Part shown: positions 1 to 64,000 of the stretch, in pieces
Position numbering within the stretch: the stretch's first letter is position 1
Layout: every line of letters begins with the position of its first letter
From: Escherichia phage PECP14
Direction: 5' to 3' (one strand)
Sequence record: OQ870555.1
DNA: 64,000 bases
Notes under the pieces: generated by a model
Databases searched by the model: none
Seen by the model: the letters and a program-made list of their open reading frames with translations, nothing else
Told to the model about the DNA's origin: nothing
Program-made: the position numbers and the translations under genes

Positions 1-28
1 AGTGTTTCTTCTCTAACTTACCAATATA

Positions 29-919
29 TTATACCAAATCTTTGAGCGATTCGGCAACTAAAATTTCAATACGTTGAGCCAACATATCGATCTCTTCTTT
101 ATTTAAATCACCTGGGTCTTTGCCTTCTGGAAGAAGGAAGTTACCAACTACAGGTGTTAAACGTGTTTTTGTACGAATTAGCTTCGCTAGTGCTTGAGCA
201 GCTTTATTACCAGAGGCATCATTATCTAATAGGATAACTACTACTCTTACTCCAGCAATAATGTAAGGACTGAACTTATCAGCAATGTTATCAGATGTAA
301 ACTGATGTGTACCAAAGCAGCAAGAAGCATAATCCACACCGTTATCTTCTAGATTTAACATATCAAAGATACCTTCAACTAGAACAAGAACTGGTGTATT
401 ATATCGTACAGGGAAAATCGGTGGTGAAACTTGTTTTGGTTTTACTAAGTATTTAGGAGGGGCAGAACCGTTTATAGAACGTCCCAGAAATAGGATATTG
501 CGTCCAACAGCATCTGTTATTGGGAATACAATTCTGCCTTCCCAGTCTGCTTGATGTTGGAAAGCAAAATATTTCTTCAAGGTCTTAGAACTGATACCTC
601 GGAAATCACCTTCGAAAAGGTAAGCAGATTCAGGAATTGCAAGATTCGTAGATCCATTCCTAATCTCTGAAATCTTTTTACGTACTTGTGACAATCTTGG
701 TGACTGTCTGTACTGAGTCTCATTAAAATAATGGTAAATGCTCGGTATTCCTCTACCGAAGCCACAACTCAAGCAGTGCATAATACCTGATTCAGGATCA
801 ATACGCAAACTTGGGTGTTTATCATCATGATCTGGATTGAGACAACAGATGAGGATGTCCCCACCTGTGTCTTTGTATTCAATGCCTTTCAGATCAAGTA
901 GTTCTGTTATTCTACTCAT
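29..919 (-). CDS. DNA primase (zinc-finger + TOPRIM-like)
   Basis: N-terminal Cys/His cluster (CCLNPDHDDKHP...HCLSCGFG) and acidic TOPRIM-like core (VLVEGIFDM, LLDNDASG); adjacent to helicase. Confidence 0.65.
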   Translation of the reverse strand: MSRITELLDLKGIEYKDTGGDILICCLNPDHDDKHPSLRIDPESGIMHCLSCGFGRGIPSIYHYFNETQYRQSPRLSQVRKKISEIRNGSTNLAIPESAYLFEGDFRGISSKTLKKYFAFQHQADWEGRIVFPITDAVGRNILFLGRSINGSAPPKYLVKPKQVSPPIFPVRYNTPVLVLVEGIFDMLNLEDNGVDYASCCFGTHQFTSDNIADKFSPYIIAGVRVVVILLDNDASGNKAAQALAKLIRTKTRLTPVVGNFLLPEGKDPGDLNKEEIDMLAQRIEILVAESLKDLV

Positions 920-2439
920 ATATCGCTGGCCTGTTCACCTGTTGAATTTTCAGCTTTGTCTTTCTTAGCACGTTTAGGTTGAGCTGGTTTATCCTTTTCA
1001 ATAGGAATAACGAACTCAGCTTCCATTTGCGCAATATCTTCCATTGCTAGGTTGGTAGTATTATCCATTCGCAGAGTTTCCCAGTTCATCTTAGGCATAA
1101 ACTTCACACTATCAGAGGAACGAGTCTTAACGAAGTCAAACATAATAGCACCTTGACCGTTATCAGCTTTTGCAGCATTAAGATTAGCAGCCATATCTGC
1201 GGAATCAAGAATCCCTTTAGACATACGCGTTCTACCATCTTGGTCAATCTGGTAAGGGGCAACACCAGCCACGTTATGTTTCTGGCAGATAGATTTGAAA
1301 GATGAACTAACAACCATCTGTTCTTTCCAGTCATACATATCAATGGTCTTTGAATCTGGAAGTCTTGTTTGGTTAATATAGTCTAGAAGAGCTACAGTAA
1401 CCTTATCACCATACTTAGCAACTAGTTTATTTAATTCTACGTCAACCGTCGTAATAGACAGTTCAGGATCGTAAACGATGATCATAGGAGTGTGAAGCTC
1501 ATAGCCTTCAAGGAGTTTACTTTCCATATCATAGAAGTCACTCATTTTAGCCATAGTGTATTGCTTAACGAAGTTATCGAAAAGCTCTTCACCACCATTA
1601 AACATCCTAGCCCTAGTTCTGGCTAATCTCAACAGAGCAGCACCTTCAAGAGTGTTATTACGCATTGCTAATGCAGATACTCCAGCTAACATAGCCAGAT
1701 TACGTCTAAACACTTCGTGCTCTTTCATCTCAATTGAGAAGTATGGAGCAATGTCTCCATTCAAATATTGCTGAACCTGTATGTTTGAACAGATAATGGA
1801 TTTACCAGTACCACGCCAACCACCAAGCAGTAACGTTTCTGTGCGAGCTAAACCAATTTGAGCGTCGAACTCATTACAAATACCAAGAGCGATCAAGTTC
1901 AGTTTGGTATCTTCTTCTCTCTGGAAAATACGCATTGTGTCTGCGTTGAATACCTTTCCAGTATTCGTTACTTTCTCTTCTAATTTTAAGTGAAGGGAGG
2001 CAACTCGGTTGAGAATTTCTCCCTGATCCAGCATTGTTAAATCTTGAAGCACGTCTGTTTCTAGAAGTTTCAGGAATAGATCCTGTGTATATTCGGCTTC
2101 TAGGACTTCAAGCGCCTGTTCCATGCTCACTTCTGGAATTTGAGTGTTAGCTAAGACGACAAGAGCTTGAGAAAGGCGGGCGTTCCTATTGGCCTCAAGC
2201 ATCAGTGCGTCAATGGACGGCATTGCGTTATATTTCTTATAATAATTCTGGACGGCTTGGTAAATTGAGGAGAAAGCGTCATTAAAATGATCTTTATGCA
2301 GTTTTGAGAATGTTTCCAATGCTATTTGCTTCTGTTCAGAAGCGAGAAGCATCTTCAACACTACAGCTTGCACGTTAAACAAGGTCATTCTCCTTTGCAC
2401 GCTTTCGTGCCTTCTAAATGCAAAAAGGGGAAGGAGCAT
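916..2439 (-). CDS. DnaB-like replicative DNA helicase
   Basis: Walker A-like GGWRGTGKS and FSIEM motif; 4-bp overlap with primase ORF; start may instead be the internal Met at 2388. Confidence 0.65.
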   Translation of the reverse strand: MLLPLFAFRRHESVQRRMTLFNVQAVVLKMLLASEQKQIALETFSKLHKDHFNDAFSSIYQAVQNYYKKYNAMPSIDALMLEANRNARLSQALVVLANTQIPEVSMEQALEVLEAEYTQDLFLKLLETDVLQDLTMLDQGEILNRVASLHLKLEEKVTNTGKVFNADTMRIFQREEDTKLNLIALGICNEFDAQIGLARTETLLLGGWRGTGKSIICSNIQVQQYLNGDIAPYFSIEMKEHEVFRRNLAMLAGVSALAMRNNTLEGAALLRLARTRARMFNGGEELFDNFVKQYTMAKMSDFYDMESKLLEGYELHTPMIIVYDPELSITTVDVELNKLVAKYGDKVTVALLDYINQTRLPDSKTIDMYDWKEQMVVSSSFKSICQKHNVAGVAPYQIDQDGRTRMSKGILDSADMAANLNAAKADNGQGAIMFDFVKTRSSDSVKFMPKMNWETLRMDNTTNLAMEDIAQMEAEFVIPIEKDKPAQPKRAKKDKAENSTGEQASDI

Positions 2440-2470
2440 AGCCCCCTCCCCTTAGGTTTAATTTACCAGA

Positions 2471-3238
2471 TTATTCAGCAGCCGCAGCTTTTGCATCCAG
2501 TTTAGCACGCTTAGCGGCACCATCATAGTCCTTAGCAACCAGACCACGACGAGACAGCATAGATTTAACACCGCGCTCAGACTTACCAGTTTTCTCAGCG
2601 ATCTCAGCAACAGTCATGTTAGCCAGATCCAGACCTTCTAACAGATCTTCACGAGTTTTAGCACTTGAAGTTTCCTGTACCGGCATAGCAGCGATACGAC
2701 CTTCACGAAGCAGACTCAGAGCTTTACCACGGATCTGCTTAATATTGCGACCGAAGTGAGCAGCGATAGCTTCAATAGTAGCACCAGCAACAACCTGATT
2801 AACGAAATCAGTTTCTTCGTCAGGAGTGAAGGAACGAACAGCAGCAGCTTTTTCGGTTGGCTTAACAGAAGCAGTCATTTCCAGACTCAGGATCTTACCC
2901 TGTACCTGCTTAGCACCGAACTGACCACCAGCTACAGCAGCAGCGATTTCAGCGTAAGTATACTGACCAGCATGAGCGTTCAGGAAATCAACCAGTTCAG
3001 CTTCCTGCTCAGGAGTCCACGGGGATTTCTGTACTTCGTTTGCTTTCTGTACTTCGAAACCTTCTTTACGCAGCTTAGAGCCAACAGAGCGAGCGGTAAC
3101 GTCTTTGCCAGTCTCGGTAGCCAATTCAGCAGCGATAGCAGCTACTTGTTCTTGAGAGATTACAGCAACACCCAGAGCAGTGGCTTTTGCTTTCAGAGAC
3201 TCGGTTACACCTTCTACGTTCCAGTTCAGTTTAGACAT
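2471..3238 (-). CDS. hypothetical protein with three HTH-like repeats
   Basis: three repeated segments (YAEIAAAVAGG.., IEAIAAHFGRN.., VAEIAEKTGKS..); E. coli-optimal codon bias. Confidence 0.5.
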   Translation of the reverse strand: MSKLNWNVEGVTESLKAKATALGVAVISQEQVAAIAAELATETGKDVTARSVGSKLRKEGFEVQKANEVQKSPWTPEQEAELVDFLNAHAGQYTYAEIAAAVAGGQFGAKQVQGKILSLEMTASVKPTEKAAAVRSFTPDEETDFVNQVVAGATIEAIAAHFGRNIKQIRGKALSLLREGRIAAMPVQETSSAKTREDLLEGLDLANMTVAEIAEKTGKSERGVKSMLSRRGLVAKDYDGAAKRAKLDAKAAAAE

Positions 3239-4013
3239 TATTATTTTTCTCCAATAGTTCTTTAATCGACAGGATTTCTATCCCATTCGTTTCGGCTTTC
3301 TTATAAGATGAGGAAGAACGTTTTGATTCATCCTCACAGATTAGGTATTTGACGTCTTTGGTAACGGACTTCTTAACCGTATATCCTAGACTTTCTAAAT
3401 AGTTTGTTGCATCCGTTCGATTTGCAAAATCTTGCAAAGATCCGGTAATACAGACCGTGATTCCATTTGGCTGGGTAACTAAATCATCTGTAATGATGAT
3501 ATCCGCTTTAGCACCTCGAATACCTGTTGAGAATTTCCACGGTAATTCAATAACATCCTTGCCTTGTGGGGAATTTAGCCAGGTTTTGTAATTTTCTCCA
3601 GCCTTGCCGTCAGCCTTCACATCGTGGAAGCTAGTGCAATTTTGGGACAGTTTCTTTGCTGCAACCTCTCCAATAAGAGGAATTCCTAAAGAACCGAGAA
3701 CTGAACCAAAGTCAGTGTCTCCGCGAACCTTAGTATTTAACTCGCTAATCAATTTAGCGGCAACCTTGCTACCCACAGCTCCGACCAAATCTTCTTCGGT
3801 CAGGTAAAACAGTTCTGAGATCTTAGTCAGCTCCAGCTTCTCAATAGTTTTCGGGCCAAAGCCCTTTAACTTCATTTTTGTGCAGAAGTTCTCGATTAAC
3901 TTACTTGATTGCGCTGGACAGTTGGACTTATTCCTACAGAATAATTGCCCGTTGACAAGATCTAGCTTAGAACCACAAGAGGGACATTGTGTTGGAATTT
4001 CGATTTTCATCAA
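3231..4013 (-). CDS. NAD-dependent DNA ligase, C-terminal fragment (Zn-finger/HhH/BRCT)
   Basis: CPSCGSKL..C..C zinc finger, HhH-like GIPLIGEVAAKKL, BRCT-like tail. Confidence 0.7.
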   Translation of the reverse strand: MMKIEIPTQCPSCGSKLDLVNGQLFCRNKSNCPAQSSKLIENFCTKMKLKGFGPKTIEKLELTKISELFYLTEEDLVGAVGSKVAAKLISELNTKVRGDTDFGSVLGSLGIPLIGEVAAKKLSQNCTSFHDVKADGKAGENYKTWLNSPQGKDVIELPWKFSTGIRGAKADIIITDDLVTQPNGITVCITGSLQDFANRTDATNYLESLGYTVKKSVTKDVKYLICEDESKRSSSSYKKAETNGIEILSIKELLEKNNNV

Positions 4014-4040
4014 ATTTCTTCCTTATCAATTTATATAAAT

Positions 4041-4069
4041 ATTATAACAAGTATTTAAGCATTTAGCAA
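4041..4069 (-). promoter_or_regulatory. leftward early promoter inside the ligase gap
   Basis: minus strand TTGCTA-17-TATAAT + TATAAATTGATAAGGAAG directly upstream of the ligase C-terminal ORF. Confidence 0.5.
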
Positions 4070-4212
4070 CTACAATTTTAACTAACTTTGCTTACCCTCG
4101 CCATAACTTTCTATCCCTCAACTGAATGATAATAGTATATACCTAAGCGGCGAAAATGTCAATAACCACTTTATAATTCCGACATGGTAAACGGGTAGCA
4201 AAGGGTTACGAA

Positions 4213-5184
4213 TTAGTCGTATACTCGCTCTACTATACAAGGGATTACACCACCAGCACGAATCACTCGAATCTGGCAACCGATCTCTAAATCGAGAGCG
4301 TTAATATAATCAACGTTATTAAGAGTTGCTTTAACGATTGTGGCATCATCAATAATCACCGGCTCGAAATAACCAACTGGAGTTACTTTACCAGAAGCCC
4401 CTACTTGCCATTCAACTTTAACAAGTGTGGTAATTTCGCCTTCTTCATCCTCTTTAATAGCAAATGCGCCACGAGGAAATTTATTAGTCCAACCTTCACG
4501 GAAGAATTTGTTGTTATCATTAATACGAACAACTTTACCATCTGTCGGAATCCATTTAAAGAAGGAACGAACATTAACAACTGTCAAGAAGTTCTCATTC
4601 TCTAGCCAAAGCATATCTTTTAAATAGGCTTCTGTAATACCGACTGTTTCCGCTGAACACTGGATACCATATGCAACGAAGATTAAACCACCTTCACCAA
4701 TACGTTGGATGAAATCATCGCTGTCTTTCAGGTTAATAGCACCTGAAGCGTAGTTACGTTTGTTCTCTACTTCTTTAGTAATGAGAACTTCACCAGTGAT
4801 TTGAGTTGGAACTTTTTGGGAAATAGTTTTAGGGATGTTCAGCATTTTAACATTATGCGTTACATCATTCCCTAGAATACCGTTACCACGAGTTAACGCT
4901 TGAACAAATTCACCATTAATATATAATAGAGAAATCGCACAACCATCTAACTTATCAGTTTCAACCTGACCTAATGGATTGAATGGAGCTTTATCACCGC
5001 GACCGTAATAGACTTTCTGCAAAGAATACATACGATACAAATGAGGAATATCACCTTTCGGTCCGATTTCTTCCTCCAGTGGGAATCTTTTAATCAGACG
5101 ATCATATTCTTCATCGGAAATAAGACTCATTCCCTGGTAGTACGCTTCTTGACAACGTTTGATAAAGTCTTTTACATTATTCAT
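4213..5184 (-). CDS. NAD-dependent DNA ligase, N-terminal adenylation fragment
   Basis: KLDGCAIS (KxDG adenylation motif), OB-fold region; separate ORF upstream of the C-terminal fragment. Confidence 0.7.
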   Translation of the reverse strand: MNNVKDFIKRCQEAYYQGMSLISDEEYDRLIKRFPLEEEIGPKGDIPHLYRMYSLQKVYYGRGDKAPFNPLGQVETDKLDGCAISLLYINGEFVQALTRGNGILGNDVTHNVKMLNIPKTISQKVPTQITGEVLITKEVENKRNYASGAINLKDSDDFIQRIGEGGLIFVAYGIQCSAETVGITEAYLKDMLWLENENFLTVVNVRSFFKWIPTDGKVVRINDNNKFFREGWTNKFPRGAFAIKEDEEGEITTLVKVEWQVGASGKVTPVGYFEPVIIDDATIVKATLNNVDYINALDLEIGCQIRVIRAGGVIPCIVERVYD

Positions 5185-5395
5185 CGTCTGCGATTTCCAT
5201 TTTGAGTTCTTTGTTATACTGAGCAGCCATACCAGCTAAATCAGCAGCTTCTTTCAACCACGCATCTTTGTACGCTTTCTGGTTTGGAGTGCCGATACTA
5301 TCCTGGTAATTGATTCTTGCTATGGAGAGCAAATTAAGTTTTGCTTGAATCTTTGGAAGTGTTATTGTCATTGCCATAATTGATCCTCTCATCAA
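5177..5395 (-). CDS. hypothetical protein
   Basis: ORF with early-type promoter immediately upstream (5407-5435); overlaps ligase start by 8 nt. Confidence 0.4.
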   Translation of the reverse strand: MMRGSIMAMTITLPKIQAKLNLLSIARINYQDSIGTPNQKAYKDAWLKEAADLAGMAAQYNKELKMEIADDE

Positions 5396-5406
5396 TTTAT
5401 ATAAAT

Positions 5407-5435
5407 ATTATATATGAAAACTGAGTCGAAAGCAA
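5407..5435 (-). promoter_or_regulatory. leftward early promoter cassette
   Basis: minus strand TTGCTT-17-TATAAT + ATAAATTGATGAGAGGA. Confidence 0.5.
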
Positions 5436-5462
5436 GTACATTTATAAAGAAAAAGCCAAGAA

Positions 5463-5771
5463 CTAGGCATTCTTGGCTTTGAGTTCTTCAGCTCGTTTCT
5501 GTACTTCATGCAAGACCTCGGATTCACTGAGGATTTGCGTAAAAGCGTAGAATAGCTGTGATGTAGTTTCTAGGGTATAAGGAAAAGAGAAGCCGGATTT
5601 CGTTGGAAACCACTCTCCAGTAATATCTTGGAGCCAGTAACGAATTCCCATGTATAGATTCCCACGAAATTCAGATACGGTTAGTCTTACTTGTTCCCCC
5701 TCCTTCTCCCAAAGCATGATGGACTGGTCGTCAACGTGTCCTTCATAGTTTTGATTTACCTGATCGCTCAT
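5463..5771 (-). CDS. hypothetical protein
   Basis: ORF in gene-dense minus-strand block; hairpin terminator just downstream (5794-5812). Confidence 0.5.
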   Translation of the reverse strand: MSDQVNQNYEGHVDDQSIMLWEKEGEQVRLTVSEFRGNLYMGIRYWLQDITGEWFPTKSGFSFPYTLETTSQLFYAFTQILSESEVLHEVQKRAEELKAKNA

Positions 5772-5789
5772 TTACATATCCCAAATACA

Positions 5790-5815
5790 CAAAAAGCCCC
5801 ATATAGGGGCTAATT
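5790..5815. terminator. hairpin, possibly bidirectional terminator
   Basis: AAAAAGCCCCATATAGGGGCT palindrome between minus-strand genes. Confidence 0.4.
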
Positions 5816-5821
5816 GGTTTC

Positions 5822-6118
5822 TTATCGGCCTACTGGAGAAGCACGATCTAACTCTGACTGGAGGCTCGTCACACGGCGAACTTTCGCAACAGGAATGAAA
5901 CGGAAGCTATCGTTAGTACGAGAGAAAACGAGGATTTCATCTTCTTTCGGCTTACGGATGCGCTCACGTTTAATACGCTCAGCCAGGTATTTATCCTGAG
6001 CTGGATCAAATTCCATTGTACCCTGAAGGTACGTGGTTCCTTTCTGACGAAGTTTTTCGTAATGAAGATAAAACTCACCAAATTTTTCGCATTGAGCAAT
6101 AATTTCAGCTTTATTCAT
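5822..6118 (-). CDS. hypothetical protein
   Basis: ORF, same strand as neighbours. Confidence 0.45.
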   Translation of the reverse strand: MNKAEIIAQCEKFGEFYLHYEKLRQKGTTYLQGTMEFDPAQDKYLAERIKRERIRKPKEDEILVFSRTNDSFRFIPVAKVRRVTSLQSELDRASPVGR

Positions 6119-6154
6119 AACTGTATTCCTTGTGTTGGTGGATTTATCTAAGAA

Positions 6155-6565
6155 TTACTTAGTGATAGCTCGGATAGCTTCTGCCAGATGAGCAGCTGCT
6201 TTACCGGTCAGCTTGTCGATGATTGCGTCGTCCAGGAAGTCCGGTGCTAAGCCAGCATCAGAGAATGCAGAGCGAAGATCGGAGTGAGCCTGAGCTTTGG
6301 AAGTACGAGAACCACCAGAAGCTTTTTCTCCAGTAGATGCGCTTGATTTAGAAGTAGAGCCAGCAGCTTTCTTGATATACAGACCTGCTTTGGTCAGCTT
6401 CATACGGAAACCGTTCGGAGTTACACCATTTTCCTGAGCAATTTCGCTAACAATTTCCATGCTAACGCCCGGACGCTCATCTTCTGGGAATTGCTCCATA
6501 CGAGCAACGTAGTCGGAAGACATTTTTTCGAACAGTTCATCAGTCCACTGAGTTGGAGTAGTCAT
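6155..6565 (-). CDS. hypothetical protein (Ala/Ser-rich, high-expression codon usage)
   Basis: ORF with early-type promoter upstream (6624-6652); GC3-rich codons. Confidence 0.5.
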   Translation of the reverse strand: MTTPTQWTDELFEKMSSDYVARMEQFPEDERPGVSMEIVSEIAQENGVTPNGFRMKLTKAGLYIKKAAGSTSKSSASTGEKASGGSRTSKAQAHSDLRSAFSDAGLAPDFLDDAIIDKLTGKAAAHLAEAIRAITK

Positions 6566-6623
6566 ATTTTTCGATTTCCTTAATTAAGAATTAAACAGAA
6601 TAGTTCTTTCAAACTATGAGAAT

Positions 6624-6652
6624 ATTATATCAAGAATTACAGGATTAAGCAA
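6624..6652 (-). promoter_or_regulatory. leftward early promoter cassette
   Basis: minus strand TTGCTT-17-TATAAT. Confidence 0.5.
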
Positions 6653-6672
6653 CTGAAATTTTTCAGTAACTG

Positions 6673-6927
6673 CTACACATCTAGTTCAACGATCTCCCAA
6701 TCGTTGGCCAGAGCTTCGTCTAGAGTTAGCTCAGTGGTTTTCCACGATGCATCGTCTAGCGTGAGTTTAGTGCGTCCATCTTTAGACCACCACCATGTAA
6801 ATTCTACGATGTCATTATTATCAACATCTACTTTGATAATAGTAGTAGAATAAGTATTGTTTTCCCAGCTATCTCGCTGGAGATATTTTACATCTCCAGC
6901 TTTTAACAGATCAGTTAGTTTACTCAC
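6673..6927 (-). CDS. hypothetical protein
   Basis: ORF; 8-nt overlap with upstream gene. Confidence 0.45.
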   Translation of the reverse strand: MSKLTDLLKAGDVKYLQRDSWENNTYSTTIIKVDVDNNDIVEFTWWWSKDGRTKLTLDDASWKTTELTLDEALANDWEIVELDV

Positions 6928-7624
6928 GGCGTTTTCCTTTCTCTTTATCGAGTTTCAGGGCAGCTTTAACAGCTTCATTAACCAACGTGATAACTTCTTC
7001 ACGACTCCACTTAAAGCCTAGAGCTTTAACGTCAACACCCAGCTTTTCCAGATGTTTAACAGAAGCTAATTCGTAGTGCATATAGTGCACGTTCTGTTGT
7101 TTACCTTCTGATAACAACCAAACACGATAACAACCAACTGGATTAGTCATTGCTTTCTTGATCTCACCAATACACTGATAGCCAGGAACCCAAACAAGTT
7201 CACCAACTTCAAACTCTTCTGCCATTGCATCATCAGGAATCAGCGGAGGATTCAATGGATCAACAATATCGTTTAAACGAAGCAGAGCACCATAACGTTC
7301 CAGAACAGATTTAATCATCGCTACAGAACGATAGTTACGATCAGCAATTTCTTCAAAAGAATCACCAGAAAGATACTGTTCAATTACGTTTGCAAGCTCA
7401 ACACCCTCAATCAGTGTTCCGCGCTTCTTCTTTTTCATTTCCGCAACTTGAACCTGACGATCTCTCCATTCTTCGATCATTCGTTCCATAGTTGGGTTAG
7501 AAGAAACACCGAGCATTTCACATGCTGCTTTCTTAGTACCACCATTCTCCAGATGTTCAATAACCTTTTTAAAGGTTTCATCAGGGATTTCATGGATAAG
7601 TTTCTTTCTACGAGAACCAGCCAT
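6920..7624 (-). CDS. putative DNA-binding protein (HTH)
   Basis: N-terminal HTH-like segment (TKKAACEMLGVSSNPTMERMIEEW); early-type promoter upstream. Confidence 0.5.
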   Translation of the reverse strand: MAGSRRKKLIHEIPDETFKKVIEHLENGGTKKAACEMLGVSSNPTMERMIEEWRDRQVQVAEMKKKKRGTLIEGVELANVIEQYLSGDSFEEIADRNYRSVAMIKSVLERYGALLRLNDIVDPLNPPLIPDDAMAEEFEVGELVWVPGYQCIGEIKKAMTNPVGCYRVWLLSEGKQQNVHYMHYELASVKHLEKLGVDVKALGFKWSREEVITLVNEAVKAALKLDKEKGKRRE

Positions 7625-7655
7625 ATTTAAACTCCTCTCTCAAATTTATGAATCT

Positions 7656-7684
7656 ATTATACAGAAAATTTTTCCTGAAAGCAA
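7656..7684 (-). promoter_or_regulatory. leftward early promoter cassette
   Basis: minus strand TTGCTT-17-TATAAT + AGATTCATAAATTTGAGAGAGGAG. Confidence 0.5.
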
Positions 7685-7693
7685 ATAAAATTT

Positions 7694-7927
7694 TTATGAT
7701 TCTTTGAGCAAAGAAGCAAGTTCAGCATAGACTTTATCTAACTCAAAGCCAATGCGAAGAGACACACGAGTCTTCCGTTGTTTAAGTAACCATATGGAGA
7801 CATTAGGGATGCCAGCGAGACGAGGTGGTACAACCCTACATAGTTTCTCCGCAGTATCGTAAACAGAAGTTTTACGTTCTTTTATGGGAAACTTCCTTGT
7901 TTCCCACTTTTTATTCTTCACTGTCAT
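7694..7927 (-). CDS. hypothetical protein
   Basis: ORF 7694-7978 trimmed to the internal Met to limit overlap with the upstream helicase gene; start uncertain. Confidence 0.35.
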   Translation of the reverse strand: MTVKNKKWETRKFPIKERKTSVYDTAEKLCRVVPPRLAGIPNVSIWLLKQRKTRVSLRIGFELDKVYAELASLLKES

Positions 7928-10700
7928 TTCTAGCTCCCAATTCAGCAAGAGCTTCCTCATGCATCTGACGTTCTTCATCTGTCATAAACTTAACTGGAAT
8001 CGGCATACATTCGATCTTACAGTAAGTTCTGTACCAGTCCACAATCTTTTCCGTATCCAGATCTTTACCGATACCCATCATGCCAAGATACATACGAGCA
8101 TATTTTGGGTTAGCGCTCTGACCTGTCTTAAGGAAGAAATCCTTCTTCTTATTCTTAAGAGCTTCGATAAACGGTTTGATTGTTACGTTTGAACACTTTT
8201 TAATATCTTCCCAGAACATCTCGTGCATCTTATGGAAAAATGCAGCTCGATCATTCGGTTTATCCTTGATATACTGTTCAACGTGTTCCACTGTTACATC
8301 TTTAATAGAATCCAGATGATAATAGCGAACCAGAAGTAACTTGGCTTCATAGGCATCTGCATGACGTGGTGCGCAATATTCAGGAGTTGAGTGCAGAATA
8401 GCTTTGATTCGCTCTTCTGTATACTCTTTGCCTGCACCTTCGATAGTCCCCCAGCTTTCACTGAAGATATCAATAGTTGCACCTTGATCGAGAAGATAAT
8501 AACGCAAAGTACTGGTATAGTTTCTAGATTCCAGCTCACGACGGCGTGCGTACAGTTGCTGAGCTAACTCAATCCAACCCTCGTCAATATTATATTGCTC
8601 GGAACCCGCAGAGAATCCACTCGTAGATTTATCAATAAAATAATAAATGTTCTGAGCACCACGGTCGCGCCTGATTGCTTGAAAACGCATGTTTGGCGCT
8701 TGGTTTGAGGTTCTAGTGATTACGAATACGTTATCAAAATAGTTAAAGTCAACACCACTCGTTACAGATGGACTACATAATAAACAATCAATCTGTTGAT
8801 CAATTAGCTCATTAGTTGTATAATCCAGAATACGTCGGATATCTACATCAGACGTAGAGTTTGAGTGAATTTCTTTAACTAACGCACCAGTATTACGACG
8901 TAATGCCATTCCCTTCTCATTCAGTTCATCCGGGCCACAGTCAGATACTAGGATTGATTTCTCCCCCATCTCTAAAGATGTTTGAAGTGCAACCCAAATA
9001 CTGGATTCATCAGGGAATTCATAAGCATGAGCTTTCGCCAGCATTTTACGGTGGTGATTATAAAATGCGACTGGTTTATCAAAATCAATCAAAGAACCAT
9101 AGGCTTCAATCGTTTCTGCACTGATATCACCATCGGATAAGATAACAGTTTTAGCAGTAATAAGGATATCACGAAGAACCTGAATACATTCACGACGGTT
9201 TTTAACAACCGGAGCGAATAACAGATCATTCATTACTGCGTCACATTCATCAATAAAGATCGTATCAATCTGACCCACAAAGCTCTTGAACTTATGGATA
9301 GAGTGAATAGTTGAAGACATACGATCAATGGCACCACGTTTGAAGTTCAGCATATCAACTGACTTATCATACTGACCAGCACCGAATTTCTTCGCGTTAG
9401 AAGATACAAGTGCCCTAGTATTTGTGATTGCAATAAAGTTTCCTGGAAGAACACCTGCATCTAGCCACTTAGTTACTGCTGTAGTTTTACCCGTACCAAG
9501 ACTTGCCTTAACAAATGTTAAATGTCCTTTTGGGGGTACAATGTTAATTTTCAGGTACGGAACTTCTGGTGGAGAATCTGTGTCTAGACGTTTTAATGGT
9601 ACACCTTTTAAGTTTGGTGGAATCTCACGTTTGGAGTTATTTACAAAGGCTTTGAGAGCCTGCTTACGACCGTTATTAAAGTAATCTTGAATATTACGAC
9701 TATTATCTTTAGTCGCAATATACTCAGATAAAGCTGGTTTAATCTCACGTTCTAACCACGTAAAGTCAACACCATCTTCTAACGCTCTGTGATAAAGTTT
9801 TGGGATAATACGCAGGTACACTCCATCCTCAGCTTCTTCTAGTTCGCTGATGGTTTCTTCCACTTTATCAGATGCAGCCTTCTTGCCTTTAATTTGATCA
9901 AGTAAGGAGTAGAACTCTTCTTTAAACTCACCTCTAGTTGTTTCAAAGTCAACTAGGTTATTAGGTAGATTCACCTTCGAACCCTTAACATATACAAGAC
10001 GTGGTTTATTCTCCGCTTTAAACGGATCGACTATACCATCATCAAATAAGGGATCTGCAAAATAGTGAAGCTGAACAGAAGAATAATAAGCTAAGTCAGC
10101 AATATCAAAGCCATACTTTTGCTTACTACTGTCATTGATAGATGTAAATAAGAACTTTAACTGTCCCTGCGTTACCTTGACATTAGATTCTAGCATTAAG
10201 TGCATTCGGATACCTGGTTTTAATCCAGCCGAAGACGATGCATGGGCAATAAACCCTGCATCAAGAGGAAACATATCCTCACTAATACTATTCAACATCT
10301 TAATAATATGACGTGCCATGCCAACAAGATTAAACTTGTCATAGCCACCAGTATCTACAATACCATCCACGTCCATAGCAATAATATGACTAGGATTGGA
10401 TACGTTAAAGTTTCCCCTGGTACGACGCACATTATCTTTTGGAGCTAAACATTTACCACGAATAGCTACAATATGCGGGTCTTTGGTAAGACGACGCATG
10501 ATAGGTAACATTTCAGCAAGGTTTTGCGGGTCAAGTTCTTCAAGTACATCAAATTTGAAGGGCATGGAAGCTGGTTTACCTTCTGGATGCTCTTTAGAGA
10601 ATCGCTTTGCAAAGGTGTAATCTTCCACTTTGATCTCTTTCCAGATGCCAGTGGCTTTATCTCTGGAAAATCCTGCGTGACCTTGTAGGATTGAGAACAC
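7911..10700 (-). CDS. SF2 helicase / replication-origin-binding-type protein
   Basis: Walker A VKASLGTGKTT, Walker B FIDECD; ORF is open to 10823 but GTG at 10698-10700 has an AGGAG 7 nt upstream. Confidence 0.55.
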   Translation of the reverse strand: MFSILQGHAGFSRDKATGIWKEIKVEDYTFAKRFSKEHPEGKPASMPFKFDVLEELDPQNLAEMLPIMRRLTKDPHIVAIRGKCLAPKDNVRRTRGNFNVSNPSHIIAMDVDGIVDTGGYDKFNLVGMARHIIKMLNSISEDMFPLDAGFIAHASSSAGLKPGIRMHLMLESNVKVTQGQLKFLFTSINDSSKQKYGFDIADLAYYSSVQLHYFADPLFDDGIVDPFKAENKPRLVYVKGSKVNLPNNLVDFETTRGEFKEEFYSLLDQIKGKKAASDKVEETISELEEAEDGVYLRIIPKLYHRALEDGVDFTWLEREIKPALSEYIATKDNSRNIQDYFNNGRKQALKAFVNNSKREIPPNLKGVPLKRLDTDSPPEVPYLKINIVPPKGHLTFVKASLGTGKTTAVTKWLDAGVLPGNFIAITNTRALVSSNAKKFGAGQYDKSVDMLNFKRGAIDRMSSTIHSIHKFKSFVGQIDTIFIDECDAVMNDLLFAPVVKNRRECIQVLRDILITAKTVILSDGDISAETIEAYGSLIDFDKPVAFYNHHRKMLAKAHAYEFPDESSIWVALQTSLEMGEKSILVSDCGPDELNEKGMALRRNTGALVKEIHSNSTSDVDIRRILDYTTNELIDQQIDCLLCSPSVTSGVDFNYFDNVFVITRTSNQAPNMRFQAIRRDRGAQNIYYFIDKSTSGFSAGSEQYNIDEGWIELAQQLYARRRELESRNYTSTLRYYLLDQGATIDIFSESWGTIEGAGKEYTEERIKAILHSTPEYCAPRHADAYEAKLLLVRYYHLDSIKDVTVEHVEQYIKDKPNDRAAFFHKMHEMFWEDIKKCSNVTIKPFIEALKNKKKDFFLKTGQSANPKYARMYLGMMGIGKDLDTEKIVDWYRTYCKIECMPIPVKFMTDEERQMHEEALAELGARNDSEE

Positions 10701-11196
10701 AACAATACTCCTATGTTGGTTATTCGGATATCTTTCTTTAGGACTATTCAAAAGAATAGAACAACTATTACTACCATTTACACAAACATTAATCATCATC
10801 AAGCAGTATGAATAAGTTATCATACCTCAGTGCTGCGCTCTCTTAACTCTTATCCAGATCAGAACCTAGGTCATTGGCCGCTAAGCCGATTCTGATTGCC
10901 CTCACTATCCTATTGGTAGGTGGCTACTGGACGTGTCACCATTCGCTGCTCTTTTCGTTCGCACCCCCATATAAAGCTCTGCCTATATAACGAGCTAAAT
11001 ATGCACGGTTTGGATTTACCTTTCCGAATTCAGGGTACGCAGATCACTTAATTGATAATTAACTAATGCAGTATAAACACTAGTAATAGTTAAAACAACC
11101 CTTAATGGGGCAGCCTAACTGTTCCGTATTGCGGATTGTAAACAAGAAAAATTAGCAAAATCAATTTTTACTAATGTCTCTCAATTCAATATAAAT

Positions 11197-11225
11197 ATTA
11201 TATCAAGATTTTGAGCATCCTGCAA
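11197..11225 (-). promoter_or_regulatory. leftward early promoter followed by long leader
   Basis: minus strand TTGCAG-17-TATAAT; ~500 nt ORF-free before the helicase ORF. Confidence 0.45.
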
Positions 11226-11316
11226 GTAAAATTTTTCCGAAGGTGCTATCAGTGTCTTTGAGCACAGAGAAAACCGAGTCAAAACGACTCGGTAATCAGG
11301 ATTGAGCTAATGAAAA

Positions 11317-11712
11317 TCAATCATCATTTAGGCCTGGGACATAGATTCCAATGCGATTTAATCGACCTTTAGCTTCTTCGAGAATATCTTCGGTGTACTC
11401 CCAAATATCATCTTCTACTTGCAAAAGATAAGGGGATTCACCAGTTTCGGGGTCACGTGTAATGGCTAAACCACGTGGATGGAATATAGAGAAGTTGAGG
11501 GCAACAATCAAGCCCATGCTGGACAATTCATTCCAGTCAGCTTCCCAACCATCATCTTCATCTTCGTCCACAAAGACACCTACACTAGGGTCTGTTACAG
11601 AAGTAAACGGAAATGTTACACTAACCTTGTCAACCCCCAACCAACGTGCAAGGAGCCCCTCAGCACGCTCTACCAAACTAGGATCTATCTGACGCCAAAA
11701 TACTTGTTCCAT
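11317..11712 (-). CDS. hypothetical protein (paralog 1 of tandem pair)
   Basis: shares DW.EL..MGL..ALN...F.P and C-terminal G(I/Y)x(V/I)PGL with the adjacent ORF. Confidence 0.5.
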   Translation of the reverse strand: MEQVFWRQIDPSLVERAEGLLARWLGVDKVSVTFPFTSVTDPSVGVFVDEDEDDGWEADWNELSSMGLIVALNFSIFHPRGLAITRDPETGESPYLLQVEDDIWEYTEDILEEAKGRLNRIGIYVPGLNDD

Positions 11713-11721
11713 TCTGCCTCC

Positions 11722-12150
11722 TTAAGCAGTTAAACCTGGGATCATATACCCGAAACGACGAAGTTTCTGAATCCCCTCATTTACTTCTTCGGGCGAGTAT
11801 GACCAGCCCTCACGTTCATTTACCTGGAAAGCAGGAGCTTCACCAGTGCGATAATTTACAATAAGACGGTGATTTGCAGGCATAAACAGCTTATGGTTCA
11901 AGGCAAAAACCAGACCCATTTCATCAAGTTCTTTCCAGTCTACAATCTCTTCTACTCCCTCGCCTAAATCCACACTAACTCCAATACACGGAGCTTCCTC
12001 TAGCGGGCCTTTAAAGGATAAGAAGATATCGTTATTCTCACACCAAATCTTGAGCAGATTGATGGTTTCATTATACATACCATTAGGGAGAGAGCGCCAG
12101 AAGTTGAGAAGCATAGGATTTACCTCTTTCATGAAAATATTATTGAACAT
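11722..12150 (-). CDS. hypothetical protein (paralog 2 of tandem pair)
   Basis: paralogous to 11317-11712. Confidence 0.5.
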   Translation of the reverse strand: MFNNIFMKEVNPMLLNFWRSLPNGMYNETINLLKIWCENNDIFLSFKGPLEEAPCIGVSVDLGEGVEEIVDWKELDEMGLVFALNHKLFMPANHRLIVNYRTGEAPAFQVNEREGWSYSPEEVNEGIQKLRRFGYMIPGLTA

Positions 12151-12152
12151 GC

Positions 12153-12692
12153 TTATACCTTAAGTTTCTGAAGAGCCTTACACATTTCAAGATCTGGACT
12201 AAATTCCAGCATATAGCTGATAGCATTTAAATCTTGAAGGTTTATTCCAGTCCTGCCATTTACAATAACAGTAGGAAATTGGTACATCATAGCACCAGCA
12301 TCATCTAGGACGCACCAATGCTTGAGCTTATGTTTTTCTACGAAACGTAAGACAGAATTACCCCGAGATAAACCACCTCCAGTAAAATCTGTTGTACCAA
12401 GAAAACGATCGATCAAACCGAGTCCGGTCATAATCTGAACGTTCTCCATTTCATTTCGTACAGAAAACCATGAAGATACCCCAACAATCATTATTGGGGA
12501 TGGCTTAAGAAAGTTCTGAAAAGCCTGGAGTAATGGCTTGTAAACCCAATCACCACCAAAGAATAGCTTCTCACTATCTGGAGCATGATGGTGAGAGATG
12601 CTCGAATTGAGCACCCCATCAATATCCAGGAAAATCACAGGAGTATTACTTATTTCCACCAGTAGCATCCCACGTCCAGACTTTAACTTCAT
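12153..12692 (-). CDS. HAD-superfamily hydrolase/phosphatase-like
   Basis: motif I VIFLDIDGVLN near N-terminus. Confidence 0.45.
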   Translation of the reverse strand: MKLKSGRGMLLVEISNTPVIFLDIDGVLNSSISHHHAPDSEKLFFGGDWVYKPLLQAFQNFLKPSPIMIVGVSSWFSVRNEMENVQIMTGLGLIDRFLGTTDFTGGGLSRGNSVLRFVEKHKLKHWCVLDDAGAMMYQFPTVIVNGRTGINLQDLNAISYMLEFSPDLEMCKALQKLKV

Positions 12693-12831
12693 CAGTAAAA
12701 GGAACTGGAACCTTCAATTCACCTTTACCCCACATAACAGATAGGAACAGAGAATAAATGGTAATCATACCGATTAGGTTGACAAACCATACTAGACCTT
12801 TCCAGATACCCTTAAAAATCTTCTTCACCAT
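12646..12831 (-). CDS. small membrane protein
   Basis: start reassigned to the Met preceded by AAGGAGGG; hydrophobic segment LVWFVNLIGMITIYSLFL. Confidence 0.4.
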   Translation of the reverse strand: MVKKIFKGIWKGLVWFVNLIGMITIYSLFLSVMWGKGELKVPVPFTDEVKVWTWDATGGNK

Positions 12832-12994
12832 ATTCTCCCTCCTTAATAAGGAACTCTTTCCATTCTGCTGTATCCTCATAGATAACGCAGAAATCATCAC
12901 TCTTCCATGAGAAGTCATCAGTAGCAAATTCGAAACGGTAGCACCAACTACCGTCTGGCCATACTAAAAGATCACACATGCTTTTCTGGGACAT
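12812..12994 (-). CDS. hypothetical small protein
   Basis: internal Met start with GGAGGG SD; acidic C-terminus. Confidence 0.35.
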   Translation of the reverse strand: MSQKSMCDLLVWPDGSWCYRFEFATDDFSWKSDDFCVIYEDTAEWKEFLIKEGEYGEEDF

Positions 12995-13823
12995 AAATAT
13001 TTCCCTCCATAAAAGCTTCAACTTGATCAATAAAGTGTTTATTACCAAAAACTTCGGCAGCTCCAGCACGCCATACAGTAACACCACGTTTCTCATACTC
13101 AAGCTGTTCGTCATAACGAACTTGTGGGTTAACAACCATCATCTTAGTTCCACGACATACAGCAGGAAATAGCTCCCAGTTGAAGTCGATTACTTGGTTG
13201 CTACAACCTACTACAATAACCATATCATTGCTAGTAAGTGTATCAAACAGGTTAATCTGACCCATATACCACGGAGCCGTCTCACCAAAGAATGTTACGT
13301 TTGGTTTTACCCATTCGTAATCCTCAGGGGCAATCGCAGTATACCCAACATCTTCGATGATTTGGTTGCGACCCTGACGATAGATCACCTCTTTCAAGTA
13401 CCCGTGAGCGTGAATGATTTCATCACGAGGGATACCAGCACGTTCCAGAAGGTCATCAACGTTAGTAGTGAAGTTCTTCACGCTATCCTCACCATAACGC
13501 TGGAACCATTCTGCAATTCGCAGATGGGCAATGTTAGGCTCAACAGTCTGTAATTCCTGACGACGCATGTTGTAGAACTCATGAGTCTTGAGATACAGAT
13601 CGTTACCATCTTTATCAATGCCAGGGAAACGAGCACTGAAGTAGTTAGGATCATCTTCACCACAGAAGCGACGGAAGCCAGCTTCAAAGTTAGGCAAGCT
13701 ACATACTTCCTCTAGATCGTACTCATCCCACAAGGATTTCCCACTAGCAGTATCAGTACGGAAAGCACGAACACCACTATCTACACTCAAACCTGCACCA
13801 CTAACAACGATTAGTCTACGCAT
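12972..13823 (-). CDS. Sir2-like NAD-dependent deacylase/ADP-ribosyltransferase
   Basis: GAGLSVDSGVRAFR (Rossmann NAD motif), TTNVDDL (TQNID-like), catalytic HG. Confidence 0.65.
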   Translation of the reverse strand: MRRLIVVSGAGLSVDSGVRAFRTDTASGKSLWDEYDLEEVCSLPNFEAGFRRFCGEDDPNYFSARFPGIDKDGNDLYLKTHEFYNMRRQELQTVEPNIAHLRIAEWFQRYGEDSVKNFTTNVDDLLERAGIPRDEIIHAHGYLKEVIYRQGRNQIIEDVGYTAIAPEDYEWVKPNVTFFGETAPWYMGQINLFDTLTSNDMVIVVGCSNQVIDFNWELFPAVCRGTKMMVVNPQVRYDEQLEYEKRGVTVWRAGAAEVFGNKHFIDQVEAFMEGNIYVPEKHV

Positions 13824-14017
13824 TATACGATTCCTTGCTTGAATCCTTCGATGATATTTTGGAGCAGAATTGCTTCTTCTGGGCGAACCTTCTCTTGCTT
13901 AATAAGCATATCCAAACCAGCAATACAGGTAGCTACTCCAGCATTATACCCAGCATTCCACTGCTCCATGAGCATATTTTCTAAATTACTTTTTAGATTC
14001 TGATTCAAGAAGTCCAT
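13823..14017 (-). CDS. hypothetical protein
   Basis: start set at the internal Met with GGAGG SD (ORF extends to 14101). Confidence 0.35.
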   Translation of the reverse strand: MDFLNQNLKSNLENMLMEQWNAGYNAGVATCIAGLDMLIKQEKVRPEEAILLQNIIEGFKQGIV

Positions 14018-14189
14018 AAAGTTTTTCCTCCAATTCCATAATACGATTTTCGTAAGAAGCACGCAGCTTCTCGATGGACAAAGCACGAACTGTAACTTCA
14101 TCTGAATTGATCGCTAGCTGAGCTAGATCTTCTGTTTCCATACGTCCGTTGTAAATTAAGCGATATTTAAGATGTTTTACGTTTTTCAT
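13986..14189 (-). CDS. hypothetical protein (coiled-coil)
   Basis: ORF with AAGGA SD. Confidence 0.4.
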   Translation of the reverse strand: MKNVKHLKYRLIYNGRMETEDLAQLAINSDEVTVRALSIEKLRASYENRIMELEEKLYGLLESESKK

Positions 14190-14198
14190 TCTTGTTCC

Positions 14199-14480
14199 TT
14201 AGTTCTGTACTGTAAATTCATTCTTATCACAGTGAGCATAATAATACCCATACATACGATAAATTTTCACAGCCTTAGTAGACCCCTTCGATTCTTCATA
14301 ATCAATCCAGAGCCACTTGTCTTTACCTACATAATGTACCCGAAACTTCTTAACTTTCTTATCATTCCATGTTGCAACAACACGACGATAATCAAATCCG
14401 CCCAACCAATCTAGAGCCTTACGTTCTTCACTAGGCTCTCCAAGATGGGAAACATCTACTTTTGGAAGCAATTCGCTCAT
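14199..14480 (-). CDS. hypothetical protein
   Basis: ORF with early-type promoter upstream (14509-14537). Confidence 0.5.
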   Translation of the reverse strand: MSELLPKVDVSHLGEPSEERKALDWLGGFDYRRVVATWNDKKVKKFRVHYVGKDKWLWIDYEESKGSTKAVKIYRMYGYYYAHCDKNEFTVQN

Positions 14481-14508
14481 AGCTTTCTCCTCTCAAATTT
14501 ATAAATCA

Positions 14509-14537
14509 ATTATACATAAGTTTTAGCTCGAAAGCAA
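14509..14537 (-). promoter_or_regulatory. leftward early promoter cassette
   Basis: minus strand TTGCTT-17-TATAAT + ATAAATTTGAGAGGAG. Confidence 0.5.
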
Positions 14538-14573
14538 ATAAAATAAAAGCCAGGTCGACTAGCAACCTGGCTG
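14535..14573 (-). terminator. intrinsic terminator after nrdD
   Basis: minus strand AGCCAGGT...ACCTGGCT + TTTTATTTTATTT. Confidence 0.55.
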
Positions 14574-14578
14574 ATTCA

Positions 14579-16453
14579 TTATTTAGCGCGAATGTCTTGA
14601 TGTTTCACTCGACCCATAACCTCATGTTGTTTACCTGGGTTAAACGGACGAGCACCTGGATTTCCAAGATATCCACAAACTCGACGAGTTACCTCAAGAG
14701 TCTCAGGATCATGATTGCCACAAATTGGGCATTTGAAACCATCCTCAGAAGCTATAGTTTCACCCAAGAACCCACATTCCCCACAAGAGTCTACTGGAGT
14801 ATTAATACCGAAGTAATGAACTTTACTTGCAGCATAGTTAATAACCCATTCCAGTGCATCAGGGAATCGTTTCATATCCGGTAATTCCACATAGGAAATG
14901 CACCCACCAGAAGCAATAGGAGTAAAGTTAGACTCATAATCAAACTTCACATTTGGAGCAACCTTACGTTCTACATCAAGGTGATGGGAATTAGTGTAAT
15001 ATCCTTTAGCCAGAATATCTTCATGCTCTGGGAAATACTCACGGTCTAGGCGACAGAAGCGATCACATAGAGATTCAGATGGTGTAGCATACAGACTATA
15101 CCCTAATTGAGTCTCTTCCTTCTTCTGATCAGCACGATCACGCATGTATTGTAGCACACGTTGAACGAACTTGATACAAGACTCAGACATTGTATCTACA
15201 TCTTTACCAAACATGAGCTGCAACATTTCGTGGCAACCAATATATCCTAGAGATACAGAAGCACGCTTGTAGAAATGATCAAATACATATTCATCTGGCC
15301 CCAGACGTAATCCAAAGGCTCCTGACATATAGAGGATGGGCGCAGCTTTAGCTTGAATGTATTTTAAGCGATCAACCCTCCACTCCAATGCTTTTAACGC
15401 GGTATCCACACGCAGCTCAAGCAGATCGAAGAATAGATCAATATTTCCTTCCGCTTCGATAGCGATTCGAGGAAGGTTTACGGAAACAACGCCTAAGTTG
15501 TTACGACCAGAAGTTTCACCATCTTCCGCAGCAGCCAGGAACGAACGACAGCCCATAGAGACTTTGTAGTCCCCCGTAACTTCTACAACCTTATCATAAC
15601 TGATGTAGTCAGGATACATACGTTCAGCAGTACATTTCATAGCTAACTTCTTGATATCATAGTTAACATCACCAGGTTTCATGTTTACGCCCTCACGCAA
15701 AACAAATACCAGTTTAGGGAAGATAGCTGTACGTTTATTGATACCCAAACCATCCATACGTACTTCTAGTATTGCTTTCTGTACAAGACGTGCTTCCCAA
15801 GAAGTTCCTAGACCAAAACCAAAGGTAATAAACGGACTTTGACCATTAGAGTTGAACATCGTATTGATTTCATACTCCAGGCCCTGACAGGCATCGTAAA
15901 CTTCTTTCTCAGTCATTTCCGTAGCCATTACAGATGCTTTGGCTTCATCCTTAGTCCAACGCTTTGCAAACGCATGATTCTTATCATAAGACTTACGAAC
16001 ATAAGGAGCCAATACTTCATCTAATCGGTCTACAGAAGTACCCCCATATTGATGTGAACTAACCTGAGTGATAATCTGAGCTGTGATAGCAGCCGCAGTA
16101 GTAATAGAGTTTGGTGTACTGATTTCAGCATTACCAACCTTCATACCATTCTTCAACATATCTTCCAAAGCAACCAGGCAACAGTTAGTCATACCTAATG
16201 CAGCGTAATCAGCATCATGGAAGTGAATATCACCAATCATGTGAGCATTTCGAATCTGGATTGGCATTTCTTCCAGAATCAGATATTTACTCAATTCCCC
16301 TGCAAGCATATCCCTTTGTGTAGGGAAACGTTCTGAGGGCTTATTGGCATTATTAAACAGCAGCTCTTCATCTGCTGAACCTTCGATAATTTCTTTGCAG
16401 TTTCGAATCAAGGACTGCATTCCTTTATACTTTAGTTCTTCATTGCGATTCAT
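14579..16453 (-). CDS. nrdD: anaerobic ribonucleoside-triphosphate reductase (class III)
   Basis: C-terminal Cys cluster (CGECG...CPICG) and glycyl-radical motif RVCGYLG. Confidence 0.85.
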   Translation of the reverse strand: MNRNEELKYKGMQSLIRNCKEIIEGSADEELLFNNANKPSERFPTQRDMLAGELSKYLILEEMPIQIRNAHMIGDIHFHDADYAALGMTNCCLVALEDMLKNGMKVGNAEISTPNSITTAAAITAQIITQVSSHQYGGTSVDRLDEVLAPYVRKSYDKNHAFAKRWTKDEAKASVMATEMTEKEVYDACQGLEYEINTMFNSNGQSPFITFGFGLGTSWEARLVQKAILEVRMDGLGINKRTAIFPKLVFVLREGVNMKPGDVNYDIKKLAMKCTAERMYPDYISYDKVVEVTGDYKVSMGCRSFLAAAEDGETSGRNNLGVVSVNLPRIAIEAEGNIDLFFDLLELRVDTALKALEWRVDRLKYIQAKAAPILYMSGAFGLRLGPDEYVFDHFYKRASVSLGYIGCHEMLQLMFGKDVDTMSESCIKFVQRVLQYMRDRADQKKEETQLGYSLYATPSESLCDRFCRLDREYFPEHEDILAKGYYTNSHHLDVERKVAPNVKFDYESNFTPIASGGCISYVELPDMKRFPDALEWVINYAASKVHYFGINTPVDSCGECGFLGETIASEDGFKCPICGNHDPETLEVTRRVCGYLGNPGARPFNPGKQHEVMGRVKHQDIRAK

Positions 16454-16483
16454 TATACCCTCCTTCTCTAACTAAGACTACTA

Positions 16484-16512
16484 TTATAACTCATTCGAAG
16501 GCGGATGTCAAC
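16484..16512 (-). promoter_or_regulatory. leftward consensus promoter for nrdD
   Basis: minus strand reads TTGACA-17-TATAAT, then GAAGGAGGG SD and nrdD ATG. Confidence 0.55.
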
Positions 16513-16562
16513 AATATTTTACTATAAAGTTCTGTAACATGATCTGAGTCAAAAAATTTTAT

Positions 16563-16591
16563 TTGCCAACCTCTACTAAAAATAGTATAAT
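16563..16591 (+). promoter_or_regulatory. rightward promoter in divergent control region
   Basis: TTGCCA-17-TATAAT on plus strand upstream of phoH. Confidence 0.45.
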
Positions 16592-16703
16592 CACGCACCC
16601 GTGTACGCGATATAAAATGATTATCTAGTACCATACATCTCCCAGTAAAAGCAAGTAAATTTTTTATTTAAATGCAATATCATAGGCTTATTTAAAATTG
16701 TAG

Positions 16704-16738
16704 TTGCCTTTTACTGTATATAATGGTATAATATATTT
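16704..16738 (+). promoter_or_regulatory. rightward promoter(s) upstream of phoH
   Basis: TTGCCT followed by two overlapping TATAAT hexamers. Confidence 0.45.
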
Positions 16739-16805
16739 GTAAGTTGATAAACAAGATCTTTTTGTTGATCCTCTGTTAGCGAAGTACACTATAGGAGTGT
16801 TATTT

Positions 16806-17558
16806 ATGGGAAAACCGCGTCAGAAAAGAGAGAACCGTAATGGTTCAAGAAAGCGTAGCAACAAGTACGAGAGTAACGTAATTCAGGCTGACTTTTCGAA
16901 TGATTACGCCAATCCAGTTGCTAAATCCCTAGTTGGTAAAAACCGTGAGCAAAAATCATATATCAATATGATCAAGAATAACACAGTGACTGTGGGTATT
17001 GGTGAACCAGGTACTGGTAAAACCTTCATCCCGTCAGTTCTTGCAGCTCAGGAACTCGTAGACATTCACTCAGATATTGAGCAAGTGATCCTCGTGCGTC
17101 CGAACGAACCTCTAGGTAAATCTCTTGGTATGCTCCCAGGTGATCTGGCAGAAAAGCTAGAGCCTTGGTTGGAACCAATAGCCGATGGCATGAAATGGGC
17201 AATCGGTGATCACGCCTACAAAGGATATGTCGAACGCCAGAAAATTAAATTCCTGGCTATCGAACATGCCCGTGGCCGAACTTTCAACAACTCCTATGTA
17301 ATTGTCGATGAAGCTCAGAATATCTCCGTTGAAGCAATGATCTGTCTCCTGACTCGTGTCGGACAGGATTGCCGTTTAATCATCTGTGGAGATATCGCTC
17401 AGAAAGACATTAAGGGTGACTCCGGTCTAGCACTTCTTATGGAAGTCTATGAGAAGTACGAGAACGCCCCTTTCTCAATGATCGAACTAATTGATAACGT
17501 TCGTTCTGTTGAGTCTAAAGCATTCTACGATATCTTTAAGGATATGGGGAAGGTATAA
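16806..17558 (+). CDS. phoH: PhoH-like ATPase
   Basis: Walker A GEPGTGKTF, Walker B VIVDEAQN; TAGGAG SD before ATG 16806. Confidence 0.75.
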   Translation: MGKPRQKRENRNGSRKRSNKYESNVIQADFSNDYANPVAKSLVGKNREQKSYINMIKNNTVTVGIGEPGTGKTFIPSVLAAQELVDIHSDIEQVILVRPNEPLGKSLGMLPGDLAEKLEPWLEPIADGMKWAIGDHAYKGYVERQKIKFLAIEHARGRTFNNSYVIVDEAQNISVEAMICLLTRVGQDCRLIICGDIAQKDIKGDSGLALLMEVYEKYENAPFSMIELIDNVRSVESKAFYDIFKDMGKV

Positions 17559-17559
17559 T

Positions 17560-17802
17560 ATGGGAAACGTCGTACATCTGCACCGCAAAACTAAGATCCA
17601 CCGTACTTCACTGAGTGCTGCTAATATGATTACACGCAAAGAAGGGGAAGAAAGTCCAAAGACTTCCCTAGCGTGGAAAATTGTAGCCTCTAACCCAAAC
17701 CGGCCATTCAATTATAACGAACTTTCAACATCAGTAGATATTCTTCTGAGGGCGAATGCGAAAGCAAAAGTAATTAATCAAGCCGAAAAACTAGACTGGT
17801 AA
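17560..17802 (+). CDS. hypothetical protein
   Basis: ORF starting at ATG 17560 directly after phoH. Confidence 0.4.
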   Translation: MGNVVHLHRKTKIHRTSLSAANMITRKEGEESPKTSLAWKIVASNPNRPFNYNELSTSVDILLRANAKAKVINQAEKLDW

Positions 17803-17923
17803 TATAGAAGGCCTGGGTATGAAAATACTCGGGCCTTTTCTATCAGAAAATTTTATTTGCCAAATGACTGAGAATAAAGTAAACTATTTCCTTAATCCTG
17901 ATAATTACAAAAAGGAAAGCCAA

Positions 17924-20254
17924 ATGAGCCATCGCATCGAAAAAGTAATTAAACGTGACGGTACTGTTCAGGACTTTGCTCCTGAAAAACTCAATGATTG
18001 GGCCGCATGGGCATGTAAAGATACTGACGTAAGTTGGTCTGCCGTAGTTATGGCTGCCCTGAAAAATCTACCCAAAGGTGTTGTAGACTCCGATACACTC
18101 CAAGATGTGTTAATTAAAGCCGCTGAAGGTCTTATCAAAGACAATCCAGCATATGATACTGTAGCAAAGGAATTACGTCTTGCGCAGATGCGTAAACGCC
18201 TATATGATTCCTTCGAACCACCTTCTCTGCGTTTCTTCCACGATCATATGGTTCGTGTTGGCGCTTGGGAAGACATGAGTGCATGGATTAGCGATGATCA
18301 GTTTGACGCTCTGAATCAAGTTATTGACCATGATCGCGATCGTTTATTCACCAGTGGTGGACTGAAACAGTTCTTCGACAAGTATTCCCGTCGTAATATT
18401 GCAACTGGTGAAATTTATGAAACCCCGCAGTTTGCCTACATGGGTATGGCAATGGCGATGTTATCTCAACCTAACTGGACAATTCTAGATGCAATCGACC
18501 TCTACAATGCAATGTCGCTCCACAAAATCAACGTTCCTACGCCGCCACTGGTTGGCCTGCGCTCTAGTGACCGTGGATTTGCTAGTTGCTGCCTCGTGGA
18601 TTCCACTGACACTCTGGATTCAATCGACACAGCCGAGCACATCGTCTTCAAAATGGTCGCAGCCAGAGCGGGAATCGGGTATCATCTTGAAAGCCGATCA
18701 ATTGCTGATCCGGTGCGAAATGGGGCATTCCCGCATTCCGGAAAACTGCCATATTATCGACACATTGACCGTTCAGTAAAAGCTAACACTCAGCAAACCC
18801 GTGGCGGTTCTGCTACTGTGTCTTATCCATACTTCGATCCTGAAATCATTCAGTTGATGCAGGTTAAACAGCAACGTGCTACAGACGAGAATAAAATCGA
18901 TAAAATGGATTACTCTCTGAGCTTTAACAACCTTCTGTTAAAACGTTACCTGAAAAACGAAGATATTACGCTAATGTCCTACTTCTACGCACCAGAAGTT
19001 CATGAAGCGTTTTATGGCGAAGATGAGGCTAAGTTTGAAGAAATCTACATGGCAGCGGAGAAACGTGTGGCATCTCTTACAAAGATCGACCACGAAGGGA
19101 AAACAATTCCAGCAGCTCCTAGAATCTCTGCAAAAGAAATCCTAGATACTTGGTTACGCATCCGTATGGAAACAGGGCGTATGTACGCTCATCATATTGG
19201 TGAATCTAACCGTCATGGTAACTTCCTTGACCCGATTCGTATGACCAACCTTTGTGTAGAGATTACTCAGCCTACTCGTCCATTCCAGCACATTACGGAA
19301 CTGTACAAAACTGCGGATCAATTAGATGATATGCGTCCAGAAGATATTGGTGAAGTATCTCTGTGTAACTTAGGTGGTGTTGTACTTGGACGCATGGAAT
19401 CTCTGGCTGAGTGGGAAAAAACTTGCTACATCCTACTGAAATTCGTTGATACAATTATTGAAATTCAGGATTATCCGTTCCCAACTATGGAATATACAGC
19501 TAAGAAACGTCGTAATGTTGGTATTGGCCTGATGAACGCAGCAGGTGCAATGGCAGCAGAAGGTCTGGCTTATGAAGGTATTGAAGCCCGTAACTGGATT
19601 CACCGTGAGGCTGAAAAACTGTCTTACTTCCTGCATAAAGCCTCTGTACGCCTAGCTAAAGAACAGGGTGCATGTGAGTGGTTTGATCGTACTAAACCAT
19701 CTAAAGGAATTCTGGTAATCGACACGTACAAGAAAACTGTTGATGAACTGGTATCCGTAGGTCTAGAAATGGATTGGGAGTCTCTGCGTGCAGATATTCT
19801 GAAATATGGTATGCGTAATTCTGTTCTGACTGCTCAGATGCCAGGAGAAAGTTCTTCTGTTCTGCTAGGAGTTACTAACTCTATCGAACCGCCTCGTAAG
19901 ATTGTATCTATCAAGGGTAGTGCAGTGAATAAAGTAATTGCAATTGCTCCAGGTGCAACCGATTGGGAAACGTTAATGAGCTATAAACTGGCTTATGATG
20001 TAGATCGTATCGAGTGGATCAAATGGGTAGCAACTATGCAGAAATTCTTCAGTCAGTCTATCAGTACGAATATGTACTATGACTACACCAAGTTTGATAA
20101 TGAAATCATTCCTGGCCCAGTAGTAGTTCGTGATTTCATGACTGCTGTTAAGTATGGGTGGAAAACTTTCTACTATGCAAACTTCAATACCGCAAATGGT
20201 GGAGGTGCTGGAGAAGAAGCAGCCGGTTGTGCATCCGGCGGTTGTACTATTTAA
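17924..20254 (+). CDS. nrdA: ribonucleotide reductase large subunit (class Ia)
   Basis: ATP-cone N-terminus (VIKRDGTVQDF), catalytic-site Cys motifs, C-terminal CxxC tail; start at Met with AAGGA SD. Confidence 0.85.
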   Translation: MSHRIEKVIKRDGTVQDFAPEKLNDWAAWACKDTDVSWSAVVMAALKNLPKGVVDSDTLQDVLIKAAEGLIKDNPAYDTVAKELRLAQMRKRLYDSFEPPSLRFFHDHMVRVGAWEDMSAWISDDQFDALNQVIDHDRDRLFTSGGLKQFFDKYSRRNIATGEIYETPQFAYMGMAMAMLSQPNWTILDAIDLYNAMSLHKINVPTPPLVGLRSSDRGFASCCLVDSTDTLDSIDTAEHIVFKMVAARAGIGYHLESRSIADPVRNGAFPHSGKLPYYRHIDRSVKANTQQTRGGSATVSYPYFDPEIIQLMQVKQQRATDENKIDKMDYSLSFNNLLLKRYLKNEDITLMSYFYAPEVHEAFYGEDEAKFEEIYMAAEKRVASLTKIDHEGKTIPAAPRISAKEILDTWLRIRMETGRMYAHHIGESNRHGNFLDPIRMTNLCVEITQPTRPFQHITELYKTADQLDDMRPEDIGEVSLCNLGGVVLGRMESLAEWEKTCYILLKFVDTIIEIQDYPFPTMEYTAKKRRNVGIGLMNAAGAMAAEGLAYEGIEARNWIHREAEKLSYFLHKASVRLAKEQGACEWFDRTKPSKGILVIDTYKKTVDELVSVGLEMDWESLRADILKYGMRNSVLTAQMPGESSSVLLGVTNSIEPPRKIVSIKGSAVNKVIAIAPGATDWETLMSYKLAYDVDRIEWIKWVATMQKFFSQSISTNMYYDYTKFDNEIIPGPVVVRDFMTAVKYGWKTFYYANFNTANGGGAGEEAAGCASGGCTI

Positions 20255-20263
20255 TAAAAACAA

Positions 20264-20290
20264 GGAGATCTTCGGGTCTCCTTTTTCTTT
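20264..20290 (+). terminator. intrinsic terminator after nrdA
   Basis: GGAGATC-TTCG-GGTCTCC hairpin + TTTTTCTTT. Confidence 0.6.
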
Positions 20291-20335
20291 GAAATTTTAC
20301 TTGCTAATCGCTACCAGATTTGCTATAATATCTAT

Positions 20336-20833
20336 ATGAAATTAACACAGAGTAGATTAAAAGAGCTAATCTCCTATGACCCTGAAACTGGCGAATTTAC
20401 CTGGCTCCCAAGAAAAACTTTAGCAAAGCATTTATGGAACGCTAAAGCAGGAACCTATGATAAATTAGGGTATCTTCGTATAAAAGTTGAAGGAGTTCAA
20501 TATTTAGCTCATCGCCTAGCCTTCTTGTATATGACTGGAGAAATACCAGAAGGAAAAATTGACCATAAAGATACTAATCCGTCTAATTGCGCCTGGGATA
20601 ATCTCCGTGAAGCCACGAGTTCTCAAAATTCTATGAACTCGTGTGCAAGATCGGATAACCAGCTTGGAATGAAAAATATTCGTGTAAAAGGCACTTCATT
20701 TCAGGTTAGGATAGGCAAAGACGGCAAATCTTATACAAAAACTTTTAAAACCCTAGAAGAAGCTATAGAATGGAGAGACACCAAACTACTAGAACTTCAT
20801 GGGGACTTTGCAAACAACGGAGAAGCTAAATGA
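20336..20833 (+). CDS. HNH homing endonuclease with AP2-like DNA-binding domain
   Basis: IDHKDTNPSNCAWDNLREATSSQN (HNH), NIRVKGTSFQVRIGKDGK (AP2-like); sits between nrdA and nrdB. Confidence 0.7.
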   Translation: MKLTQSRLKELISYDPETGEFTWLPRKTLAKHLWNAKAGTYDKLGYLRIKVEGVQYLAHRLAFLYMTGEIPEGKIDHKDTNPSNCAWDNLREATSSQNSMNSCARSDNQLGMKNIRVKGTSFQVRIGKDGKSYTKTFKTLEEAIEWRDTKLLELHGDFANNGEAK

Positions 20834-21975
20834 CTACTTTACTTAACTTAGAATGGGATCATACTAACGCTGATCTTTTCCTCGGTGATTCTTTGGGTAT
20901 CGCAGATTATGTGCGTGTGGCACACCCCGAACTAGAGCGATTAGCTCTGTTGCAGCGTTCCCAGTTCTGGACTGAAACTGAAATTAGTCTTGAAGCTGAT
21001 AAAAAGCAGTGGGGTAATCTCCCACGTGATATTCAGGAAATTACTCTCCTGAACTTAGCATGGCAGACCCAAACAGATTCTTTCATTAGCCGTGCTCCTG
21101 AAGCAGCTATTATGCCGCTTGTAAGCCGTCCTGAATTGGAGGGTATGCTCAAGCAGTGGAGCTACTTCGAAGATCTGCACAGCCGTGCGTATAGTAATAT
21201 TATTCGTAACGTTCTGACTGATCCAGCAGAATTTATTGATTCTGTAACTAAAAACCAAGAAGCATTTGCACGTATCGCAGATTCTGTTGAACTGTTTGAT
21301 GAATTGTATCTGTTAGGTCAGTATTTCCTTGCAGTACGTGATCATCGTGGTGATAATACTTATCCAGAAACTGAGTTCCCTGAAGTTAAACGTGAAACTC
21401 AGGCTAAGCTGTTAGATGCTTACTTTGCAATCTACGGTCTGGAAGCAATGCAGTTCTACGCATCCTTTGCATGTACCTTTGCTCTAGCAGAGAACGATAT
21501 TCTGCAAGGTATTGCTAAGAACCTGCAATTAATCGCTAAAGATGAAGCTCTACATACTCAAATGTCTAAAGCTATCATCCAGATTATGTTCCAGCAGTTT
21601 GATAAAGATCTGGTAGACGAAGCATTAGCTAAAGCACCAGCACAACTCCTAAAAACTCTGAAAACTGAGATTGAATGGGGTCACTTTATCTTTAAAGGCC
21701 GTAGTCTGATTGGTTTGAACGCAGAACTGCTTGAAGAATACCTTTACTTTGTAGGACGTAACGCATTTATGCACATTGGTGTAGAATGGCCAAGCCACTT
21801 ACCTGTAATTACTAAGAATCCGATTCCGTGGATCATGAACTGGTTGGATACTACTTCTCTACAACCTGCTCCGCAAGAGATTCAGATTGGTGCAGCCTAC
21901 CGCGTAGGTCAAGTCACAGAAACCTCTGCTGATACTCTGAAAGATCTTGGCAACGAATTTGAGGGTATGTTCTAA
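20830..21975 (+). CDS. nrdB: ribonucleotide reductase small subunit
   Basis: di-iron ligand E/H motifs (FEDLHSRAY, DEALH). Confidence 0.8.
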   Translation: MTTLLNLEWDHTNADLFLGDSLGIADYVRVAHPELERLALLQRSQFWTETEISLEADKKQWGNLPRDIQEITLLNLAWQTQTDSFISRAPEAAIMPLVSRPELEGMLKQWSYFEDLHSRAYSNIIRNVLTDPAEFIDSVTKNQEAFARIADSVELFDELYLLGQYFLAVRDHRGDNTYPETEFPEVKRETQAKLLDAYFAIYGLEAMQFYASFACTFALAENDILQGIAKNLQLIAKDEALHTQMSKAIIQIMFQQFDKDLVDEALAKAPAQLLKTLKTEIEWGHFIFKGRSLIGLNAELLEEYLYFVGRNAFMHIGVEWPSHLPVITKNPIPWIMNWLDTTSLQPAPQEIQIGAAYRVGQVTETSADTLKDLGNEFEGMF

Positions 21976-22505
21976 TGATAGCAGCAATCTATGCAACTGG
22001 GCCGAATGGGGAGTTCGGCCTCAATGGTAAGCTCCCCTGGGGTTCTTTCAAAGAAGAACTAGATATCTTCTATGCTACATTGGATTCTCTAGCACCTGAT
22101 AATATTATTGTAGGAGCAGGAACTTGGTTAGCCTTCCCTGAGACTCTGCAAAAAAGAATACTAGGAGATTCTGACCTATTTATTTATGCAAATAGACCAC
22201 TACCTAACTCTGTAGGATCAGCTACACGCATAAGCAACATTGGATACCGTCTGCCTGATTTTCTCAAGGAAGAGGTAACTGTAGTATTAGGGGGAGCAAC
22301 TCTGCTTCTTGAAATGTATGTCAAAAATCATCTAGATATGGCGTATATCTCTACTATTACTTCAGCCACACCATTATCCGCTGATGTACATCTGCATCAT
22401 CATATTACTTTAACTAATTCAATGGCAACTAGAATGGACTATGTGGCAGGACAGAATGCAGATAAAACGCTTTCATTCTTACAAGAATTGGTGATATTTA
22501 AATGA
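21975..22505 (+). CDS. frd: dihydrofolate reductase
   Basis: [23 protein letters not shown]-terminus typical of DHFR. Confidence 0.7.
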
Positions 22506-23356
22506 AGCAATATATTGAAACTGGAAAACGTATTCTTGAAGAGGGTGTATGGGTAACGAATCCTAGAACAGGGGTTCGTTGCCTAACCATTATTGATGCA
22601 GACTTTACCTTTAACGTAGGGGCGGGAGAACTGCCGCTAGTAACTACTCGTAAAGCATTTGCTAAACAAGCAATAATGGAAATGATCGGATATCTCCGTG
22701 GGTACGACTCAGCAGCACAATTCCGCGCTATTGGTGTTAATACATGGAATGCTAATGCAAATGAAAATATTGCCTGGCTAGGTAATCCATTCCGTAAAGG
22801 CGAGGATGATATGGGACGAGTCTATGGTGTTCAAGGACGTCATTGGACTAATTCTGATGGTATGGTATTTGATCAGTTAGCCAAAGTCTATCATAATTTG
22901 AAGAAAGGGATTGACGATCGTGGAGAAATTTTAACTTTTTGGAACCCTGGGGAATTTCGTAAAGGATGCTTACGTCCATGTATGCATACCCATCAATTCT
23001 CTATTTTAGGTGATACACTATACCTAAACTCTTTCCAGAGGTCTAATGATTTCTTGCTGGGCCAAGTATTTAATATGGTGCAATGTTATGCACTTCTAGC
23101 TATTATGGCACAGATTACAGGTCTTAAGCCAGGTATTGCTCGTCAAAAGATTATCAATCTTCATATCTATGAAGATCAGTATAATGTTCTGATGGAGCAC
23201 AAGCAATTCGATCGTAAACCTTTTGCATCTCCTACTTTAGAAATCAATCCAAATATCCAAACTTTGGATGATGTATTAACGTGGGTAAATAAGGATGATT
23301 TTACTGTTCGTGGCTATGAACACCATCCTGCTATTGCATACCCATTCACAGTCTAA
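22502..23356 (+). CDS. thyA: thymidylate synthase
   Basis: ThyA-like length and motifs including catalytic-site CLRPCMHT. Confidence 0.8.
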
Positions 23357-23362
23357 TTCAAA

Positions 23363-23388
23363 TAGCCCTTCGGGGCTATTATATTTAA
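23363..23388 (+). terminator. intrinsic terminator after thyA
   Basis: AGCCC-TTCG-GGGCT hairpin followed by AT-rich tract. Confidence 0.5.
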
Positions 23389-23396
23389 ATTTCATT

Positions 23397-23424
23397 TGCT
23401 TACTGAGTGAAATTCAAATATAAT
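23397..23424 (+). promoter_or_regulatory. early promoter cassette (TTGCTT -35, TATAAT -10)
   Basis: A-rich upstream tract, TTGCT, 16-18 bp spacer, TATAAT, then conserved leader; precedes 23450 CDS. Confidence 0.5.
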
Positions 23425-23449
23425 ATATTTTATAAATTGGAGACACTTA

Positions 23450-23703
23450 TGGGACTCTTTAAAAAGAAAGTTTATTTAACACAAAGTCAAGAACGCAGGT
23501 TCTTAGCTCTGTCTCAGTATTACCATTTACCTTTCGATCATTTCATAGAACGGGCGTTAGAACAATTCCTAGAAAAGGAATTAAGGGCAATTAGACCTGA
23601 ACCGCCAAGAGCACCAAATGATGCACAGAGAGGTCATCCACGTATCCCACCTATGCCGCCAGTTCCACCAGCGACTAGGGTCATTATAGAAGGTGATAAA
23701 TAA
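23450..23703 (+). CDS. hypothetical protein (Pro-rich C-terminus)
   Basis: start after promoter cassette and GGAGA SD. Confidence 0.45.
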
Positions 23704-23972
23704 TGTCTATTCTTTTATCTGCTTTAGAAGCAAAGCAAAATACTATTGCTAGTATTAAAAAGGAAGTAATTGATCTGGAATCACTTATCGCCGTAGAAAT
23801 CGATAAAGCCATTAAAGATAAAGAATTTAACTGCCACATCCAGGGACTGACTGAATACTCAGAAAACGCTAGAAATAGCGTTATGCAAAAACTTAGCAAA
23901 CTAGGTTATGTTGTAGAAGCTAAGTATGAACAGCGTGAAGGTTTTTGGCTTGAAATTGATTGGAGCAAATAA
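23703..23972 (+). CDS. hypothetical protein
   Basis: ORF. Confidence 0.45.
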   Translation: MSILLSALEAKQNTIASIKKEVIDLESLIAVEIDKAIKDKEFNCHIQGLTEYSENARNSVMQKLSKLGYVVEAKYEQREGFWLEIDWSK

Positions 23973-24448
23973 TGTCGGTTTTCCACATATATACAGATGG
24001 TGCATGTAAAGGCAATCCTGGTTTAGGTGCGTGGGGATTTGTTGTCTATAATGATAATGATGATCGTATTGGCTCTAAATCTGGCTTTAGCCCTAAAACT
24101 ACTAATAACGAAATGGAACTTACTGCAATTGTAGAAGTTCTTCGTTGGTCTACTAAGAAAGATAATCGTCCAGTAATTATCTACACTGATTCTGCTTACT
24201 GCAAAAATGGTATGGAAAGCTGGATGTGGTCTTGGCAGAAGAAAGGCTGGAAGAAGGGAGATGGTGAAACTCCTCTCAATTTAGAACTCTGGCAAGAAGC
24301 GTTTAAACTAACTCAACAGTATATTAATTTCCATGATACTAACCCAACCTTTGTTAAGGTTAAAGGTCACTCAGGTATTCGTGGTAATGAAGAAGTTGAT
24401 GCTCTATGCAATACTGTAATTACTGAGCAAGAACTTGATGAGATGTAA
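23972..24448 (+). CDS. rnh: ribonuclease H
   Basis: YTDGAC...ELTAIVE...YTDSAY RNase H motifs. Confidence 0.75.
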   Translation: MSVFHIYTDGACKGNPGLGAWGFVVYNDNDDRIGSKSGFSPKTTNNEMELTAIVEVLRWSTKKDNRPVIIYTDSAYCKNGMESWMWSWQKKGWKKGDGETPLNLELWQEAFKLTQQYINFHDTNPTFVKVKGHSGIRGNEEVDALCNTVITEQELDEM

Positions 24449-24468
24449 TAAATAAATTAAAAATTCAC

Positions 24469-24497
24469 TTGCTTAAAGCCCTCGAATTTAGTATAAT
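24469..24497 (+). promoter_or_regulatory. early promoter cassette
   Basis: AAAAATTCACTTGCTTAAAG...GTATAATATT; 17-bp spacer. Confidence 0.55.
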
Positions 24498-24524
24498 ATT
24501 CGTATTGAAAGTGAGGAGGGCTTT

Positions 24525-24803
24525 ATGCGAATTTACAACTCAAATTCATTAGGATTTAAACCTTTGAGAAAACGCGCACAATCTCCGCGTCAGATCAGAA
24601 AGGCAAATATTGGTGAGCCAGAAACTAGGCTTCCACCACCTCCGGAGCAACGTCTAGTTTACCTAGACGAAGAATTAGCCGAAAGGGAACGCAAAGCTCA
24701 AGAAGAAATTGAGCGTAAGAAACTATGTACTGCTCCTGCATATAATAAGGGTGGTTATCAGTACGTTTCCAGTGAGGAACAAGCTAAGATGATCGGCAGA
24801 TAA
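24525..24803 (+). CDS. hypothetical protein
   Basis: promoter cassette + GAGGAGG SD. Confidence 0.5.
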   Translation: MRIYNSNSLGFKPLRKRAQSPRQIRKANIGEPETRLPPPPEQRLVYLDEELAERERKAQEEIERKKLCTAPAYNKGGYQYVSSEEQAKMIGR

Positions 24804-24820
24804 TTTTTAAAAAATTCATT

Positions 24821-24849
24821 TGCTAAACGCTTCAAAATTTCGTATAATA
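24821..24849 (+). promoter_or_regulatory. early promoter cassette
   Basis: TTGCTA-17-TATAAT followed by ATAAATTGAT leader. Confidence 0.55.
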
Positions 24850-24887
24850 TATCTCATAAATTGATTAACAAAAAAGGAAAACAAATA

Positions 24888-25403
24888 ATGGCTAAGCAGA
24901 AAAACGCAAAAACTCAGGCAGCTCCGGCAGTTAAAACTTTCGCTCAGACCGAAGCCAATCGTAAGGCTCGTCTGGAACGTCATCTGCGTAAGCATCCTAC
25001 TGATGCTCAGGCTCAGACTGCCCTGAAGTCTGCGGCTCCGGTTCGCCAGAAGCCGAAGGCCAAGAACTCTACTCGCGCAACTGCTAAGCAGGTTGTGTTC
25101 ATCAAGGGTGAAGGTCATAAGTCTGTACCGGTAACTCTGAGCTTTAACGGCGGTGCTGAGATGTTCGCCCGCAACGGTATGGCTCTGAAAGACTACGAAA
25201 AAGCAGTCAATCAGAAGCGTAAGCCAATGGCTGACGTAATACGTGAATCCCGTGGACAGTTTGGCTCCGTTAAACCGAATATTTTCGGTGTAGAGTATAG
25301 CCGTGACAACGTTCGCGCTCTGTGCTACGGTATCGGTATTAAGTTTACTGGTGCTTCTGATCGTAAATCCGCTAAACCTACTCGTAAGCGTAAAGCGAAG
25401 TAA
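24888..25403 (+). CDS. highly basic Lys/Ala-rich protein
   Basis: promoter cassette upstream; GC3-rich high-expression codon usage. Confidence 0.5.
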   Translation: MAKQKNAKTQAAPAVKTFAQTEANRKARLERHLRKHPTDAQAQTALKSAAPVRQKPKAKNSTRATAKQVVFIKGEGHKSVPVTLSFNGGAEMFARNGMALKDYEKAVNQKRKPMADVIRESRGQFGSVKPNIFGVEYSRDNVRALCYGIGIKFTGASDRKSAKPTRKRKAK

Positions 25404-25408
25404 TGATT

Positions 25409-25432
25409 GATGGGGCGAAAGCCCCATATACT
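25409..25432 (+). terminator. GAAA-tetraloop hairpin (terminator/stability element)
   Basis: GGGGCGAAAGCCCC; same hairpin recurs at 25689-25704. Confidence 0.4.
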
Positions 25433-25464
25433 AACTCTTTCTCTGACTAATTAAGGATATTTTT

Positions 25465-25680
25465 ATGTTCTCTAAGAAACCACGTTCCGTTACTGAAATC
25501 GTTGCTTCCTTTACCACTATTACTGATGAACTTCAAGCTCGTATTGAAGCTGACCAGAAAACTGCTGCTGATATTCAGAAACAGCAGGAAGAACTCGCTC
25601 TGAAACTGGCTGAAACCAATAAGAGTGAAAAATCTGCTCAAACTATTAAGGAAAATATCCTTAAACTGCTGGACAAGTAA
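25465..25680 (+). CDS. hypothetical small coiled-coil protein
   Basis: ORF with SD; between two GGGGCGAAAGCCCC hairpins. Confidence 0.45.
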   Translation: MFSKKPRSVTEIVASFTTITDELQARIEADQKTAADIQKQQEELALKLAETNKSEKSAQTIKENILKLLDK

Positions 25681-25688
25681 TTTAAATC

Positions 25689-25712
25689 AGGGGGCGAAAG
25701 CCCCTCTTATTT
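25689..25712 (+). terminator. GAAA-tetraloop hairpin (terminator/stability element)
   Basis: GGGGCGAAAGCCCC + CTTATTT. Confidence 0.4.
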
Positions 25713-25721
25713 GGAGAAACT

Positions 25722-25934
25722 ATGCGTAACTTCGTTGCAAAGAATGATTTTAACCGTGCTAGCACTCACAAGTCTGCTAGAGACTACACTCGTCTTTCTA
25801 AACATGAGCTTCTAGAAGAAATCATGGAAGAAAACTGGGATGTTAGTGAAAATGGAACAGACCTGTTTGAAGAAGAGGAACTTCCTCTGAAAGACCCCAA
25901 ACAGTGGGAGTCTATTAAAGAGACAGCTCTTTAA
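25722..25934 (+). CDS. hypothetical protein
   Basis: ORF. Confidence 0.4.
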   Translation: MRNFVAKNDFNRASTHKSARDYTRLSKHELLEEIMEENWDVSENGTDLFEEEELPLKDPKQWESIKETAL

Positions 25935-25964
25935 TAGTTTTCTACAACAATAAAGGACATAATT

Positions 25965-26666
25965 ATGAAATTCAAGCCCTTTGGTATGCTGGACATTGAA
26001 TCTCTAGGTACTCCAGGAAATTGCGGTACTACTCATATTGCAATGCCTTCTTTCGCTTTTGTAGCGATGCACGGAATTGATAAAGATCCTGATCTGGTAT
26101 TCGTTACTCTAGACGTTCAAGATCAGCTTAATGCGGGTGCTAAGGTAACTGCCTCTACTATTGCATTCTGGATGGATCAAGCTAAAAACAGTCCATCTGC
26201 GCTCCATATTATGGAGGCTCTAAATGGTCGTAATCCTAAACTGATTGCCTTCCGTGATGGTAAGCATCACTGCACTAATGACGTAGGCTCTAATTATGCT
26301 GCCTTCTCTATGGCTCAGAACATTATGGAATTGTCTCTAGGAGATAATGCTCTGTATTACGGCAATGGCCCAGAGTTTGATATGACAATCTACTCTGCAA
26401 ATACGTTCCATGCCGGAACCCATGAAGAAATAGTTCCGTGGAAATTCTGGAACTTAGGTAACGTTCGATCTTTCCGTAATCAGTGGATGCAAGCTGGTTA
26501 TAGCTATAAAGATCTAGAAGCCGAAGGTGCTAGCTGGGCAAAAGCTAAAATGGAAAAGATGGACACCATTCGTTATGGAATCTATCCTGTGAAGCATGAT
26601 CCAGCATTCGATGCTTTAGTTGAAAGTTATTGTGTAGCCGTCATGATCGAAAAAATCAAAATTTGA
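25965..26666 (+). CDS. putative DEDDh-type 3'-5' exonuclease
   Basis: MLDIESLG (exo I-like) and HDPAFDALV (exo III-like H..D) motifs. Confidence 0.45.
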   Translation: MKFKPFGMLDIESLGTPGNCGTTHIAMPSFAFVAMHGIDKDPDLVFVTLDVQDQLNAGAKVTASTIAFWMDQAKNSPSALHIMEALNGRNPKLIAFRDGKHHCTNDVGSNYAAFSMAQNIMELSLGDNALYYGNGPEFDMTIYSANTFHAGTHEEIVPWKFWNLGNVRSFRNQWMQAGYSYKDLEAEGASWAKAKMEKMDTIRYGIYPVKHDPAFDALVESYCVAVMIEKIKI

Positions 26667-26667
26667 T

Positions 26668-26696
26668 TTGCTTTCAGCTCCAAAATTCTGTATAAT
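26668..26696 (+). promoter_or_regulatory. early promoter cassette
   Basis: TTGCTT-17-TATAAT. Confidence 0.55.
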
Positions 26697-26736
26697 ATAT
26701 TCATAAATTTGAGAGAACAACAAAAGGAAAACAATT

Positions 26737-26919
26737 ATGCCAGTATCTAAAAACGTCCGTAAAAATGGTAAAGTAGCAAAACGTAACCTGGGTCTGCGTC
26801 GTATGGCTGAACGTCAGTCCGGCATCCAGAAAATCTTTAACGTACTGAATCGCGCCAATCCGAATATTGATAACAGTTCTGATACTGTTCTGCGCACTCT
26901 GCTGGCAATCGGTCTGTAA
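26737..26919 (+). CDS. small basic protein
   Basis: promoter cassette upstream. Confidence 0.45.
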   Translation: MPVSKNVRKNGKVAKRNLGLRRMAERQSGIQKIFNVLNRANPNIDNSSDTVLRTLLAIGL

Positions 26920-26973
26920 TAGACCGTTTTTAAAACAAATTCAAATCTCAAACTTCATATAAGGAAGCAAATA

Positions 26974-27612
26974 ATGACTACTCGTATCTCTAAAACTCGT
27001 GCTCTGGCAACTATCAAGTCTCTGGAAGCTAAAATCCGTAAAGCTACTGAACAACAGCTTTTGATTGCTGTTGGTGAAGGTAAAGACAAGAATCAAGTTG
27101 TCGTTGGTGCTGCAATCGAAGTAGATGCTCTGTCTACTCGTATTAAAACTGATTTCCAGTCTCTGCTGGATATGATGACCCAGCGTGATCATCTGAAAGC
27201 AGCGCTGATCAAGAGCAATGCTGAAACTGTTGTAGAGATCGGTTCCCGCTCTATGACTGTTGCGGAAGCAATCGAAGCTAAGCGTTCTATGGAACTCAAA
27301 GCTCAGTTGCTGGCTAACATGCGTAAGCAGTTCCATGCTGCTACTGTTAAGTTTAACACTCAGAAGGCTCAGTTTGATGCCAAGTATGAGCGTTTGCAGG
27401 ATACCATGGCTACCCGCGACAAGAAGACTTCCGAGGATGAAGTTAAGATGCAGCTTAACCTGCTGGAACTCAAGAACACTCCGTTCCTGATCGATCCGCT
27501 GGAGCTGGAAAAGCTGATCAAGCAACACGACGAAGAATACCAGGACTTTGCAACCAACGTTGACTTTGTTCTGTCTGAGTCCAACGCCTCTACTTTTATC
27601 GAAGTAGAGTAA
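26974..27612 (+). CDS. hypothetical protein (coiled-coil)
   Basis: ORF with strong codon bias. Confidence 0.5.
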   Translation: MTTRISKTRALATIKSLEAKIRKATEQQLLIAVGEGKDKNQVVVGAAIEVDALSTRIKTDFQSLLDMMTQRDHLKAALIKSNAETVVEIGSRSMTVAEAIEAKRSMELKAQLLANMRKQFHAATVKFNTQKAQFDAKYERLQDTMATRDKKTSEDEVKMQLNLLELKNTPFLIDPLELEKLIKQHDEEYQDFATNVDFVLSESNASTFIEVE

Positions 27613-27996
27613 TAATTTAAAAGACTAGTAAATCGGTAGACGAAAGCCCAAGCATCTTACCTCGCAGCAGCGGTTGAAATACGAGGTTAAATAAGACCGC
27701 TGACCATACTATAAAGTATAATCTATTGGAGATTATGTTTATTACATCAGACATTTAATCTGACACGTAAAAACAAAAGGTCGTTGGTAGTACCAACACA
27801 ACTTCAAAGATCAACGCTCAAGTATGAAAGCTGAAAAGTTAAAAGCACTCAAACTTCTAACCTTCTAAAGCTAAAAGATGCAAAGTATTCGTTGATGATT
27901 CAAACCCTAGATCAAAGGTACATGGCTCATAAGATATGGCCTGTGGCGCCTCTAGGCTGTTTATCGGTTTACTAGTCTCTCAATTTAAAAATGTAT

Positions 27997-28025
27997 TTGC
28001 TAATTAGTTTAGTTTTCTGTATAAT
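27997..28025 (+). promoter_or_regulatory. early promoter cassette
   Basis: TTGCTA-17-TATAAT + ...TAAATTGATGAGA. Confidence 0.55.
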
Positions 28026-28055
28026 ATATTTTTAAATTGATGAGACGAGGCTATT

Positions 28056-28373
28056 ATGATTTTTCATATTCTGATTGATGATGTGCGTAACCTTCATGGA
28101 ATGGACATTATCATTCGAACCCCCGAAGCCGCTGTTGAGTTTCTGAATAAAACCGATACCACAGGTCATTTCGTTTATATGGATAACGATCTGGCTGTAG
28201 ATGGTATGGAAGGTTATCAAATTCTTCGTTTACTCCTAGAATTTGGTCAGAGACCCAAGAAAGTGGTACTAGTAACCTCGAACCCAGTAGCTAAAGAGAC
28301 CATGCGTAATGATCTCTTAGACGAAGGGTATCAAGAAAGCCCTAATCGTATTGAGTACGATTGGCCGGAGTAA
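28056..28373 (+). CDS. standalone receiver (CheY-like) domain protein
   Basis: ILIDD ... FVYMDNDLAVDGMEGYQIL ... KVVLVTSNP matches receiver-domain landmarks. Confidence 0.45.
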   Translation: MIFHILIDDVRNLHGMDIIIRTPEAAVEFLNKTDTTGHFVYMDNDLAVDGMEGYQILRLLLEFGQRPKKVVLVTSNPVAKETMRNDLLDEGYQESPNRIEYDWPE

Positions 28374-28378
28374 ATAAA

Positions 28379-28828
28379 ATGAAGGCAGCTTTGCTTTTAA
28401 TAGCTGCCCTAACCTATAGCTTCAATAGTCATGCGACCTACGACTCAAAGCAGATTGATTGCATTGCAAAAAATATCTACTTCGAAGCACGAGGTGAGGG
28501 CACTAAAGGAATGATCGCAGTTGCACAGGTTACTAAAAACCGTGTTAACTCTGGTACTTTTCCTGATTCTTACTGTAAAGTAGTATATCAGTCTAACCAG
28601 TTCTCTTGGGTGGCCAAGAGACCAAAAGTTGATAAAACCGATGAGGCTTGGCAAGTTGCTAAGAATTTAGCTAGAGTGATATACTACGTTGATTTACCAC
28701 AAGATCCAACACATGGAGCGTTATACTTCCATAGTGGTAAAGATAAACCGTACTGGACAAAGAAGTTTAAGAAAACAACGAAGATTCAAGGCCATACGTT
28801 TTACAAGCCTGTGGTTAAGAAAACTTAA
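28379..28828 (+). CDS. SleB/CwlJ-type cell-wall hydrolase, secreted
   Basis: signal peptide MKAALLLIAALTYSFNSHA; NIYFEARGE...AVAQVTKNRV...QFSW motifs. Confidence 0.7.
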   Translation: MKAALLLIAALTYSFNSHATYDSKQIDCIAKNIYFEARGEGTKGMIAVAQVTKNRVNSGTFPDSYCKVVYQSNQFSWVAKRPKVDKTDEAWQVAKNLARVIYYVDLPQDPTHGALYFHSGKDKPYWTKKFKKTTKIQGHTFYKPVVKKT

Positions 28829-28837
28829 AAAATTCGA

Positions 28838-28866
28838 TTGCTTAAAGCCTTAAATTTCTGTATAAT
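28838..28866 (+). promoter_or_regulatory. early promoter cassette
   Basis: TTGCTT-17-TATAAT + ATAAATTAATGAGAGGA. Confidence 0.55.
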
Positions 28867-28897
28867 ACTTTCATAAATTAATGAGAGGAAGCGAAAT

Positions 28898-29068
28898 ATG
28901 AAATCAGTTGTAATTATTGGTGTTAATACTCGTGGTATCCGTACTACGAAAACAGTTAAAACTACTAACGTTGCTGAAATTACTACAAACCCTAAGAAGT
29001 TTGATTTCGCCAAAGTCTCGGCAGTTATGACAGAACAATCTTTTAACCAAGCACTGGGAATTAAATAA
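28898..29068 (+). CDS. small hypothetical protein
   Basis: 56-codon ORF after promoter cassette and GAGAGGA SD. Confidence 0.3.
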   Translation: MKSVVIIGVNTRGIRTTKTVKTTNVAEITTNPKKFDFAKVSAVMTEQSFNQALGIK

Positions 29069-29517
29069 TGGAAGAGAATATTCTAGATGTTTTGCGTAGG
29101 GCTTTGCAGGAATCTAAGGTTGATGGTTCTGATAAAGAAGTAGCTAAAAGCTACCAGACCATAATCGGAGATCTTCAGCGTGTTGATAAAGACTTCATTA
29201 CTTCTGAACAGTTTGTATCTTATCTAAAAGCTCAACTGAAAAGCATTAATCAGACGAAAGCTAAACTTCACGGTCAAGACCTTGATAATTATAGCTTGCA
29301 GTCTGCTCAGTATGAATATATACTGAACAAATGGTTACAACAGTATCTGCCGCCTCAGCTTTCTGATTCTGAGATTCGCAAATACTTTGCAGAATTAGTT
29401 AAGTTGAACCCTGGGATTACGAAGGGTATGCTGATGAAAGCGATTAAGGAAGAATTCCCTGGTCGTTATGATGGTGGTATTGCTGCTCAAGTTGCTGGCG
29501 AATTCAATAAAAATTGA
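29068..29517 (+). CDS. GatB/YqeY-domain-like protein
   Basis: C-terminal GMLMKAIKEEFPGRYDGGIAAQVAGEF. Confidence 0.4.
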   Translation: MEENILDVLRRALQESKVDGSDKEVAKSYQTIIGDLQRVDKDFITSEQFVSYLKAQLKSINQTKAKLHGQDLDNYSLQSAQYEYILNKWLQQYLPPQLSDSEIRKYFAELVKLNPGITKGMLMKAIKEEFPGRYDGGIAAQVAGEFNKN

Positions 29518-29518
29518 T

Positions 29519-29547
29519 TTGCTAAACGCTTCAAAATTCTGTATAAT
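29519..29547 (+). promoter_or_regulatory. early promoter cassette driving a non-coding region
   Basis: TTGCTA-17-TATAAT; no ORF downstream until tRNA-Arg at 30382. Confidence 0.55.
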
Positions 29548-29569
29548 AGATTCATAAATTAGAGAACAG

Positions 29570-30381
29570 CGAGCCGATTACGCTGAGTGAGTTTAGTGAT
29601 TCCTAATAGGATAGCTATTCCACTGAATAGAGTCGGTGAGTTGGAGACTAGTAAGTACTCTGAGAGAGGCTACGAGCTAACGCTTATTGCTATTGATAGG
29701 GAACTGAAAATCTGCGGAAAACTCGGGAGCTGTCCCGAAATCTCGTAAACTCTTCTCTAGTTTATGTTAGTGGGGTGTCGAACTGACTTATGTGATAACA
29801 CTGCCAGATGCTCACAGGCTGACATTGAGCTTTACTGCTCCTTCTGGAAAGAATCGGATAACTCGGGCTTATACCGGATAAGCATTCGCTGCTGGAGTAC
29901 ATACTATGACGGTTCAGGAGGTACGCCACCTGATCAGTATTAGGTTAGAATCGAAACAGCTAAACCACGAGGAAACCTGACGGCCTCAACCAAACTCGGA
30001 ACTCGGGATCACTGCCTAGTGTGTACCCCGTTTAACCTGAGACTAGGCATCCAGCTTCGCATCGAAAATCGGAGGTGCGATTCTAACAGACCGCGTAACT
30101 ATGAGAGTGGGAAACGCTGACATGAGAGATGTCACTAATGGTGCCCAATAGTACAGGTAATTCGCGATAATTCCTGTTGAGCGGCAGCAGTAGGCTGGGA
30201 GTCATGACCTAAGCCTAACCGAGTTCTTCACATACGGAGAACATAACCACAAAGTCACCCTGACTTAAACTGGAAGATATTGTCTGACGGAAGGGCTGCA
30301 GAGCTTAATCTGAGGGGGCTGACCCTACCTACCGTCGGGTATCTTTAAGAGCTTTTATAAGAGTTCTTAAAAATACCTAAA
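29570..30381 (+). ncRNA. candidate long structured non-coding RNA / leader co-transcribed with tRNA-Arg
   Basis: ~810 bp downstream of an early promoter with no ORF of 60 aa or more on either strand; visibly GC-richer than flanking coding DNA. Confidence 0.35.
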
Positions 30382-30456
30382 CGGGGTGTAGTCTAAGGGA
30401 TAGGCAGGAGTCTTCTAAATTCCTTTATGCAGGTTCGAATCCTGTCACCTCGGCCA
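30382..30456 (+). tRNA. tRNA-Arg(TCT)
   Basis: hand-folded cloverleaf; AC loop CTTCTAA; T-arm GCAGG-TTCGAAT-CCTGT; CCA encoded. Confidence 0.6.
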
Positions 30457-30694
30457 ATTTTATTAACTGCTAGGAAAATAAAGTGAAAACACGATATATA
30501 GTAAAAGTAGTAGGTGAACATTCACAAGTAAATACCACCGATGTTACAGCGCTAGCATTTGAAGTAGTCTCCGGTATAGTCATATTTCATAACGGAGATA
30601 TCAAAGCTCCTGAATTTGCTGTGGATGCTAGCCTGTTTATTTCTGCAACTAAAGTAACTGTAGTAGCTAACTCTTCTAAATAATAAGGAAATAT

Positions 30695-31639
30695 ATGTTT
30701 ACTAAAAACACTAAAGAACTGACTTCCGATCAAAAAGTAATTCGTACTATTAAACGTTGGGGTGTTGGTGCTGTAGTTGGTCTTGGCGCTCTTATTCTGG
30801 CTCTCAATTCCTATACAGTTGTTCAGGACGGTACGGTTAAAACTCAGACTTTCCTGGGTAAAGTTAGTCCTAATCCTGTATTGCCGGGGTTCCATATTGT
30901 CAACCCATTCGCCTCTTTTGATACTTTTAGTACGAAAGATATTTCTATGAAACTGGATAAACTTCAGGTTCCTAGCCAGGATAAGTTTAAGTCTACAGTT
31001 GACATTACCGTTATGTTGCAGTTTGATGGTGCTAAAGCTCCTATGAACCGTGTTAACGCAGGTACTCAGGATCAAGCTCTGAACAAGTACGTTGAAGAGA
31101 AGATGCTGTCTACGATTCGTGAGTTTGGTAAGTCTGTACCAAAAGCACAAGATCTGTTCGACGCTAAGATTCAGGCTCAACTGCAAACCGCTATTCAGCA
31201 AGAAGTAGAAGAGTATGCGCGTCCTTATGGTTACACCGTTAAGCAAGTATTCCTTCAGGATATTACTCTGCCACCGGTAATCATGGAACAGGTACAGAAC
31301 ACCAAAGTTCGTGAAGAACAAGTTAACGCTGCAAAAGCTGAACTGGCTCGTGTTGAACAAGAAGCACAGCAGAAAGTTAAGCAAGCTGAGGCAGATCGTT
31401 CCGCTCGTGAAAACATGGCAGTAGCTAACGAACGTGACGCAGATGCTAAACTGTACGCAGCTAAGAAAGAAGCTGAAGCTAACGCCGCTCTGCAACGTAC
31501 CATTACTCCTGAAATGATTCGTTGGAAGCAGCTGGAAGTTGAAATGCTTCGTGCTGAAAAATACCAAGGGGGTGTACCACAGACTGTTGTCGGTACTGGC
31601 TACGATGGTCAAATGATCATGGATATGCGTAACAAGTAA
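30695..31639 (+). CDS. SPFH/band-7 (prohibitin/HflK-like) membrane protein
   Basis: N-terminal TM helix, SPFH core, long Ala/Glu/Gln coiled-coil tail; two terminators downstream. Confidence 0.65.
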   Translation: MFTKNTKELTSDQKVIRTIKRWGVGAVVGLGALILALNSYTVVQDGTVKTQTFLGKVSPNPVLPGFHIVNPFASFDTFSTKDISMKLDKLQVPSQDKFKSTVDITVMLQFDGAKAPMNRVNAGTQDQALNKYVEEKMLSTIREFGKSVPKAQDLFDAKIQAQLQTAIQQEVEEYARPYGYTVKQVFLQDITLPPVIMEQVQNTKVREEQVNAAKAELARVEQEAQQKVKQAEADRSARENMAVANERDADAKLYAAKKEAEANAALQRTITPEMIRWKQLEVEMLRAEKYQGGVPQTVVGTGYDGQMIMDMRNK

Positions 31640-31662
31640 TAGTTACACGTAATCTTCGAACC

Positions 31663-31698
31663 AAGCCCGCGTTTCCTTCGAGAGCGCGGGCTTTTCTG
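31663..31698 (+). terminator. intrinsic terminator after SPFH gene
   Basis: AGCCCGCG...CGCGGGCT stem + TTTTCTG. Confidence 0.6.
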
Positions 31699-31714
31699 TA
31701 TTTAAGGCAAAAGA

Positions 31715-31754
31715 AAAAGCCCCTTACCTTTCGGCAGGGGCTTTTGTTTTTTGG
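31715..31754 (+). terminator. second, possibly bidirectional terminator
   Basis: AAAAAGCCCCT...AGGGGCTTTTGTTTTTT at the convergence point of plus and minus genes. Confidence 0.6.
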
Positions 31755-31959
31755 TTTAGAACCATACTCTCTTGTTACAACAACCACTCATACGGGAGAC
31801 CAATCTTGACTGAAAATCTACTCTAGGGGGCAGGATAAGAGTAGGCTTAAAGGCAAACGGATTGAACACCGGTATTTGTGTAAACATTGCTGGAGAGCAA
31901 CAACGTGCTACAGGTATTGGGCAGCACGAAACAGATTTTCTGCAACACATAATTCCTCC

Positions 31960-32376
31960 TTAGGAGTTATTACCGCCATTTTGAGCTTTTGCAACTTGGC
32001 TTTGGCAGAAGCTATTAAACTTACCCATAAGTGCTACAAGCTGTTTCCCATCCTCTGTCTTTGCGAAGTCTTCGAAAAGGGCTAGTACTGCCTGTCCTTC
32101 CGCAGAAACCTGCGGTTGTTGGGTTTGTTGCTGAACTTGCTGCTGAGGCACCTGTTGCTGCATTTGTTGAGGCATTTGCGACTGCCCGCTCATTTGCTGC
32201 ATCATTTGCATAGGACTCACACTTCCAGGGTTTTGCTGGAGTTGCTGCTGCATCTGTTGCGCTTCTGCTAAACGCTGTTGCAACTGTTGTAGGTAAGGGT
32301 TATCCAGACCCGGAATGGGCTGCTGAGAGCCCATTGGTTGATTAAATCCGTTGTTCACAAAACCATATTTACTCAT
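31960..32376 (-). CDS. glutamine-rich low-complexity protein
   Basis: over 30% Gln with poly-Q(M/P) tracts; convergent with neighbouring plus-strand genes. Confidence 0.45.
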   Translation of the reverse strand: MSKYGFVNNGFNQPMGSQQPIPGLDNPYLQQLQQRLAEAQQMQQQLQQNPGSVSPMQMMQQMSGQSQMPQQMQQQVPQQQVQQQTQQPQVSAEGQAVLALFEDFAKTEDGKQLVALMGKFNSFCQSQVAKAQNGGNNS

Positions 32377-32398
32377 AATGGGCTCCTCCCCTTAAAGA

Positions 32399-33400
32399 TT
32401 AGGCTGGTACTTTAGCCTGTAGAGCTGCTAGAGTCTGAGTAATTGCACCCAGGCTTACAGCGATTTGATTGATTACCTGACCGTTTGCACCGCTACCTGC
32501 AGCGATTGCTTCACGCAGACGGCATTCATTCAGTTCGTCTTGGATACGCGCAGTAGTTACACCAGCAATCGCAGTCTGAAGTTCGCAGCAGCACTCAGCA
32601 AGCTGACGTTCGATAGCGTTCTGGTTAGCACACATCTGAGCCTGAACAGCGGCAAACTGGTTGTTAGTCTGAAGAGACTGCTGGAAAGCAATCTGGGCAG
32701 AGTCAAACTTGTCTTGTGCACGAGCGATCTGGTTAGCAGCGAAAGCTTGATCCATCTGGCGAGAAAGATCGAACTGACCCTGAATAACGTTACGAGTTTC
32801 CTGACAGATCTGGTTGGACAGGTTAGCACCAGTACCATACACAGTAGTCAGAATCTGTTGAGTGCTAGAAGCTTGAGCAGCACCTACACCATTAACAGCG
32901 CTCAGAACAGCACCAGTACCTTGATTCGCTTCGGTACGAGCAGTGTTGATTGCAGCTAGAATACTTGCAGTATCCTGGTTAGATAGGATAGCATCCACAG
33001 CAGTTCCCTCAGCGGCAACACCAGCACCACGTCCGAAACCACCGAAACCACCGAATCCGCCTGTTAATAGAGCACCAATCAGGATAGCTCCGAATAGACC
33101 CATACCTTCACCGCCGAAAGCACCATTTGCTACTGCTGGGTAACCACCCATCAGACCTGGGAAGCCGCTAGTGAATACGTTTACTGGTTCTTGCATTTTA
33201 TGTTTCCTATGTTTATGACAGCCCTCATGGTCGTCATCTTCATCATCTTCATCGTCATCATCGTGATCACGATGTTTCTTTTCGTAGGCCTTGACCTTCT
33301 CCCACTTATGTTTGTCTGATTCCTCATGACGTCTCAGTTCTGCTGCGACTTCACTGACGGTCTCAGGTTTCTTAGTTGCTTCTTCTGTCATTTTTGACAC
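32399..33400 (-). CDS. hypothetical protein: acidic/His-rich N-term, Gly-zipper segment, Ala/Gln-rich domain
   Basis: DDDDEDDEDDDHEGCHKHRKHK then GGFGGFGGFGRG; TTGACA-type promoter and AGGAGGTG SD upstream. Confidence 0.5.
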   Translation of the reverse strand: MSKMTEEATKKPETVSEVAAELRRHEESDKHKWEKVKAYEKKHRDHDDDDEDDEDDDHEGCHKHRKHKMQEPVNVFTSGFPGLMGGYPAVANGAFGGEGMGLFGAILIGALLTGGFGGFGGFGRGAGVAAEGTAVDAILSNQDTASILAAINTARTEANQGTGAVLSAVNGVGAAQASSTQQILTTVYGTGANLSNQICQETRNVIQGQFDLSRQMDQAFAANQIARAQDKFDSAQIAFQQSLQTNNQFAAVQAQMCANQNAIERQLAECCCELQTAIAGVTTARIQDELNECRLREAIAAGSGANGQVINQIAVSLGAITQTLAALQAKVPA

Positions 33401-33459
33401 CTCCTAGTATATAGAAAATGTGTGTCTCTTTGATCACTCATCTATAACATATACTTTAC

Positions 33460-33500
33460 ACTACCCCAGCGAAAATGTCAAGGGGTCTTTAAAAATTGCC
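33460..33500 (-). promoter_or_regulatory. leftward sigma70-like promoter for the convergent module
   Basis: minus strand CCTTGACATTTT...TAAAGT, then TAGGAGGTG SD before 33400 ATG; coordinates approximate. Confidence 0.4.
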
Positions 33501-33597
33501 CCCGGATTTTTAGTGGGATAACAATTTCTGGACCTCACCACTCACCTGCTACCCTTAAGTGCCCTGCGATTTTCCACTAAAAAGTTTAAAAATTCGA

Positions 33598-33626
33598 TTG
33601 CTTGAATGCTAAATTCTCTGTATAAT
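33598..33626 (+). promoter_or_regulatory. early promoter cassette
   Basis: TTGCTT-17-TATAAT + TTATAAATTTGAGAGAGGAA. Confidence 0.55.
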
Positions 33627-33656
33627 ATATTTATAAATTTGAGAGAGGAATCAAAT

Positions 33657-34712
33657 ATGATTAAGACTGGTCTAGTAATTGGTAAGTTCGCACCATTAAC
33701 GCGTGGTCATATTAACCTAATAAACACAGCAGCAACTATGTGTGAACGAGTTATTGTTGTAGTTAGTCATGATAATCGTTGGCTGGATAAGCAGAACACA
33801 CGTGATCAGGAAGTATTACAGTTAAAGAATCGACTTCGTTGGTTAGAACAAACTTACGCGGATATTGAGCACGTTTCGGTAGAGTACATTATTGAAGATG
33901 ATATTCCTGAATATCCGAATGGTTGGCCGGAATATGCTAGAATCCTTAATGAAAATTATGGACATTTGCCTGAGATCACCATTTTCTCTAGCGAACTAGA
34001 CTATGATGCAGAATATAAGAAATATCTGCCGAAGTTTGGTCATTATATTGTAGATTCTGATCGGACTCGTGTTCCAATCTCAGCTACAATGATTCGTAAT
34101 GATCTTATGAAGTATTGGGAGTTTCTTCCTAGCGTAGTTCGTAAAGATTACGTGCGTAAGGTTGTAATCATTGGGACTGAAAGCTCAGGCAAAACAACTT
34201 TAACAAAGTACCTTGCGAAATTATATAATACTTCGTGGGTAGAAGAATATGGTCGTACTTACTGCGAAGTTGATCTAGTTGGTAATGAAGAACTCCTGAC
34301 TAGCGAGGACTATAATAAAATTGCATTCAGGCACAAAGAGCTAGAGTTTGAGGCAGAACGTACTGCAAATAAGATCATGTTTGTAGACACAAATGCTTTC
34401 ATTACAGAGTTTTATCACAGACTTTACGAGCATCGTAAAAATCCGGTTGTAACAGCTATTGCTAAAGAAGAGCATTATGATTTAGTTATAGTTTTAGCAC
34501 CTACTGTTAAGTGGGTAGATGATGGTTTACGTATTAACTCCGATCGTTCAATTACTTCTGAACTGTTCGAGCAGATGAAGAAAGAATTTCCTAATCAGTT
34601 TCCAGAAGGGCGTACTGTATATATTGACTCCCCGGACTATAAGGTTCGTATGGACGAAGCAGTAAACGCAGTAGACTGGCTGATTCATCACTTTAACGTT
34701 GGAGAGTTTTAA
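33657..34712 (+). CDS. NadR-like NMN adenylyltransferase / ribosylnicotinamide kinase
   Basis: GKFAPLTRGH (HxGH nucleotidyltransferase) and GTESSGKTTL (Walker A kinase). Confidence 0.65.
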   Translation: MIKTGLVIGKFAPLTRGHINLINTAATMCERVIVVVSHDNRWLDKQNTRDQEVLQLKNRLRWLEQTYADIEHVSVEYIIEDDIPEYPNGWPEYARILNENYGHLPEITIFSSELDYDAEYKKYLPKFGHYIVDSDRTRVPISATMIRNDLMKYWEFLPSVVRKDYVRKVVIIGTESSGKTTLTKYLAKLYNTSWVEEYGRTYCEVDLVGNEELLTSEDYNKIAFRHKELEFEAERTANKIMFVDTNAFITEFYHRLYEHRKNPVVTAIAKEEHYDLVIVLAPTVKWVDDGLRINSDRSITSELFEQMKKEFPNQFPEGRTVYIDSPDYKVRMDEAVNAVDWLIHHFNVGEF

Positions 34713-34713
34713 T

Positions 34714-35391
34714 ATGACTAACTATCTTGTAAATGACTTTAAAAACTGGAAACCTTTGGAATATCTGTGGCTGTTTATAGCAGTCGCCTTTATTAGTTTA
34801 GCTAACTATAATGGTACAGCTCTAGATTGGGCTACTGCAATAACCAACGTGGTTTGTGTTATTCTGGTTGCAAAAGGACGTGTTTCCAACTATATTTGGG
34901 GCTTAGTTGGTGTTCTTACCTATGGTATTACAGCTTTAAACGCAGATCTTTATGGTAACGCTGCACTAAACCTGCTATACTACGTTCCTATGCAGTTTTA
35001 TGGAATGTACTTATGGCATAAAAATAAGCCAAGTAATCTGCCAGATGTTCCAACTAAGGTTCTGACTAAAGCCCAAGCTCTGCTGACTCTAGGGATTCTA
35101 GCAGTAGCCACGTTAGGGTATGGTAGTTTCTTAGCTACTACGGCTGATCCATTCCCAATGTTGGATGCATTTACTGCGGTAGGTAGTGTGATCGCTATGT
35201 GGCTTATGGTTAAGCAGTATGCCGAGCAGTGGCTGATCTGGATTGCTATTAACATTGGTACTGTATATATTTGGCTTGTAACTGCCCAGTCTACGGGTGC
35301 TTCTTATGCAATCCTAGCAATGTGGCTGGTGTTCTTAGGTAACTCTATTATGGGAGCCTATAAAGGCTACTTTGTAAGAGTTAACAAATAA
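34714..35391 (+). CDS. pnuC: PnuC-like nicotinamide riboside transporter
   Basis: polytopic membrane protein with PnuC-like W/Y-rich helices; directly follows NadR-like gene. Confidence 0.6.
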   Translation: MTNYLVNDFKNWKPLEYLWLFIAVAFISLANYNGTALDWATAITNVVCVILVAKGRVSNYIWGLVGVLTYGITALNADLYGNAALNLLYYVPMQFYGMYLWHKNKPSNLPDVPTKVLTKAQALLTLGILAVATLGYGSFLATTADPFPMLDAFTAVGSVIAMWLMVKQYAEQWLIWIAINIGTVYIWLVTAQSTGASYAILAMWLVFLGNSIMGAYKGYFVRVNK

Positions 35392-35396
35392 AGTAG

Positions 35397-35425
35397 TTAT
35401 AGCCCTCTAAGCGAGGGCTATTATA
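35397..35425 (+). terminator. hairpin terminator after pnuC
   Basis: ATAGCCCTC-TAAGC-GAGGGCTAT. Confidence 0.5.
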
Positions 35426-35438
35426 CAGAAATTTTCAC

Positions 35439-35467
35439 TTGCTTTATATAGAAAATTTCTGTATAAT
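35439..35467 (+). promoter_or_regulatory. early promoter cassette
   Basis: TTGCTT-17-TATAAT; near-identical leader to the 33598 copy. Confidence 0.55.
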
Positions 35468-35497
35468 ATATTTATAAATTTGAGAGAGGAATCAAAC

Positions 35498-35794
35498 ATG
35501 AAACACATTGTACTTGCATTGACTCTAGTATCTACTTCTGTATTTGCTGCTCCACAACAGGAACTTTGTCAAGTTCAAGTTTGTAATAAGCTAGAACGAT
35601 TTACTCTAGACATTTGGTCGCACATTAAAGATAATATGGGTGAACAGTGTTTTGATATTGTTCTGCCAAAAGAACAAGCTGTTCCTGGGGCTGTTCTCAG
35701 CTCAGAATCACGTTGGTGGCAGGGTTCTTCTATCAACCCAACTAAGAAGTCAGTGACACGTATCAAACAAGTATATCAGTGCAATGTTCAGTAA
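35498..35794 (+). CDS. small secreted Cys-containing protein
   Basis: signal peptide MKHIVLALTLVSTSVFAAP. Confidence 0.45.
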   Translation: MKHIVLALTLVSTSVFAAPQQELCQVQVCNKLERFTLDIWSHIKDNMGEQCFDIVLPKEQAVPGAVLSSESRWWQGSSINPTKKSVTRIKQVYQCNVQ

Positions 35795-35802
35795 AATTTC
35801 AC

Positions 35803-35831
35803 TTGCTTAATGCCGAAATTTTCTGTATAAT
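35803..35831 (+). promoter_or_regulatory. early promoter cassette preceding tRNA-Ser
   Basis: TTGCTT-17-TATAAT. Confidence 0.55.
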
Positions 35832-35845
35832 ATATTCATAAATTC

Positions 35846-35939
35846 GGAAGATTAACCCTAAAGGTAAGGGAGCTGTTTGCTAAACAGCCAGTAGCTGTGG
35901 AGACACGGTGTGCCAGTTCGAATCTGGCATCTTCCTCCA
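35846..35939 (+). tRNA. tRNA-Ser(GCT)
   Basis: acceptor GGAAGAT/ATCTTCC; AC loop TTGCTAA; long variable arm; follows promoter. Confidence 0.7.
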
Positions 35940-35944
35940 AATTT

Positions 35945-36022
35945 GGTTCTCAAGCTCATTTGGTATGAGCCGTCGCCTCATAAGCGAAAGGTAGGTAGGT
36001 TCGAATCCTCCGGGAGCCACCA
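35945..36022 (+). tRNA. tRNA-Met/Ile2(CAT)
   Basis: D-stem GCTC/GAGC; AC loop CTCATAA; T-loop TTCGAAT; CCA encoded. Confidence 0.55.
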
Positions 36023-36039
36023 ATTAACTAGGAGACTAT

Positions 36040-36225
36040 ATGTCTAGATTCTATGAAATGAAGAAAGCATTAGAAGAATGTCGGTGTAAGGATTGTCATG
36101 GTGGTGGTAGGCAGGATGATGCAGAACCTGGGGATATTTTCTGTAGAGAATGGGAATGTCCTACATGTAAAGGTACTGGTATCAACCCTGAATATGCAAT
36201 TTGTCTAGACATTGAGCGAGGCTAA
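36040..36225 (+). CDS. small Cys-rich (zinc-ribbon-like) protein
   Basis: CRCKDC...CREWECPTC. Confidence 0.4.
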   Translation: MSRFYEMKKALEECRCKDCHGGGRQDDAEPGDIFCREWECPTCKGTGINPEYAICLDIERG

Positions 36226-36565
36226 GATGGATATTTTTACTACTCCGGCAATAAACCTTTTAGGTGTTGGCTTGTTCCAAGCTACGGTGTATCGTACTGA
36301 TGATTCTACTGATGTGGTAACGTTCATCGTACCTGAGTTCTTCCTAGAAAAGTTCTTTGAAGAGTTTGAGCAGTTCCGTGAAGAACACAATGCTCATTCC
36401 GATATGGAAGATCTAGCAGCTATGTTCCCTGTGGTTTACGGCTATATCTTTGAAGGTAATGGCCTAGATCTTAATAAATCTGAACTCGTTGAACTTAATT
36501 GGGGCATCAATTTTGAAGTTGGCTCTCCATTCCCTCGATATTTCCAGGGTTTAGAGATTCGCTAA
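36212..36565 (+). CDS. hypothetical protein
   Basis: ORF. Confidence 0.45.
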   Translation: MSEAKMDIFTTPAINLLGVGLFQATVYRTDDSTDVVTFIVPEFFLEKFFEEFEQFREEHNAHSDMEDLAAMFPVVYGYIFEGNGLDLNKSELVELNWGINFEVGSPFPRYFQGLEIR

Positions 36566-36573
36566 GATTACAT

Positions 36574-36650
36574 GGGGGTGTAATCGAATTGGCATAGGTA
36601 CTGGACTTAAAATTCAGGTTTTGTGGGTTCGAATCCCACCACCCCTACCA
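36574..36650 (+). tRNA. tRNA, anticodon TAA (isotype uncertain)
   Basis: acceptor GGGGGTG/CACCCCT; T-arm GTGGG-TTCGAAT-CCCAC; AC loop CTTAAAA with short variable loop. Confidence 0.5.
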
Positions 36651-36665
36651 AATTAAGGAAATAAA

Positions 36666-36788
36666 ATGAAAGCTATTAAGAAAGCACTACGTAAATTTAT
36701 GTACTGTCGTTTTCATAGCATCAAGACTTCAACTAATGGTACGACTTATGATCGCTATGATCCTAAGTTTGGCTTACATTCTAAATAA
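36666..36788 (+). CDS. small hypothetical protein
   Basis: 40-codon ORF with AAGGAAA SD after a tRNA. Confidence 0.3.
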   Translation: MKAIKKALRKFMYCRFHSIKTSTNGTTYDRYDPKFGLHSK

Positions 36789-36801
36789 CTGGAGATAATA
36801 A

Positions 36802-37008
36802 ATGGCTAATCCTGAAATTACTGCACAGCGCTTTATGCTGAAAGGTATTATTGCTGAAGCAGGCATGACAGAAGAAGTTGCAGATTTTCAAAAGCAGTTC
36901 CTAAATATTCTCACTCAAGCCAAAGAGCTAGGAGAGAAAGAACATGGCGCGGCTATTATGGCAATCACATTGGTTGGGCTTGATCTGGCAGAAGAATCAG
37001 GAGTTTAA
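36802..37008 (+). CDS. hypothetical protein
   Basis: ORF. Confidence 0.4.
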   Translation: MANPEITAQRFMLKGIIAEAGMTEEVADFQKQFLNILTQAKELGEKEHGAAIMAITLVGLDLAEESGV

Positions 37009-37038
37009 CTCCTCCAAGCAGAAATTTTAAAAATGTAC

Positions 37039-37068
37039 TTGCTTTTTACTTAAGATTTCTGCTATAAT
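37039..37068 (+). promoter_or_regulatory. early promoter cassette
   Basis: TTGCTT-18-TATAAT. Confidence 0.5.
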
Positions 37069-37098
37069 AGTTATATAAATTGATGAAGGAGTTAACGA

Positions 37099-37374
37099 AT
37101 GTCAAAACGTGTTACTGCAACTGGTGTTGAAAGTGCTGTTTGTAAATCCTGGGGTGGCTGGGAAGGTGAGATTGAATGGCTTTATTTCTACGATGTAGAA
37201 CTTCTGCCGGAAGTCAAAGCTAAATGTGTGGAAGCTGGTATGGCTCCTGATGCAAAGGCTGATATCGAAATCACCATGACTAAGCTAGAAGGTCGTGTAA
37301 TTACGCTCAATGATGATTATGAAGAAGTGTTCGAGCTTCCATTCAAACTGAGTGTCACCCCTAGCTTCGAGTAA
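37099..37374 (+). CDS. hypothetical protein
   Basis: promoter cassette + AAGGAG SD. Confidence 0.45.
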   Translation: MSKRVTATGVESAVCKSWGGWEGEIEWLYFYDVELLPEVKAKCVEAGMAPDAKADIEITMTKLEGRVITLNDDYEEVFELPFKLSVTPSFE

Positions 37375-37410
37375 CTGATATAGCACTGAGCAAGTTCTTT
37401 AAAATTTGAC

Positions 37411-37439
37411 TTGCTCAGTCCTTCAAAACTTGATATAAT
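37411..37439 (+). promoter_or_regulatory. early promoter preceding tRNA cluster
   Basis: TTGACTTGCTC / TATAAT. Confidence 0.5.
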
Positions 37440-37503
37440 AGTTATCTAATTTGGAAAACATATTTAAAAGTGTTTAAACTAGTATTTGAATATTTCTAAA
37501 TAT

Positions 37504-37594
37504 GTTGGATTAGTATCGTAGAGGTAGCGAAGCAGACTGTAAATCTGCCGACTCGGAAGGGTCTCGGGTGGTTCGACTCCATCATCCAACACCA
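37504..37594 (+). tRNA. tRNA-Tyr(GTA)
   Basis: AC arm GCAGA-CTGTAAA-TCTGC; long variable arm. Confidence 0.6.
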
Positions 37595-37601
37595 AATTTA
37601 A

Positions 37602-37678
37602 GTCCTGTTAGACAAACTGGTAAAGTCACTACCCTTTCAAGGTAGGATTTGCGGGTTCGATCCCCGCACAGGACGCCA
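37602..37678 (+). tRNA. tRNA-Glu(TTC)
   Basis: acceptor GTCCTGT/ACAGGAC; AC loop CTTTCAA; T-arm GCGGG-TTCGATC-CCCGC. Confidence 0.7.
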
Positions 37679-37687
37679 AATTCTGCA

Positions 37688-37763
37688 TTCCTAGAGTGTT
37701 ACTGGACAGCATGTCGGTCTCCAAAACCGTACGGTCTAGGTTCGAGTCCTAGTAGGTTTGCCA
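37688..37763 (+). tRNA. tRNA-like, anticodon CCA (Trp?), non-canonical acceptor
   Basis: AC arm TCGGT-CTCCAAA-ACCGT and T-arm CTAGG-TTCGAGT-CCTAG are good but acceptor stem does not pair. Confidence 0.35.
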
Positions 37764-37769
37764 ATATTT

Positions 37770-37844
37770 GCACCTTTAGCTGAGATGGATTAGCGCTTGC
37801 CTGAAGAGCTTGAGAGGTTGGATCGTTACCAACGGGGTGCACCA
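37770..37844 (+). tRNA. tRNA-Phe(GAA)
   Basis: acceptor GCACCTT/GGGGTGC; AC loop CTGAAGA; T-arm GTTGG-ATCGTTA-CCAAC (atypical loop). Confidence 0.5.
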
Positions 37845-37846
37845 AT

Positions 37847-38134
37847 TTGAAGGAGATGCTGATGCATCCTGAAAACTTCTTTATTTACTGTGCGGATAAG
37901 TCACTGAAACGCAGAATTAACAAAGTCTATCATTATCGTGCTAGTCAACAGCCTTATGTTTATGCTTTTGATGGAGAAACCATTCCACTAGAGCAGTTGG
38001 CTTGTGATTACATGGTATTGAAGAACTTTGATGAGACAAAGATCTCAAGCGTTCATAATCGACAGAACCCATTAACGTGGAAGTATAAGAAGAAAAAGAA
38101 AGGCATCATATTTCTGAAAAATGTAGTTGCTTAA
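37847..38134 (+). CDS. hypothetical protein
   Basis: ORF after tRNA cluster. Confidence 0.4.
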   Translation: MKEMLMHPENFFIYCADKSLKRRINKVYHYRASQQPYVYAFDGETIPLEQLACDYMVLKNFDETKISSVHNRQNPLTWKYKKKKKGIIFLKNVVA

Positions 38135-38155
38135 CCGCTTAAAGTTCTGTATAAT
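38127..38155 (+). promoter_or_regulatory. early promoter cassette
   Basis: TTGCTT-17-TATAAT. Confidence 0.5.
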
Positions 38156-38184
38156 TATTACATAAATTGAACTGGAGAAGCAAC

Positions 38185-38409
38185 ATGACAGAACAAGAAT
38201 TGAAAGAACGTAAGCTGGTAATGCTTCGCTTACTAAACATTTTCTCTGGTATGGATGGTGGTATTGACTTCGTTAATCTACGTTGCTTTGTAGAAGAAGC
38301 AGAAGGTGAGGCTATCACTAGGATTCTTAAACATATGGGTTTGTTATTAGATGTTGCTAATGTGGCTACTCAATATAAGCTCGAAGATTTACCGGAGCGT
38401 GTTAAATGA
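38185..38409 (+). CDS. hypothetical protein
   Basis: promoter cassette + GGAGA SD. Confidence 0.4.
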   Translation: MTEQELKERKLVMLRLLNIFSGMDGGIDFVNLRCFVEEAEGEAITRILKHMGLLLDVANVATQYKLEDLPERVK

Positions 38410-38597
38410 AAATGTTAGTTAAATTTAAGTGTTGTGGTTCTGAACATATTTTCACTCGTTATAGAGAGTTTAAGATGTGTGAGTGTGGTAAGTCAGGCTA
38501 TGATGCTGGAGATGGCTATTATGCTAGATCTATAGGACATTATAAAGATCTAGAGTTTACTAATCTCGAAAAGCAAGATAAATCGACCGTTGGCTGA
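38406..38597 (+). CDS. small Cys-containing protein
   Basis: ORF overlapping previous stop. Confidence 0.4.
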   Translation: MKMLVKFKCCGSEHIFTRYREFKMCECGKSGYDAGDGYYARSIGHYKDLEFTNLEKQDKSTVG

Positions 38598-38659
38598 ATG
38601 GCTTAGGCGGAGGCCTGCAAAACCTCCTTATGTGAGTTCGAATCTCATGCGGTCGTCCA
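38584..38659 (+). tRNA. tRNA-Cys(GCA)
   Basis: acceptor CGACCGT/GCGGTCG; AC loop CTGCAAA; T-loop TTCGAAT. Confidence 0.6.
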
Positions 38660-38666
38660 AATTTTA

Positions 38667-38749
38667 GGGTCGTTAGCCAAGCGGTTTGGCGGTGGACTGT
38701 TAATCCATGTCGAAAGACAACGTAGGTTCGAATCCTACACGGCCCGCCA
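38667..38749 (+). tRNA. tRNA-Asn(GTT), extended variable region
   Basis: acceptor GGGTCGT/ACGGCCC; AC arm GTGGA-CTGTTAA-TCCAT; T-arm GTAGG-TTCGAAT-CCTAC. Confidence 0.55.
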
Positions 38750-38852
38750 TATTCTGTGTAGAGTTAAGTAAACCGGTAGCCAACCAGCTATCATTACTGA
38801 TATCGAATTCAGTCACAGATACCATTTTTCATTAACAACTGAGGAAATAGAT

Positions 38853-39038
38853 ATGACAACTCGTGCAATTGCTCGACTAGAAGCTGATCGTGATAATCTG
38901 ATTAATAATATTAAGGTTCGTGGTAATATTATTAAGGCTCTGAAAGCTGAACTTCTTGAAGAACTTCAAGGTCAAGTAGAGCGTCGTGAAGCTCTAAAAG
39001 AGGTTGAGGAAGCTATCGAAAAACTCAAAACTGAGTAA
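38853..39038 (+). CDS. small coiled-coil protein
   Basis: ORF with GAGGAAA SD. Confidence 0.4.
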   Translation: MTTRAIARLEADRDNLINNIKVRGNIIKALKAELLEELQGQVERREALKEVEEAIEKLKTE

Positions 39039-39047
39039 ATAAATTAT

Positions 39048-39124
39048 GCGATCGGGGCTGGCTTGGTAATGGTACTCCCCTGTCACGGGAGAGAATGTGG
39101 GTTCGAATCCCATCGGTCGCGCCA
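39048..39124 (+). tRNA. tRNA-Asp(GTC)
   Basis: AC arm CTCCC-CTGTCAC-GGGAG; T-arm GTGGG-TTCGAAT-CCCAT. Confidence 0.7.
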
Positions 39125-39138
39125 ATTTAGGCTATAGT

Positions 39139-39330
39139 ATGACACGCAAATATTTAGTTATTAAAGGTGAACATGCAGGACAAACTGTATACTCATTGAA
39201 ATTTCATGATTATGGTTTAGCCTCAGATGATACTCGATATACTGGAATAGAGCATACAAGTGTAACATTAGACGAAACAGGTGATTATCCTAGTTTTACT
39301 ATTCCTAAAGATTTCTTAAAAGAGATTTAA
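39139..39330 (+). CDS. hypothetical protein
   Basis: start moved downstream of tRNA-Asp. Confidence 0.4.
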   Translation: MTRKYLVIKGEHAGQTVYSLKFHDYGLASDDTRYTGIEHTSVTLDETGDYPSFTIPKDFLKEI

Positions 39331-39331
39331 T

Positions 39332-39408
39332 GCTTCCATAGCTCAACTGGTTAGAGCTACCGCCTCTTAAGCGGAGGGTTGAAGGTTCAAGTCCTTCTGG
39401 GAGTACCA
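39332..39408 (+). tRNA. tRNA-Lys(CTT)
   Basis: D-stem GCTC/GAGC; AC loop CTCTTAA; T-arm GAAGG-TTCAAGT-CCTTC. Confidence 0.6.
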
Positions 39409-39611
39409 AACAAATAGAGTAAAGGCTACAGTAGGTGCACCCTTACGGACTGCTACACCGGACTCTATTCATTAACAAACATTCTAGCGTGGTGGAGAGG
39501 GGACACCAGCTTGCCGAGGGTAGAAGCTCGTTCGATTCGAGTGAAAGAATGGTTCTCGTAAATCCGCACAAGTGATAGCAGGTTCAAGTCCTGCCTAGAT
39601 TGACTTATTAT
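39409..39611 (+). other. degenerate tRNA-like elements
   Basis: two T-arm-like hairpins (CTCG-TTCGATT-CGAG; GCAGG-TTCAAGT-CCTGC) with no complete cloverleaf. Confidence 0.3.
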
Positions 39612-39685
39612 GCGTTCGTAGTTAAAAGGTATAATTTTTGGTTGCCAACCAGAAGTTGAGGGTTCGATTCCCTCCGACCGCACCA
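39612..39685 (+). tRNA. tRNA-Gly(GCC)
   Basis: AC arm TTTGG-TTGCCAA-CCAGA; T-arm GAGGG-TTCGATT-CCCTC. Confidence 0.6.
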
Positions 39686-39933
39686 AATTTAGGTTTCTGC
39701 TTCCTAGAGAACGAACTCCTAGATAAACAAGGTGATGAGTTTCCGGCCGGTTCTAGTCGCTGAAAATCCTCCCGACCAGGTAGGTGTAAGTAAACGAAAG
39801 TTTACTTATTAAGTAAGTCCGACACATCGGCGGGTGTGTTCTAGTACTTAAAGAAGGTCTAGCAAACTTTCTCGCTAGCATGAGTTGATAGCTCGGTGAC
39901 TTACCTAATAAGTAAATTTATTAAAAAATGTAG

Positions 39934-39962
39934 TTGCTATTTAGCTTAATTCTCTGTATAAT
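39934..39962 (+). promoter_or_regulatory. early promoter preceding tRNA-Pro/Met cluster
   Basis: TTGCTA-17-TATAAT. Confidence 0.5.
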
Positions 39963-39994
39963 ATATTTTATAAAGTGAGTTAACAAAGAATATT

Positions 39995-40072
39995 CTCCGT
40001 GTAGCTCAGTTTGGCCAGAGCGTTTCGTTTGGGGCGATAGGGTCGGGGGTTCAAATCCTCCCACGGAGACCA
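39995..40072 (+). tRNA. tRNA-Pro(TGG)
   Basis: acceptor CTCCGTG/CACGGAG; D-stem GCTC/GAGC; AC loop TTTGGGG. Confidence 0.7.
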
Positions 40073-40078
40073 AACAAT

Positions 40079-40156
40079 TGCGGGTTAGATCTCTGGTAGA
40101 GATCGCTAGTCTCATAAGCTAGAAAGAGGTAGGTTCGATTCCTGCACCCGCTTCCA
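40079..40156 (+). tRNA. tRNA-Met(CAT), possibly initiator (1:72 mismatch)
   Basis: D-stem GATC/GATC; AC arm CTAGT-CTCATAA-GCTAG; T-arm GTAGG-TTCGATT-CCTGC. Confidence 0.55.
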
Positions 40157-40177
40157 ATTCAATAGAAGGATTTCGAA

Positions 40178-40342
40178 ATGAAATTATTTCGCTTAAAAGT
40201 AAGTGATCTACGTTCTAGTAAAGATCGTAAGAAGTATCTATTAGCCCATTACGGTAAAGATAAAAATGAAGTAATGGCGGAATTTGGTATTAATCATCCT
40301 TACTTGAAAGTCTACTCTATTAAAGAAGTATACATGTACTAA
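40178..40342 (+). CDS. small hypothetical protein
   Basis: 54-codon ORF between tRNAs. Confidence 0.3.
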   Translation: MKLFRLKVSDLRSSKDRKKYLLAHYGKDKNEVMAEFGINHPYLKVYSIKEVYMY

Positions 40343-40344
40343 AT

Positions 40345-40423
40345 AGATCGCTAGCTCAATTGGTTTAGCAGCACCCGGCTTTTAACCGGAAGGTTCTGGG
40401 TTCGAGTCCCAGGCGGTCTACCA
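40345..40423 (+). tRNA. tRNA-Lys(TTT)
   Basis: acceptor AGATCGC/GCGGTCT; AC loop CTTTTAA; T-arm CTGGG-TTCGAGT-CCCAG. Confidence 0.65.
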
Positions 40424-40440
40424 ATTTAAAGGAATTTGTT

Positions 40441-40758
40441 ATGAATATTAACAAAGTTCTAGAAACAATATCAGAAATGTCTGGTAGAGCTGGAAAACGC
40501 TTTACTGAACTATGTATTAAAAATCAAAAAGTACCAGAACATCAATGTCATTATTGTCGAGATTGTGAACAATACCATGAAATGTGTATGGTTGAAGATT
40601 GGGTCTGGAATCAGATAAGAAAAGAACAACCCAAAGATATTGTTCTATGTTTTACTTGTATGGAACGACGTTTAGGACGTAAAATTACTCTTAAAGATCT
40701 TAAACATGTTCCCTGTAACGCTCCTTACTTCATTGGCTTTAGAATGGAGAGATTTTAA
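40441..40758 (+). CDS. Cys/His-rich protein, possible HNH-type nuclease
   Basis: CHYCRDCEQYHEMC...CFTCMERR. Confidence 0.35.
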   Translation: MNINKVLETISEMSGRAGKRFTELCIKNQKVPEHQCHYCRDCEQYHEMCMVEDWVWNQIRKEQPKDIVLCFTCMERRLGRKITLKDLKHVPCNAPYFIGFRMERF

Positions 40759-40891
40759 TGACTATCTGGTTTTACTTAATGAAGCAGAAAATAAAAGATC
40801 CCTATGTATTCTCTGCCGATTTTACAATAGGTATGTTTATAGCAGGTTTCTGTGAATTTGTAGTTGAAGCCTACATTATAGGAAGTCTTTT

Positions 40892-40965
40892 GCTCGGTTA
40901 GTTTAATGGGAGAACCCCGTCTTTACACGGCGGTTGCGATAGTTCGATTCTATCACCGAGTACCA
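40892..40965 (+). tRNA. tRNA-Val(TAC)
   Basis: AC arm CCGTC-TTTACAC-GGCGG; T-arm GATAG-TTCGATT-CTATC. Confidence 0.65.
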
Positions 40966-40990
40966 ATTAACTCAAAATAAGGAATTGCAA

Positions 40991-41344
40991 ATGCAATTAT
41001 CAAGCAAGGTTCAAGGCTATTTCGGACATGTAACAATGGAGTTCGCTATCTCTAAAGGTTGGGACTTCGAACAAGATTTAGCTGAGTTCTACAAAGATAT
41101 TGATCTGAACGTACCGTACATGGGACTCTCAACTGGTCAAGAGATCACAGAAGCCGACGTGTTCAAGGCAAGTCAAGGTGAGGTAACACCTAGTTTTGCC
41201 GAGTTCTGGTTAGGTATCACACTGAAAGAAGATGCACCGGATAGTGGAGTACTAATGACTAGTATGCACTCTGGAAGCTCTGATTACCTTTTCGTTAGTG
41301 ACGTTAAGGAAATACAAGAAATCTGCAAAAATGTACTTGCTTGA
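40991..41344 (+). CDS. hypothetical protein
   Basis: ORF after tRNA-Val. Confidence 0.45.
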   Translation: MQLSSKVQGYFGHVTMEFAISKGWDFEQDLAEFYKDIDLNVPYMGLSTGQEITEADVFKASQGEVTPSFAEFWLGITLKEDAPDSGVLMTSMHSGSSDYLFVSDVKEIQEICKNVLA

Positions 41345-41365
41345 TGCTTAATTTCTTGTTATAAT
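41337..41365 (+). promoter_or_regulatory. early promoter driving a non-coding stretch
   Basis: TTGCTT-17-TATAAT; next ORF starts 360 bp downstream. Confidence 0.5.
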
Positions 41366-41725
41366 ATTTATATAAATTGATGTGAAAATAGCTGCCTAGA
41401 TATTAGGTGTATGACGTCTACACTAGCAGAGCTACCGAAAAAAGAGATCCTCAGGATAAACGCCGTAGCAAAATTAGTCTGATATCCATCAATTTAGTTC
41501 ACTAAGGTATTAGCTCGACCTAGGACTGGCTGCCAAAAAGCACGGTTGCAATTAGACCCATAATGGCGGGGGATACTTTGCAAGAAGTTCTAGATTAGTC
41601 CACTAGATTCAGCGGCAACTGAATAGTGTATCGGGTTTGTGGAGAGCGGTTATCCTCTACTGGCTAATGTCTGAGGGTAATACGCACACCGAGCTAATAG
41701 CCTTAGTAAACTAGAAGGAATATCT
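41366..41725 (+). ncRNA. candidate promoter-driven non-coding RNA
   Basis: 360 bp with no ORF after the promoter at 41337-41365; GC-rich. Confidence 0.3.
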
Positions 41726-41989
41726 ATGTTTGATCTTAAAGATATGGCTAAGAAACTAATGTCGCAACGTTATCAACAAAGAACCCTCCATAAACGAGTT
41801 TCCGATATGAAGAAACGTTGCAATAATGCTAAGTATTATAATAGTCTTAATAAACTATCTGATATAGATCTTGCTAAAACTGAAGCAATATATAATCACT
41901 TAGTAGTAGAATCTGATATAGTGAATAAAGATATTGCTAGGCTAGAAGCTCAGATTGTAGCAACTGTTCTCGATATGTATAGAGAATAA
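41726..41989 (+). CDS. hypothetical protein
   Basis: ORF. Confidence 0.45.
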   Translation: MFDLKDMAKKLMSQRYQQRTLHKRVSDMKKRCNNAKYYNSLNKLSDIDLAKTEAIYNHLVVESDIVNKDIARLEAQIVATVLDMYRE

Positions 41990-41998
41990 ATAAATTTT

Positions 41999-42077
41999 GG
42001 GGAATGGGTCTGCATGGAGTGGACACCTCGCTTGCACCGAGGACATCAGAACGGTTCGATTCCGTTATTCTCCACCA
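41999..42077 (+). tRNA. tRNA-Ala(TGC)
   Basis: AC arm CCTCG-CTTGCAC-CGAGG; T-arm AACGG-TTCGATT-CCGTT. Confidence 0.6.
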
Positions 42078-42083
42078 AAATTC

Positions 42084-42159
42084 GGGGTCATAGGTTATTT
42101 GGTTAAACTTACTGCCTTGCAAGCAGTGGAACTCAGTTCAATTCTGAGTGACTCCACCA
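42084..42159 (+). tRNA. tRNA, anticodon TGC (second Ala-type)
   Basis: AC arm ACTGC-CTTGCAA-GCAGT; T-arm CTCAG-TTCAATT-CTGAG. Confidence 0.55.
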
Positions 42160-42178
42160 AACAAATTAAGGAAATAAT

Positions 42179-42397
42179 ATGGTATTCTTAGCAGCCTCTG
42201 TAGTTCTTGCAGCTTTAGCACTAGCTATCTATTTTAGAACTATTAAAGATTTAGCTAAAGAAAAGAAAACTTTCTTTACTGATTATTCTTGGGGCGCTCC
42301 ATATACCGTCCGCTTTATCAGCTTAGAAGCTATGCTGATAATGGTATTCAGTGGTATAGGTTCCGTTGTTACAGGGTTACTATTTATTTCTAACTAA
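42179..42397 (+). CDS. small membrane protein
   Basis: two hydrophobic helices. Confidence 0.45.
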   Translation: MVFLAASVVLAALALAIYFRTIKDLAKEKKTFFTDYSWGAPYTVRFISLEAMLIMVFSGIGSVVTGLLFISN

Positions 42398-42404
42398 ATA
42401 AAAT

Positions 42405-42485
42405 GGGGATGTGGCGAAATTGGCAGACGCGCTAGATTTAGGTTCTAGTCTTCGGGTGTGGGTTCGAGTCCCTCCATCCCTACCA
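42405..42485 (+). tRNA. tRNA-Leu(TAG)
   Basis: AC arm CTAGA-TTTAGGT-TCTAG; long variable arm. Confidence 0.6.
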
Positions 42486-42659
42486 AACATTGGATTAACT
42501 CATGATGAAAACTCCTATAACTGATATCTGGTTAGCTGTTAATACATTAACTAAAGAGTATGTGTTTATAGAGTATGGTCAGAGGTATGACCAAAAGATG
42601 TATAATCTCATACTTCCAGTATCCGCTAATGAAGTTTATGATTTAATCCTGAGATCTAC

Positions 42660-42750
42660 GGAAGAGCAAATCGATTAGGTGACGAAAACCACTTGGAAAG
42701 TGGCTGACTGGTAAAACGGCTTGAGAGTTCGAATCTCTCTTCTTCCGCCA
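42660..42750 (+). tRNA. tRNA-Ser(GGA)
   Basis: AC loop TTGGAAA; long variable arm; T-arm GAGAG-TTCGAAT-CTCTC. Confidence 0.55.
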
Positions 42751-42757
42751 AACAACT

Positions 42758-42847
42758 GGAAGGTAGGACATAGTGGTATGTAACAGGTCTTGAAAACCTG
42801 CCCGCTGTAGCGATATGGTGATGGTTCGACTCCATTACCTTCCTCCA
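42758..42847 (+). tRNA. tRNA-Ser(TGA)
   Basis: AC arm CAGGT-CTTGAAA-ACCTG; long variable arm; T-loop TTCGACT. Confidence 0.65.
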
Positions 42848-42865
42848 ACTAATAAGGAAAACCTT

Positions 42866-43069
42866 ATGAAACACATTGTTAAGTATACCGAAAGCGAACG
42901 TGGCTGGGGTGGTGAAATCTGGTATCGTCCATTTGACACCGAGGCCGAAGCCTTGATGGAAGTTAATGATGTAAATAAAGATCTACCTAAAGATCATGTG
43001 CCAACATACTACATCCAAGCTGAGTATATTGGTGTTAAGGATAAGGTTCCCGAAGGTTACAAGTTTTAA
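42866..43069 (+). CDS. hypothetical protein
   Basis: start after tRNA-Ser with AAGGAAA SD. Confidence 0.45.
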   Translation: MKHIVKYTESERGWGGEIWYRPFDTEAEALMEVNDVNKDLPKDHVPTYYIQAEYIGVKDKVPEGYKF

Positions 43070-43388
43070 ATAATTCTTGAAGTATGCCGGAATCGGTAGA
43101 CGGGGCTTCCTAAAGGGCGTAAGGGGAACATCCACTCCTCATAAGATACCCGAAAACGAGGCTGAGATAAATGGTCTATCTCGTGAAGGTTCAAGTCCTT
43201 CTGCTTCTTGATACATCAATGGCTCAAAGAGTAACGGTGCACCTTTCTAGAGAATTTCCTGGGCGAGAATCCAGGTGTAATCAACTAGTTGTTAGTGTGA
43301 TGAGTTTCGGAGAGCCGCCACAATTGAAGTCTTTAGAATGGGTATCGCCCTTTAGCCCCTCCGAAAGGGATAACTAGAGATTTCAATT

Positions 43389-43465
43389 GTGGCTATATCA
43401 TAATTGGTTAATGATCCTGATTGTGAATCAGGCCTATGTGGATTCGAATTCCACTAGCCACCCCA
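43389..43465 (+). tRNA. tRNA-His(GTG)
   Basis: AC arm CCTGA-TTGTGAA-TCAGG; T-arm GTGGA-TTCGAAT-TCCAC. Confidence 0.7.
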
Positions 43466-43471
43466 AATATT

Positions 43472-43546
43472 GCGTCCTTATTTCAATGGAAAGAATGTAA
43501 AGCTACGAACTTTACGATCGGGGTTCGATTCCCTGAGGATGCACCA
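43472..43546 (+). tRNA. tRNA-Arg(ACG)
   Basis: AC arm TAAAG-CTACGAA-CTTTA; T-loop TTCGATT. Confidence 0.65.
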
Positions 43547-43570
43547 ATTAACTTATATAGGAACTAAAAT

Positions 43571-43771
43571 ATGGCTGATTTCTGCAAAGAATGCTCTATC
43601 GATATGTGGGGCAAAGATACTGGTGATCTTTCTGGTCTGATTACAGAAGCCGAAGTTAAAGAAGGCTATGGTGCTGTTGTAATCTGTGAAGGTTGTGGTA
43701 TTATTCGTGTTGATCATAATGGTAAACGTCTAGAAGAACCAGATCCAATTGCCACGGTTCCTGTAGAATAA
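43571..43771 (+). CDS. small Cys-rich protein
   Basis: CKEC...CEGCG. Confidence 0.4.
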   Translation: MADFCKECSIDMWGKDTGDLSGLITEAEVKEGYGAVVICEGCGIIRVDHNGKRLEEPDPIATVPVE

Positions 43772-43778
43772 AAATTAT

Positions 43779-43854
43779 TGGGATGTAGATCAATTGGCAG
43801 ATCGTCGGCCTCTGACTCCGAAGGTTCCACGTTCGATCCGTGGCATCCCAGCCA
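43779..43854 (+). tRNA. tRNA-Gln(CTG)
   Basis: AC loop CTCTGAC; T-arm CCACG-TTCGATC-CGTGG. Confidence 0.65.
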
Positions 43855-43860
43855 AATACT

Positions 43861-43936
43861 TGGAGAGTAGTGTAACGGTTAGCACAACGGCCTTTGACTC
43901 CGTTAATGGTAGGTTCGATTCCTCCTTCTCCAGCCA
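43861..43936 (+). tRNA. tRNA-Gln(TTG)
   Basis: AC loop CTTTGAC; T-loop TTCGATT. Confidence 0.6.
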
Positions 43937-43942
43937 ATTTAT

Positions 43943-44017
43943 GCGTGATTAGTTCAGTGGCTAGAATAACTGGCTTCCAACCAGTAGACACGAGTTCGAC
44001 TCTCGTATCCCGCACCA
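43943..44017 (+). tRNA. tRNA-Gly(TCC)
   Basis: AC arm ACTGG-CTTCCAA-CCAGT; T-arm ACGAG-TTCGACT-CTCGT. Confidence 0.65.
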
Positions 44018-44033
44018 AATATAAGGAAACGTT

Positions 44034-44255
44034 ATGCACGTTTTTGAGTTTCGTAATAAAAACCCTAATAGACGAGTTTTAATTATTGGTGAAACATATC
44101 GAGCTTATGAGCAAGAAGATGGTTCGGTTTTATTAAATGATGAAAAGCAAGGCTATAGTTTTCATCCAGAAGAAACATATGAGGAATTTCGTACTAAGTT
44201 TCTTTTACCAGACTGGCTAGCAATAGCTGAGCAAAGAGAACCCGAAGATGGCTGA
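44034..44255 (+). CDS. hypothetical protein
   Basis: ORF. Confidence 0.45.
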   Translation: MHVFEFRNKNPNRRVLIIGETYRAYEQEDGSVLLNDEKQGYSFHPEETYEEFRTKFLLPDWLAIAEQREPEDG

Positions 44256-44422
44256 TAATCTAAAGCTAAAGGTAGATAAACAAATGAAGTGCGTTGAGGT
44301 TGAGTTGGGTGAAGAACGTTTAAAACTCTCCTTCGAATTCTTACAACAGTTGGCTATGACAGTAATGTCTGATAAGTCTCCTGTATTTGAAAAAGAAATT
44401 CCGTTGAAATAACGGGTTTATT

Positions 44423-44497
44423 GCTCCTAAAGCATTGCTGGCAATGCAGTTGCCTTGTAAGCATCTGAACCGGGTTCGATTCCTGGTGGGAGCACCA
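44423..44497 (+). tRNA. tRNA-Thr(TGT)
   Basis: D-stem GCAT/ATGC; AC loop CTTGTAA; T-loop TTCGATT. Confidence 0.65.
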
Positions 44498-44512
44498 AAT
44501 TTAAAAATTCAT

Positions 44513-44541
44513 TTGCCTTCTCTCTTATTTCTTGTTATAAT
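44513..44541 (+). promoter_or_regulatory. early promoter cassette
   Basis: TTGCCT-17-TATAAT. Confidence 0.5.
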
Positions 44542-44571
44542 ATTTATATAAATTAATGAGAGGGAAGGCAA

Positions 44572-44865
44572 ATGAAACGTTATCTTTCTGTCGTATTCCA
44601 AACGGGTGGTCAACGCTACACTTACGAATTTCCTGAGTCTTGGAAAATCAAAGAGGGTGATCAAGTTGTTGTGCTAACACCTCGTGAAGGCTTCAAAGTA
44701 GTAACGGTTAAACAAGTATTTCCAAAAGATCACGAACCATCTAAGTCTATTAACTATAAGATGATTCATGGTCTGGTACGAAAAGTACCTAGAACAGAAG
44801 TCGAAGTAGATAAAACTGGAGAAGCTAAATACCAGTATACCTCTTACTTAGACGAAATGATGTAA
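44572..44865 (+). CDS. hypothetical protein
   Basis: promoter cassette + GAGGGAAGG SD. Confidence 0.5.
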   Translation: MKRYLSVVFQTGGQRYTYEFPESWKIKEGDQVVVLTPREGFKVVTVKQVFPKDHEPSKSINYKMIHGLVRKVPRTEVEVDKTGEAKYQYTSYLDEMM

Positions 44866-44866
44866 T

Positions 44867-44942
44867 GCTCCGATAGTTCAAACGGTTAGAACAGGCGACC
44901 GATAATCATCAAATCTTGGTTCGATCCCAAGTCGGAGTACCA
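44867..44942 (+). tRNA. tRNA-Ile(GAT)
   Basis: D-stem GTTC/GAAC; AC loop CCGATAA; T-arm CTTGG-TTCGATC-CCAAG. Confidence 0.55.
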
Positions 44943-44948
44943 AATTAT

Positions 44949-45021
44949 AGTTAGTTGGCAGAGTGGTTATGCACCTCCTTCATACGGAGTGACTACAGTG
45001 GTTCAAATCCACTACTAACTA
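44949..45021 (+). tRNA. tRNA-Met/Ile2(CAT), CCA not encoded
   Basis: acceptor AGTTAGT/ACTAACT; AC loop TTCATAC; T-arm AGTGG-TTCAAAT-CCACT. Confidence 0.55.
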
Positions 45022-45393
45022 CTAAACAGAGGATCAGGTCATTGTACCAGATCCTGCTGAGAAGAGAGTCCACATTCTATAAATGCCCGGGCGTGACAGC
45101 AGGAAGTAGACTGCAACTCCATGCTATCCAGGAGTATAAATGTAGAAGCTAGGACTTTAGATAGACATTGTCTTAGCGTGAGCAATCACGTAGTTGCAAC
45201 AGACCTGGAAGATCGCAACGTTAAAATCAAAGTTCCAGTGCTTATTTATCTAATCGAGACCATCAATCTCACCGGAATGCTAGCACCCCAACAGTAGCTA
45301 GTGATTAGATAATAAGCAAGCCTGCCTTCCAGTTTTTATCTTGCTTCTGGGTTAACAAAAAGCTGAGCCAAATTCTAACATCAGGGAGATCTA
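45022..45393 (+). ncRNA. candidate non-coding RNA downstream of tRNA cluster
   Basis: 370 bp ORF-poor GC-rich stretch between the last tRNA and the grcA-like gene. Confidence 0.25.
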
Positions 45394-45762
45394 ATGAAAG
45401 CATATCAAAGTCTTAAGTCTGGCGTAATTAACATTGTTCATAACAATCAGATCATTCAACTATATTCTAAAGATGGTGAACTTAAACAGAAAGTTCTAGT
45501 CGAAGATCTAGAAGGTATCACACCTCACTTTGACCCTGAGGCCTTTCGCATTGTAGATGTGGAAGTGGTTCCTCAAGTCGAGGGTGGTCAGCACCTAAAT
45601 GTCAATGTGTTAAGCCGTGATCAGCTTTTGGATGCACAGAAACATCCTGAAAAATATCCTCAGTTGACCATCCGTGTCTCTGGCTATGCTGTTCGATTTA
45701 ACGCATTGACGCGTGAACAACAGAACGACGTTATTAGTCGTACATTTACTCAGGCGATATAA
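45394..45762 (+). CDS. grcA: autonomous glycyl-radical cofactor (GrcA/YfiD-like)
   Basis: C-terminus [35 protein letters not shown] (glycyl-radical motif RVSGY). Confidence 0.75.
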
Positions 45763-45843
45763 TGGGGTTTGGATACGATTTCTCCCAGCTACGCAAGGTA
45801 GTCGAGCAAACTCCATTTATCTCCCAAGTTTTAGGAGAAATGT

Positions 45844-46137
45844 GTGGATCGAGCATTAAGACGCCATCACCGGCAACGTGTGAAAAACAATCGCAAGAAG
45901 TATTGGACAGTCTTCCCACATGAAGAAAGCCCTAAGCGGTTAGGCATTATCACTACCACTCCTTGCATCTGTTCTTGTTGGATGTGTGGGAATCCTCGCA
46001 AATACCATAAGAATAGTAAAGCAGGCATGAAAATCTCGGAGATTAAAAAGATGGATGCAATGATCTTAGGTATCGGATACGGCGAAGGTATTTCAAATGA
46101 TGAATTTGATGGCTTCGTAGGTTTCGGTGAAGGTTAA
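45844..46137 (+). CDS. hypothetical protein
   Basis: ORF followed by hairpin terminator. Confidence 0.4.
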   Translation: MDRALRRHHRQRVKNNRKKYWTVFPHEESPKRLGIITTTPCICSCWMCGNPRKYHKNSKAGMKISEIKKMDAMILGIGYGEGISNDEFDGFVGFGEG

Positions 46138-46145
46138 TTAATAAC

Positions 46146-46184
46146 AAACCCCAGCTATTGAATAAGTAGTCTGGGGTTTTCTTG
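46146..46184 (+). terminator. intrinsic terminator
   Basis: AACCCCAG...CTGGGGTT + TTTCTT. Confidence 0.55.
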
Positions 46185-46201
46185 TATATAGGATTTTCGA
46201 A

Positions 46202-46387
46202 ATGAAAATTTTTAAAGTGAACTATAGCGGCCTGTGGTTAGGTGGTACAGCTATTGTTGTTGCGGAAACTGCGGAAGAAGCAATCGAACTGGCTAGAAAC
46301 CATAGAAGTTCTATAGAATTCGAGAATGTGACAGTAGAAGAACTCCCTAGCAGTGGGGTAGTGTACAACGACAACGGAGATTACTAA
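46202..46387 (+). CDS. hypothetical protein
   Basis: ORF. Confidence 0.4.
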   Translation: MKIFKVNYSGLWLGGTAIVVAETAEEAIELARNHRSSIEFENVTVEELPSSGVVYNDNGDY

Positions 46388-46445
46388 TGTTATATTTTGA
46401 AGTTCGTCCACATTAAGTTAATTTAAGAGACTTAATGGAGGTAAT

Positions 46446-46841
46446 ATGAGCCGTACATATCGTAAACAATCTGGTAATCGTCACTGGCGTGATGCACATC
46501 GTTCTACTTATAATTTTCATAGCACTAATATCCGTATTCCATATATCTACACGGATAGGGATGGTAAGCAGTGGAAATATTATCAAGTTCGATCCAATGA
46601 AGCATGGGCTAAAACTTGGGATGAAATTGAGAAGGAGATCCAGGAAAACATCATTCGTAACGAGAAGAAAGATGGGCACTGGTGGGATTCTATTAGTAGA
46701 AGTGTTAAGTGGCATTCTAACAAAATGGTTCGTCAGGGAAACCGTCGTGAACTTCACCGTGTGATGAAAGATCCAGAAAATTACGACTATAATCGTGATC
46801 ATGACCTGCGTAAGCGTGGGTTATGGTGGGTTTACGACTAA
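46446..46841 (+). CDS. hypothetical protein (basic, Trp-rich)
   Basis: ORF. Confidence 0.45.
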   Translation: MSRTYRKQSGNRHWRDAHRSTYNFHSTNIRIPYIYTDRDGKQWKYYQVRSNEAWAKTWDEIEKEIQENIIRNEKKDGHWWDSISRSVKWHSNKMVRQGNRRELHRVMKDPENYDYNRDHDLRKRGLWWVYD

Positions 46842-46858
46842 TTTCATAAATAATTCAT

Positions 46859-46888
46859 TTGCTAAAACCCTCTCCTTTTGATATAATA
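46859..46888 (+). promoter_or_regulatory. early promoter cassette
   Basis: TTGCTA-18-TATAAT + ATAAATTGATGAGAGGG. Confidence 0.5.
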
Positions 46889-46917
46889 TTTATATAAATT
46901 GATGAGAGGGCTTTGAA

Positions 46918-47190
46918 ATGAAAGAAGCAGAAATTAATGAAATGGCTAGAGTATTCATCGTTTCCTATATGCAAGGCAGTTGCAATAGTTTATTCGAGTC
47001 TGCTGTAGTATTTCAGGAAATGTTAGCCGAGAAAGGCGTACATATGGAAGATACTGAAATTGAAGATCTTCTAATGGAAACTTGTAGTAGTGCTGAAGTC
47101 TTCCAGTGTGGTAACTGTAATTGGTGGTGTCCAGAGCATGACCGTTCTGAAGAAGGTTCCTACTGTTCCGATTGTGAAGGAGAAGAATAA
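46918..47190 (+). CDS. Cys-rich hypothetical protein
   Basis: CGNCNWWC...CSDCEGEE. Confidence 0.45.
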   Translation: MKEAEINEMARVFIVSYMQGSCNSLFESAVVFQEMLAEKGVHMEDTEIEDLLMETCSSAEVFQCGNCNWWCPEHDRSEEGSYCSDCEGEE

Positions 47191-47489
47191 TGAATAAGTT
47201 TATTATTGCTCTGGTAATTTCAGCAGTCAGTTTCGGTTCTCTGGCATCTACCAAAGTTTCTATGAAAAATGGTAATGTTAAAGTTCAGCAGAATGGCATT
47301 ACCACCGAATATGGTAAAGTACGTGATGTAAAAGAACGTAATGGCAAAGTAGAAATATATACTAATAAAAACTTCTCTACTCCGGCTGTTACTGTTAGTA
47401 AACGTGGTGAAATCACTACTCAACGTACTAATAGTTCTGATTCTTTTACTTGCCGTTATGACTGCGGCTTTGAAGGTGAAGATGAGTAA
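47190..47489 (+). CDS. secreted hypothetical protein
   Basis: signal peptide MNKFIIALVISAVSFGSLAS. Confidence 0.45.
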   Translation: MNKFIIALVISAVSFGSLASTKVSMKNGNVKVQQNGITTEYGKVRDVKERNGKVEIYTNKNFSTPAVTVSKRGEITTQRTNSSDSFTCRYDCGFEGEDE

Positions 47490-47901
47490 TTTAGACCCTA
47501 GAATTAAACATGCAGTTGAAGAAATCCAAGATCAAATCGATGAGGATTTCACTGTTTGGTCAAGATTTGGTAATGGTGAAGGTTGTCAGCTTTATAGCAT
47601 GAAAATGGGTATCTCGATTGAACTTAGTATCAATCCCGAGGGTAACGTAGAAGCCCAACCCATGTTCAGTGTTCCAGGCTTCTCTGGATTTGTTATGGGC
47701 ATGAAACTATGTCTACCAAATAAACATCTTTACCGTGTTATCTGTCAGCTAGAAACAATTAAACATTTCTTGCCAGAAGATAACATTAATGACTACTATC
47801 ATGAAGTTGTAGCAGCTTACATGATGAAAGAACGCAAACGTCGGAGAGCAGAACGTGAAAGAGCTAAATCTCAACAGTCTAGTACAGATTCCAGCAACTG
47901 A
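47482..47901 (+). CDS. hypothetical protein
   Basis: start set to the internal Met overlapping previous stop. Confidence 0.4.
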   Translation: MSNLDPRIKHAVEEIQDQIDEDFTVWSRFGNGEGCQLYSMKMGISIELSINPEGNVEAQPMFSVPGFSGFVMGMKLCLPNKHLYRVICQLETIKHFLPEDNINDYYHEVVAAYMMKERKRRRAERERAKSQQSSTDSSN

Positions 47902-48151
47902 TGCTGTACTAGACTTCCTCAAGCAGGAACATATTAAGTTCTGGACTAACTATGCAGAACAGTACGAAGAAACTTCTAGTGCAATAACATTCGCGGATAA
48001 ACGAATAGCTGAGTATACAGATCCTAGAGTTAAGAATGGTATGATTACTTTACCGCTTTGGGATGTAATGGAAAAGTTTGGTAAAGATTTGTGCCCAGGT
48101 TGTATACCATTATTTGTTACTATTCTAATTGATGAAAAGGATCTTAAATGA
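47855..48151 (+). CDS. hypothetical protein
   Basis: GTG-initiated ORF. Confidence 0.35.
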   Translation: MKELNLNSLVQIPATDAVLDFLKQEHIKFWTNYAEQYEETSSAITFADKRIAEYTDPRVKNGMITLPLWDVMEKFGKDLCPGCIPLFVTILIDEKDLK

Positions 48152-48432
48152 TTATCTCTCCATTTGCTTTGTGGTTTGTTATTGGTGCAGTTGTCGCGAT
48201 TTACAGTCTGATTGATGATCTGTATATCTCTAAAAATAAAGATGTTATTCTTTATGTTATAAACAAATATCGTCCACCAGAATTAGCAGAATTTGACGAT
48301 GAAAAGATGTTCAAATTCATTATGTCAGGTATGCTTATTATGGACACCTTGTTCGGGCCAGTAGCTACTTATTTCTTCTTCCGTAAAACTCGTAAGATGA
48401 AAAAGTTCCGTGCTGAAATGCAGAGCAAGTAA
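48148..48432 (+). CDS. small membrane protein
   Basis: hydrophobic helices. Confidence 0.45.
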   Translation: MIISPFALWFVIGAVVAIYSLIDDLYISKNKDVILYVINKYRPPELAEFDDEKMFKFIMSGMLIMDTLFGPVATYFFFRKTRKMKKFRAEMQSK

Positions 48433-48548
48433 AGAACTCGCGTAGGACCGAGTTGCGTCACCTGCAACTGTTACGGATAAGGGAGTCGTGCCCCTTAGTG
48501 CGGTAAGTGGTGAGTTGGTCGCTGACCTCAACTTTAACTGGAGATATC

Positions 48549-48896
48549 ATGAGCTTTATTTTATTCATTGTAGCAACATGGTTTATTATTGGTTTAGGCT
48601 ATGCTATTGCAGTTATTCGTCATCTGGATGAATACTCTGCTGAATGGTTTATTAAGTACCTACGTTTAGACGATCAAGAACACGAGTTCGACAGTGCTGA
48701 GGAAAGGCAGGCTGTCCAGTCAATGACTCCCAAAGAATGCTTGCTTTACATGCGTGTAATTGGTTTCTTTGGACTGTTGGTAGCAGGGCCATTAGGTCTT
48801 ACTATTGCTCCCTACAAAGAAGTTGTTGACGACATTAAACTATGGAGAACCGCTGGATCGCTACGTCGTGCTAGAGAATTAAGTAAACAAGAGTGA
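48549..48896 (+). CDS. membrane protein
   Basis: GGAGA SD; TM helices; terminator follows. Confidence 0.45.
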   Translation: MSFILFIVATWFIIGLGYAIAVIRHLDEYSAEWFIKYLRLDDQEHEFDSAEERQAVQSMTPKECLLYMRVIGFFGLLVAGPLGLTIAPYKEVVDDIKLWRTAGSLRRARELSKQE

Positions 48897-48930
48897 TGAT
48901 AATCACCTCCTAGCAAGAATAATAATGACA

Positions 48931-48968
48931 AAGCCCAGCCTGCAATTTTGCGACTGGGCTATTTTTGT
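48931..48968 (+). terminator. intrinsic terminator
   Basis: AGCCCAG...CTGGGCT + ATTTTTG. Confidence 0.55.
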
Positions 48969-48981
48969 AATAAAATTTCAG

Positions 48982-49010
48982 TTGCTCAGATGCCACAAGT
49001 ATTGTATAAT
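48982..49010 (+). promoter_or_regulatory. early promoter
   Basis: TTGCTC-17-TATAAT. Confidence 0.5.
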
Positions 49011-49041
49011 ATGTTTATAGATTGAGGCAAAAGGATAATTT

Positions 49042-49740
49042 ATGAGAATCATTTCAAAGTTCAATGATGTATACGATTTGCAGAATAGTTTATTTGATCC
49101 AGATCGTGTCTGGGAGCGTAAAACTGAAGAGCTGCTAGTAAAAGTAACTGACGATGTAGAAAAGAATATCGTTCATAATCGTCAGGTGTTTCGTGAGGGT
49201 TCCTTATCCTTCCGTGGTGACTTCGAATACTCAGTAAATCCACTGTTTATTGCAGGTGAAGTTTACTGGTTACATGAACTGTCCTGCTGGCATCCAGCAT
49301 TCAGTTTCAAAACGTTCAACATCGATGCTGTGTTCGATAAAATGGAAGAAATGGGATTACATGCCCGTTCTTACTTACTAGATAAGAATCGTGGTGATGT
49401 TCGTGAAACCATGCGAGATATGTTGGTTGAAGCAAAACCTAAAGCAGAACGTATCTTATCTGAACTGCGCGTACCAATTGCATATGTGAAGGGTATTAAG
49501 AAGAACGATAACGACGATGTTCGTAACTTCGTAATTCAGACCAACATTCGTTTCCACCAGTCGGGTATTCCGTGGCAGGAAATTGAAAGTAACTTATACC
49601 GTTTACACCAAGTTCTCGAACAGTATATTTTCGGTGTACTAGGAACTGGTGAGCCTGATATGATTACCGTATCAGATAAAGACAGGTTAGCAGCACATGG
49701 ATTTGATACAAAAACTTCTTTCAGGAATATGGCAAGGTAA
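49042..49740 (+). CDS. hypothetical protein
   Basis: promoter cassette upstream. Confidence 0.5.
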   Translation: MRIISKFNDVYDLQNSLFDPDRVWERKTEELLVKVTDDVEKNIVHNRQVFREGSLSFRGDFEYSVNPLFIAGEVYWLHELSCWHPAFSFKTFNIDAVFDKMEEMGLHARSYLLDKNRGDVRETMRDMLVEAKPKAERILSELRVPIAYVKGIKKNDNDDVRNFVIQTNIRFHQSGIPWQEIESNLYRLHQVLEQYIFGVLGTGEPDMITVSDKDRLAAHGFDTKTSFRNMAR

Positions 49741-50146
49741 GTGGTATATCCTGGGAGCTGGTCTTGCGATAGGTATCGGATTCGGTGCTTATCACTTAGT
49801 AAGTAAGGTTGAAACTCTAGCTGGAGATCTTGCAGTTGCGACTAAAAAGATCTCCACTCTAGAGACTTCCCTTAATAAGGTGAAAACTGAGAGTGAACTT
49901 CGTGAGACTCGAATGAACCAGTATTTCACAATGAATAATATTTCGCAAGCAGATCTAGACAAAAAGATTAAGCAGCTAGATAAAGCTCTTAGTCGTCAAG
50001 ATGTTATCGCTGCAAAGCCTGGATTGGTAACATTAATTGCTAAAAAGCAGAATAAAGAGTTCGAGGAAAGATTAGCATGTTTAACTGGAAACTTGGAGTA
50101 CTGCTCGCAGCCGCAATCACAATCACAGGCTGTGCAGAAGAAATAA
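49697..50146 (+). CDS. membrane-anchored coiled-coil protein
   Basis: N-terminal TM then coiled coil. Confidence 0.45.
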   Translation: MDLIQKLLSGIWQGKWYILGAGLAIGIGFGAYHLVSKVETLAGDLAVATKKISTLETSLNKVKTESELRETRMNQYFTMNNISQADLDKKIKQLDKALSRQDVIAAKPGLVTLIAKKQNKEFEERLACLTGNLEYCSQPQSQSQAVQKK

Positions 50147-50430
50147 AACCAGAGCCATCTCATGAGTTAAAGCAAGCTCATGTTGACTGGCCTAAAGGAC
50201 TTCAGCCGTGTAGCTTTGATTTCAAATTCGAAAAGAAATTAGCTACAAATGGTGAAGATGGCGTAGTAGTTGTTGTACCTTACAAAGATTGGAATGCAAA
50301 AGCAAAATGCGAGGAAGCAGTTTACTCTTACATTTCACGACTGACCGGTATGGTTTGCTTCTATCGTCAAGATTTACAAGAAAAACGTTGCTTAGTTTAC
50401 TATCCACCCATTACAAATAGGAAAGATTAA
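50077..50430 (+). CDS. putative lipoprotein
   Basis: lipobox LAAAITITGC. Confidence 0.45.
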   Translation: MFNWKLGVLLAAAITITGCAEEIKPEPSHELKQAHVDWPKGLQPCSFDFKFEKKLATNGEDGVVVVVPYKDWNAKAKCEEAVYSYISRLTGMVCFYRQDLQEKRCLVYYPPITNRKD

Positions 50431-51182
50431 TGTCAGTATTAGTCGGTTTACATGGTGAGGCTGGTGCGGGAAAAGATACCGTTGCAGAATTAATGATTGA
50501 CTGGTGTAATGACACGTTCCCAACGTGTTTATCCCGTCGTTACAGTTTTGCTAAACCCGTTTACGAACTTGCATCCGTAATCCTCGGGGTAACTCCAGAG
50601 TTTCTGGGAGAGCGCAGGGGAAAAGAGATTGACCAATGGTTTACGGTCACACAATCTCAATTGGAGCGAGCTAGAGACGTATGGTTTAAGTATGGTATCG
50701 ATAAGTTTGAGGACTTCTCGTACGTTTGGCCGATTTTTGAAGGAAAATACCTTGATCCTCAGCAGTTAATTGGGCAAGCTGATGATGCGCTGTATAGCGT
50801 ATTTATCTCCCCAAGAAAAATGCTACAGCTTGTAGGTACTGAGTTAGGAAGGCAGCTGGTGCATGAACGCATTTGGCTCATAATTCTGGAGCAATCCATC
50901 GATAAAGACGACCCAGACGTCGCAATCGTTACCGATGTGCGTTTCCCCAATGAGGGAGAGCTAATCATGGAAACCAATACTCTAGATATGGATTCCATGC
51001 TTATTAAGGTTGAATCTGGTATTACTAATAAGTATCGCATCGAGACAGATCATCCGTCTGAAAGCGGTATTCCTGAAAAATACATTTCTCATAAATTTGA
51101 GAATACCTTCAACGGACTTGATGCACTTCGTACTGATGTGTACCACTTCTGTGACTTAGAGCTAGAACCACTAGTTGGATAA
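50430..51182 (+). CDS. deoxynucleoside monophosphate kinase-like P-loop kinase
   Basis: P-loop GEAGAGKDT at N-terminus. Confidence 0.55.
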   Translation: MSVLVGLHGEAGAGKDTVAELMIDWCNDTFPTCLSRRYSFAKPVYELASVILGVTPEFLGERRGKEIDQWFTVTQSQLERARDVWFKYGIDKFEDFSYVWPIFEGKYLDPQQLIGQADDALYSVFISPRKMLQLVGTELGRQLVHERIWLIILEQSIDKDDPDVAIVTDVRFPNEGELIMETNTLDMDSMLIKVESGITNKYRIETDHPSESGIPEKYISHKFENTFNGLDALRTDVYHFCDLELEPLVG

Positions 51183-51194
51183 TTAAGGATCACT

Positions 51195-51794
51195 ATGACT
51201 AATAAGAAAGAAGAAAAGACTAACCTGTTTCACACTGTTCGCCAATCTAACGAATATACCTTTTTCTTTGATGAAGAATTAGGCTCACCGGATGAGTATC
51301 GTGACCTATCCATGATACTGATGCAGGCTGGTGAAGATGATGAAATTAATCTGATGATTAATGGGCCTGGTGGTTACGTTGATACTGCTGCACAACTATC
51401 TAATCTAATCGCTAACTGTCGTGGAACGGTTATTGGACACCTGCTCGGTCCTAGTGCTTCTGCTTACTGCACAATCTTCCTGTCTTGCCACGGTTGGGTT
51501 GTACATCCACATGCTACGCTTATGGGACATACGTTCTCTGGCGGATTCTGTGAGAAAGGTCAAGAAATCAAGAAAGCCTATGAATCTTACAACCAGTTTG
51601 TAGAAGATATGATGCTCGATGTTTACTTCCCGTTCTTCTCTATTGACGAGATCGAGGACATGGTAAAAGAGAATAAGAATATCTACCTCAACAGCAAAGA
51701 AATCAATAAGCGTATTGAAATTTTGGCGAATTATCGCAAAGAGCAATATAGTAAAGCTCAAGCTCCACATCCAGAAGAACATGGAGAAGTGTAA
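51195..51794 (+). CDS. ClpP/S14-like peptidase domain protein (tentative)
   Basis: INGPGGYVDTAAQLSNLI...GPSASAYCTIFLSC resembles ClpP core. Confidence 0.35.
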   Translation: MTNKKEEKTNLFHTVRQSNEYTFFFDEELGSPDEYRDLSMILMQAGEDDEINLMINGPGGYVDTAAQLSNLIANCRGTVIGHLLGPSASAYCTIFLSCHGWVVHPHATLMGHTFSGGFCEKGQEIKKAYESYNQFVEDMMLDVYFPFFSIDEIEDMVKENKNIYLNSKEINKRIEILANYRKEQYSKAQAPHPEEHGEV

Positions 51795-51802
51795 GTAGTT
51801 TT

Positions 51803-51836
51803 AAGCCAGAGTTGTTAAACTCTGGCTTTTCTTTTG
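51803..51836 (+). terminator. intrinsic terminator
   Basis: AGCCAGAGTT-GTTA-AACTCTGGCT + TTTCTTTT. Confidence 0.6.
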
Positions 51837-51897
51837 CCTAAAATTCTTCTTGACAACGACAAAAAATTATGCTCCAGAAGTGATCTTTAAAAACACG

Positions 51898-51926
51898 TTG
51901 TAATTTTCCTCTAGAATTAGTATAAT
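51898..51926 (+). promoter_or_regulatory. sigma70-like promoter upstream of holin-like gene
   Basis: TTGTAA-17-TATAAT followed by GGAGG SD and GTG start. Confidence 0.45.
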
Positions 51927-51950
51927 GGTAATGGTTAGAGGAGGTTACAA

Positions 51951-52607
51951 GTGGAAAAGTTTCTACAACTATTAACGGTACTGCTCCAAGAAGCGAAAGA
52001 TCCAGCTTCGCTACTAAAACGTCTGCTAACTATCTTAGTTGCTGTCATTATTTTCTTGTTTGTAAGTAACACTAGCGAGGTGATGTCATTTTTAAAGACT
52101 TTCTCCACGTCTGCGGTTTTACAGGATGTTCAAACCCAAAGGATAGATAACTTTCCTAATGTAGCACGAGAAAAGAGCATGGTCCTTTTCTCTCAGACGG
52201 GTGCGGATGCTGTTTTTGTAGTCAAGTATAAACCCGATGCTATAAACGATTATTCGAACATTATTGCATGGGAAAGCAATGCGCAATTGGATAGGGCTGA
52301 CTTGGCCGATAAAGCAGTAAACAAGACGTCTGAACTTTATAGACGTCACCTGGAAGGCTTTAACTACGCTTCGGATTTAAGTGTAAAAGTAAATAAATAT
52401 ATGGGGTCAAATATACCCGCGTTTAAGAACGTTACTTTTAATTACGTCTACACTTGTCCGTATTTCAATCTAAATAATATCTATGCTGGATACATAGGTA
52501 TTGCCTGGAAGGATAAACCCGTAGATACAGCTGACTCGGAACAATTTAATGAGTACTTAACAAAGCTTTGCTCACCGCAGCAAAGATCATTAGGTAGATC
52601 TATATGA
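51951..52607 (+). CDS. membrane protein, holin candidate
   Basis: GTG start with GGAGG SD; N-terminal TM; immediately upstream of endolysin. Confidence 0.4.
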   Translation: MEKFLQLLTVLLQEAKDPASLLKRLLTILVAVIIFLFVSNTSEVMSFLKTFSTSAVLQDVQTQRIDNFPNVAREKSMVLFSQTGADAVFVVKYKPDAINDYSNIIAWESNAQLDRADLADKAVNKTSELYRRHLEGFNYASDLSVKVNKYMGSNIPAFKNVTFNYVYTCPYFNLNNIYAGYIGIAWKDKPVDTADSEQFNEYLTKLCSPQQRSLGRSI

Positions 52608-53017
52608 GTTTTAAATTTGGTAAAAATAGCGAAAAACAATTAGCAACTGTTAAGCCCGAGCTACAAAAGGTAGCTCGTAGGGCTTTAGAACTATCTCCGT
52701 ATGATTTCACAATCGTACAAGGTATTCGTACAGTAGCACAAAGTGCCCAAAACATTGCTAATGGTACTTCATTTTTGAAAGACCCTAGCAAGAGTAAACA
52801 TGTAACGGGAGACGCTATCGATTTTGCACCATATATTAATGGTAAGATTGATTGGAAAGATCTGGAAGCATTTTGGGCTGTTAAGAAGGCTTTTGAACAA
52901 GCTGGTAAGGAACTTGGTGTCAAACTTCGTTTTGGTGCCGACTGGAATAGTTCTGGTGATTATCATGATGAGATCGATCGTGGTACTTACGACGGTGGTC
53001 ACGTAGAATTAGTCTGA
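52604..53017 (+). CDS. lys: endolysin, L-alanyl-D-glutamate peptidase (M15-like)
   Basis: SKHVTGDAIDF ... DGGHVEL zinc-ligand H/D/H pattern; 137 aa. Confidence 0.65.
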   Translation: MSFKFGKNSEKQLATVKPELQKVARRALELSPYDFTIVQGIRTVAQSAQNIANGTSFLKDPSKSKHVTGDAIDFAPYINGKIDWKDLEAFWAVKKAFEQAGKELGVKLRFGADWNSSGDYHDEIDRGTYDGGHVELV

Positions 53018-53027
53018 TAATAAATCA

Positions 53028-53052
53028 AGGCGGGGTAATTCCCGCCTTTTAA
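53028..53052 (+). terminator. intrinsic terminator after endolysin
   Basis: GGCGGG-GTAATT-CCCGCC + TTTT. Confidence 0.55.
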
Positions 53053-53092
53053 AGCAAAGGGGGCTTTAAAAACTTAATGATAGGAGAAAGCC

Positions 53093-53509
53093 ATGTTTGC
53101 AGAACTATTCACCATGATATTACTAGGAATATGGAAAATAAGCCTAGTAATTTTCATCTTAATGATAATTCTCACTATTGTCGCACTAGTTACCCAAAAT
53201 GATACATTAAAGAAAGTCGTTCATGGGCTAGAGTATATAATTATGGGCACATTCGGCGTTTGCAAATGCAACTGCCAGAGGAATACGAAATATTGTTGGC
53301 TTTGGATGGAGTTAGAGAACTGCATCACAGTAGCCCTGGCTGTCTCATTCGGTATGATTCTTATGGCCCTTACTCTAGCATTGATACCACTAATGTTAGC
53401 TGGGGGAGTCACGGCTTATTTCACCCTTTTCTCCCCTATACTTATGTATTCAATATATCCAATAACTATGTACTTAGTTAGGAAGAGATTCCCACATCAA
53501 GCACACTAA
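53093..53509 (+). CDS. polytopic membrane protein
   Basis: four hydrophobic helices. Confidence 0.45.
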   Translation: MFAELFTMILLGIWKISLVIFILMIILTIVALVTQNDTLKKVVHGLEYIIMGTFGVCKCNCQRNTKYCWLWMELENCITVALAVSFGMILMALTLALIPLMLAGGVTAYFTLFSPILMYSIYPITMYLVRKRFPHQAH

Positions 53510-53522
53510 TATAAAAAAGTAG

Positions 53523-53551
53523 TTGACTTTCCGCTGAAATTTTTATATAAT
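53523..53551 (+). promoter_or_regulatory. early promoter (TTGACT variant)
   Basis: TTGACT-17-TATAAT + ATAAATTGAATCAGAGGAG. Confidence 0.55.
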
Positions 53552-53584
53552 ATTTGTATAAATTGAATCAGAGGAGTTTCACAA

Positions 53585-53995
53585 ATGTCAGATCGTTACT
53601 ATACTCAGATGGCTAACCATTACAATATGGCTCCGTATGAATTGAACATCGCATTACGTGACCTCGATTCACCAGAGCGTGCAAAACTTGAGAAAAAGGC
53701 GGGAATTCGTATGTCTAGCAAGGGCAAGAAACTTACTCGTATTGACTTAAATACCATGCTAATGGAAGAGCTTGGCGTGAATATTGAAGGTCAGAAGTTG
53801 CCTCTCAATGTTCTTGAAACGATGCTGGATAAAGTCAAAAAGAAAACCTATAAGAAAGTACAAGTACCGGAAGGCAGGCTAAAAGCCCCTTATCAGGCTG
53901 CTGTATCTGAGTGCTTAGGTGCTACCTTAGATCTTAGCACTGCAACAGTAAAAGTAATGAAGGCATTTTTGGAGGCCATTAATAAACATGAGTAA
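53585..53995 (+). CDS. hypothetical protein
   Basis: promoter cassette upstream. Confidence 0.5.
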   Translation: MSDRYYTQMANHYNMAPYELNIALRDLDSPERAKLEKKAGIRMSSKGKKLTRIDLNTMLMEELGVNIEGQKLPLNVLETMLDKVKKKTYKKVQVPEGRLKAPYQAAVSECLGATLDLSTATVKVMKAFLEAINKHE

Positions 53996-54278
53996 ATTAG
54001 TATATCTATTGAAGGGATCTACCTGCAATCCATGCAAGATGTTTGAGCCTGTATTTGATAAAGTAGTACAGGATTACAGTTTAGAAGTTCATAAAGAGAC
54101 TGATAACACAGAACTTATGCAGAAATTTGGCGTTCGTCAGGTTCCTGTAGTAGTTCTAGCAGATCGTCTCCCGAATGGTCGTGTGGAAGCCAACCACATT
54201 CTGATTGGTCGTCAGCTTCGTAAGGAAACTATGCACGATGCAATCAAAAACTTCCTGGAAGATAATCCAGAAGATTAA
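53988..54278 (+). CDS. thioredoxin/glutaredoxin-like protein
   Basis: CNPC active-site-like motif. Confidence 0.5.
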   Translation: MSKLVYLLKGSTCNPCKMFEPVFDKVVQDYSLEVHKETDNTELMQKFGVRQVPVVVLADRLPNGRVEANHILIGRQLRKETMHDAIKNFLEDNPED

Positions 54279-54284
54279 TACCCA

Positions 54285-54316
54285 AAGCCTAGTCTTAGCT
54301 GACTAGGCTTTTTTAT
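54285..54316 (+). terminator. intrinsic terminator
   Basis: AAGCCTAGTC...GACTAGGCTT + TTTTT. Confidence 0.6.
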
Positions 54317-54319
54317 TAC

Positions 54320-54349
54320 TTGCTTTCTGCTAAAAATTTTGATATAATA
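54320..54349 (+). promoter_or_regulatory. early promoter cassette
   Basis: TTGCTT-18-TATAAT. Confidence 0.5.
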
Positions 54350-54379
54350 TATGTATAAATTGATGAGAGGAGTATCACA

Positions 54380-54760
54380 TTGAATTACGCATATCTTATA
54401 ATACATAACAACGTGGTCTGTGGTACTCGTGCTGTAGAAATGGGAATCACAGAAGAAAAATATAAGTCACTGCCTGAAAAGGAGCAAGAATATTATGTTG
54501 AGCAAGCTGCTTGGGAATATGCTGAAGTTTATCCCGAAGAACGTGAAGGCCGTGTTACTATTGTTGTTGCTCTGGGGCTGGTGGGCTGTGATACCGAAGT
54601 TGATACAGATCTAGAAACACTTGAAGAATGGGAAGGATTGGATATTGCAGAACAAAATGCTATCATCCGTCAATCTTTCTGGGAAGTAGTAGACTGTCAC
54701 GTTGTCTTTGAGCCAAATGATACAGAAGCTGAAAAACACACTAATTGGATGACTCGATAA
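54380..54760 (+). CDS. hypothetical acidic protein
   Basis: TTG start after promoter cassette. Confidence 0.4.
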   Translation: MNYAYLIIHNNVVCGTRAVEMGITEEKYKSLPEKEQEYYVEQAAWEYAEVYPEEREGRVTIVVALGLVGCDTEVDTDLETLEEWEGLDIAEQNAIIRQSFWEVVDCHVVFEPNDTEAEKHTNWMTR

Positions 54761-55623
54761 TGAAAAAAGAATTTAACCTGCACGAAATGTTAGTAGTACC
54801 AGACGATGTTAACCTGTTCTTCGTAGGAGATATTCACGGCTGTAATGATATGCTGGAAGATGCTCTTAAACTAGCAGGATATAAAGAAAAGCGTGACTAT
54901 GTTGTCTGTGTTGGCGACTTAATTGACCGTGGCCCGCAGAACTTACAGGTTCTAGCCAAATTCTTATATAACCCACGCTTCCGTAGCGTTCGTGGCAACC
55001 ATGATCAGTTTATGATTGCCGGGGATTATGCCAACTGGATGTATAATGGTGGAATGTGGGCAATGAATGATCTGGATACCGATACAATTAAAGGTATCGC
55101 AGAAGATATGGCAGTTAAAATGCCAGTATTCATGACTGTACTCCATCGTGGCAAGAAATACGGTGTTGTTCATGGTGGAATACCATTCCAGTATAAAGAT
55201 GCGGGATTCGATGTACATACACCTAATTGGGACGATATTATTGATCATATCGCTGCAAGTGAAAATGATCCTAATGATCATCCTAGTTATTACATTGAGC
55301 CATATCTATGGGATCGTGATGTAATTCAGGAAATTGGTTTTCATCTGTCTAAGCAAGGTGCAGAGCACCCCTATTTCCAGCGTTATGCAGGATTTAAAGA
55401 TGAATTGACTGTGGAAGTACCAGAAGTTGAGAGTGTGGATTTCGTATTCCACGGACACACTGGTGTTCCTTACCCAATTCTGTACAAGAACCGTGTTTAT
55501 CTCGATACTGGCGGTGTTTTCAACGGGCAGTTGACGGTTGCGCAAGTTAATGATGAAGCTGGTAAGATTATGACATTTACCACTGACAAAGATGATAGCT
55601 GTGGTGTACAGAGGATTCTATAA
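54760..55623 (+). CDS. Ser/Thr protein phosphatase (PPP-family metallophosphatase)
   Basis: GDIHGC, GDLIDRG, RGNHD motifs. Confidence 0.75.
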   Translation: MKKEFNLHEMLVVPDDVNLFFVGDIHGCNDMLEDALKLAGYKEKRDYVVCVGDLIDRGPQNLQVLAKFLYNPRFRSVRGNHDQFMIAGDYANWMYNGGMWAMNDLDTDTIKGIAEDMAVKMPVFMTVLHRGKKYGVVHGGIPFQYKDAGFDVHTPNWDDIIDHIAASENDPNDHPSYYIEPYLWDRDVIQEIGFHLSKQGAEHPYFQRYAGFKDELTVEVPEVESVDFVFHGHTGVPYPILYKNRVYLDTGGVFNGQLTVAQVNDEAGKIMTFTTDKDDSCGVQRIL

Positions 55624-55991
55624 TGGAACGTGAAGAACGTTATGTAGTTATAAAGCTGTCTGATATTGAGAAAGCCCTAGAATTAGGGCATATCACTCAA
55701 AGTAACTTTACCACTTTGGAACATATCTTGTCCAAACTATGGTATAGTCGAGCACAACGTGGTAAAGAAGATCTCAAAACCGTCGTGGTAGAGCATGATT
55801 GGCCAGAGTACGAAGAAGTCTGGAAAATGCTAGAGAATCGTGTTGGTTTTGAGCAAGCACGACAGGAAGAACTTGACAAAGGATATCAAGAAGCGAAAGA
55901 GCACCATGAGGTTTATGATGAAATATTCAAACTTCGTGGTATTAGTAGTTATTGTCAGGGTTGGAATAAATATGCGGAGGAAGTTCTGTAA
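55623..55991 (+). CDS. hypothetical protein
   Basis: ORF. Confidence 0.45.
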   Translation: MEREERYVVIKLSDIEKALELGHITQSNFTTLEHILSKLWYSRAQRGKEDLKTVVVEHDWPEYEEVWKMLENRVGFEQARQEELDKGYQEAKEHHEVYDEIFKLRGISSYCQGWNKYAEEVL

Positions 55992-56197
55992 TGAAGAGAT
56001 TACTACTATTATCAGTACTAATACTAGCTGGATGTGATTCCTACGATGATAATATGAGATTTACTGCAGAAGATACAAAACACTTATGTGATGTAGCTGG
56101 AGGTGAGCTAGATTATTCCAGTATTCAAATTGGACTCACAAAAGGTATATTCTACGATAGTTATACTATTACATCCACATGTGTAAGGGATAAATAA
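55991..56197 (+). CDS. putative lipoprotein
   Basis: lipobox LILAGC. Confidence 0.4.
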   Translation: MKRLLLLSVLILAGCDSYDDNMRFTAEDTKHLCDVAGGELDYSSIQIGLTKGIFYDSYTITSTCVRDK

Positions 56198-56787
56198 TGA
56201 AAGTTAAATTCTGGAGTGAACTCCACTTAGACCACCCAGGGATTCTTCGTTTTCGCCCCTGGTTTAAGAACATGAAAGAGCACGATGAGTATATCCTAGA
56301 TACTTTGTCCAAGCACATTGGCAAGCGTACAAAACTTGTGCTGCTAGGAGATAGTGCCGTGGGGCGAGAAGGGTTGGCCAAGTTGAAGTCGGTTATCCAC
56401 AACGTGCCTAACCAGCTAATTATGGGAAACCACGATGCAGAGCGTCAGGGTCTACGTATTAAAGATCTTGTAGACGTTTATGACGATATTCAGGCTCTAG
56501 GTAAGCAAACAGGTGGTGGCAAGAAGTTCTGGCTGTCGCACTGTCCTTTACACCCAGAGGAACTTCGTGGTAAGCTGAACATTCACGGACATGTGCACAC
56601 CAATTCTGTGCGTGACCCACGTTATATCAACGTCTCTTTTGAGATGAGCAAGACTCCTATTCCTTTAGAGGATATTGTGTCTGGCAAGTTCACAAGCTAT
56701 GATAAAGTGGTTAACTGCACTACTGGTGAAGTACTCCAAATCGATGAAGATGTGGTAGCGGTATTGAGGGAAGATATCAATGTTTGA
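56197..56787 (+). CDS. calcineurin-like metallophosphoesterase
   Basis: LLGDSAVG, GNHD, GHVHT motifs. Confidence 0.55.
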   Translation: MKVKFWSELHLDHPGILRFRPWFKNMKEHDEYILDTLSKHIGKRTKLVLLGDSAVGREGLAKLKSVIHNVPNQLIMGNHDAERQGLRIKDLVDVYDDIQALGKQTGGGKKFWLSHCPLHPEELRGKLNIHGHVHTNSVRDPRYINVSFEMSKTPIPLEDIVSGKFTSYDKVVNCTTGEVLQIDEDVVAVLREDINV

Positions 56788-56849
56788 TTTTGATGGCATG
56801 GCTCGTGAGATATTTATAGCAATAGGGATAGTAGTTCTTATCTCTTTCT

Positions 56850-56880
56850 TTATAGGCCTAGGCTTAGGCCTTTTATTTTA
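56850..56880 (+). terminator. palindromic hairpin + T-run
   Basis: GGCCTAGGCTTAGGCC + TTTTATTTTA. Confidence 0.45.
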
Positions 56881-56888
56881 AAACTTCA

Positions 56889-56918
56889 TTTGCTAAAACG
56901 CTTAGTTTTCTGTATAAT
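56889..56918 (+). promoter_or_regulatory. early promoter cassette
   Basis: TTGCTA-18-TATAAT. Confidence 0.5.
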
Positions 56919-56948
56919 TACTTTATAAATTGATGAGAAGGAATCAAA

Positions 56949-57380
56949 ATGCAAAAGATTGATAAAGCACTCTTAATCGCAACAGCAGATAAGTTTGAGC
57001 AAGTTAAAGCTACTTTTAAGGCAGTCTTTCAGTCCTATGTTCAAGACAAATCGAACCCGATTTCTGAGCGTTTGATGATGTGGGAATGTTTTGCTTGCAA
57101 TGCTCTGCTAATTTCCGATTATAAGGGAGAAGTATCTGAGGAATTGCATGAGATCTTTATTAATGAGGATACTCCACGCTATCAGTTAGTGAACTTCCAA
57201 GATCTAGCTGAGCAAGTTATTCCTGATGATCTTTGGGACAAGTATTACGGTGATCCTGAAGAAGATGGTATGGAACCTGAGAAGTGCATTGAACTGATCT
57301 GTAAGGATCATCCTGAAATTGCTGAGAAATTTGAGTTAGTATTTGCTTCTGAGTTCTCAGGTTTCGTTAACGATTGGTAA
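56949..57380 (+). CDS. hypothetical protein
   Basis: promoter cassette upstream. Confidence 0.5.
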   Translation: MQKIDKALLIATADKFEQVKATFKAVFQSYVQDKSNPISERLMMWECFACNALLISDYKGEVSEELHEIFINEDTPRYQLVNFQDLAEQVIPDDLWDKYYGDPEEDGMEPEKCIELICKDHPEIAEKFELVFASEFSGFVNDW

Positions 57381-57397
57381 GTAAATAAAAAATTCAG

Positions 57398-57426
57398 TTG
57401 CTTTTAGCTTTAAAATTCTGTATAAT
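57398..57426 (+). promoter_or_regulatory. early promoter cassette
   Basis: TTGCTT-17-TATAAT. Confidence 0.5.
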
Positions 57427-57458
57427 AAGTTCATAAATTAATGAGAGAGGAAATTCTA

Positions 57459-57710
57459 ATGGAAAACATGACTAAAACTGAAATGGCTAACGTTCTGGCA
57501 ATTCTCCTCGATATGCAGGGTTTTGAAGGTCAGCTCATGAAGATGTCTATTCCGGCAATGAAAAAGATGTACGATTCTCTGAACAAGAATGCTATGGCAT
57601 TCAACCTCGCAAAACAGGAAGCACGTTTTGCGAAAGAGCATCAAGCAACTGCCGAACGTCGTGCAGCATCTTTTGAGCGTGAAGTTAAGCAACTAAAAGG
57701 TAAGAAATAA
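57459..57710 (+). CDS. hypothetical protein
   Basis: promoter cassette + GAGAGAGG SD. Confidence 0.45.
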   Translation: MENMTKTEMANVLAILLDMQGFEGQLMKMSIPAMKKMYDSLNKNAMAFNLAKQEARFAKEHQATAERRAASFEREVKQLKGKK

Positions 57711-58123
57711 TGACTTACAGCCAATTCTTCTATTCACTAGGGCTTGGTGCCTTAGTTTCACTCTGTATTTCGATGGGCACGACGGGCTATATGCTTAGTC
57801 AAAGAGATGCAGATTTACCAAAACCAGTAACTAAAGAAGTATACGTTTATTCTAGTCCTGAAGTACAAGCAATAGCGGAACGTAATAGAGTGCTCGCAGA
57901 AGCAAACGTTGCACTTAAACAAACAGAATTAGATGAAGCGTTATCGAAATATTCTGGGGTTGAAGTAGTAGATGCCTACAAAATGGAAGACTCAATTGAA
58001 GTCAAGCTTCAAATTGAAGAGGGTAAAAGATTCTGTAAAATGAATGATTCCTCCTTATTAAAAATTAAGTTTTATGAAACTATAAGCCCCTACATTAAAT
58101 GTAGTAATGGAGTAACGGATTAA
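57710..58123 (+). CDS. membrane-anchored protein
   Basis: N-terminal TM. Confidence 0.45.
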   Translation: MTYSQFFYSLGLGALVSLCISMGTTGYMLSQRDADLPKPVTKEVYVYSSPEVQAIAERNRVLAEANVALKQTELDEALSKYSGVEVVDAYKMEDSIEVKLQIEEGKRFCKMNDSSLLKIKFYETISPYIKCSNGVTD

Positions 58124-58404
58124 TGATTACAGAAATTTTAATTGGATTGCTGGTTCTCACGACTTTAGCAGCAATTGGTGGAATCATTGGCATTCTTAAT
58201 GCTAATAAAAATATGGAAGCAATGAAGGCCACCAATAATGCGCTTTGGGAAAAATATATAGCTGCTGAAAAAGATATCGAAGACACGCAAAGACGTTCAG
58301 ATCTTCTTAAAGAAAAGCTAAAGAATGTTGAAGCTCTTGTTGGTAACACTAAACTTCCTATTAAAGTCCTGCGCGCTCAGGTAATCACGGAGATTAAGAA
58401 ATGA
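58123..58404 (+). CDS. small membrane protein
   Basis: ORF. Confidence 0.4.
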   Translation: MITEILIGLLVLTTLAAIGGIIGILNANKNMEAMKATNNALWEKYIAAEKDIEDTQRRSDLLKEKLKNVEALVGNTKLPIKVLRAQVITEIKK

Positions 58405-58646
58405 TGTTAATTATCTTAGCTTTTTATCTGGTTATTATTGGTGTTCTGGTTACTAAGTATCACACCTGGACTCCAAAGAACGTTGGTAAAGTAGCACTGT
58501 TTGTTCTGCCAGTTCCTATCATCATTGTTGCTATGTTGTTCACGATGTTGGCAGGTAAAGTGACAAAAACTGACGTAAAACGCATTGTAGACGAACTACA
58601 GCAATCTTCTGACCTGATCGAGGATATTCTGAAAGATGAAGCTTAA
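58401..58646 (+). CDS. small membrane protein
   Basis: ORF. Confidence 0.4.
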   Translation: MMLIILAFYLVIIGVLVTKYHTWTPKNVGKVALFVLPVPIIIVAMLFTMLAGKVTKTDVKRIVDELQQSSDLIEDILKDEA

Positions 58647-58968
58647 TTTTAGTGAATTAACCCTGCTGGACGAGTTTCTAGGTTTTGTTACTGAACGTGG
58701 GTTTATTAACGTAGACCCCCAGACACTAGAAGTCCTTCAATCTATCCAGAATAAAACTAAAACAGATCTGGAAGACTTATGGCGACCGCTTTCTGAGTTA
58801 ACTCCTCTTAATATGAAGGTGATTGTTAAAAATATTGAAACTGGTGAAGAACGTGAGATGGTTCGTAAAGAACTAGCTAATAGTTATTCTCCAGAGTCCT
58901 TAGTGATGCATCATGACGATGAACCAGAAACACTTTGGACAGCCCATTACGTTTGGCGTCTACCTTGA
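58636..58968 (+). CDS. hypothetical protein
   Basis: ORF. Confidence 0.45.
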   Translation: MKLNFSELTLLDEFLGFVTERGFINVDPQTLEVLQSIQNKTKTDLEDLWRPLSELTPLNMKVIVKNIETGEEREMVRKELANSYSPESLVMHHDDEPETLWTAHYVWRLP

Positions 58969-59067
58969 TTGATTTAACAACTGTTACGGCAATCCTAATC
59001 TTCGGTTTAGTGGTTGCCGTTTTCATAATCGTTGAGCAGGCCAAAGTAATACGGAGACTTAAAAACA

Positions 59068-59268
59068 ATGCTAAGACTTCTTAGTTCTAAGCTCTCCCAA
59101 TCCATTTGGGAGTATTTTATAATTTTACCAGCTTTTATGTTAAGTTGTGCAATCATTAACATTATGTATCAAGAAGCTGGTTGGACAGTTCAAGATTTCC
59201 ACATTTCACAAGTTCTTCCTTTCATGTATGAAGGCGTTATCGCAGCAATAAATGGAGTTCGTAAATGA
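59068..59268 (+). CDS. small membrane protein
   Basis: ORF. Confidence 0.4.
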   Translation: MLRLLSSKLSQSIWEYFIILPAFMLSCAIINIMYQEAGWTVQDFHISQVLPFMYEGVIAAINGVRK

Positions 59269-59732
59269 CAGCACTGCAAAGATTACAGAATTACTGGTTT
59301 GATGGCCAATTTAATGATCTATTCATCCAGTTGTTTGTCGAAACGAACGGACGTTTTAATTACCGCTTCTTTAATACTTTCCATGAGACGAAGTTCTCGC
59401 ATACAGAGATTAATGCAGCGATTCAAGATCTCACCGGTTCTAAGGTAATTCCTTATCGTGATGTAGATTTTGCACCTGATTGTTTTGGTTTTGAACTGTT
59501 TAAGAAAGCGTATAAGTTCGGTAAGTTCGAAGATGCACGACATTGGATTCATGACTTCTGGTATAACACCGATATCGTTCCTAGCCGTGTACTGATCCTC
59601 AACTGGATTGCTAAACAACATCCGCCGAAAGCACAGTCGGCATTCCTTCCAACTGATACAGGAAATCTTTACCATGACACAAAAGAAAAATCCAGTGCTA
59701 GAGCAGATGAAGCAGTTGGAGAAGCAGATTGA
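59265..59732 (+). CDS. hypothetical protein
   Basis: ORF. Confidence 0.45.
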   Translation: MTALQRLQNYWFDGQFNDLFIQLFVETNGRFNYRFFNTFHETKFSHTEINAAIQDLTGSKVIPYRDVDFAPDCFGFELFKKAYKFGKFEDARHWIHDFWYNTDIVPSRVLILNWIAKQHPPKAQSAFLPTDTGNLYHDTKEKSSARADEAVGEAD

Positions 59733-60057
59733 GGAAGGAAGCGTTGATGGGCAGTCAATTGTCAATCATGCTTTCGATCTTACAGTAGGATGTGCTAATC
59801 CGCTGGTGGCAGGTGAAACAGCAGATATTCTTGGGCTTTTAATGGCAGTTGGCCAGTTAATCGAGATTACCCAAGAAGAGCTAGATAATGATGAAGAAGT
59901 AACTGTTCATGATGTTCTCGGTGCTCTAGATCTGATTGTTAATGCTTATGCCTATAAACGCCGCCACTCAATTGATGAATATCTAGTTTCTCGTGAGATT
60001 ACTGAATCTCTTCTGGAAACTGCTGATATGGCCTTAAACGGCAAGCAACTTCACTAA
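59674..60057 (+). CDS. hypothetical protein
   Basis: internal Met start; overlaps previous ORF by 59 nt; terminator follows. Confidence 0.35.
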   Translation: MTQKKNPVLEQMKQLEKQIEEGSVDGQSIVNHAFDLTVGCANPLVAGETADILGLLMAVGQLIEITQEELDNDEEVTVHDVLGALDLIVNAYAYKRRHSIDEYLVSREITESLLETADMALNGKQLH

Positions 60058-60062
60058 TCCTA

Positions 60063-60092
60063 GAGGCCAGGACTTAATTGTTCTGGCCTTTC
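60063..60092 (+). terminator. hairpin terminator
   Basis: GGCCAG...CTGGCC + TTTCGTG. Confidence 0.45.
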
Positions 60093-60614
60093 GTGTATAC
60101 TATGAGAGATAAAATAAACGAATTACTTTATGAGGAAGCATTACAATTCCCCATAAATAGATTCACTAAATCAGATGGATCTATTAATAGAACTAAGCTC
60201 AAACAACTTCATCCAGACTTCCAGCAAGATGCACTTAATCTTATCTTTATCAGGAGAGCTGTAGAAGCACATGGTAAGTTCTTTGGATATGAAAGAGTTA
60301 AGTATAGAACTATGCAGCAGCAGGTTGAGATCTATTGCCCAGATCACGATGGTTACTTCTTGCAAACTGCACGGTCTCACTTAGAAGGACATGGTTGCCG
60401 ATTATGCGCTCATAAAGTTGTGACACGCTTAACAGAATATGGAGTGTACACCGTACCAGCACCTTTCCACAAATTTGTAGTTGACGGTGAGCATATAATT
60501 TGGTATAATAAAGATCAAAAGTTAAAACAGGAGTTAAAGAAAGATGGAGTACGTAGTCTGGTCAAACCCATTAGCTCTACTCTCCCACAAACTGTTCAAG
60601 ACGACGTGGGGTAG
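60078..60614 (+). CDS. hypothetical Cys/His-containing protein
   Basis: YCPDHDG...HGCRLCAHK. Confidence 0.4.
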   Translation: MFWPFVYTMRDKINELLYEEALQFPINRFTKSDGSINRTKLKQLHPDFQQDALNLIFIRRAVEAHGKFFGYERVKYRTMQQQVEIYCPDHDGYFLQTARSHLEGHGCRLCAHKVVTRLTEYGVYTVPAPFHKFVVDGEHIIWYNKDQKLKQELKKDGVRSLVKPISSTLPQTVQDDVG

Positions 60615-60828
60615 GAATGAGATAACTGTTAATGAGAATCCACTTAATCATCAACATCCTTTAGTCCCAATTCTCTATAAGATTATTATAAATGGTACAG
60701 AATACTTATTAGATGATTTTGGTAAAGAGTTTGTACAAGAAGCCATAGAAGATAATAGTATCTCTATGCGTGAAGTAATTAATAGAGCAGCCAACTTTGA
60801 TAAGAGTTGGATGCTAATCTGGGGTTAA
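60544..60828 (+). CDS. hypothetical protein
   Basis: ORF overlapping previous by 71 nt; start uncertain. Confidence 0.3.
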   Translation: MEYVVWSNPLALLSHKLFKTTWGRNEITVNENPLNHQHPLVPILYKIIINGTEYLLDDFGKEFVQEAIEDNSISMREVINRAANFDKSWMLIWG

Positions 60829-60829
60829 T

Positions 60830-61063
60830 ATGGAAATTATAGCAAGTGTCTTAGTAGTTATGTTATTCATCGTAATACTTGTATCTTTCGTTATTATGCG
60901 TAGAGCTAGAGAACTAGCGGAGGACGTAATGAAGTTACGTGGCGAGGTGGCTACTCTTAAATTACAGCGTGAGTCTCTTAAGTTATTTGTGGCTCAAGGT
61001 AGCCTAGAACATACAGCGGAAGACTTCATCGTATATCTTAAACGTTACATGGGAATCAAATAA
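60830..61063 (+). CDS. small membrane protein
   Basis: ORF. Confidence 0.4.
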   Translation: MEIIASVLVVMLFIVILVSFVIMRRARELAEDVMKLRGEVATLKLQRESLKLFVAQGSLEHTAEDFIVYLKRYMGIK

Positions 61064-61248
61064 TGGAAACACTACTTCTTGTACTACTAGGTGGCTCACT
61101 CTTAACCATTCTAGGCTTGATAATTGTATGCAGTCGCCTCAATGTTAAGAATCTAGAATTAAATAGTGAGAATGAGATTCTTAACCGAGAAATTAAACAA
61201 CATAATATCGCAGCTCGTAAGCTATTAGATAAACTGGAGAATAAATAA
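61063..61248 (+). CDS. small membrane protein
   Basis: ORF. Confidence 0.4.
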   Translation: METLLLVLLGGSLLTILGLIIVCSRLNVKNLELNSENEILNREIKQHNIAARKLLDKLENK

Positions 61249-61859
61249 TGTTTACACAACAAACCATTAAAGTAGTTGCAGATCATGAACTAGACACATG
61301 GGATTACAGCTTTAAAGATCTGACTGCTACAGTACAGTTTAAATCTATGCAACTGTCGTTTTTACACACTGATCTTCAAGGTTGTAAAGAGTTTCAGGCT
61401 AAACTCATGAATGCTCGTGCTATCTTTGGCACAGCTCGCATTCCGGCTGATAATCTGATTAATGCACTGATCGATGCAGGATACAAACTTGTGAAGACTG
61501 AGGTGAACCGCCCAAGTACTCCAGTGACTATTCGGGATCCGTGGCAGTCAGGGCCAATCGCAATGCTGAATAATTCTGATAAAAGATTAATGTCGGATAT
61601 GCACAATGTTCCTTGTGGTGGCGTGGTAAGTAATACGCAATCATATAAGTTTGGGGAAGATTGCAGTCCTTCTGTACAATTGAAACATACTCAAGAAGCT
61701 CTCGAATCTGATATGCGAAGCGTAGCACCTGCGGATGCTGGAGTTTCTAGGAACTCATATACTATTCATCTGAGCACGCCATCTAGTAAGAATGAGAGCT
61801 TAGCTGATGCTGTTATGGAAGCTCTTGTTGATCTGACTAACAGTAAGGGTTTTAATTAA
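61248..61859 (+). CDS. hypothetical protein
   Basis: ORF. Confidence 0.5.
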   Translation: MFTQQTIKVVADHELDTWDYSFKDLTATVQFKSMQLSFLHTDLQGCKEFQAKLMNARAIFGTARIPADNLINALIDAGYKLVKTEVNRPSTPVTIRDPWQSGPIAMLNNSDKRLMSDMHNVPCGGVVSNTQSYKFGEDCSPSVQLKHTQEALESDMRSVAPADAGVSRNSYTIHLSTPSSKNESLADAVMEALVDLTNSKGFN

Positions 61860-62590
61860 TGAAAGATTTGGCTGTAAAGTTTAAGAATATTCTAGCCCTC
61901 GCTAAGGGGGCAGATCATCGCTGTTTCTCTGATCTAACCGCTGAGGAGAAACATGCAGTAATGTTTGTTTGTGAGATGTTCCCTGCTAGATGGGAAGGTG
62001 GTAAGATTAAGTATGATAACAAAGCTGCAAAAGCTGACCTTGCTTACTCTTACGTTGATATGAATAAACTTCTCAAGTCTTTAGACCCAACTGCTAAAGG
62101 CCACATGGGAAACTATATTCACGTTATTATTGATGAACCTCTCCCAGCTTATAGAGAAACATCCGCTAGAGAAGCATTAGAAGCATATCCAGAACAATTG
62201 TACATTCCACCTAAGAAATGTAAGTTCGATCATCTTCCAACATTAGCATTTGAAACTAGCATCACATTTGAAGATATTTATAGAACGATTGGAGCTGTAG
62301 TAGCACGGATTGCAGTGGCACATCATCGTGATATAGAACTTACTACAGCGGAAGATTATATTCTATATGCTATTCATGATGAAAAGGATTCTTTCAAACG
62401 TTTAATGGATGCCCTAGGATTAGGTAGTCTCACTGCGCTTGTGCTTAACCAGGCTCCTAGAACCAAGCGTTATGCAAAAGGATCTATTACTCTCGAAGAA
62501 ACAGGATCTACATCTTCATTCCTTGCTACATATATTTATCTAGCATCTAAAGGAATCTATCTAAAGGCTAGAAAGAATGTCACTATATAA
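61859..62590 (+). CDS. hypothetical protein
   Basis: ORF. Confidence 0.5.
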   Translation: MKDLAVKFKNILALAKGADHRCFSDLTAEEKHAVMFVCEMFPARWEGGKIKYDNKAAKADLAYSYVDMNKLLKSLDPTAKGHMGNYIHVIIDEPLPAYRETSAREALEAYPEQLYIPPKKCKFDHLPTLAFETSITFEDIYRTIGAVVARIAVAHHRDIELTTAEDYILYAIHDEKDSFKRLMDALGLGSLTALVLNQAPRTKRYAKGSITLEETGSTSSFLATYIYLASKGIYLKARKNVTI

Positions 62591-62933
62591 AGTATATATT
62601 CTTGCAAATAGGGATCTGACGAAGATCCCTAAGAGAACAAAGATCGGTATTAGTATGAATCCACATAATAGGATTCAAACACTAAACTTAGATAAGATAG
62701 TTTATCGAGGTTTTGACGATCTATATGTATATGGAATCTATGAAACCCACAATCCTAGAGATCTAGAAGCCGCTGCACATATCTACTTTAAGAAATACCG
62801 CTGTAACTTAAAAGGATTCGAAGGATGCACAGAGTTCTTTGATATTCACCCACAACTTGCAGAACGATTCCTATTAAATACAGGAGCCAAGAAGATTTAC
62901 GAACCCAATATCAATCTCGAAGAGGATGTATAA
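62577..62933 (+). CDS. GIY-YIG-like (T5orf172-type) domain protein
   Basis: YKVYILAN...KIGISMNPHNRIQTLN resembles GIY-YIG/T5orf172 core. Confidence 0.45.
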   Translation: MSLYKVYILANRDLTKIPKRTKIGISMNPHNRIQTLNLDKIVYRGFDDLYVYGIYETHNPRDLEAAAHIYFKKYRCNLKGFEGCTEFFDIHPQLAERFLLNTGAKKIYEPNINLEEDV

Positions 62934-62950
62934 ACGTTAACAAAATCTTC

Positions 62951-62980
62951 TTGACAACTCATTGCGGCACATGTTATAAT
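62951..62980 (+). promoter_or_regulatory. sigma70 consensus-like promoter facing the repeat region
   Basis: TTGACA-18-TATAAT; no ORF downstream within the window. Confidence 0.5.
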
Positions 62981-63256
62981 AATCTCATAGATTAAAAACA
63001 ACTCTTGTTTTGAACTCTAGGGGCGATGATTATTACACTTAGTATTACGTCTATACGTTGCGACAGCACGAGTATAGATCTAATTACTAAGTCTTCCGTA
63101 ATACTCACGCGCCCCACGGGTAAGCTCTCATGAAATGGGGGCTACTTTACTTTTTTATTTATATGAATATATTTAAAGGCAATATTTGTGTTCAAGATGA
63201 TACACTTGTTGCCTCCGCTCTTCCTAGGATGGCACAACACTTTCTAGTAGACTCCT

Positions 63257-63880
63257 AAGTTTCTAGGAAAACTCTTGCATTCTAGGGCAGTTTCTCACCT
63301 ACTATAAATATCCTAGGCCGGTTTCCTATACAGGGCGGTTATAGGGAGGGCGGTTATTTCTAGAAGACATTTTTCCAAAACACATTTCTGGAAATTGCTA
63401 TCGGATTTGCACATTATGTTTCTAGAAATTTATGGTCGGATTTGCACATTGATAGGAGTCTCCGAAGTTTTTAGGAACACTGAAAATAGCAGCATTATTT
63501 CGGGCCGAAGGCCCATGATTGCCTGAGTTTTTAGAGCCACAGGAATTTTCACTTGTCAAGCGATTTTGCCCCATTTTGCTAATAAAATTTCGCAGAATCT
63601 CCACTAATCTCAATTCTAGCCAAAACATCTCACATTATCCCCAAAAACGCAGCAAATCGGTGCTAAAGCACCAACACCGCTGCTCCTCTCGTAGTTCCTC
63701 CCAAAATCTCGTCGAATTCGCACTTCTCCCCAAACTCACACAATCACACACCCTCTCATCGAAGTCACAAAAATCTTGTCGGATTCGCACACCTTAACAC
63801 TTGCCAGATTTGCACATATTCTAGCTAATTCCACAAGAATCGAGCCGCGCTCGTGATTGCTGGAGTTTTTAGGAAAATTC
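63257..63880 (+). repeat. second dispersed repeat family (A/G)AGTTT(T/C)TAG(G/A)
   Basis: copies near 63257, 63463, 63525, 63862; plus GGGCGGTTAT tandem pair at 63335-63358 and GGGCCGAAGGCCC hairpin at 63501-63515. Confidence 0.55.
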
Positions 63881-64000
63881 ATTGTCGGATTCGCACATAT
63901 AAAAAATATTTCCCATCGGATTTGCACACTACCAAAAATTGTCGGATTCGCACATGCACGCTGGCACGTAATCCGTGGGGGCAAATGTCGGATTTGCACA
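63401..64000 (+). repeat. array of 8 direct copies of a ~15-bp motif (T)GTCGGAT(T/C)(T/C)GCACA
   Basis: copies near 63401, 63435, 63777, 63807 (partial), 63883, 63915, 63939, 63986; same orientation, irregular spacing, no ORF. Confidence 0.7.

What the first reader, a model, noticed from the sequence alone, without database searches (positions are those of the whole stretch)
20336..20833. HNH homing endonuclease inserted between nrdA and nrdB
A 165-aa ORF with an HNH motif (HKDTNPSNCAWDNL...N) and an AP2-like DNA-binding domain sits exactly in the nrdA-nrdB junction, overlapping the nrdB start by 4 nt. This is a classic free-standing homing endonuclease position in phage nucleotide-metabolism genes. 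Cys/His-rich small ORFs in the tRNA region (e.g. 40441-40758) may be further HNH-type nickases.
Basis: partly seen in the sequence, partly recalled or inferred. Interest (0 to 1): 0.5.

Follow-up and report, generated by a model that had tools for sequence, protein, structure and literature searches.

The report
Known HNH homing endonuclease between nrdA/nrdB
The ORF is a real, intact HNH endonuclease gene sitting as a mobile cassette between the two ribonucleotide-reductase genes of a T5-like phage, but the same gene at the same site is already annotated and was described in 2012, so it is a correct but ordinary finding.

Summary

- **What it is:** The window is a T5-like phage (Epseptimavirus), 99.3% identical to vB_SabS_Sds2. 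ORF 20336-20833 encodes a 165-aa protein with an I-HmuI-like HNH_3 nuclease core and a divergent AP2-fold C-terminal domain. It lies between nrdA and nrdB and overlaps the nrdB start in ATGA.
- **Evidence for mobility:**
  - Among about 440 related GenBank records, roughly 57% have an empty junction.
  - About 6% carry this gene, and about 25% carry other HNH genes (T5 hegH type, gmork type) at exactly the same site.
  - The gene travels with a private, almost purely synonymous recoding of the first ~160-190 nt of nrdB.
  - A 1.7-kb tract (19343-21023) is ~98% identical to Tequintavirus AKFV33 and Spc35, against a background of ~88%.
  - dN/dS is 0.04-0.2.
- **Prior description:** Near-identical genes are annotated "HNH homing endonuclease", and Niu et al. 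2012 described AKFV33 ORF96 (98.8% identical) in this slot and compared it with T4 mobE.
- **Side claim:** The suggestion that small tRNA-region ORFs are HNH nickases is not supported.
- **Not tested:** Nuclease activity, target site and homing.

The parts
17819..20254 (+). nrdA (class Ia ribonucleotide reductase large subunit), upstream neighbour of the cassette
   Evidence: Pfam ATP-cone, Ribonuc_red_lgN and Ribonuc_red_lgC, E=5.8e-120; annotated as such in Sds2
19343..21023 (.). Recombination (co-conversion-like) tract around the HNH gene. It is ~98% identical to Tequintavirus AKFV33 and Spc35 against a ~88% background. Over about 19100-21000 it is the only block that differs from the otherwise near-identical empty-junction phage PRF-SP13.
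   Evidence: Mismatch maps
20262..20291 (+). Intrinsic terminator after nrdA (9-bp stem, 4-nt loop, T-run). It is conserved in empty and occupied alleles.
20301..20329 (+). T5-type promoter TTGCTA-17-TATAAT with TG extension. It is the nrdB promoter in empty alleles. The left boundary of the insert lies 2 nt after its -10 hexamer.
   Evidence: the same element is annotated as a promoter in AKFV33 and T5
20336..20833 (+). 165-aa HNH endonuclease gene: N-terminal beta-rich region aa 1-55, HNH_3 core aa 56-100 (20501-20635), AP2-fold domain about aa 111-160 (20666-20815). The ATG lies 7 nt after the -10 hexamer and has no Shine-Dalgarno sequence.
20819..20824 (+). GGAGAA Shine-Dalgarno sequence for nrdB, embedded in the last codons of the HNH gene
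   Evidence: sequence; the Sugarland annotation places a ribosome-binding site at the equivalent position
20830..21020 (+). First ~190 nt of nrdB, a cassette-linked and almost purely synonymous haplotype. There are 21 fixed differences from empty alleles at 20844-20991. This is the candidate target and immunity region.
20830..21975 (+). nrdB (ribonucleotide reductase small subunit), downstream neighbour. Its start overlaps the HNH stop in ATGA.
   Evidence: Pfam Ribonuc_red_sm, E=2.3e-35

Best explanation
ORF 20336-20833 is a free-standing homing endonuclease gene of the I-HmuI-like HNH_3 + AP2 type. It occupies the nrdA-nrdB intergenic slot of a T5-like phage. It replaces the 29-nt nrdB leader found in empty alleles, uses the resident nrdB promoter, and hands translation on to nrdB through an internal Shine-Dalgarno sequence and an ATGA overlap. 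Inferred mechanism: in a mixed infection the protein recognises the first ~100-165 nt of an insert-free nrdB, using its N-terminal region and AP2-fold domain. As a single-active-site monomer it most likely nicks one strand. Recombinational repair from the HNH-carrying genome then copies the gene, plus the nrdB 5' segment between the gene and the break, into the recipient. The carrier's own nrdB 5' segment is synonymously recoded and therefore not recognised. What is shown: the gene, its domains, intact catalytic residues, presence/absence polymorphism, the cassette structure, and transfer between genera. What is inferred: nuclease activity, nicking rather than double-strand cleavage, the location of the target, immunity through recoding, and leaderless expression.
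For: Domains: HNH_3 at E=1.2e-16. I-HmuI (1u3e) is the best solved relative by sequence and by fold (probability 1.00). D76, H77, R91, N98 and N101 are invariant and N89 nearly invariant across 66 homologues. AP2 is found in 35 of 66 homologues, and the model has pLDDT 95.3. Polymorphism: in an even sample of 60 of 443 related records, 33 junctions are empty, 20 hold a different insert of similar size and 4 hold this gene. By tblastn, 28 records carry this type, 75 the T5 hegH type and 34 the gmork type. About 250 records match the empty junction contiguously. The empty junction is invariant and all inserts share the same left and right boundaries. Transfer: tract 19343-21023 is ~98% identical to AKFV33 and Spc35 against an ~88% background. 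Relative to the near-identical empty phage PRF-SP13, only about 19100-21000 differs. In nine carriers the two flanks vary independently, from 0.1% to 10.7%, while HNH + nrdB nt 1-190 stay at 0-1.3%. Target-side signature: there are 21 fixed carrier-versus-empty differences in nrdB nt 15-162 and none in the 1.1 kb upstream. Divergence there is 15-20% between classes against 1.7% within carriers, and the differentiation vanishes after nt 200. Each HNH class has its own recoded nrdB 5' haplotype, with one or no amino-acid change. Selection: dN/dS is 0.04-0.20. Slot fidelity: relatives at 79%, 71% and 67-69% identity in other Demerecviridae lineages sit in the same slot. Precedent: T4 MobE, also between nrdA and nrdB, nicks T2 nrdB at nt 122-126, and its recombination point lies within the first 189 nt (PMC2790892).
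Against: There are no biochemical or genetic data for this protein or for any close relative; the papers found only predict it. The nrdB 5' haplotype could simply be donor DNA held in linkage because its divergence blocks crossovers, so it does not prove that the target lies there. The carrier haplotype is as different from empty alleles as a distant lineage would be, which makes dedicated immunity mutations impossible to separate from hitch-hiking. Pfam does not detect AP2 in the protein itself. The start codon has no Shine-Dalgarno sequence, so expression may be very low. Most carriers could have inherited the cassette through ordinary recombination between co-infecting phages rather than endonuclease-driven homing.
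Confidence: 0.8

Rival explanations
1. It is an inactive, decaying remnant of a homing endonuclease gene that no longer cuts DNA and persists only through linkage to the essential nrd genes.
For: Homing endonuclease genes commonly degenerate after fixation (cycle summarised in PMC3326045). T4 I-TevIII next to mobE is such a defunct gene. The ORF lacks a Shine-Dalgarno sequence.
Against: All 28 near-identical copies found are full length. dN/dS is 0.04-0.20. The catalytic Asp-His and Asn residues are invariant. The model is confidently folded. The cassette has recently crossed between genera.
Confidence: 0.08
2. It is a domesticated HNH/AP2 protein with a role for the phage itself. Possibilities are a regulator of nrdB expression, or the nickase that produces the single-strand interruptions typical of T5-type DNA. 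On this view it is not a selfish mobile gene.
For: It sits on the nrdB promoter and is translationally coupled to nrdB. AP2-fold domains are sequence-specific DNA binders. Purifying selection is strong. T5-type HNH enzymes are described as nickases in annotations.
Against: More than half of close relatives lack any gene at this site, and a quarter carry only ~31-44% identical proteins there. A conserved phage function is therefore unlikely. The cassette-plus-flank transfer pattern is what mobility predicts.
Confidence: 0.07
3. It is an active site-specific endonuclease whose main effect is exclusion of competing phages' nrd markers in co-infection. It makes a double-strand break rather than a nick, and its target lies outside nrdB, for example in the nrdA 3' end or the intergenic region.
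For: In this genome the exchanged tract extends ~1 kb into nrdA. The last two NrdA codons vary with the junction allele.
Against: There are no fixed carrier-versus-empty differences anywhere in 1.1 kb upstream. STWB21, falkor and SmurfNell carry the gene with unrelated nrdA 3' ends. The intergenic terminator and promoter are identical in empty and occupied alleles. The closest solved relative, I-HmuI, and the positional analogue MobE are both nickases.
Confidence: 0.05

Closest known systems
AKFV33 ORF96 (AET24708) and the equivalent genes of Sds2, Spc35, fuchur, falkor, SE11 and others, annotated 'HNH homing endonuclease'
   Same: It is the same gene: 97-100% amino-acid identity, same slot, same ATGA overlap with nrdB. 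Niu et al. 2012 described it as a putative homing endonuclease between nrdA and nrdB and compared it with mobE (PMC3326045).
   Different: Nothing material differs. None of these copies has been tested experimentally.
Phage T5 hegH (T5.095, putative H-N-H endonuclease P-TflVIII; called 'nicking homing endonuclease F-TflVIII' in the DT571/2 record)
   Same: Identical slot, same insert boundaries, same HNH_3 core and same C-terminal 'KNIR..G..FQVR...TLEEAIE.RD' domain. It also carries its own recoded nrdB 5' haplotype.
   Different: Identity is only 42%. It has a 20-nt leader with an AAGGAG Shine-Dalgarno sequence and a TTG start, instead of an ATG directly after the -10 hexamer. It does not overlap the nrdB start. 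It is a different allele class, found in 75 records against 28.
Phage T4 MobE
   Same: It is a free-standing HNH gene between nrdA and nrdB. It nicks the 5' region of an insert-free nrdB (T2 nt 122-126) and has a recombination point within the first 189 nt (PMC2790892). That position aligns with the centre of the densest recoding in the T5-like cassettes.
   Different: There is no detectable sequence similarity (BLASTP E=40). MobE belongs to Pfam HNH PF01844, with the motif at the N-terminus and no AP2 domain. MobE is promoterless and co-transcribed with nrdA, whereas this gene sits directly on a promoter.
I-HmuI (Bacillus phage SPO1, PDB 1u3e)
   Same: It is the best solved relative by sequence (E=9.4e-4) and by fold (Foldseek E=4.6e-4, probability 1.00). 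The DHKD...NLR...N catalytic motif aligns residue for residue. It is a monomeric nicking homing endonuclease (PMC3017599).
   Different: I-HmuI is encoded inside a group I intron in a DNA polymerase gene. Its C-terminal DNA-binding part is not an AP2 domain. Identity is about 23%.

Membership tests
HNH_3 (PF13392) / I-HmuI-like His-Me finger endonucleases | Profile match above the curated threshold | tested here: met
   60.4 bits against a cut-off of 24.8, E=1.2e-16, aa 56-100; PHROG_99 at E=1.9e-61
HNH_3 (PF13392) / I-HmuI-like His-Me finger endonucleases | Catalytic Asp-His pair and the downstream Asn residues are conserved | tested here: met
   D76, H77, N98 and N101 are invariant and N89 nearly invariant in 66 homologues. 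The motif aligns with DHKD...NLR...N of I-HmuI. The residue roles come from the I-HmuI literature, not from a test here.
HNH_3 (PF13392) / I-HmuI-like His-Me finger endonucleases | Beta-beta-alpha-metal fold | tested here: met
   AlphaFold model with pLDDT 95.3, strands 74-77 and 90-93 plus helix 95-100; top Foldseek PDB hit is I-HmuI 1u3e, probability 1.00
HNH_3 (PF13392) / I-HmuI-like His-Me finger endonucleases | Metal-dependent DNA nicking or cleavage | not testable with these tools
   No experimental data were found for this protein
AP2 DNA-binding domain (PF00847) | Profile match in the protein itself | tested here: not met
   No AP2 hit even at E<=10
AP2 DNA-binding domain (PF00847) | Homology of the C-terminal region to AP2-bearing relatives, and a three-strand + helix fold | tested here: met
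   35 of 66 full-length homologues hit AP2, best E=1.1e-12, and they align over the whole C-terminus with G111, A143 and G156 conserved. The model has strands 115-118, 121-128 and 131-137 and helix 140-158. Foldseek hits to WRINKLED1 and the TEM1 AP2 domain have weak E-values of 0.025-0.065, with probability 1.00 for 7et4_G.
Free-standing homing endonuclease gene (functional class) | Lies between conserved genes, not in an intron or intein, with insert-free alleles in close relatives and precise boundaries | tested here: met
Free-standing homing endonuclease gene (functional class) | Horizontal spread with co-converted flanking DNA, incongruent with the phage background | tested here: met
Free-standing homing endonuclease gene (functional class) | Cuts the insert-free allele while its own allele is resistant | not testable with these tools
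   The only indirect signal is the carrier-specific synonymous recoding of nrdB nt 15-162
Free-standing homing endonuclease gene (functional class) | Endonuclease-dependent over-inheritance in mixed infections | not testable with these tools
   Requires phage crosses
T4 MobE family | Sequence homology to MobE | tested here: not met
   BLASTP E=40. MobE hits PF01844, not PF13392. This is a positional and probably mechanistic analogue, not a member.

The most novel reading that the evidence does not exclude
The nrdA-nrdB slot of T5-like phages may be a multi-allelic contest. At least four HNH_3/AP2 lineages, 31-69% identical to each other, each travel with a private synonymous recoding of nrdB codons ~5-54 that serves as target-site immunity. 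They would all aim at the same nrdB codons (~36-47, ERLALLQRSQFW) that the unrelated T4 MobE nicks, which would be convergent targeting. The lineage in this window would additionally be expressed from a leaderless mRNA that starts at its own ATG. That arrangement is conserved in relatives down to 71% identity.
Probability: 0.4. Interest if true: 0.4.

Novelty: already known. Interest (0 to 1): 0.2.

Why it matters
As a gene call it adds nothing. The same gene is annotated in dozens of T5-like genomes and was discussed in 2012. The comparative picture does have modest value. It gives a clean natural example of homing-endonuclease cassettes competing for one site. It yields a specific, cheap-to-test prediction of the target, within nrdB nt ~100-165 of insert-free alleles, and of the immunity mechanism, synonymous recoding. 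It also suggests that unrelated HNH enzymes of T4-like and T5-like phages converged on the same stretch of nrdB. For phage genomics it is a reminder that the 5' end of nrdB in these phages reports cassette history rather than phage phylogeny.

Tried and rejected
- **AP2 by profile:** A Pfam scan of the protein at E<=10 gave no AP2 hit. The claim rests on homologues and the predicted fold.
- **Homology to T4 MobE:** None was found, so the protein is not filed as a MobE-family member.
- **More HNH genes in the window:**
  - A profile built from 66 homologues found only this ORF among 597 six-frame ORFs.
  - Eight tRNA-region ORFs gave only unknown-function PHROGs and no HNH Pfam hit.
  - ORF 40441-40758 has invariant CxxC...CxxC but no invariant His, so it is a zinc-ribbon-like protein, not an HNH.
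- **Target site in nrdA or the intergenic region:** No fixed carrier-specific differences were found there.
- **Experimental literature:** A search for work on P-TflVIII/F-TflVIII found genome papers only.
- **IMG/VR scan:** A scan with the promoter sequence gave only 11 loci, which duplicate GenBank genomes. It was useful for allele calls but not for new diversity.

Full report
**Observation**

The window contains an ATG-initiated ORF of 165 codons at 20336-20833 on the + strand.
- Upstream lies nrdA (17819-20254), with ATP-cone, Ribonuc_red_lgN and Ribonuc_red_lgC domains.
- Downstream lies nrdB (20830-21975), with a Ribonuc_red_sm domain.
- The protein matches Pfam HNH_3 at aa 56-100 (E=1.2e-16, 60.4 bits against a cut-off of 24.8) and PHROG_99 'HNH endonuclease' (E=1.9e-61).

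**Where the window comes from**

The region is 99.3% identical to Phage vB_SabS_Sds2 and Salmonella phage PYC03 (Demerecviridae, Epseptimavirus). 443 GenBank phage records match it. The 28 tRNA genes and the neighbourhood nrdD / phoH / nrdA / nrdB / frd / thy / rnh are the standard T5-like layout.

**Protein anatomy**

- **Closest solved relative.** By sequence this is I-HmuI, the HNH homing nickase of Bacillus phage SPO1 (1u3e, E=9.4e-4). Its DHKD...NLR...N motif aligns with D76-H77-K78-D79...N89-L90-R91...N98.
- **Conservation.** In an alignment of 66 full-length homologues, D76, H77, R91, N98 and N101 are invariant and N89 nearly so.
- **Predicted structure.** An AlphaFold2 model built on that alignment is confident (pLDDT 95.3, pTM 0.84). 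It shows an N-terminal beta-rich part, the beta-beta-alpha core, and a C-terminal unit of three strands (115-118, 121-128, 131-137) packed on a long helix (140-158).
- **Fold search.** Foldseek against the PDB returns I-HmuI first (E=4.6e-4, probability 1.00). Plant AP2 domains follow: WRINKLED1 7wq5 and the TEM1 AP2 domain 7et4_G.
- **AP2 status.** Pfam does not detect AP2 in this protein itself, even at E<=10. It does detect AP2 in 35 of the 66 homologues, with a best E of 1.1e-12.

'AP2-like' is therefore right as a statement about fold and family. This copy is a divergent one.

**Presence/absence and alternative occupants**

It fails.
- **Empty alleles.** PRF-SP13 has a 106-bp intergenic region between nrdA and nrdB and no ORF. 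Nine further genomes have the same empty junction, TATAAT|ATTCCTGAAATAGTGAGAAAGAGGAAAATCAATG.
- **Even sample.** In 60 of the 443 records, 33 have a span showing no insert. 20 have a different insert of similar size, 4 have this gene, and one has the phiLLS variant.
- **Counts by tblastn.** 28 records carry this type at >=95% identity. 75 carry the T5 hegH / P-TflVIII type. 34 carry the gmork_81 type. About 250 match the empty junction contiguously.
- **Phage T5 itself** carries hegH in this slot.
- **Relatedness of occupants.** All are HNH_3 proteins, but they are only 31-44% identical to one another.
- **Boundaries.** All inserts begin 2 nt after the -10 hexamer of the conserved nrdB promoter and end at the nrdB ribosome-binding site.
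- **Slot fidelity.** More distant relatives of the window's protein sit in the same slot in other Demerecviridae lineages. These are Klebsiella phage Sugarland (79%), a 113.5-kb metagenomic contig (71%) and phiLLS (67-69%).

**Evidence for movement**

- **Against Tequintavirus phages.** Compared with AKFV33 and Spc35, the background identity is about 85-90%. From 19343 to 21023 there are only ~30 mismatches in 1.68 kb, with sharp edges on both sides.
- **Against the nearest empty phage.** Compared with PRF-SP13, the window shows 0-1 mismatch per 100 nt from 17800 to 19100 and again from 21000 onward. It shows 5-17 per 100 nt between about 19100 and 21000, around the insert.

This genome therefore looks like a PRF-SP13-like background that received a ~1.7-1.9 kb tract containing the HNH gene from an AKFV33/Spc35-like donor.

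Across nine carriers the flanks vary independently:

| Segment | Divergence from the window |
|---|---|
| nrdA 3' end | 0.1-10.7% |
| HNH body | 0-8.1% |
| Last 40 nt of HNH + first 190 nt of nrdB | 0-1.3% |
| nrdB nt 191-700 | 0.2-9.8% |

**The nrdB 5' signature**

- Carriers and empty alleles show no fixed difference in the 1.1 kb upstream of the insert.
- They show 21 fixed differences in nrdB nt 15-162 (window 20844-20991).
- In nrdB nt 1-200, divergence is 1.7% within carriers, 3.8-6.7% within empties, and 15-20% between the two groups.
- After nt 200 the groups are indistinguishable.
- The differences are nearly all synonymous, with one amino-acid change (N8E).
- Every HNH class (window type, T5 hegH type, gmork type, phiLLS type) has its own recoded version. 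The densest recoding is in codons 36-47, ERLALLQRSQFW.

This is what is expected if the endonuclease's target lies in the 5' part of nrdB. Everything between the gene and the break would then be co-converted every time, and the carrier allele would be unrecognisable to its own enzyme. It is not proof. Donor DNA locked in linkage by its own divergence would look similar.

The precedent is close. T4 MobE is a free-standing HNH between nrdA and nrdB. It nicks the non-coding strand of T2 nrdB at nt 122-126, and recombination points fall within the first 189 nt (PMC2790892). In a protein alignment, that site corresponds to the middle of the recoded stretch in the T5-like genes. MobE is not homologous to the present protein: BLASTP gives E=40, and it belongs to Pfam HNH PF01844 rather than HNH_3. 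The resemblance is therefore one of position and probable mechanism, not of family.

**Is the gene alive?**

dN/dS against four other carriers is 0.04-0.20; STWB21 shows 31 synonymous against 6 non-synonymous differences. All copies found are full length. A decaying remnant is unlikely.

**Expression (inferred)**

- nrdA is followed by a strong intrinsic terminator (20262-20291).
- A T5-type promoter follows, TTGCTA-17-TATAAT with a TG extension (20301-20329). The same element is annotated as a promoter in AKFV33 and T5.
- The HNH ATG at 20336 lies exactly 7 nt after the -10 hexamer, where sigma-70 transcription normally starts, and no Shine-Dalgarno sequence precedes it.
- The same spacing is kept in Sugarland and in the metagenomic relative.
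- The T5 hegH, gmork and phiLLS types instead have a ~20-nt leader with AAGGAG.

The most economical reading is a leaderless, weakly translated HNH message. nrdB would be served by the GGAGAA at 20819-20824 inside the HNH gene. This needs transcript mapping.

**Side claim**

- ORF 40441-40758 is Cys-rich. It matches only an unknown-function PHROG and no Pfam nuclease family.
- Its homologues keep C39, C42, C49, C70 and C73 invariant but no histidine. An HNH active site is excluded; it looks like a small zinc-ribbon protein.
- Seven other tRNA-region ORFs give no HNH signal.
- A profile of the HNH_3/AP2 family finds only ORF 20336-20833 in all six frames of the window.

**What is known already**

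- Near-identical genes are annotated 'HNH homing endonuclease' in Sds2, SB13, STWB21 and others. In Spc35 the gene is annotated 'putative H-N-H-endonuclease P-TflVIII'.
- Niu et al. 2012 described AKFV33 ORF96, which is 98.8% identical to the window's protein. They placed it between nrdA and nrdB, called it a counterpart of T5 P-TflVIII, pointed to T4 mobE, and asked for further study (PMC3326045).
- No experimental work on this protein or on T5 hegH turned up in the searchable library.
- The general pattern of different nuclease genes occupying the same site at boundaries of exchange is described for other phages (PMC10448857).

**Verdict**

The parts that may be new are the class-specific recoded nrdB 5' haplotypes, the predicted target coinciding with the MobE site, and the apparent leaderless start. 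All three are inferences that a short set of experiments could settle.

Noticed in passing
window 20324-20338; L021 3975-4000; L029 3985-4005: In the window's HNH lineage the ATG sits exactly 7 nt after the -10 TATAAT and has no Shine-Dalgarno sequence. This spacing is conserved in relatives at 79% and 71% identity. The other HNH classes in the same slot have a ~20-nt leader with AAGGAG. This suggests a leaderless mRNA.
   Followed up: partly
window 20790-21020: Among carriers, the last 40 nt of the HNH gene plus nrdB nt 1-190 are more conserved (0-1.3% divergence) than the HNH body itself (8.1% in STWB21, 3.7% in SP1a). This hints at nucleotide-level constraint or repeated sweeps of this segment.
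   Followed up: partly
window 20246-20251 (last two nrdA codons): The C-terminal dipeptide of NrdA varies between junction alleles. It is TI in the window, SE11, DT571/2 and phiLLS. It is NL in empty alleles, gmork and SB10. It is QL in T5 and TL in Sugarland. It lies next to the redox-active C-terminal cysteine pair.
   Followed up: no
window 40441-40758: This 105-aa ORF in the tRNA cluster has invariant CxxC...C...CxxC (C39, C42, C49, C70, C73) and a conserved C-terminal PCNAPYFIGF motif. It matches PHROG_6053 of unknown function. It is probably a zinc-ribbon protein and not an HNH.
   Followed up: partly
window 45394-45762: This 122-aa ORF just after the tRNA cluster has a Pfam Gly_radical domain (E=4e-18, aa 62-103). 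It resembles a small stand-alone glycyl-radical 'spare part' protein, in a genome that also encodes nrdD (14579-16453, minus strand).
   Followed up: no
window 30382-45022: There are 28 tRNA genes on the + strand, interspersed with small ORFs that all fall in unknown-function PHROGs (6894, 9447, 4551, 5876, 6053, 7572, 4760).
   Followed up: partly
GenBank records MG065692, MG065642, OR847452 (hits): Records named 'Campylobacter phage C13/A148' and 'Listeria phage LM 4-11-1' match this T5-like nrd region at 86-100% identity. The names probably reflect contamination or mislabelling rather than true hosts.
   Followed up: no
LR597659 (T5_ev212) versus NC_005859 (T5): The record named T5_ev212 has an empty nrdA-nrdB junction, whereas reference T5 carries hegH there. 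Either the gene was lost or replaced, or the record is a recombinant.
   Followed up: no
window 17819-17923: The nrdA start is annotated inconsistently among relatives: products of 811 aa, about 797 aa and 776 aa. The window's longest ORF gives 811 aa.
   Followed up: no

Follow-up and report, generated by a model that had tools for sequence, protein, structure and literature searches.

The repeated cassette in the 64-kb stretch of phage DNA analyzed here (the window) is the early promoter of T5-like phages, a real, ordinary and already known element. We put the probability at about 93% that the copies are strong promoters of the early class of T5-like phages (Tequintavirus), each served by the host sigma-70 polymerase and each fused to a short 5' untranslated region of standard design. 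This reading builds on how the sequence is organized, how many copies there are, their orthology with T5, two patterns of conservation and a split of the leader into two halves, all of which are described below. At protein genes the two halves, one for transcription and one for translation, stand together, and at tRNA and noncoding RNA units the transcriptional half stands alone.

Copy number and location of the cassette

An 80-column position-weight matrix (PWM) spanning -55 to +25 was run over the window. It returned 32 genuine copies scoring 30 to 72 bits each, against a ceiling of 13.5 bits set by the best of 100 dinucleotide shuffles. The leader motif ATAAATTGATGAGAGG, with up to three mismatches allowed, gave 15 matches where 1.2 were expected and where shuffles reached at most 6. 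Only the extended cassette stands out in this way; generic sigma-70 hexamer pairs do not, as a two-hexamer scan showed no enrichment over shuffles (46 against 46.4, and 63 against 56). A 33rd matrix match, at 44536 on the minus strand, was dismissed as an antisense artefact. The site at 57-28 on the minus strand stands outside the 32, its -55 flank lying so close to the window end that the scan skipped it; its spacer is 18 bp long.

The family extends from 4034 to 60516, and all copies are codirectional with the genes downstream of them. The first-pass annotation had placed more than 25 copies on both strands between 23397 and 57426. Repetition far beyond chance was upheld by the matrix scores, but this interval holds 22 copies, all on the plus strand, and the seven minus-strand copies lie further left (predicted +1 at 4034, 5400, 6617, 7649, 11190, 14502 and 16476, with the further site at 57-28). 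The predicted promoters and related sites are as follows, with offsets counted from +1.

28-57, minus: related promoter core, TTGCCG-N18-TATAAT, leader GGTAAGTTAGAGAAG; orthologue of T5 70987-71061, upstream of the DNA polymerase gene
4019-4080, minus: early promoter with leader, predicted +1 4034, PWM 70.5 bits; orthologue of T5 P-K28a (ligB); ATG +25
4134-4162, minus: other-class promoter, TTGACA-N17-TATACT, lacking the ATAAATT leader; orthologue of T5 P-K28b
5385-5446, minus: early promoter with leader, +1 5400 (ligA), exact ATAAATTGATGAGAGG; ATG +24
6602-6663, minus: early promoter, +1 6617, variant start ATAGTTTGA; orthologue of T5 P-N26; long leader, ATG +53
7634-7695, minus: early promoter with leader, +1 7649; orthologue of T5 P-N25 (73/75 identical), best known of the set; upstream of D2; ATG +26
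11175-11236, minus: early promoter, +1 11190; orthologue of T5 58999-59073; no ORF within 260 nt; upstream of the origin-binding protein gene
14487-14548, minus: early promoter with leader, +1 14502; orthologue of T5 55708-55782; ATG +23
16461-16522, minus: nrdD promoter, hybrid, +1 16476, TTGACA -35, leader CTTAGTTAGAGAAGGAGG, lowest PWM score (30 bits); orthologue of T5 53884-53958
16563-16591, plus: promoter, TTGCCA-N17-TATAAT, G+C-rich start region lacking ATAAATT; orthologue of T5 53776-53850
16693-16754, plus: early promoter, +1 16739, start GTAAGTTGA; ATG +68; orthologue of T5 53638-53712 (phoH side)
20290-20351, plus: early promoter, leader replaced, +1 20336 being the ATG of an HNH endonuclease ORF; orthologue of T5 50061-50135
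23385-23446, plus: early promoter with leader, +1 about 23431-23432, TATAAATTGGAGAC; first copy cited at first pass
24458-24519, plus: early promoter, +1 24504, leader ATTGAAAGTGAGGAGG; orthologue of T5 46337-46411
24809-24870, plus: early promoter, +1 about 24855; orthologue of T5 P-H207; ATG +34
26657-26718, plus: early promoter, +1 26703; orthologue of T5 44393-44467; ATG +35
27986-28047, plus: early promoter with leader, +1 28032; orthologue of T5 43067-43141
28827-28888, plus: early promoter with leader, +1 28873; orthologue of T5 P-D/E33
29508-29569, plus: early promoter of a noncoding RNA and tRNA-Arg, +1 29554, ATAAATTA kept, no Shine-Dalgarno; orthologue of T5 P16-17
33453-33481, minus: other-class promoter, TTGACA-N17-TAAAGT; orthologue of T5 P12; divergent from copy 33633
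33587-33648, plus: early promoter with leader, +1 33633; orthologue of T5 P15a, here driving nadR-pnuC
35428-35489, plus: early promoter with leader, +1 35474; no T5 counterpart; -12 to +22 identical to copy 33633
35792-35853, plus: early promoter, +1 35838; orthologue of T5 P15b; tRNA-Ser from +9, directly after ATAAATTC
37028-37090, plus: early promoter with leader, 18-bp spacer, +1 37075; orthologue of T5 P15c
37400-37461, plus: early promoter, +1 37446, start CTAATTTGG; tRNA-Tyr at +59; orthologue of T5 P14a
38116-38177, plus: early promoter with leader, +1 38162; orthologue of T5 P14b
39923-39984, plus: early promoter, +1 about 39969; tRNA-Pro at +27; orthologue of T5 P13a
41326-41387, plus: early promoter, +1 41372; orthologue of T5 P13b; noncoding stretch, then tRNAs
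44502-44563, plus: early promoter with leader, +1 44548; orthologue of T5 P11
46848-46909, plus: early promoter with leader, +1 46894, exact ATAAATTGATGAGAGG; orthologue of T5 26722-26796
48971-49032, plus: early promoter with leader, +1 49017, ATAGATTGAGG; orthologue of T5 24443-24517
51898-51926, plus: holin/endolysin promoter, TTGTAA-N17-TATAAT, leader GGTTAGAGGAGG, not of the ATAAATT type; orthologue of T5 20998-21071
53512-53573, plus: early promoter with leader, +1 53558, TTGACT -35, leader ATAAATTGA; orthologue of T5 19368-19442
54309-54370, plus: early promoter with leader, +1 54355, directly 3' of terminator hairpin 54284-54311; orthologue of T5 18550-18624
56879-56940, plus: early promoter with leader, +1 56925, 3' of terminator hairpin 56854-56871; orthologue of T5 P-F30
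57387-57448, plus: early promoter with leader, +1 57433; orthologue of T5 16245-16319; last copy cited at first pass
60470-60531, plus: weak family member, +1 60516, TTGACG -35, leader CAAAAGTTAAAACAGGAG; orthologue of T5 13212-13286
62951-62980, plus: other-class promoter, perfect consensus TTGACA-N18-TATAAT; points into a structured noncoding stretch

A second promoter class had been suggested from two TTGACA sites, at 16511-16483 (minus) and 62951-62980 (plus). Both sites are present and the suggestion was right in outline: there is a separate TTGACA class, and T5 has pre-early, early and late classes. The T5 promoters P-H22, P-G25, P-J5, P12 and P-K28b resemble the cassette in using the host sigma-70 polymerase and an A-rich upstream region, but differ from it in a TTGACA -35, a weaker or different -10 and the absence of ATAAATT; the orthologues of P12 and P-K28b lie in the window at 33481-33453 and 4162-4134, both on the minus strand. 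Scanning T5 with the matrix gave 34 sites at 13-76 kb and one more at 110404, the promoter of the lytic conversion lipoprotein gene lpp. Neither the terminal repeat of T5 nor its late promoters P-G25 and P-J5 gave a match.

Anatomy and conservation of the cassette

Each copy carries an upstream block, AAAA(A)TTT, followed by the -35 hexamer TTGCT(T/A) (TTGCTT or TTGCTA in 23 of the 32), a spacer of 17 bp (18 bp in one full copy) and the -10 hexamer TATAAT. The discriminator is A/T rich, with A at -6 and T at -5, -3 and -1, and reads exactly ATATT in only 8/32 copies. The leader consensus is ATAAATT(G/T/A)..GAGAGG, with +1 at its first A, and then runs into a C-poor stretch of purines that includes the Shine-Dalgarno sequence. 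The consensus drawn up at first pass, from A-tract through TTGCT(T/A), 17- to 18-bp spacer and TATAAT to a leader ending in the Shine-Dalgarno, matches this alignment of the copies.

Summed information amounts to 11.5 bits over +1 to +16, compared with 10.1 for the -10 and 8.5 for the -35, and per position to 0.90 bits at +1 to +8 and 0.54 at +9 to +16, compared with 1.4-1.7 in the hexamers; the -10 and -35 conservation values, here and below, are inflated because the copies were selected on these hexamers. The spacer and the sequence upstream of -50 and beyond +18 hold almost no information. Thirty of the 31 pairs of a copy and its T5 counterpart entered an alignment of orthologues, in which identity was 0.96 at +1 to +8, 0.97 at the -35 and 1.00 at the -10, against 0.72-0.84 in the flanks and 0.80 at +17 to +25. 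This pattern of identity indicates purifying selection. The earlier statement that the leader is as conserved as the core therefore holds for summed information and for orthologue identity, but not position by position.

The two halves of the leader

ATAAATT begins exactly 6 nt past TATAAT in most of the copies coupled to a protein gene (18/23). The start codon in 23 copies falls anywhere from +19 to +35 (median, +25), with the Shine-Dalgarno core at a median of +13. A Shine-Dalgarno-like sequence is found in 22/23 protein-coupled copies but in 0/9 of those with an RNA gene or a long leader. These nine nevertheless hold ATAAATT, with a mean of 5.8/7 matches compared with 3.2 at random positions. 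The fixed distance from the -10, the retention of the block at tRNA promoters without a Shine-Dalgarno and its high identity between orthologues suggest that ATAAATT acts in transcription initiation. Among the functions initially listed for the leader, promoter clearance or initiation is thus favored for +1 to +8 and translation initiation for about +9 to +17, while support for RNase processing was not found in the sequence data.

Published experiments on T5 promoters bear on the first half. The N25 oligonucleotide TATAATAGATTCAT is numbered -12 to +2 (PMC7472727), which places +1 at the A of ATAAATT. Replacement of +3 to +20 of N25 by an "anti" sequence lowered productive RNA synthesis about 10-fold, the native initial transcribed sequence gave the easiest promoter escape, and the first C of N25 comes not before +30 (PMC12464699); purine-rich initial sequences also correlate with high productive yield (PMC10911233). 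The proposal of selection on the initial transcribed region agrees with this effect (PMC12464699; PMC10911233). In the window, +1 to +20 is likewise of the native N25 type, purine rich and nearly C-free; however, the N25/N25anti work (Hsu laboratory) concerned a single promoter and leaves unexplained one heptamer at about 30 promoters per genome, family-wide (PMC12464699). In infected cells, Klimuk et al. obtained primer-extension products for only 11 of the 19 in vitro-mapped T5 promoters that they tested (PMC7472727). The start site and the initial-transcribed-sequence effect come from the published experiments on N25; we infer from orthology and sequence that the remaining 31 copies resemble N25 in behavior and that each copy fires. 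A specific sequence goes beyond what the literature on initial transcribed sequences asks for, namely richness in purines or in A/T generally. Escape was slowed by a TG step near +6/+7 when many other promoters were screened (PMC5961368), and the cassette consensus has TG at +7/+8. The ATAAATT block may therefore be conserved for something besides, or other than, fast escape.

Relationship to T5 and other phages

Read as its reverse complement, the window corresponds to T5 at about 9.75-71.06 kb, collinear at 73-93% identity, and comprises the whole early region. For 31 of the 32 copies, the exception being 35474, the syntenic T5 counterpart is annotated as a promoter in GenBank AY543070, where these features are 75 bp long and many have names dating from promoter mapping in the 1980s, such as P-N25, P-N26, P-K28a, P-H207, P-D/E33, P-F30, P11 and P13a to P16-17. 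The T5 early promoters are thus one-to-one syntenic orthologues with the same upstream A-block, TTGCT(T/A), 17-bp spacer, TATAAT and ATAAATT at +1. The two phages are nevertheless different species: the window phage has its closest matches (96-97%) in Salmonella phages PRF-SP13 and Sepoy, and further near-identical ones among Eps7-like Salmonella and E. coli phages. Compared with T5, the window has the extra copy 35474 beside a nadR-pnuC insertion, and its copy 20336 has lost the leader to the HNH endonuclease gene.

The early promoters of the lytic coliphage T4 are similar in being dozens of very strong sigma-70 promoters with an extended consensus and an upstream A-tract; they differ from the T5 type in their -35 consensus, and T4 and T5 are unrelated by sequence. 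T4 early promoters are not known to contain a conserved transcribed block. The conserved first transcribed bases and ribosome-binding site of T5-like early promoters have been known since the 1980s, and T5 early promoters were reportedly described by Gentz and Bujard in 1985 and Kammerer et al. in 1986. For phage AKFV33, Niu et al. (2012) listed the same number of promoters, 32, with a consensus almost identical to the first-pass one (TTGCTw, TATAATA, 17-18 bp, AAAAATT at -43, TAAATT at +1), but called the +1 region only "AT-rich" and did not separate start block from ribosome-binding site (PMC3326045). Three more distant phages also retain the cassette: Klebsiella phage IME260, Proteus phage PM135 and Vibrio phage pVp-1, with helicases that share 71%, 41% and 39% identity, respectively, with that of the window. 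In these genomes, 53-67% of sites with the upstream block and TTG-N17-TATAAT have at least 6/7 of ATAAATT at +1, against a background of about 1%.

Alternative explanations

The block from the discriminator to +8 might instead be a class label, read by a phage factor that switches the early set on or off, rather than an intrinsic strength element. Such a factor could be gpT5.026, which binds the polymerase, the DNA-binding protein D5 or another phage protein. We regard this as improbable, and it could coexist with the strong-promoter reading. In T5 the motif belongs to the early class only, being missing from pre-early and late promoters; it is conserved in Demerecviridae infecting three host families, and each of the three distant genomes named above has an annotated D5 homologue. 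According to Klimuk et al., the discriminator is the main difference between early and late T5 promoters, the hold of polymerase on the -5/+2 segment is weakened by gpT5.026, and loss of normal T5.026 function in a phage mutant raises early RNA and lowers late RNA (PMC7472727). The TG step near +7 is also unlike a pure escape optimum. However, the host polymerase alone makes N25 and its relatives very strong, both on plasmids and in vitro, the N25 initial-transcribed-sequence effect arises without a phage protein, and the exact discriminator is confined to a quarter of the copies. Somewhat less probable still is a role as RNA, in which the 5' AUAAAUU would serve as a translational enhancer (an A/U-rich S1 site), a determinant of 5'-end stability or an RNase processing signal. 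The leaders are indeed A/U and purine rich (71% purine), almost C-free (0.9 C per 20 nt; 3.97 expected) and weakly folded, at a mean of -3.4 kcal/mol over +1 to +45 compared with -6.2 for random coding-strand 45-mers (p = 5e-5), and their second half is clearly a ribosome-binding site. Yet composition-matched shuffles reach -3.1 kcal/mol, so the weak folding follows from base composition alone, and no Rfam family matched any leader. ATAAATT is kept at tRNA and noncoding RNA promoters that have no ribosome-binding site, with the tRNA at 35838 beginning at +9, and its distance is fixed to TATAAT and not to the start codon.

On a last reading, which is close to refuted, the copies would form a selfish or passive repeat family that owes its uniformity to recent spread through duplication and recombination rather than to selection at each position. 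The identity of copies 33633 and 35474 from -12 to +22, flanking an insertion absent from T5, would fit such a history, as would the 15 of 74 window-T5 homology breakpoints that lie no more than 60 nt from a start site (4.5 expected; P of about 2e-4). Against it, likeness is confined to discrete functional blocks, the orthologues hold syntenic sites in T5, the same blocks occur in phages whose proteins are only 39-41% identical, and every copy is co-oriented with a gene at the correct spacing.

Implications

As an early-class promoter joined to a standard leader, the cassette would work as follows. The alpha subunits would use AAAA(A)TTT at -45 to -37 as a UP element, the hexamers TTGCT(T/A) and TATAAT would serve as -35 and -10 elements with 17 bp between them, and the A/T-rich discriminator would ease DNA melting. 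Transcription would start at the A of ATAAATT, and the +1 to +8 block, as part of the promoter ("downstream region" or initial transcribed sequence), would set the efficiency of polymerase escape. The C-poor purine run would then supply the Shine-Dalgarno, with its core near +13, ahead of a start codon near +25, and the 60-bp unit would give every early gene module strong transcription plus strong translation. To what was known, the analysis makes two small additions, namely the family-wide conservation of the cassette in Demerecviridae and its place as a marker of mosaic junctions.

Promoter-leader cassettes are T5-type early promoters

A weight-matrix scan confirmed that a promoter-leader cassette of about 60 bp recurs in the window. 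The 80-column matrix (-55 to +25) was seeded with TTGC..-N17-TATAAT sites and then iterated; it returned 33 matches of 30-72 bits in the window, against a top score of 13.5 bits in 100 dinucleotide-preserving shuffles. One match, at 44536(-), is an antisense by-product of copy 44548 and was not counted, leaving 32 full copies, each named here by its predicted +1 position. The first-pass annotation had placed more than 25 copies on both strands at 23397-57426; this holds for the window as a whole, whereas the interval itself contains 22 copies, all on the plus strand. The recurring architecture was evident on both strands with the loose expression TTGNNN-N16-19-TANAAT, and the leader motif ATAAATTGATGAGAGG had 15 matches in the window at up to 3 mismatches, compared with a shuffle mean of 1.2 and maximum of 6. 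A generic two-hexamer sigma-70 scan of the window did not rise above shuffles and is uninformative in this A/T-rich genome; the signal therefore resides in the extended cassette. The pattern TATAAT-N9-GATGAGAGG, in which the N9 spacing is wrong for the cassette, had no match in the window.

Predicted +1 positions of the cassette copies (matrix scan)
4034, 5400, 6617, 7649, 11190, 14502, 16476; minus strand; full copies
16739, 20336, 23431, 24504, 24855, 26703, 28032, 28873, 29554; plus strand; full copies
33633, 35474, 35838, 37075, 37446, 38162, 39969, 41372; plus strand; full copies
44548, 46894, 49017, 53558, 54355, 56925, 57433, 60516; plus strand; full copies
57-28; minus strand; additional related site near the left window edge

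By megablast, Salmonella phages PRF-SP13 and Sepoy shared 96-97% identity with the window, and further near-identical matches were found among Eps7-like Salmonella and E. coli phages. In blastn against phage T5 (GenBank AY543070), it was collinear in reverse complement with T5 9,752-71,062 at 73-93% identity, a span that takes in the whole T5 early region and also the inner edge of the left terminal repeat. About 40 sites, each 75 bp long, are annotated as "regulatory / promoter" in the T5 record; many bear names from the original mapping, and these annotated sequences contain the same cassette as the window copies. A syntenic annotated T5 counterpart was found for 31 of the 32 copies, the exception being 35474, and 30 orthologous pairs were aligned. 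The cassettes correspond to the T5 early promoters, an element already known. In the T5-like phage AKFV33, Niu et al. (2012) described 32 promoters in which TTGCTw and TATAATA stand 17-18 bp apart, AAAAATT lies at -43, and TAAATT lies at +1 (PMC3326045), a consensus that matches the cassette as it was originally noticed in the window.

Window copies and their syntenic T5 promoters
7649, minus strand; P-N25 (73/75 identical)
6617, minus strand; P-N26
4034, minus strand; P-K28a
24855, plus strand; P-H207
28873, plus strand; P-D/E33
29554, plus strand; P16-17
33633, plus strand; P15a
35838, plus strand; P15b
37075, plus strand; P15c
37446, plus strand; P14a
38162, plus strand; P14b
39969, plus strand; P13a
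41372, plus strand; P13b
44548, plus strand; P11
56925, plus strand; P-F30

When the window-derived matrix was applied to T5, 34 sites were found at 13.2-75.6 kb and one at 80-121.75 kb, the lpp promoter at 110404, while the 10.2-kb terminal repeat with its pre-early genes had no site. The annotated T5 late promoters P-G25 and P-J5 had no matrix match. This distribution lends indirect support to early expression of the cassette during infection. Promoters of other types are also present in the window, orthologues of P-K28b and P12 among them; the proposal of two promoter classes, one with a TTGACA -35 hexamer, therefore holds in outline and agrees with the transcription classes known for T5.

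Promoters of other types in the window
4162-4134, minus strand; TTGACA-N17-TATACT, P-K28b orthologue
33481-33453, minus strand; TTGACA-N17-TAAAGT, P12 orthologue
62951-62980, plus strand; TTGACA-N18-TATAAT, perfect consensus
16511-16483, minus strand; nrdD promoter, a hybrid in which TTGACA and the upstream A block precede a leader of a different kind
16563-16591, plus strand; promoter without the start block
51898-51926, plus strand; promoter without the start block

Anatomy of the cassette

The core promoter was as first described, TTGC(T/A)(T/A) followed by 17-18 bp and TATAAT: the -10 hexamer TATAAT was present in 32/32 copies and TTGCTT or TTGCTA in 23/32, and the spacer measured 17 bp in 31 copies and 18 bp in the remaining copy. 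Per-column information across the window copies was 8.5 bits for the -35 hexamer TTGCT(T/A) and 10.1 bits for the -10 hexamer, the latter figure being inflated since copies were selected on it; the spacer was moderately conserved and T-rich at its 3' end. The A-rich upstream tract was likewise present (10.3 bits over -50 to -36), with a consensus of A at -45 to -42 (26-28 of 31 copies), T at -40 (29/31) and -39, and A at -37. In 1985, Gentz and Bujard reportedly already described homology among T5 promoters near -43 and over the bases transcribed first.

The discriminator (4.1 bits) was A/T-rich, with A at -6 (29/32 copies), T at -5, -3, and -1, and a mean G+C of 0.84 among its six bases. An ATATT discriminator in early promoters has been described as the main difference between early and late T5 promoters (PMC7472727); the exact ATATT was found in just 8/32 copies, so the A/T-rich feature is present as a consensus and not literally. 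Downstream, the start block at +1 to +8, ATAAATTG, carried 7.2 bits and +9 to +16 carried 4.3 bits, blurred by register shifts of a GAGAGG run, and conservation was absent past about +18. At least six of seven matches to ATAAATT were found at +1 in 67% of window sites, compared with 0.9% in the background. Variants of the start block include ATAAATT, ATAAAGTT, and ATAGTTTGA. The leaders had a purine fraction of 0.71 and contained 0.9 C per 20 nt where 3.97 would be expected. In 23 copies the start codon of a real open reading frame (ORF) lay at +19 to +35 (median, +25), with the Shine-Dalgarno core at a median of +13, 12 nt 5' of the start codon.

In Klimuk et al. (2020), the N25 oligonucleotide TATAATAGATTCAT is numbered -12 to +2, which places the N25 +1 at the A of ATAAATT (PMC7472727). 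By sequence correspondence, host sigma-70 polymerase would start at the same A in the window copies, as known for N25.

The leader consists of two elements

The leader had been described as conserved to the same degree as the core promoter, with selection on the initial transcribed region or 5' UTR as the implication, and both points were supported for its first eight bases. Across the 30 window-T5 pairs, which were found with the same matrix on T5 sites that are also independently annotated, identity was 1.00 at the -10 hexamer, 0.97 at the -35 hexamer, 0.96 at +1 to +8, and 0.88 at +9 to +16. In the flanks of the same pairs it was 0.80 at +17 to +25 and 0.72-0.75 beyond that, and 0.80-0.84 on the upstream side of -47. 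Conservation of the start block is therefore as tight as that of the -35 hexamer. A Shine-Dalgarno-like sequence was found at +8 to +24 in 22 of the 23 protein-coupled copies and in 0/9 copies driving tRNAs, noncoding RNA, or long leaders. These nine copies nevertheless kept ATAAATT, with a mean of 5.8/7 matches compared with 3.2 at random positions. Among the five tRNA or noncoding-RNA promoters, four (29554, 35838, 39969, and 41372) had at least 6/7 matches and 37446 had 5/7; at 35838, a tRNA-Ser gene begins at +9. In the protein-coupled copies, ATAAATT started exactly 6 nt past TATAAT in 18/23 and 7 nt past it in three more, while its distance to the start codon varied by 16 nt. Collectively, the orthologue identities, the split by type of product, and the anchoring to TATAAT resolve the leader into two elements, a promoter-anchored start block and a ribosome-binding site.

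Conservation across the family

A search with the replicative helicase, which matched roughly 900 Demerecviridae genomes, led to three further phages, each represented by 50 kb of its early region: Klebsiella phage IME260 (Sugarlandvirus; helicase 71% identical to that of the window), Proteus phage PM135 (Novosibvirus; 41%), and Vibrio phage pVp-1 (Ermolyevavirinae; 39%). Sites combining the upstream A block, TTGC.., N17, and TATAAT numbered 15-19 per phage, and 53-67% of these had at least 6/7 matches to ATAAATT at +1 against a background of about 1%; the variants ATAAAGTTGAG and ATAGTTTGAA were repeated in pVp-1. The whole cassette is therefore a family trait. No literature statement of Demerecviridae-wide cassette conservation was found; this conservation is an extension of known facts and not a new kind of element.

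Mosaic junctions and neighboring features

Of 74 window-T5 blastn breakpoints, 15 fell no more than 60 nt from a predicted +1, compared with 4.5 expected (P about 2e-4), and most of these lay at +9 to +29; the end of the conserved leader is therefore where mosaic junctions cluster. A nadR-pnuC module that is absent from T5 lies between two promoter copies, at 33587-33660 and 35428-35500 (+), whose sequences are identical from -12 to +22; duplication of promoter and leader apparently took place at the boundary of this insertion. Terminator-like hairpins on the plus strand at 23362-23378, 51803-51828, 54284-54311, and 56854-56871 lie roughly 10-70 nt 5' of a copy's -35 hexamer, and two are no more than 20 nt from it, so that many early units are terminator-promoter-leader-gene modules.

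The locus at 20301-20833 (+) has an HNH homing-endonuclease ORF (20336..20833) whose ATG coincides exactly with a predicted early-promoter +1, and the usual leader is therefore missing; this ORF would have a leaderless mRNA or be translated only from read-through transcripts. The same locus in T5 holds a different HNH gene with a normal 20-nt leader containing AAGGAG. The perfect-consensus promoter at 62951 follows the last early ORF, and the T5 sequence at the orthologous place is TTGACA-N17-TATCAT. About 165 nt 3' of this promoter are ORF-free and folded at -58 kcal/mol (z = -6.2), with a terminal hairpin and U-run. Promoter and stretch together span 62951-63170 (+); the stretch, which had no Rfam match, represents a candidate small RNA where the early region meets the terminal repeat. 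The antisense promoter-like sequence at 44536(-), TTGCCT-N17-TATAAA, is the reverse complement of the 44548(+) leader and start codon. A site of this type is also present at the T5 orthologue, 28628 (+), and in pVp-1 at 31027 (-), where it has a perfect TATAAT; the site at 44536(-) may be a chance product of an A/T-rich near-palindrome. A tRNA was called by Rfam at 37770-37841 (+) (33.4 bits), without an ARAGORN call.

Alternative readings of the cassette

A repeat family or selfish element was rejected as an explanation for the cassettes: unlike REP- or MITE-like intergenic palindromic repeats, the copies are co-oriented with the downstream gene at a fixed distance, and their leaders are weakly folded. 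Leader folding averaged -3.4 kcal/mol, against -6.2 for random coding 45-mers; composition-matched shuffles, at -3.1, folded no more strongly. Selection for a lack of RNA structure was therefore dropped, the weak folding being a by-product of base composition. A known structured 5' untranslated RNA family was likewise discarded, as Rfam matches across the whole window were to tRNAs only and no leader matched a curated covariance model at gathering score. The 12-bp palindrome ATTTAT|ATAAAT, centered between -1 and +1, is perfect in copies 4034, 5400, 41372, 44548, and 46894. An operator with dyad symmetry around +1 was rejected because a dyad perfect in only 5/32 copies is no family feature. 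An AUG at +9 (in ..TTGATGAGAGG) was rejected as a functional upstream ORF; with the frame read directly from the sequences of part of the copies, it was in frame with the gene in two and ran into a stop in at least one other (46894).

The best-supported reading of the cassette is a composite strong promoter. A UP element, a sub-consensus -35, a consensus -10, and an easily melted discriminator would be joined to an initial transcribed sequence competent for escape and to a 5' untranslated region that is minimal (about 24 nt), lacks structure, and contains a strong Shine-Dalgarno. Work of the Hsu laboratory found escape at N25 easiest with the native initial transcribed sequence, and, citing Kammerer et al. 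(1986), put the loss of productive synthesis with the "anti" sequence at N25 +3 to +20 at about 10-fold (PMC12464699). Purine-rich initial sequences have been linked to productive yield in a 2024 review (PMC10911233).

A narrower reading takes ATAAATT at +1 as a specific early-class signal, read by a conserved phage factor or programming a defined initial-transcription pause. ATAAATT is kept at about 30 promoters per genome and across at least four Demerecviridae genera, whose hosts span Enterobacteriaceae, Morganellaceae, and Vibrionaceae, and the T5 protein gpT5.026 binds polymerase and weakens its -5/+2 contact (PMC7472727). The consensus start block carries TG at +7/+8, and in a large randomized screen on other promoters a TG step at about +6/+7 slowed escape through initial pausing, which leaves room for a class-specific regulatory role (PMC5961368). 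We nonetheless regard such a signal as improbable. If it were real, it would give the phage a way to silence or retune its early units jointly at the early-to-late switch.

Significance

T5-type early promoters are among the strongest natural E. coli promoters, and N25 is a standard model of promoter escape and underlies widely used expression vectors; the cassette finding therefore rediscovers a textbook element. The additions are modest. The first eight transcribed bases can be separated from the ribosome-binding site and behave as part of the promoter; purifying selection on this start block equals that on the -35 hexamer, and the block is conserved in the phage family far beyond T5; and junctions of mosaicism between related phages cluster at the leader end. 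These additions sharpen the question of why one specific start sequence is kept, when many purine- or A/T-rich starts might serve, and whether it is tied to the T5 early-to-late switch.
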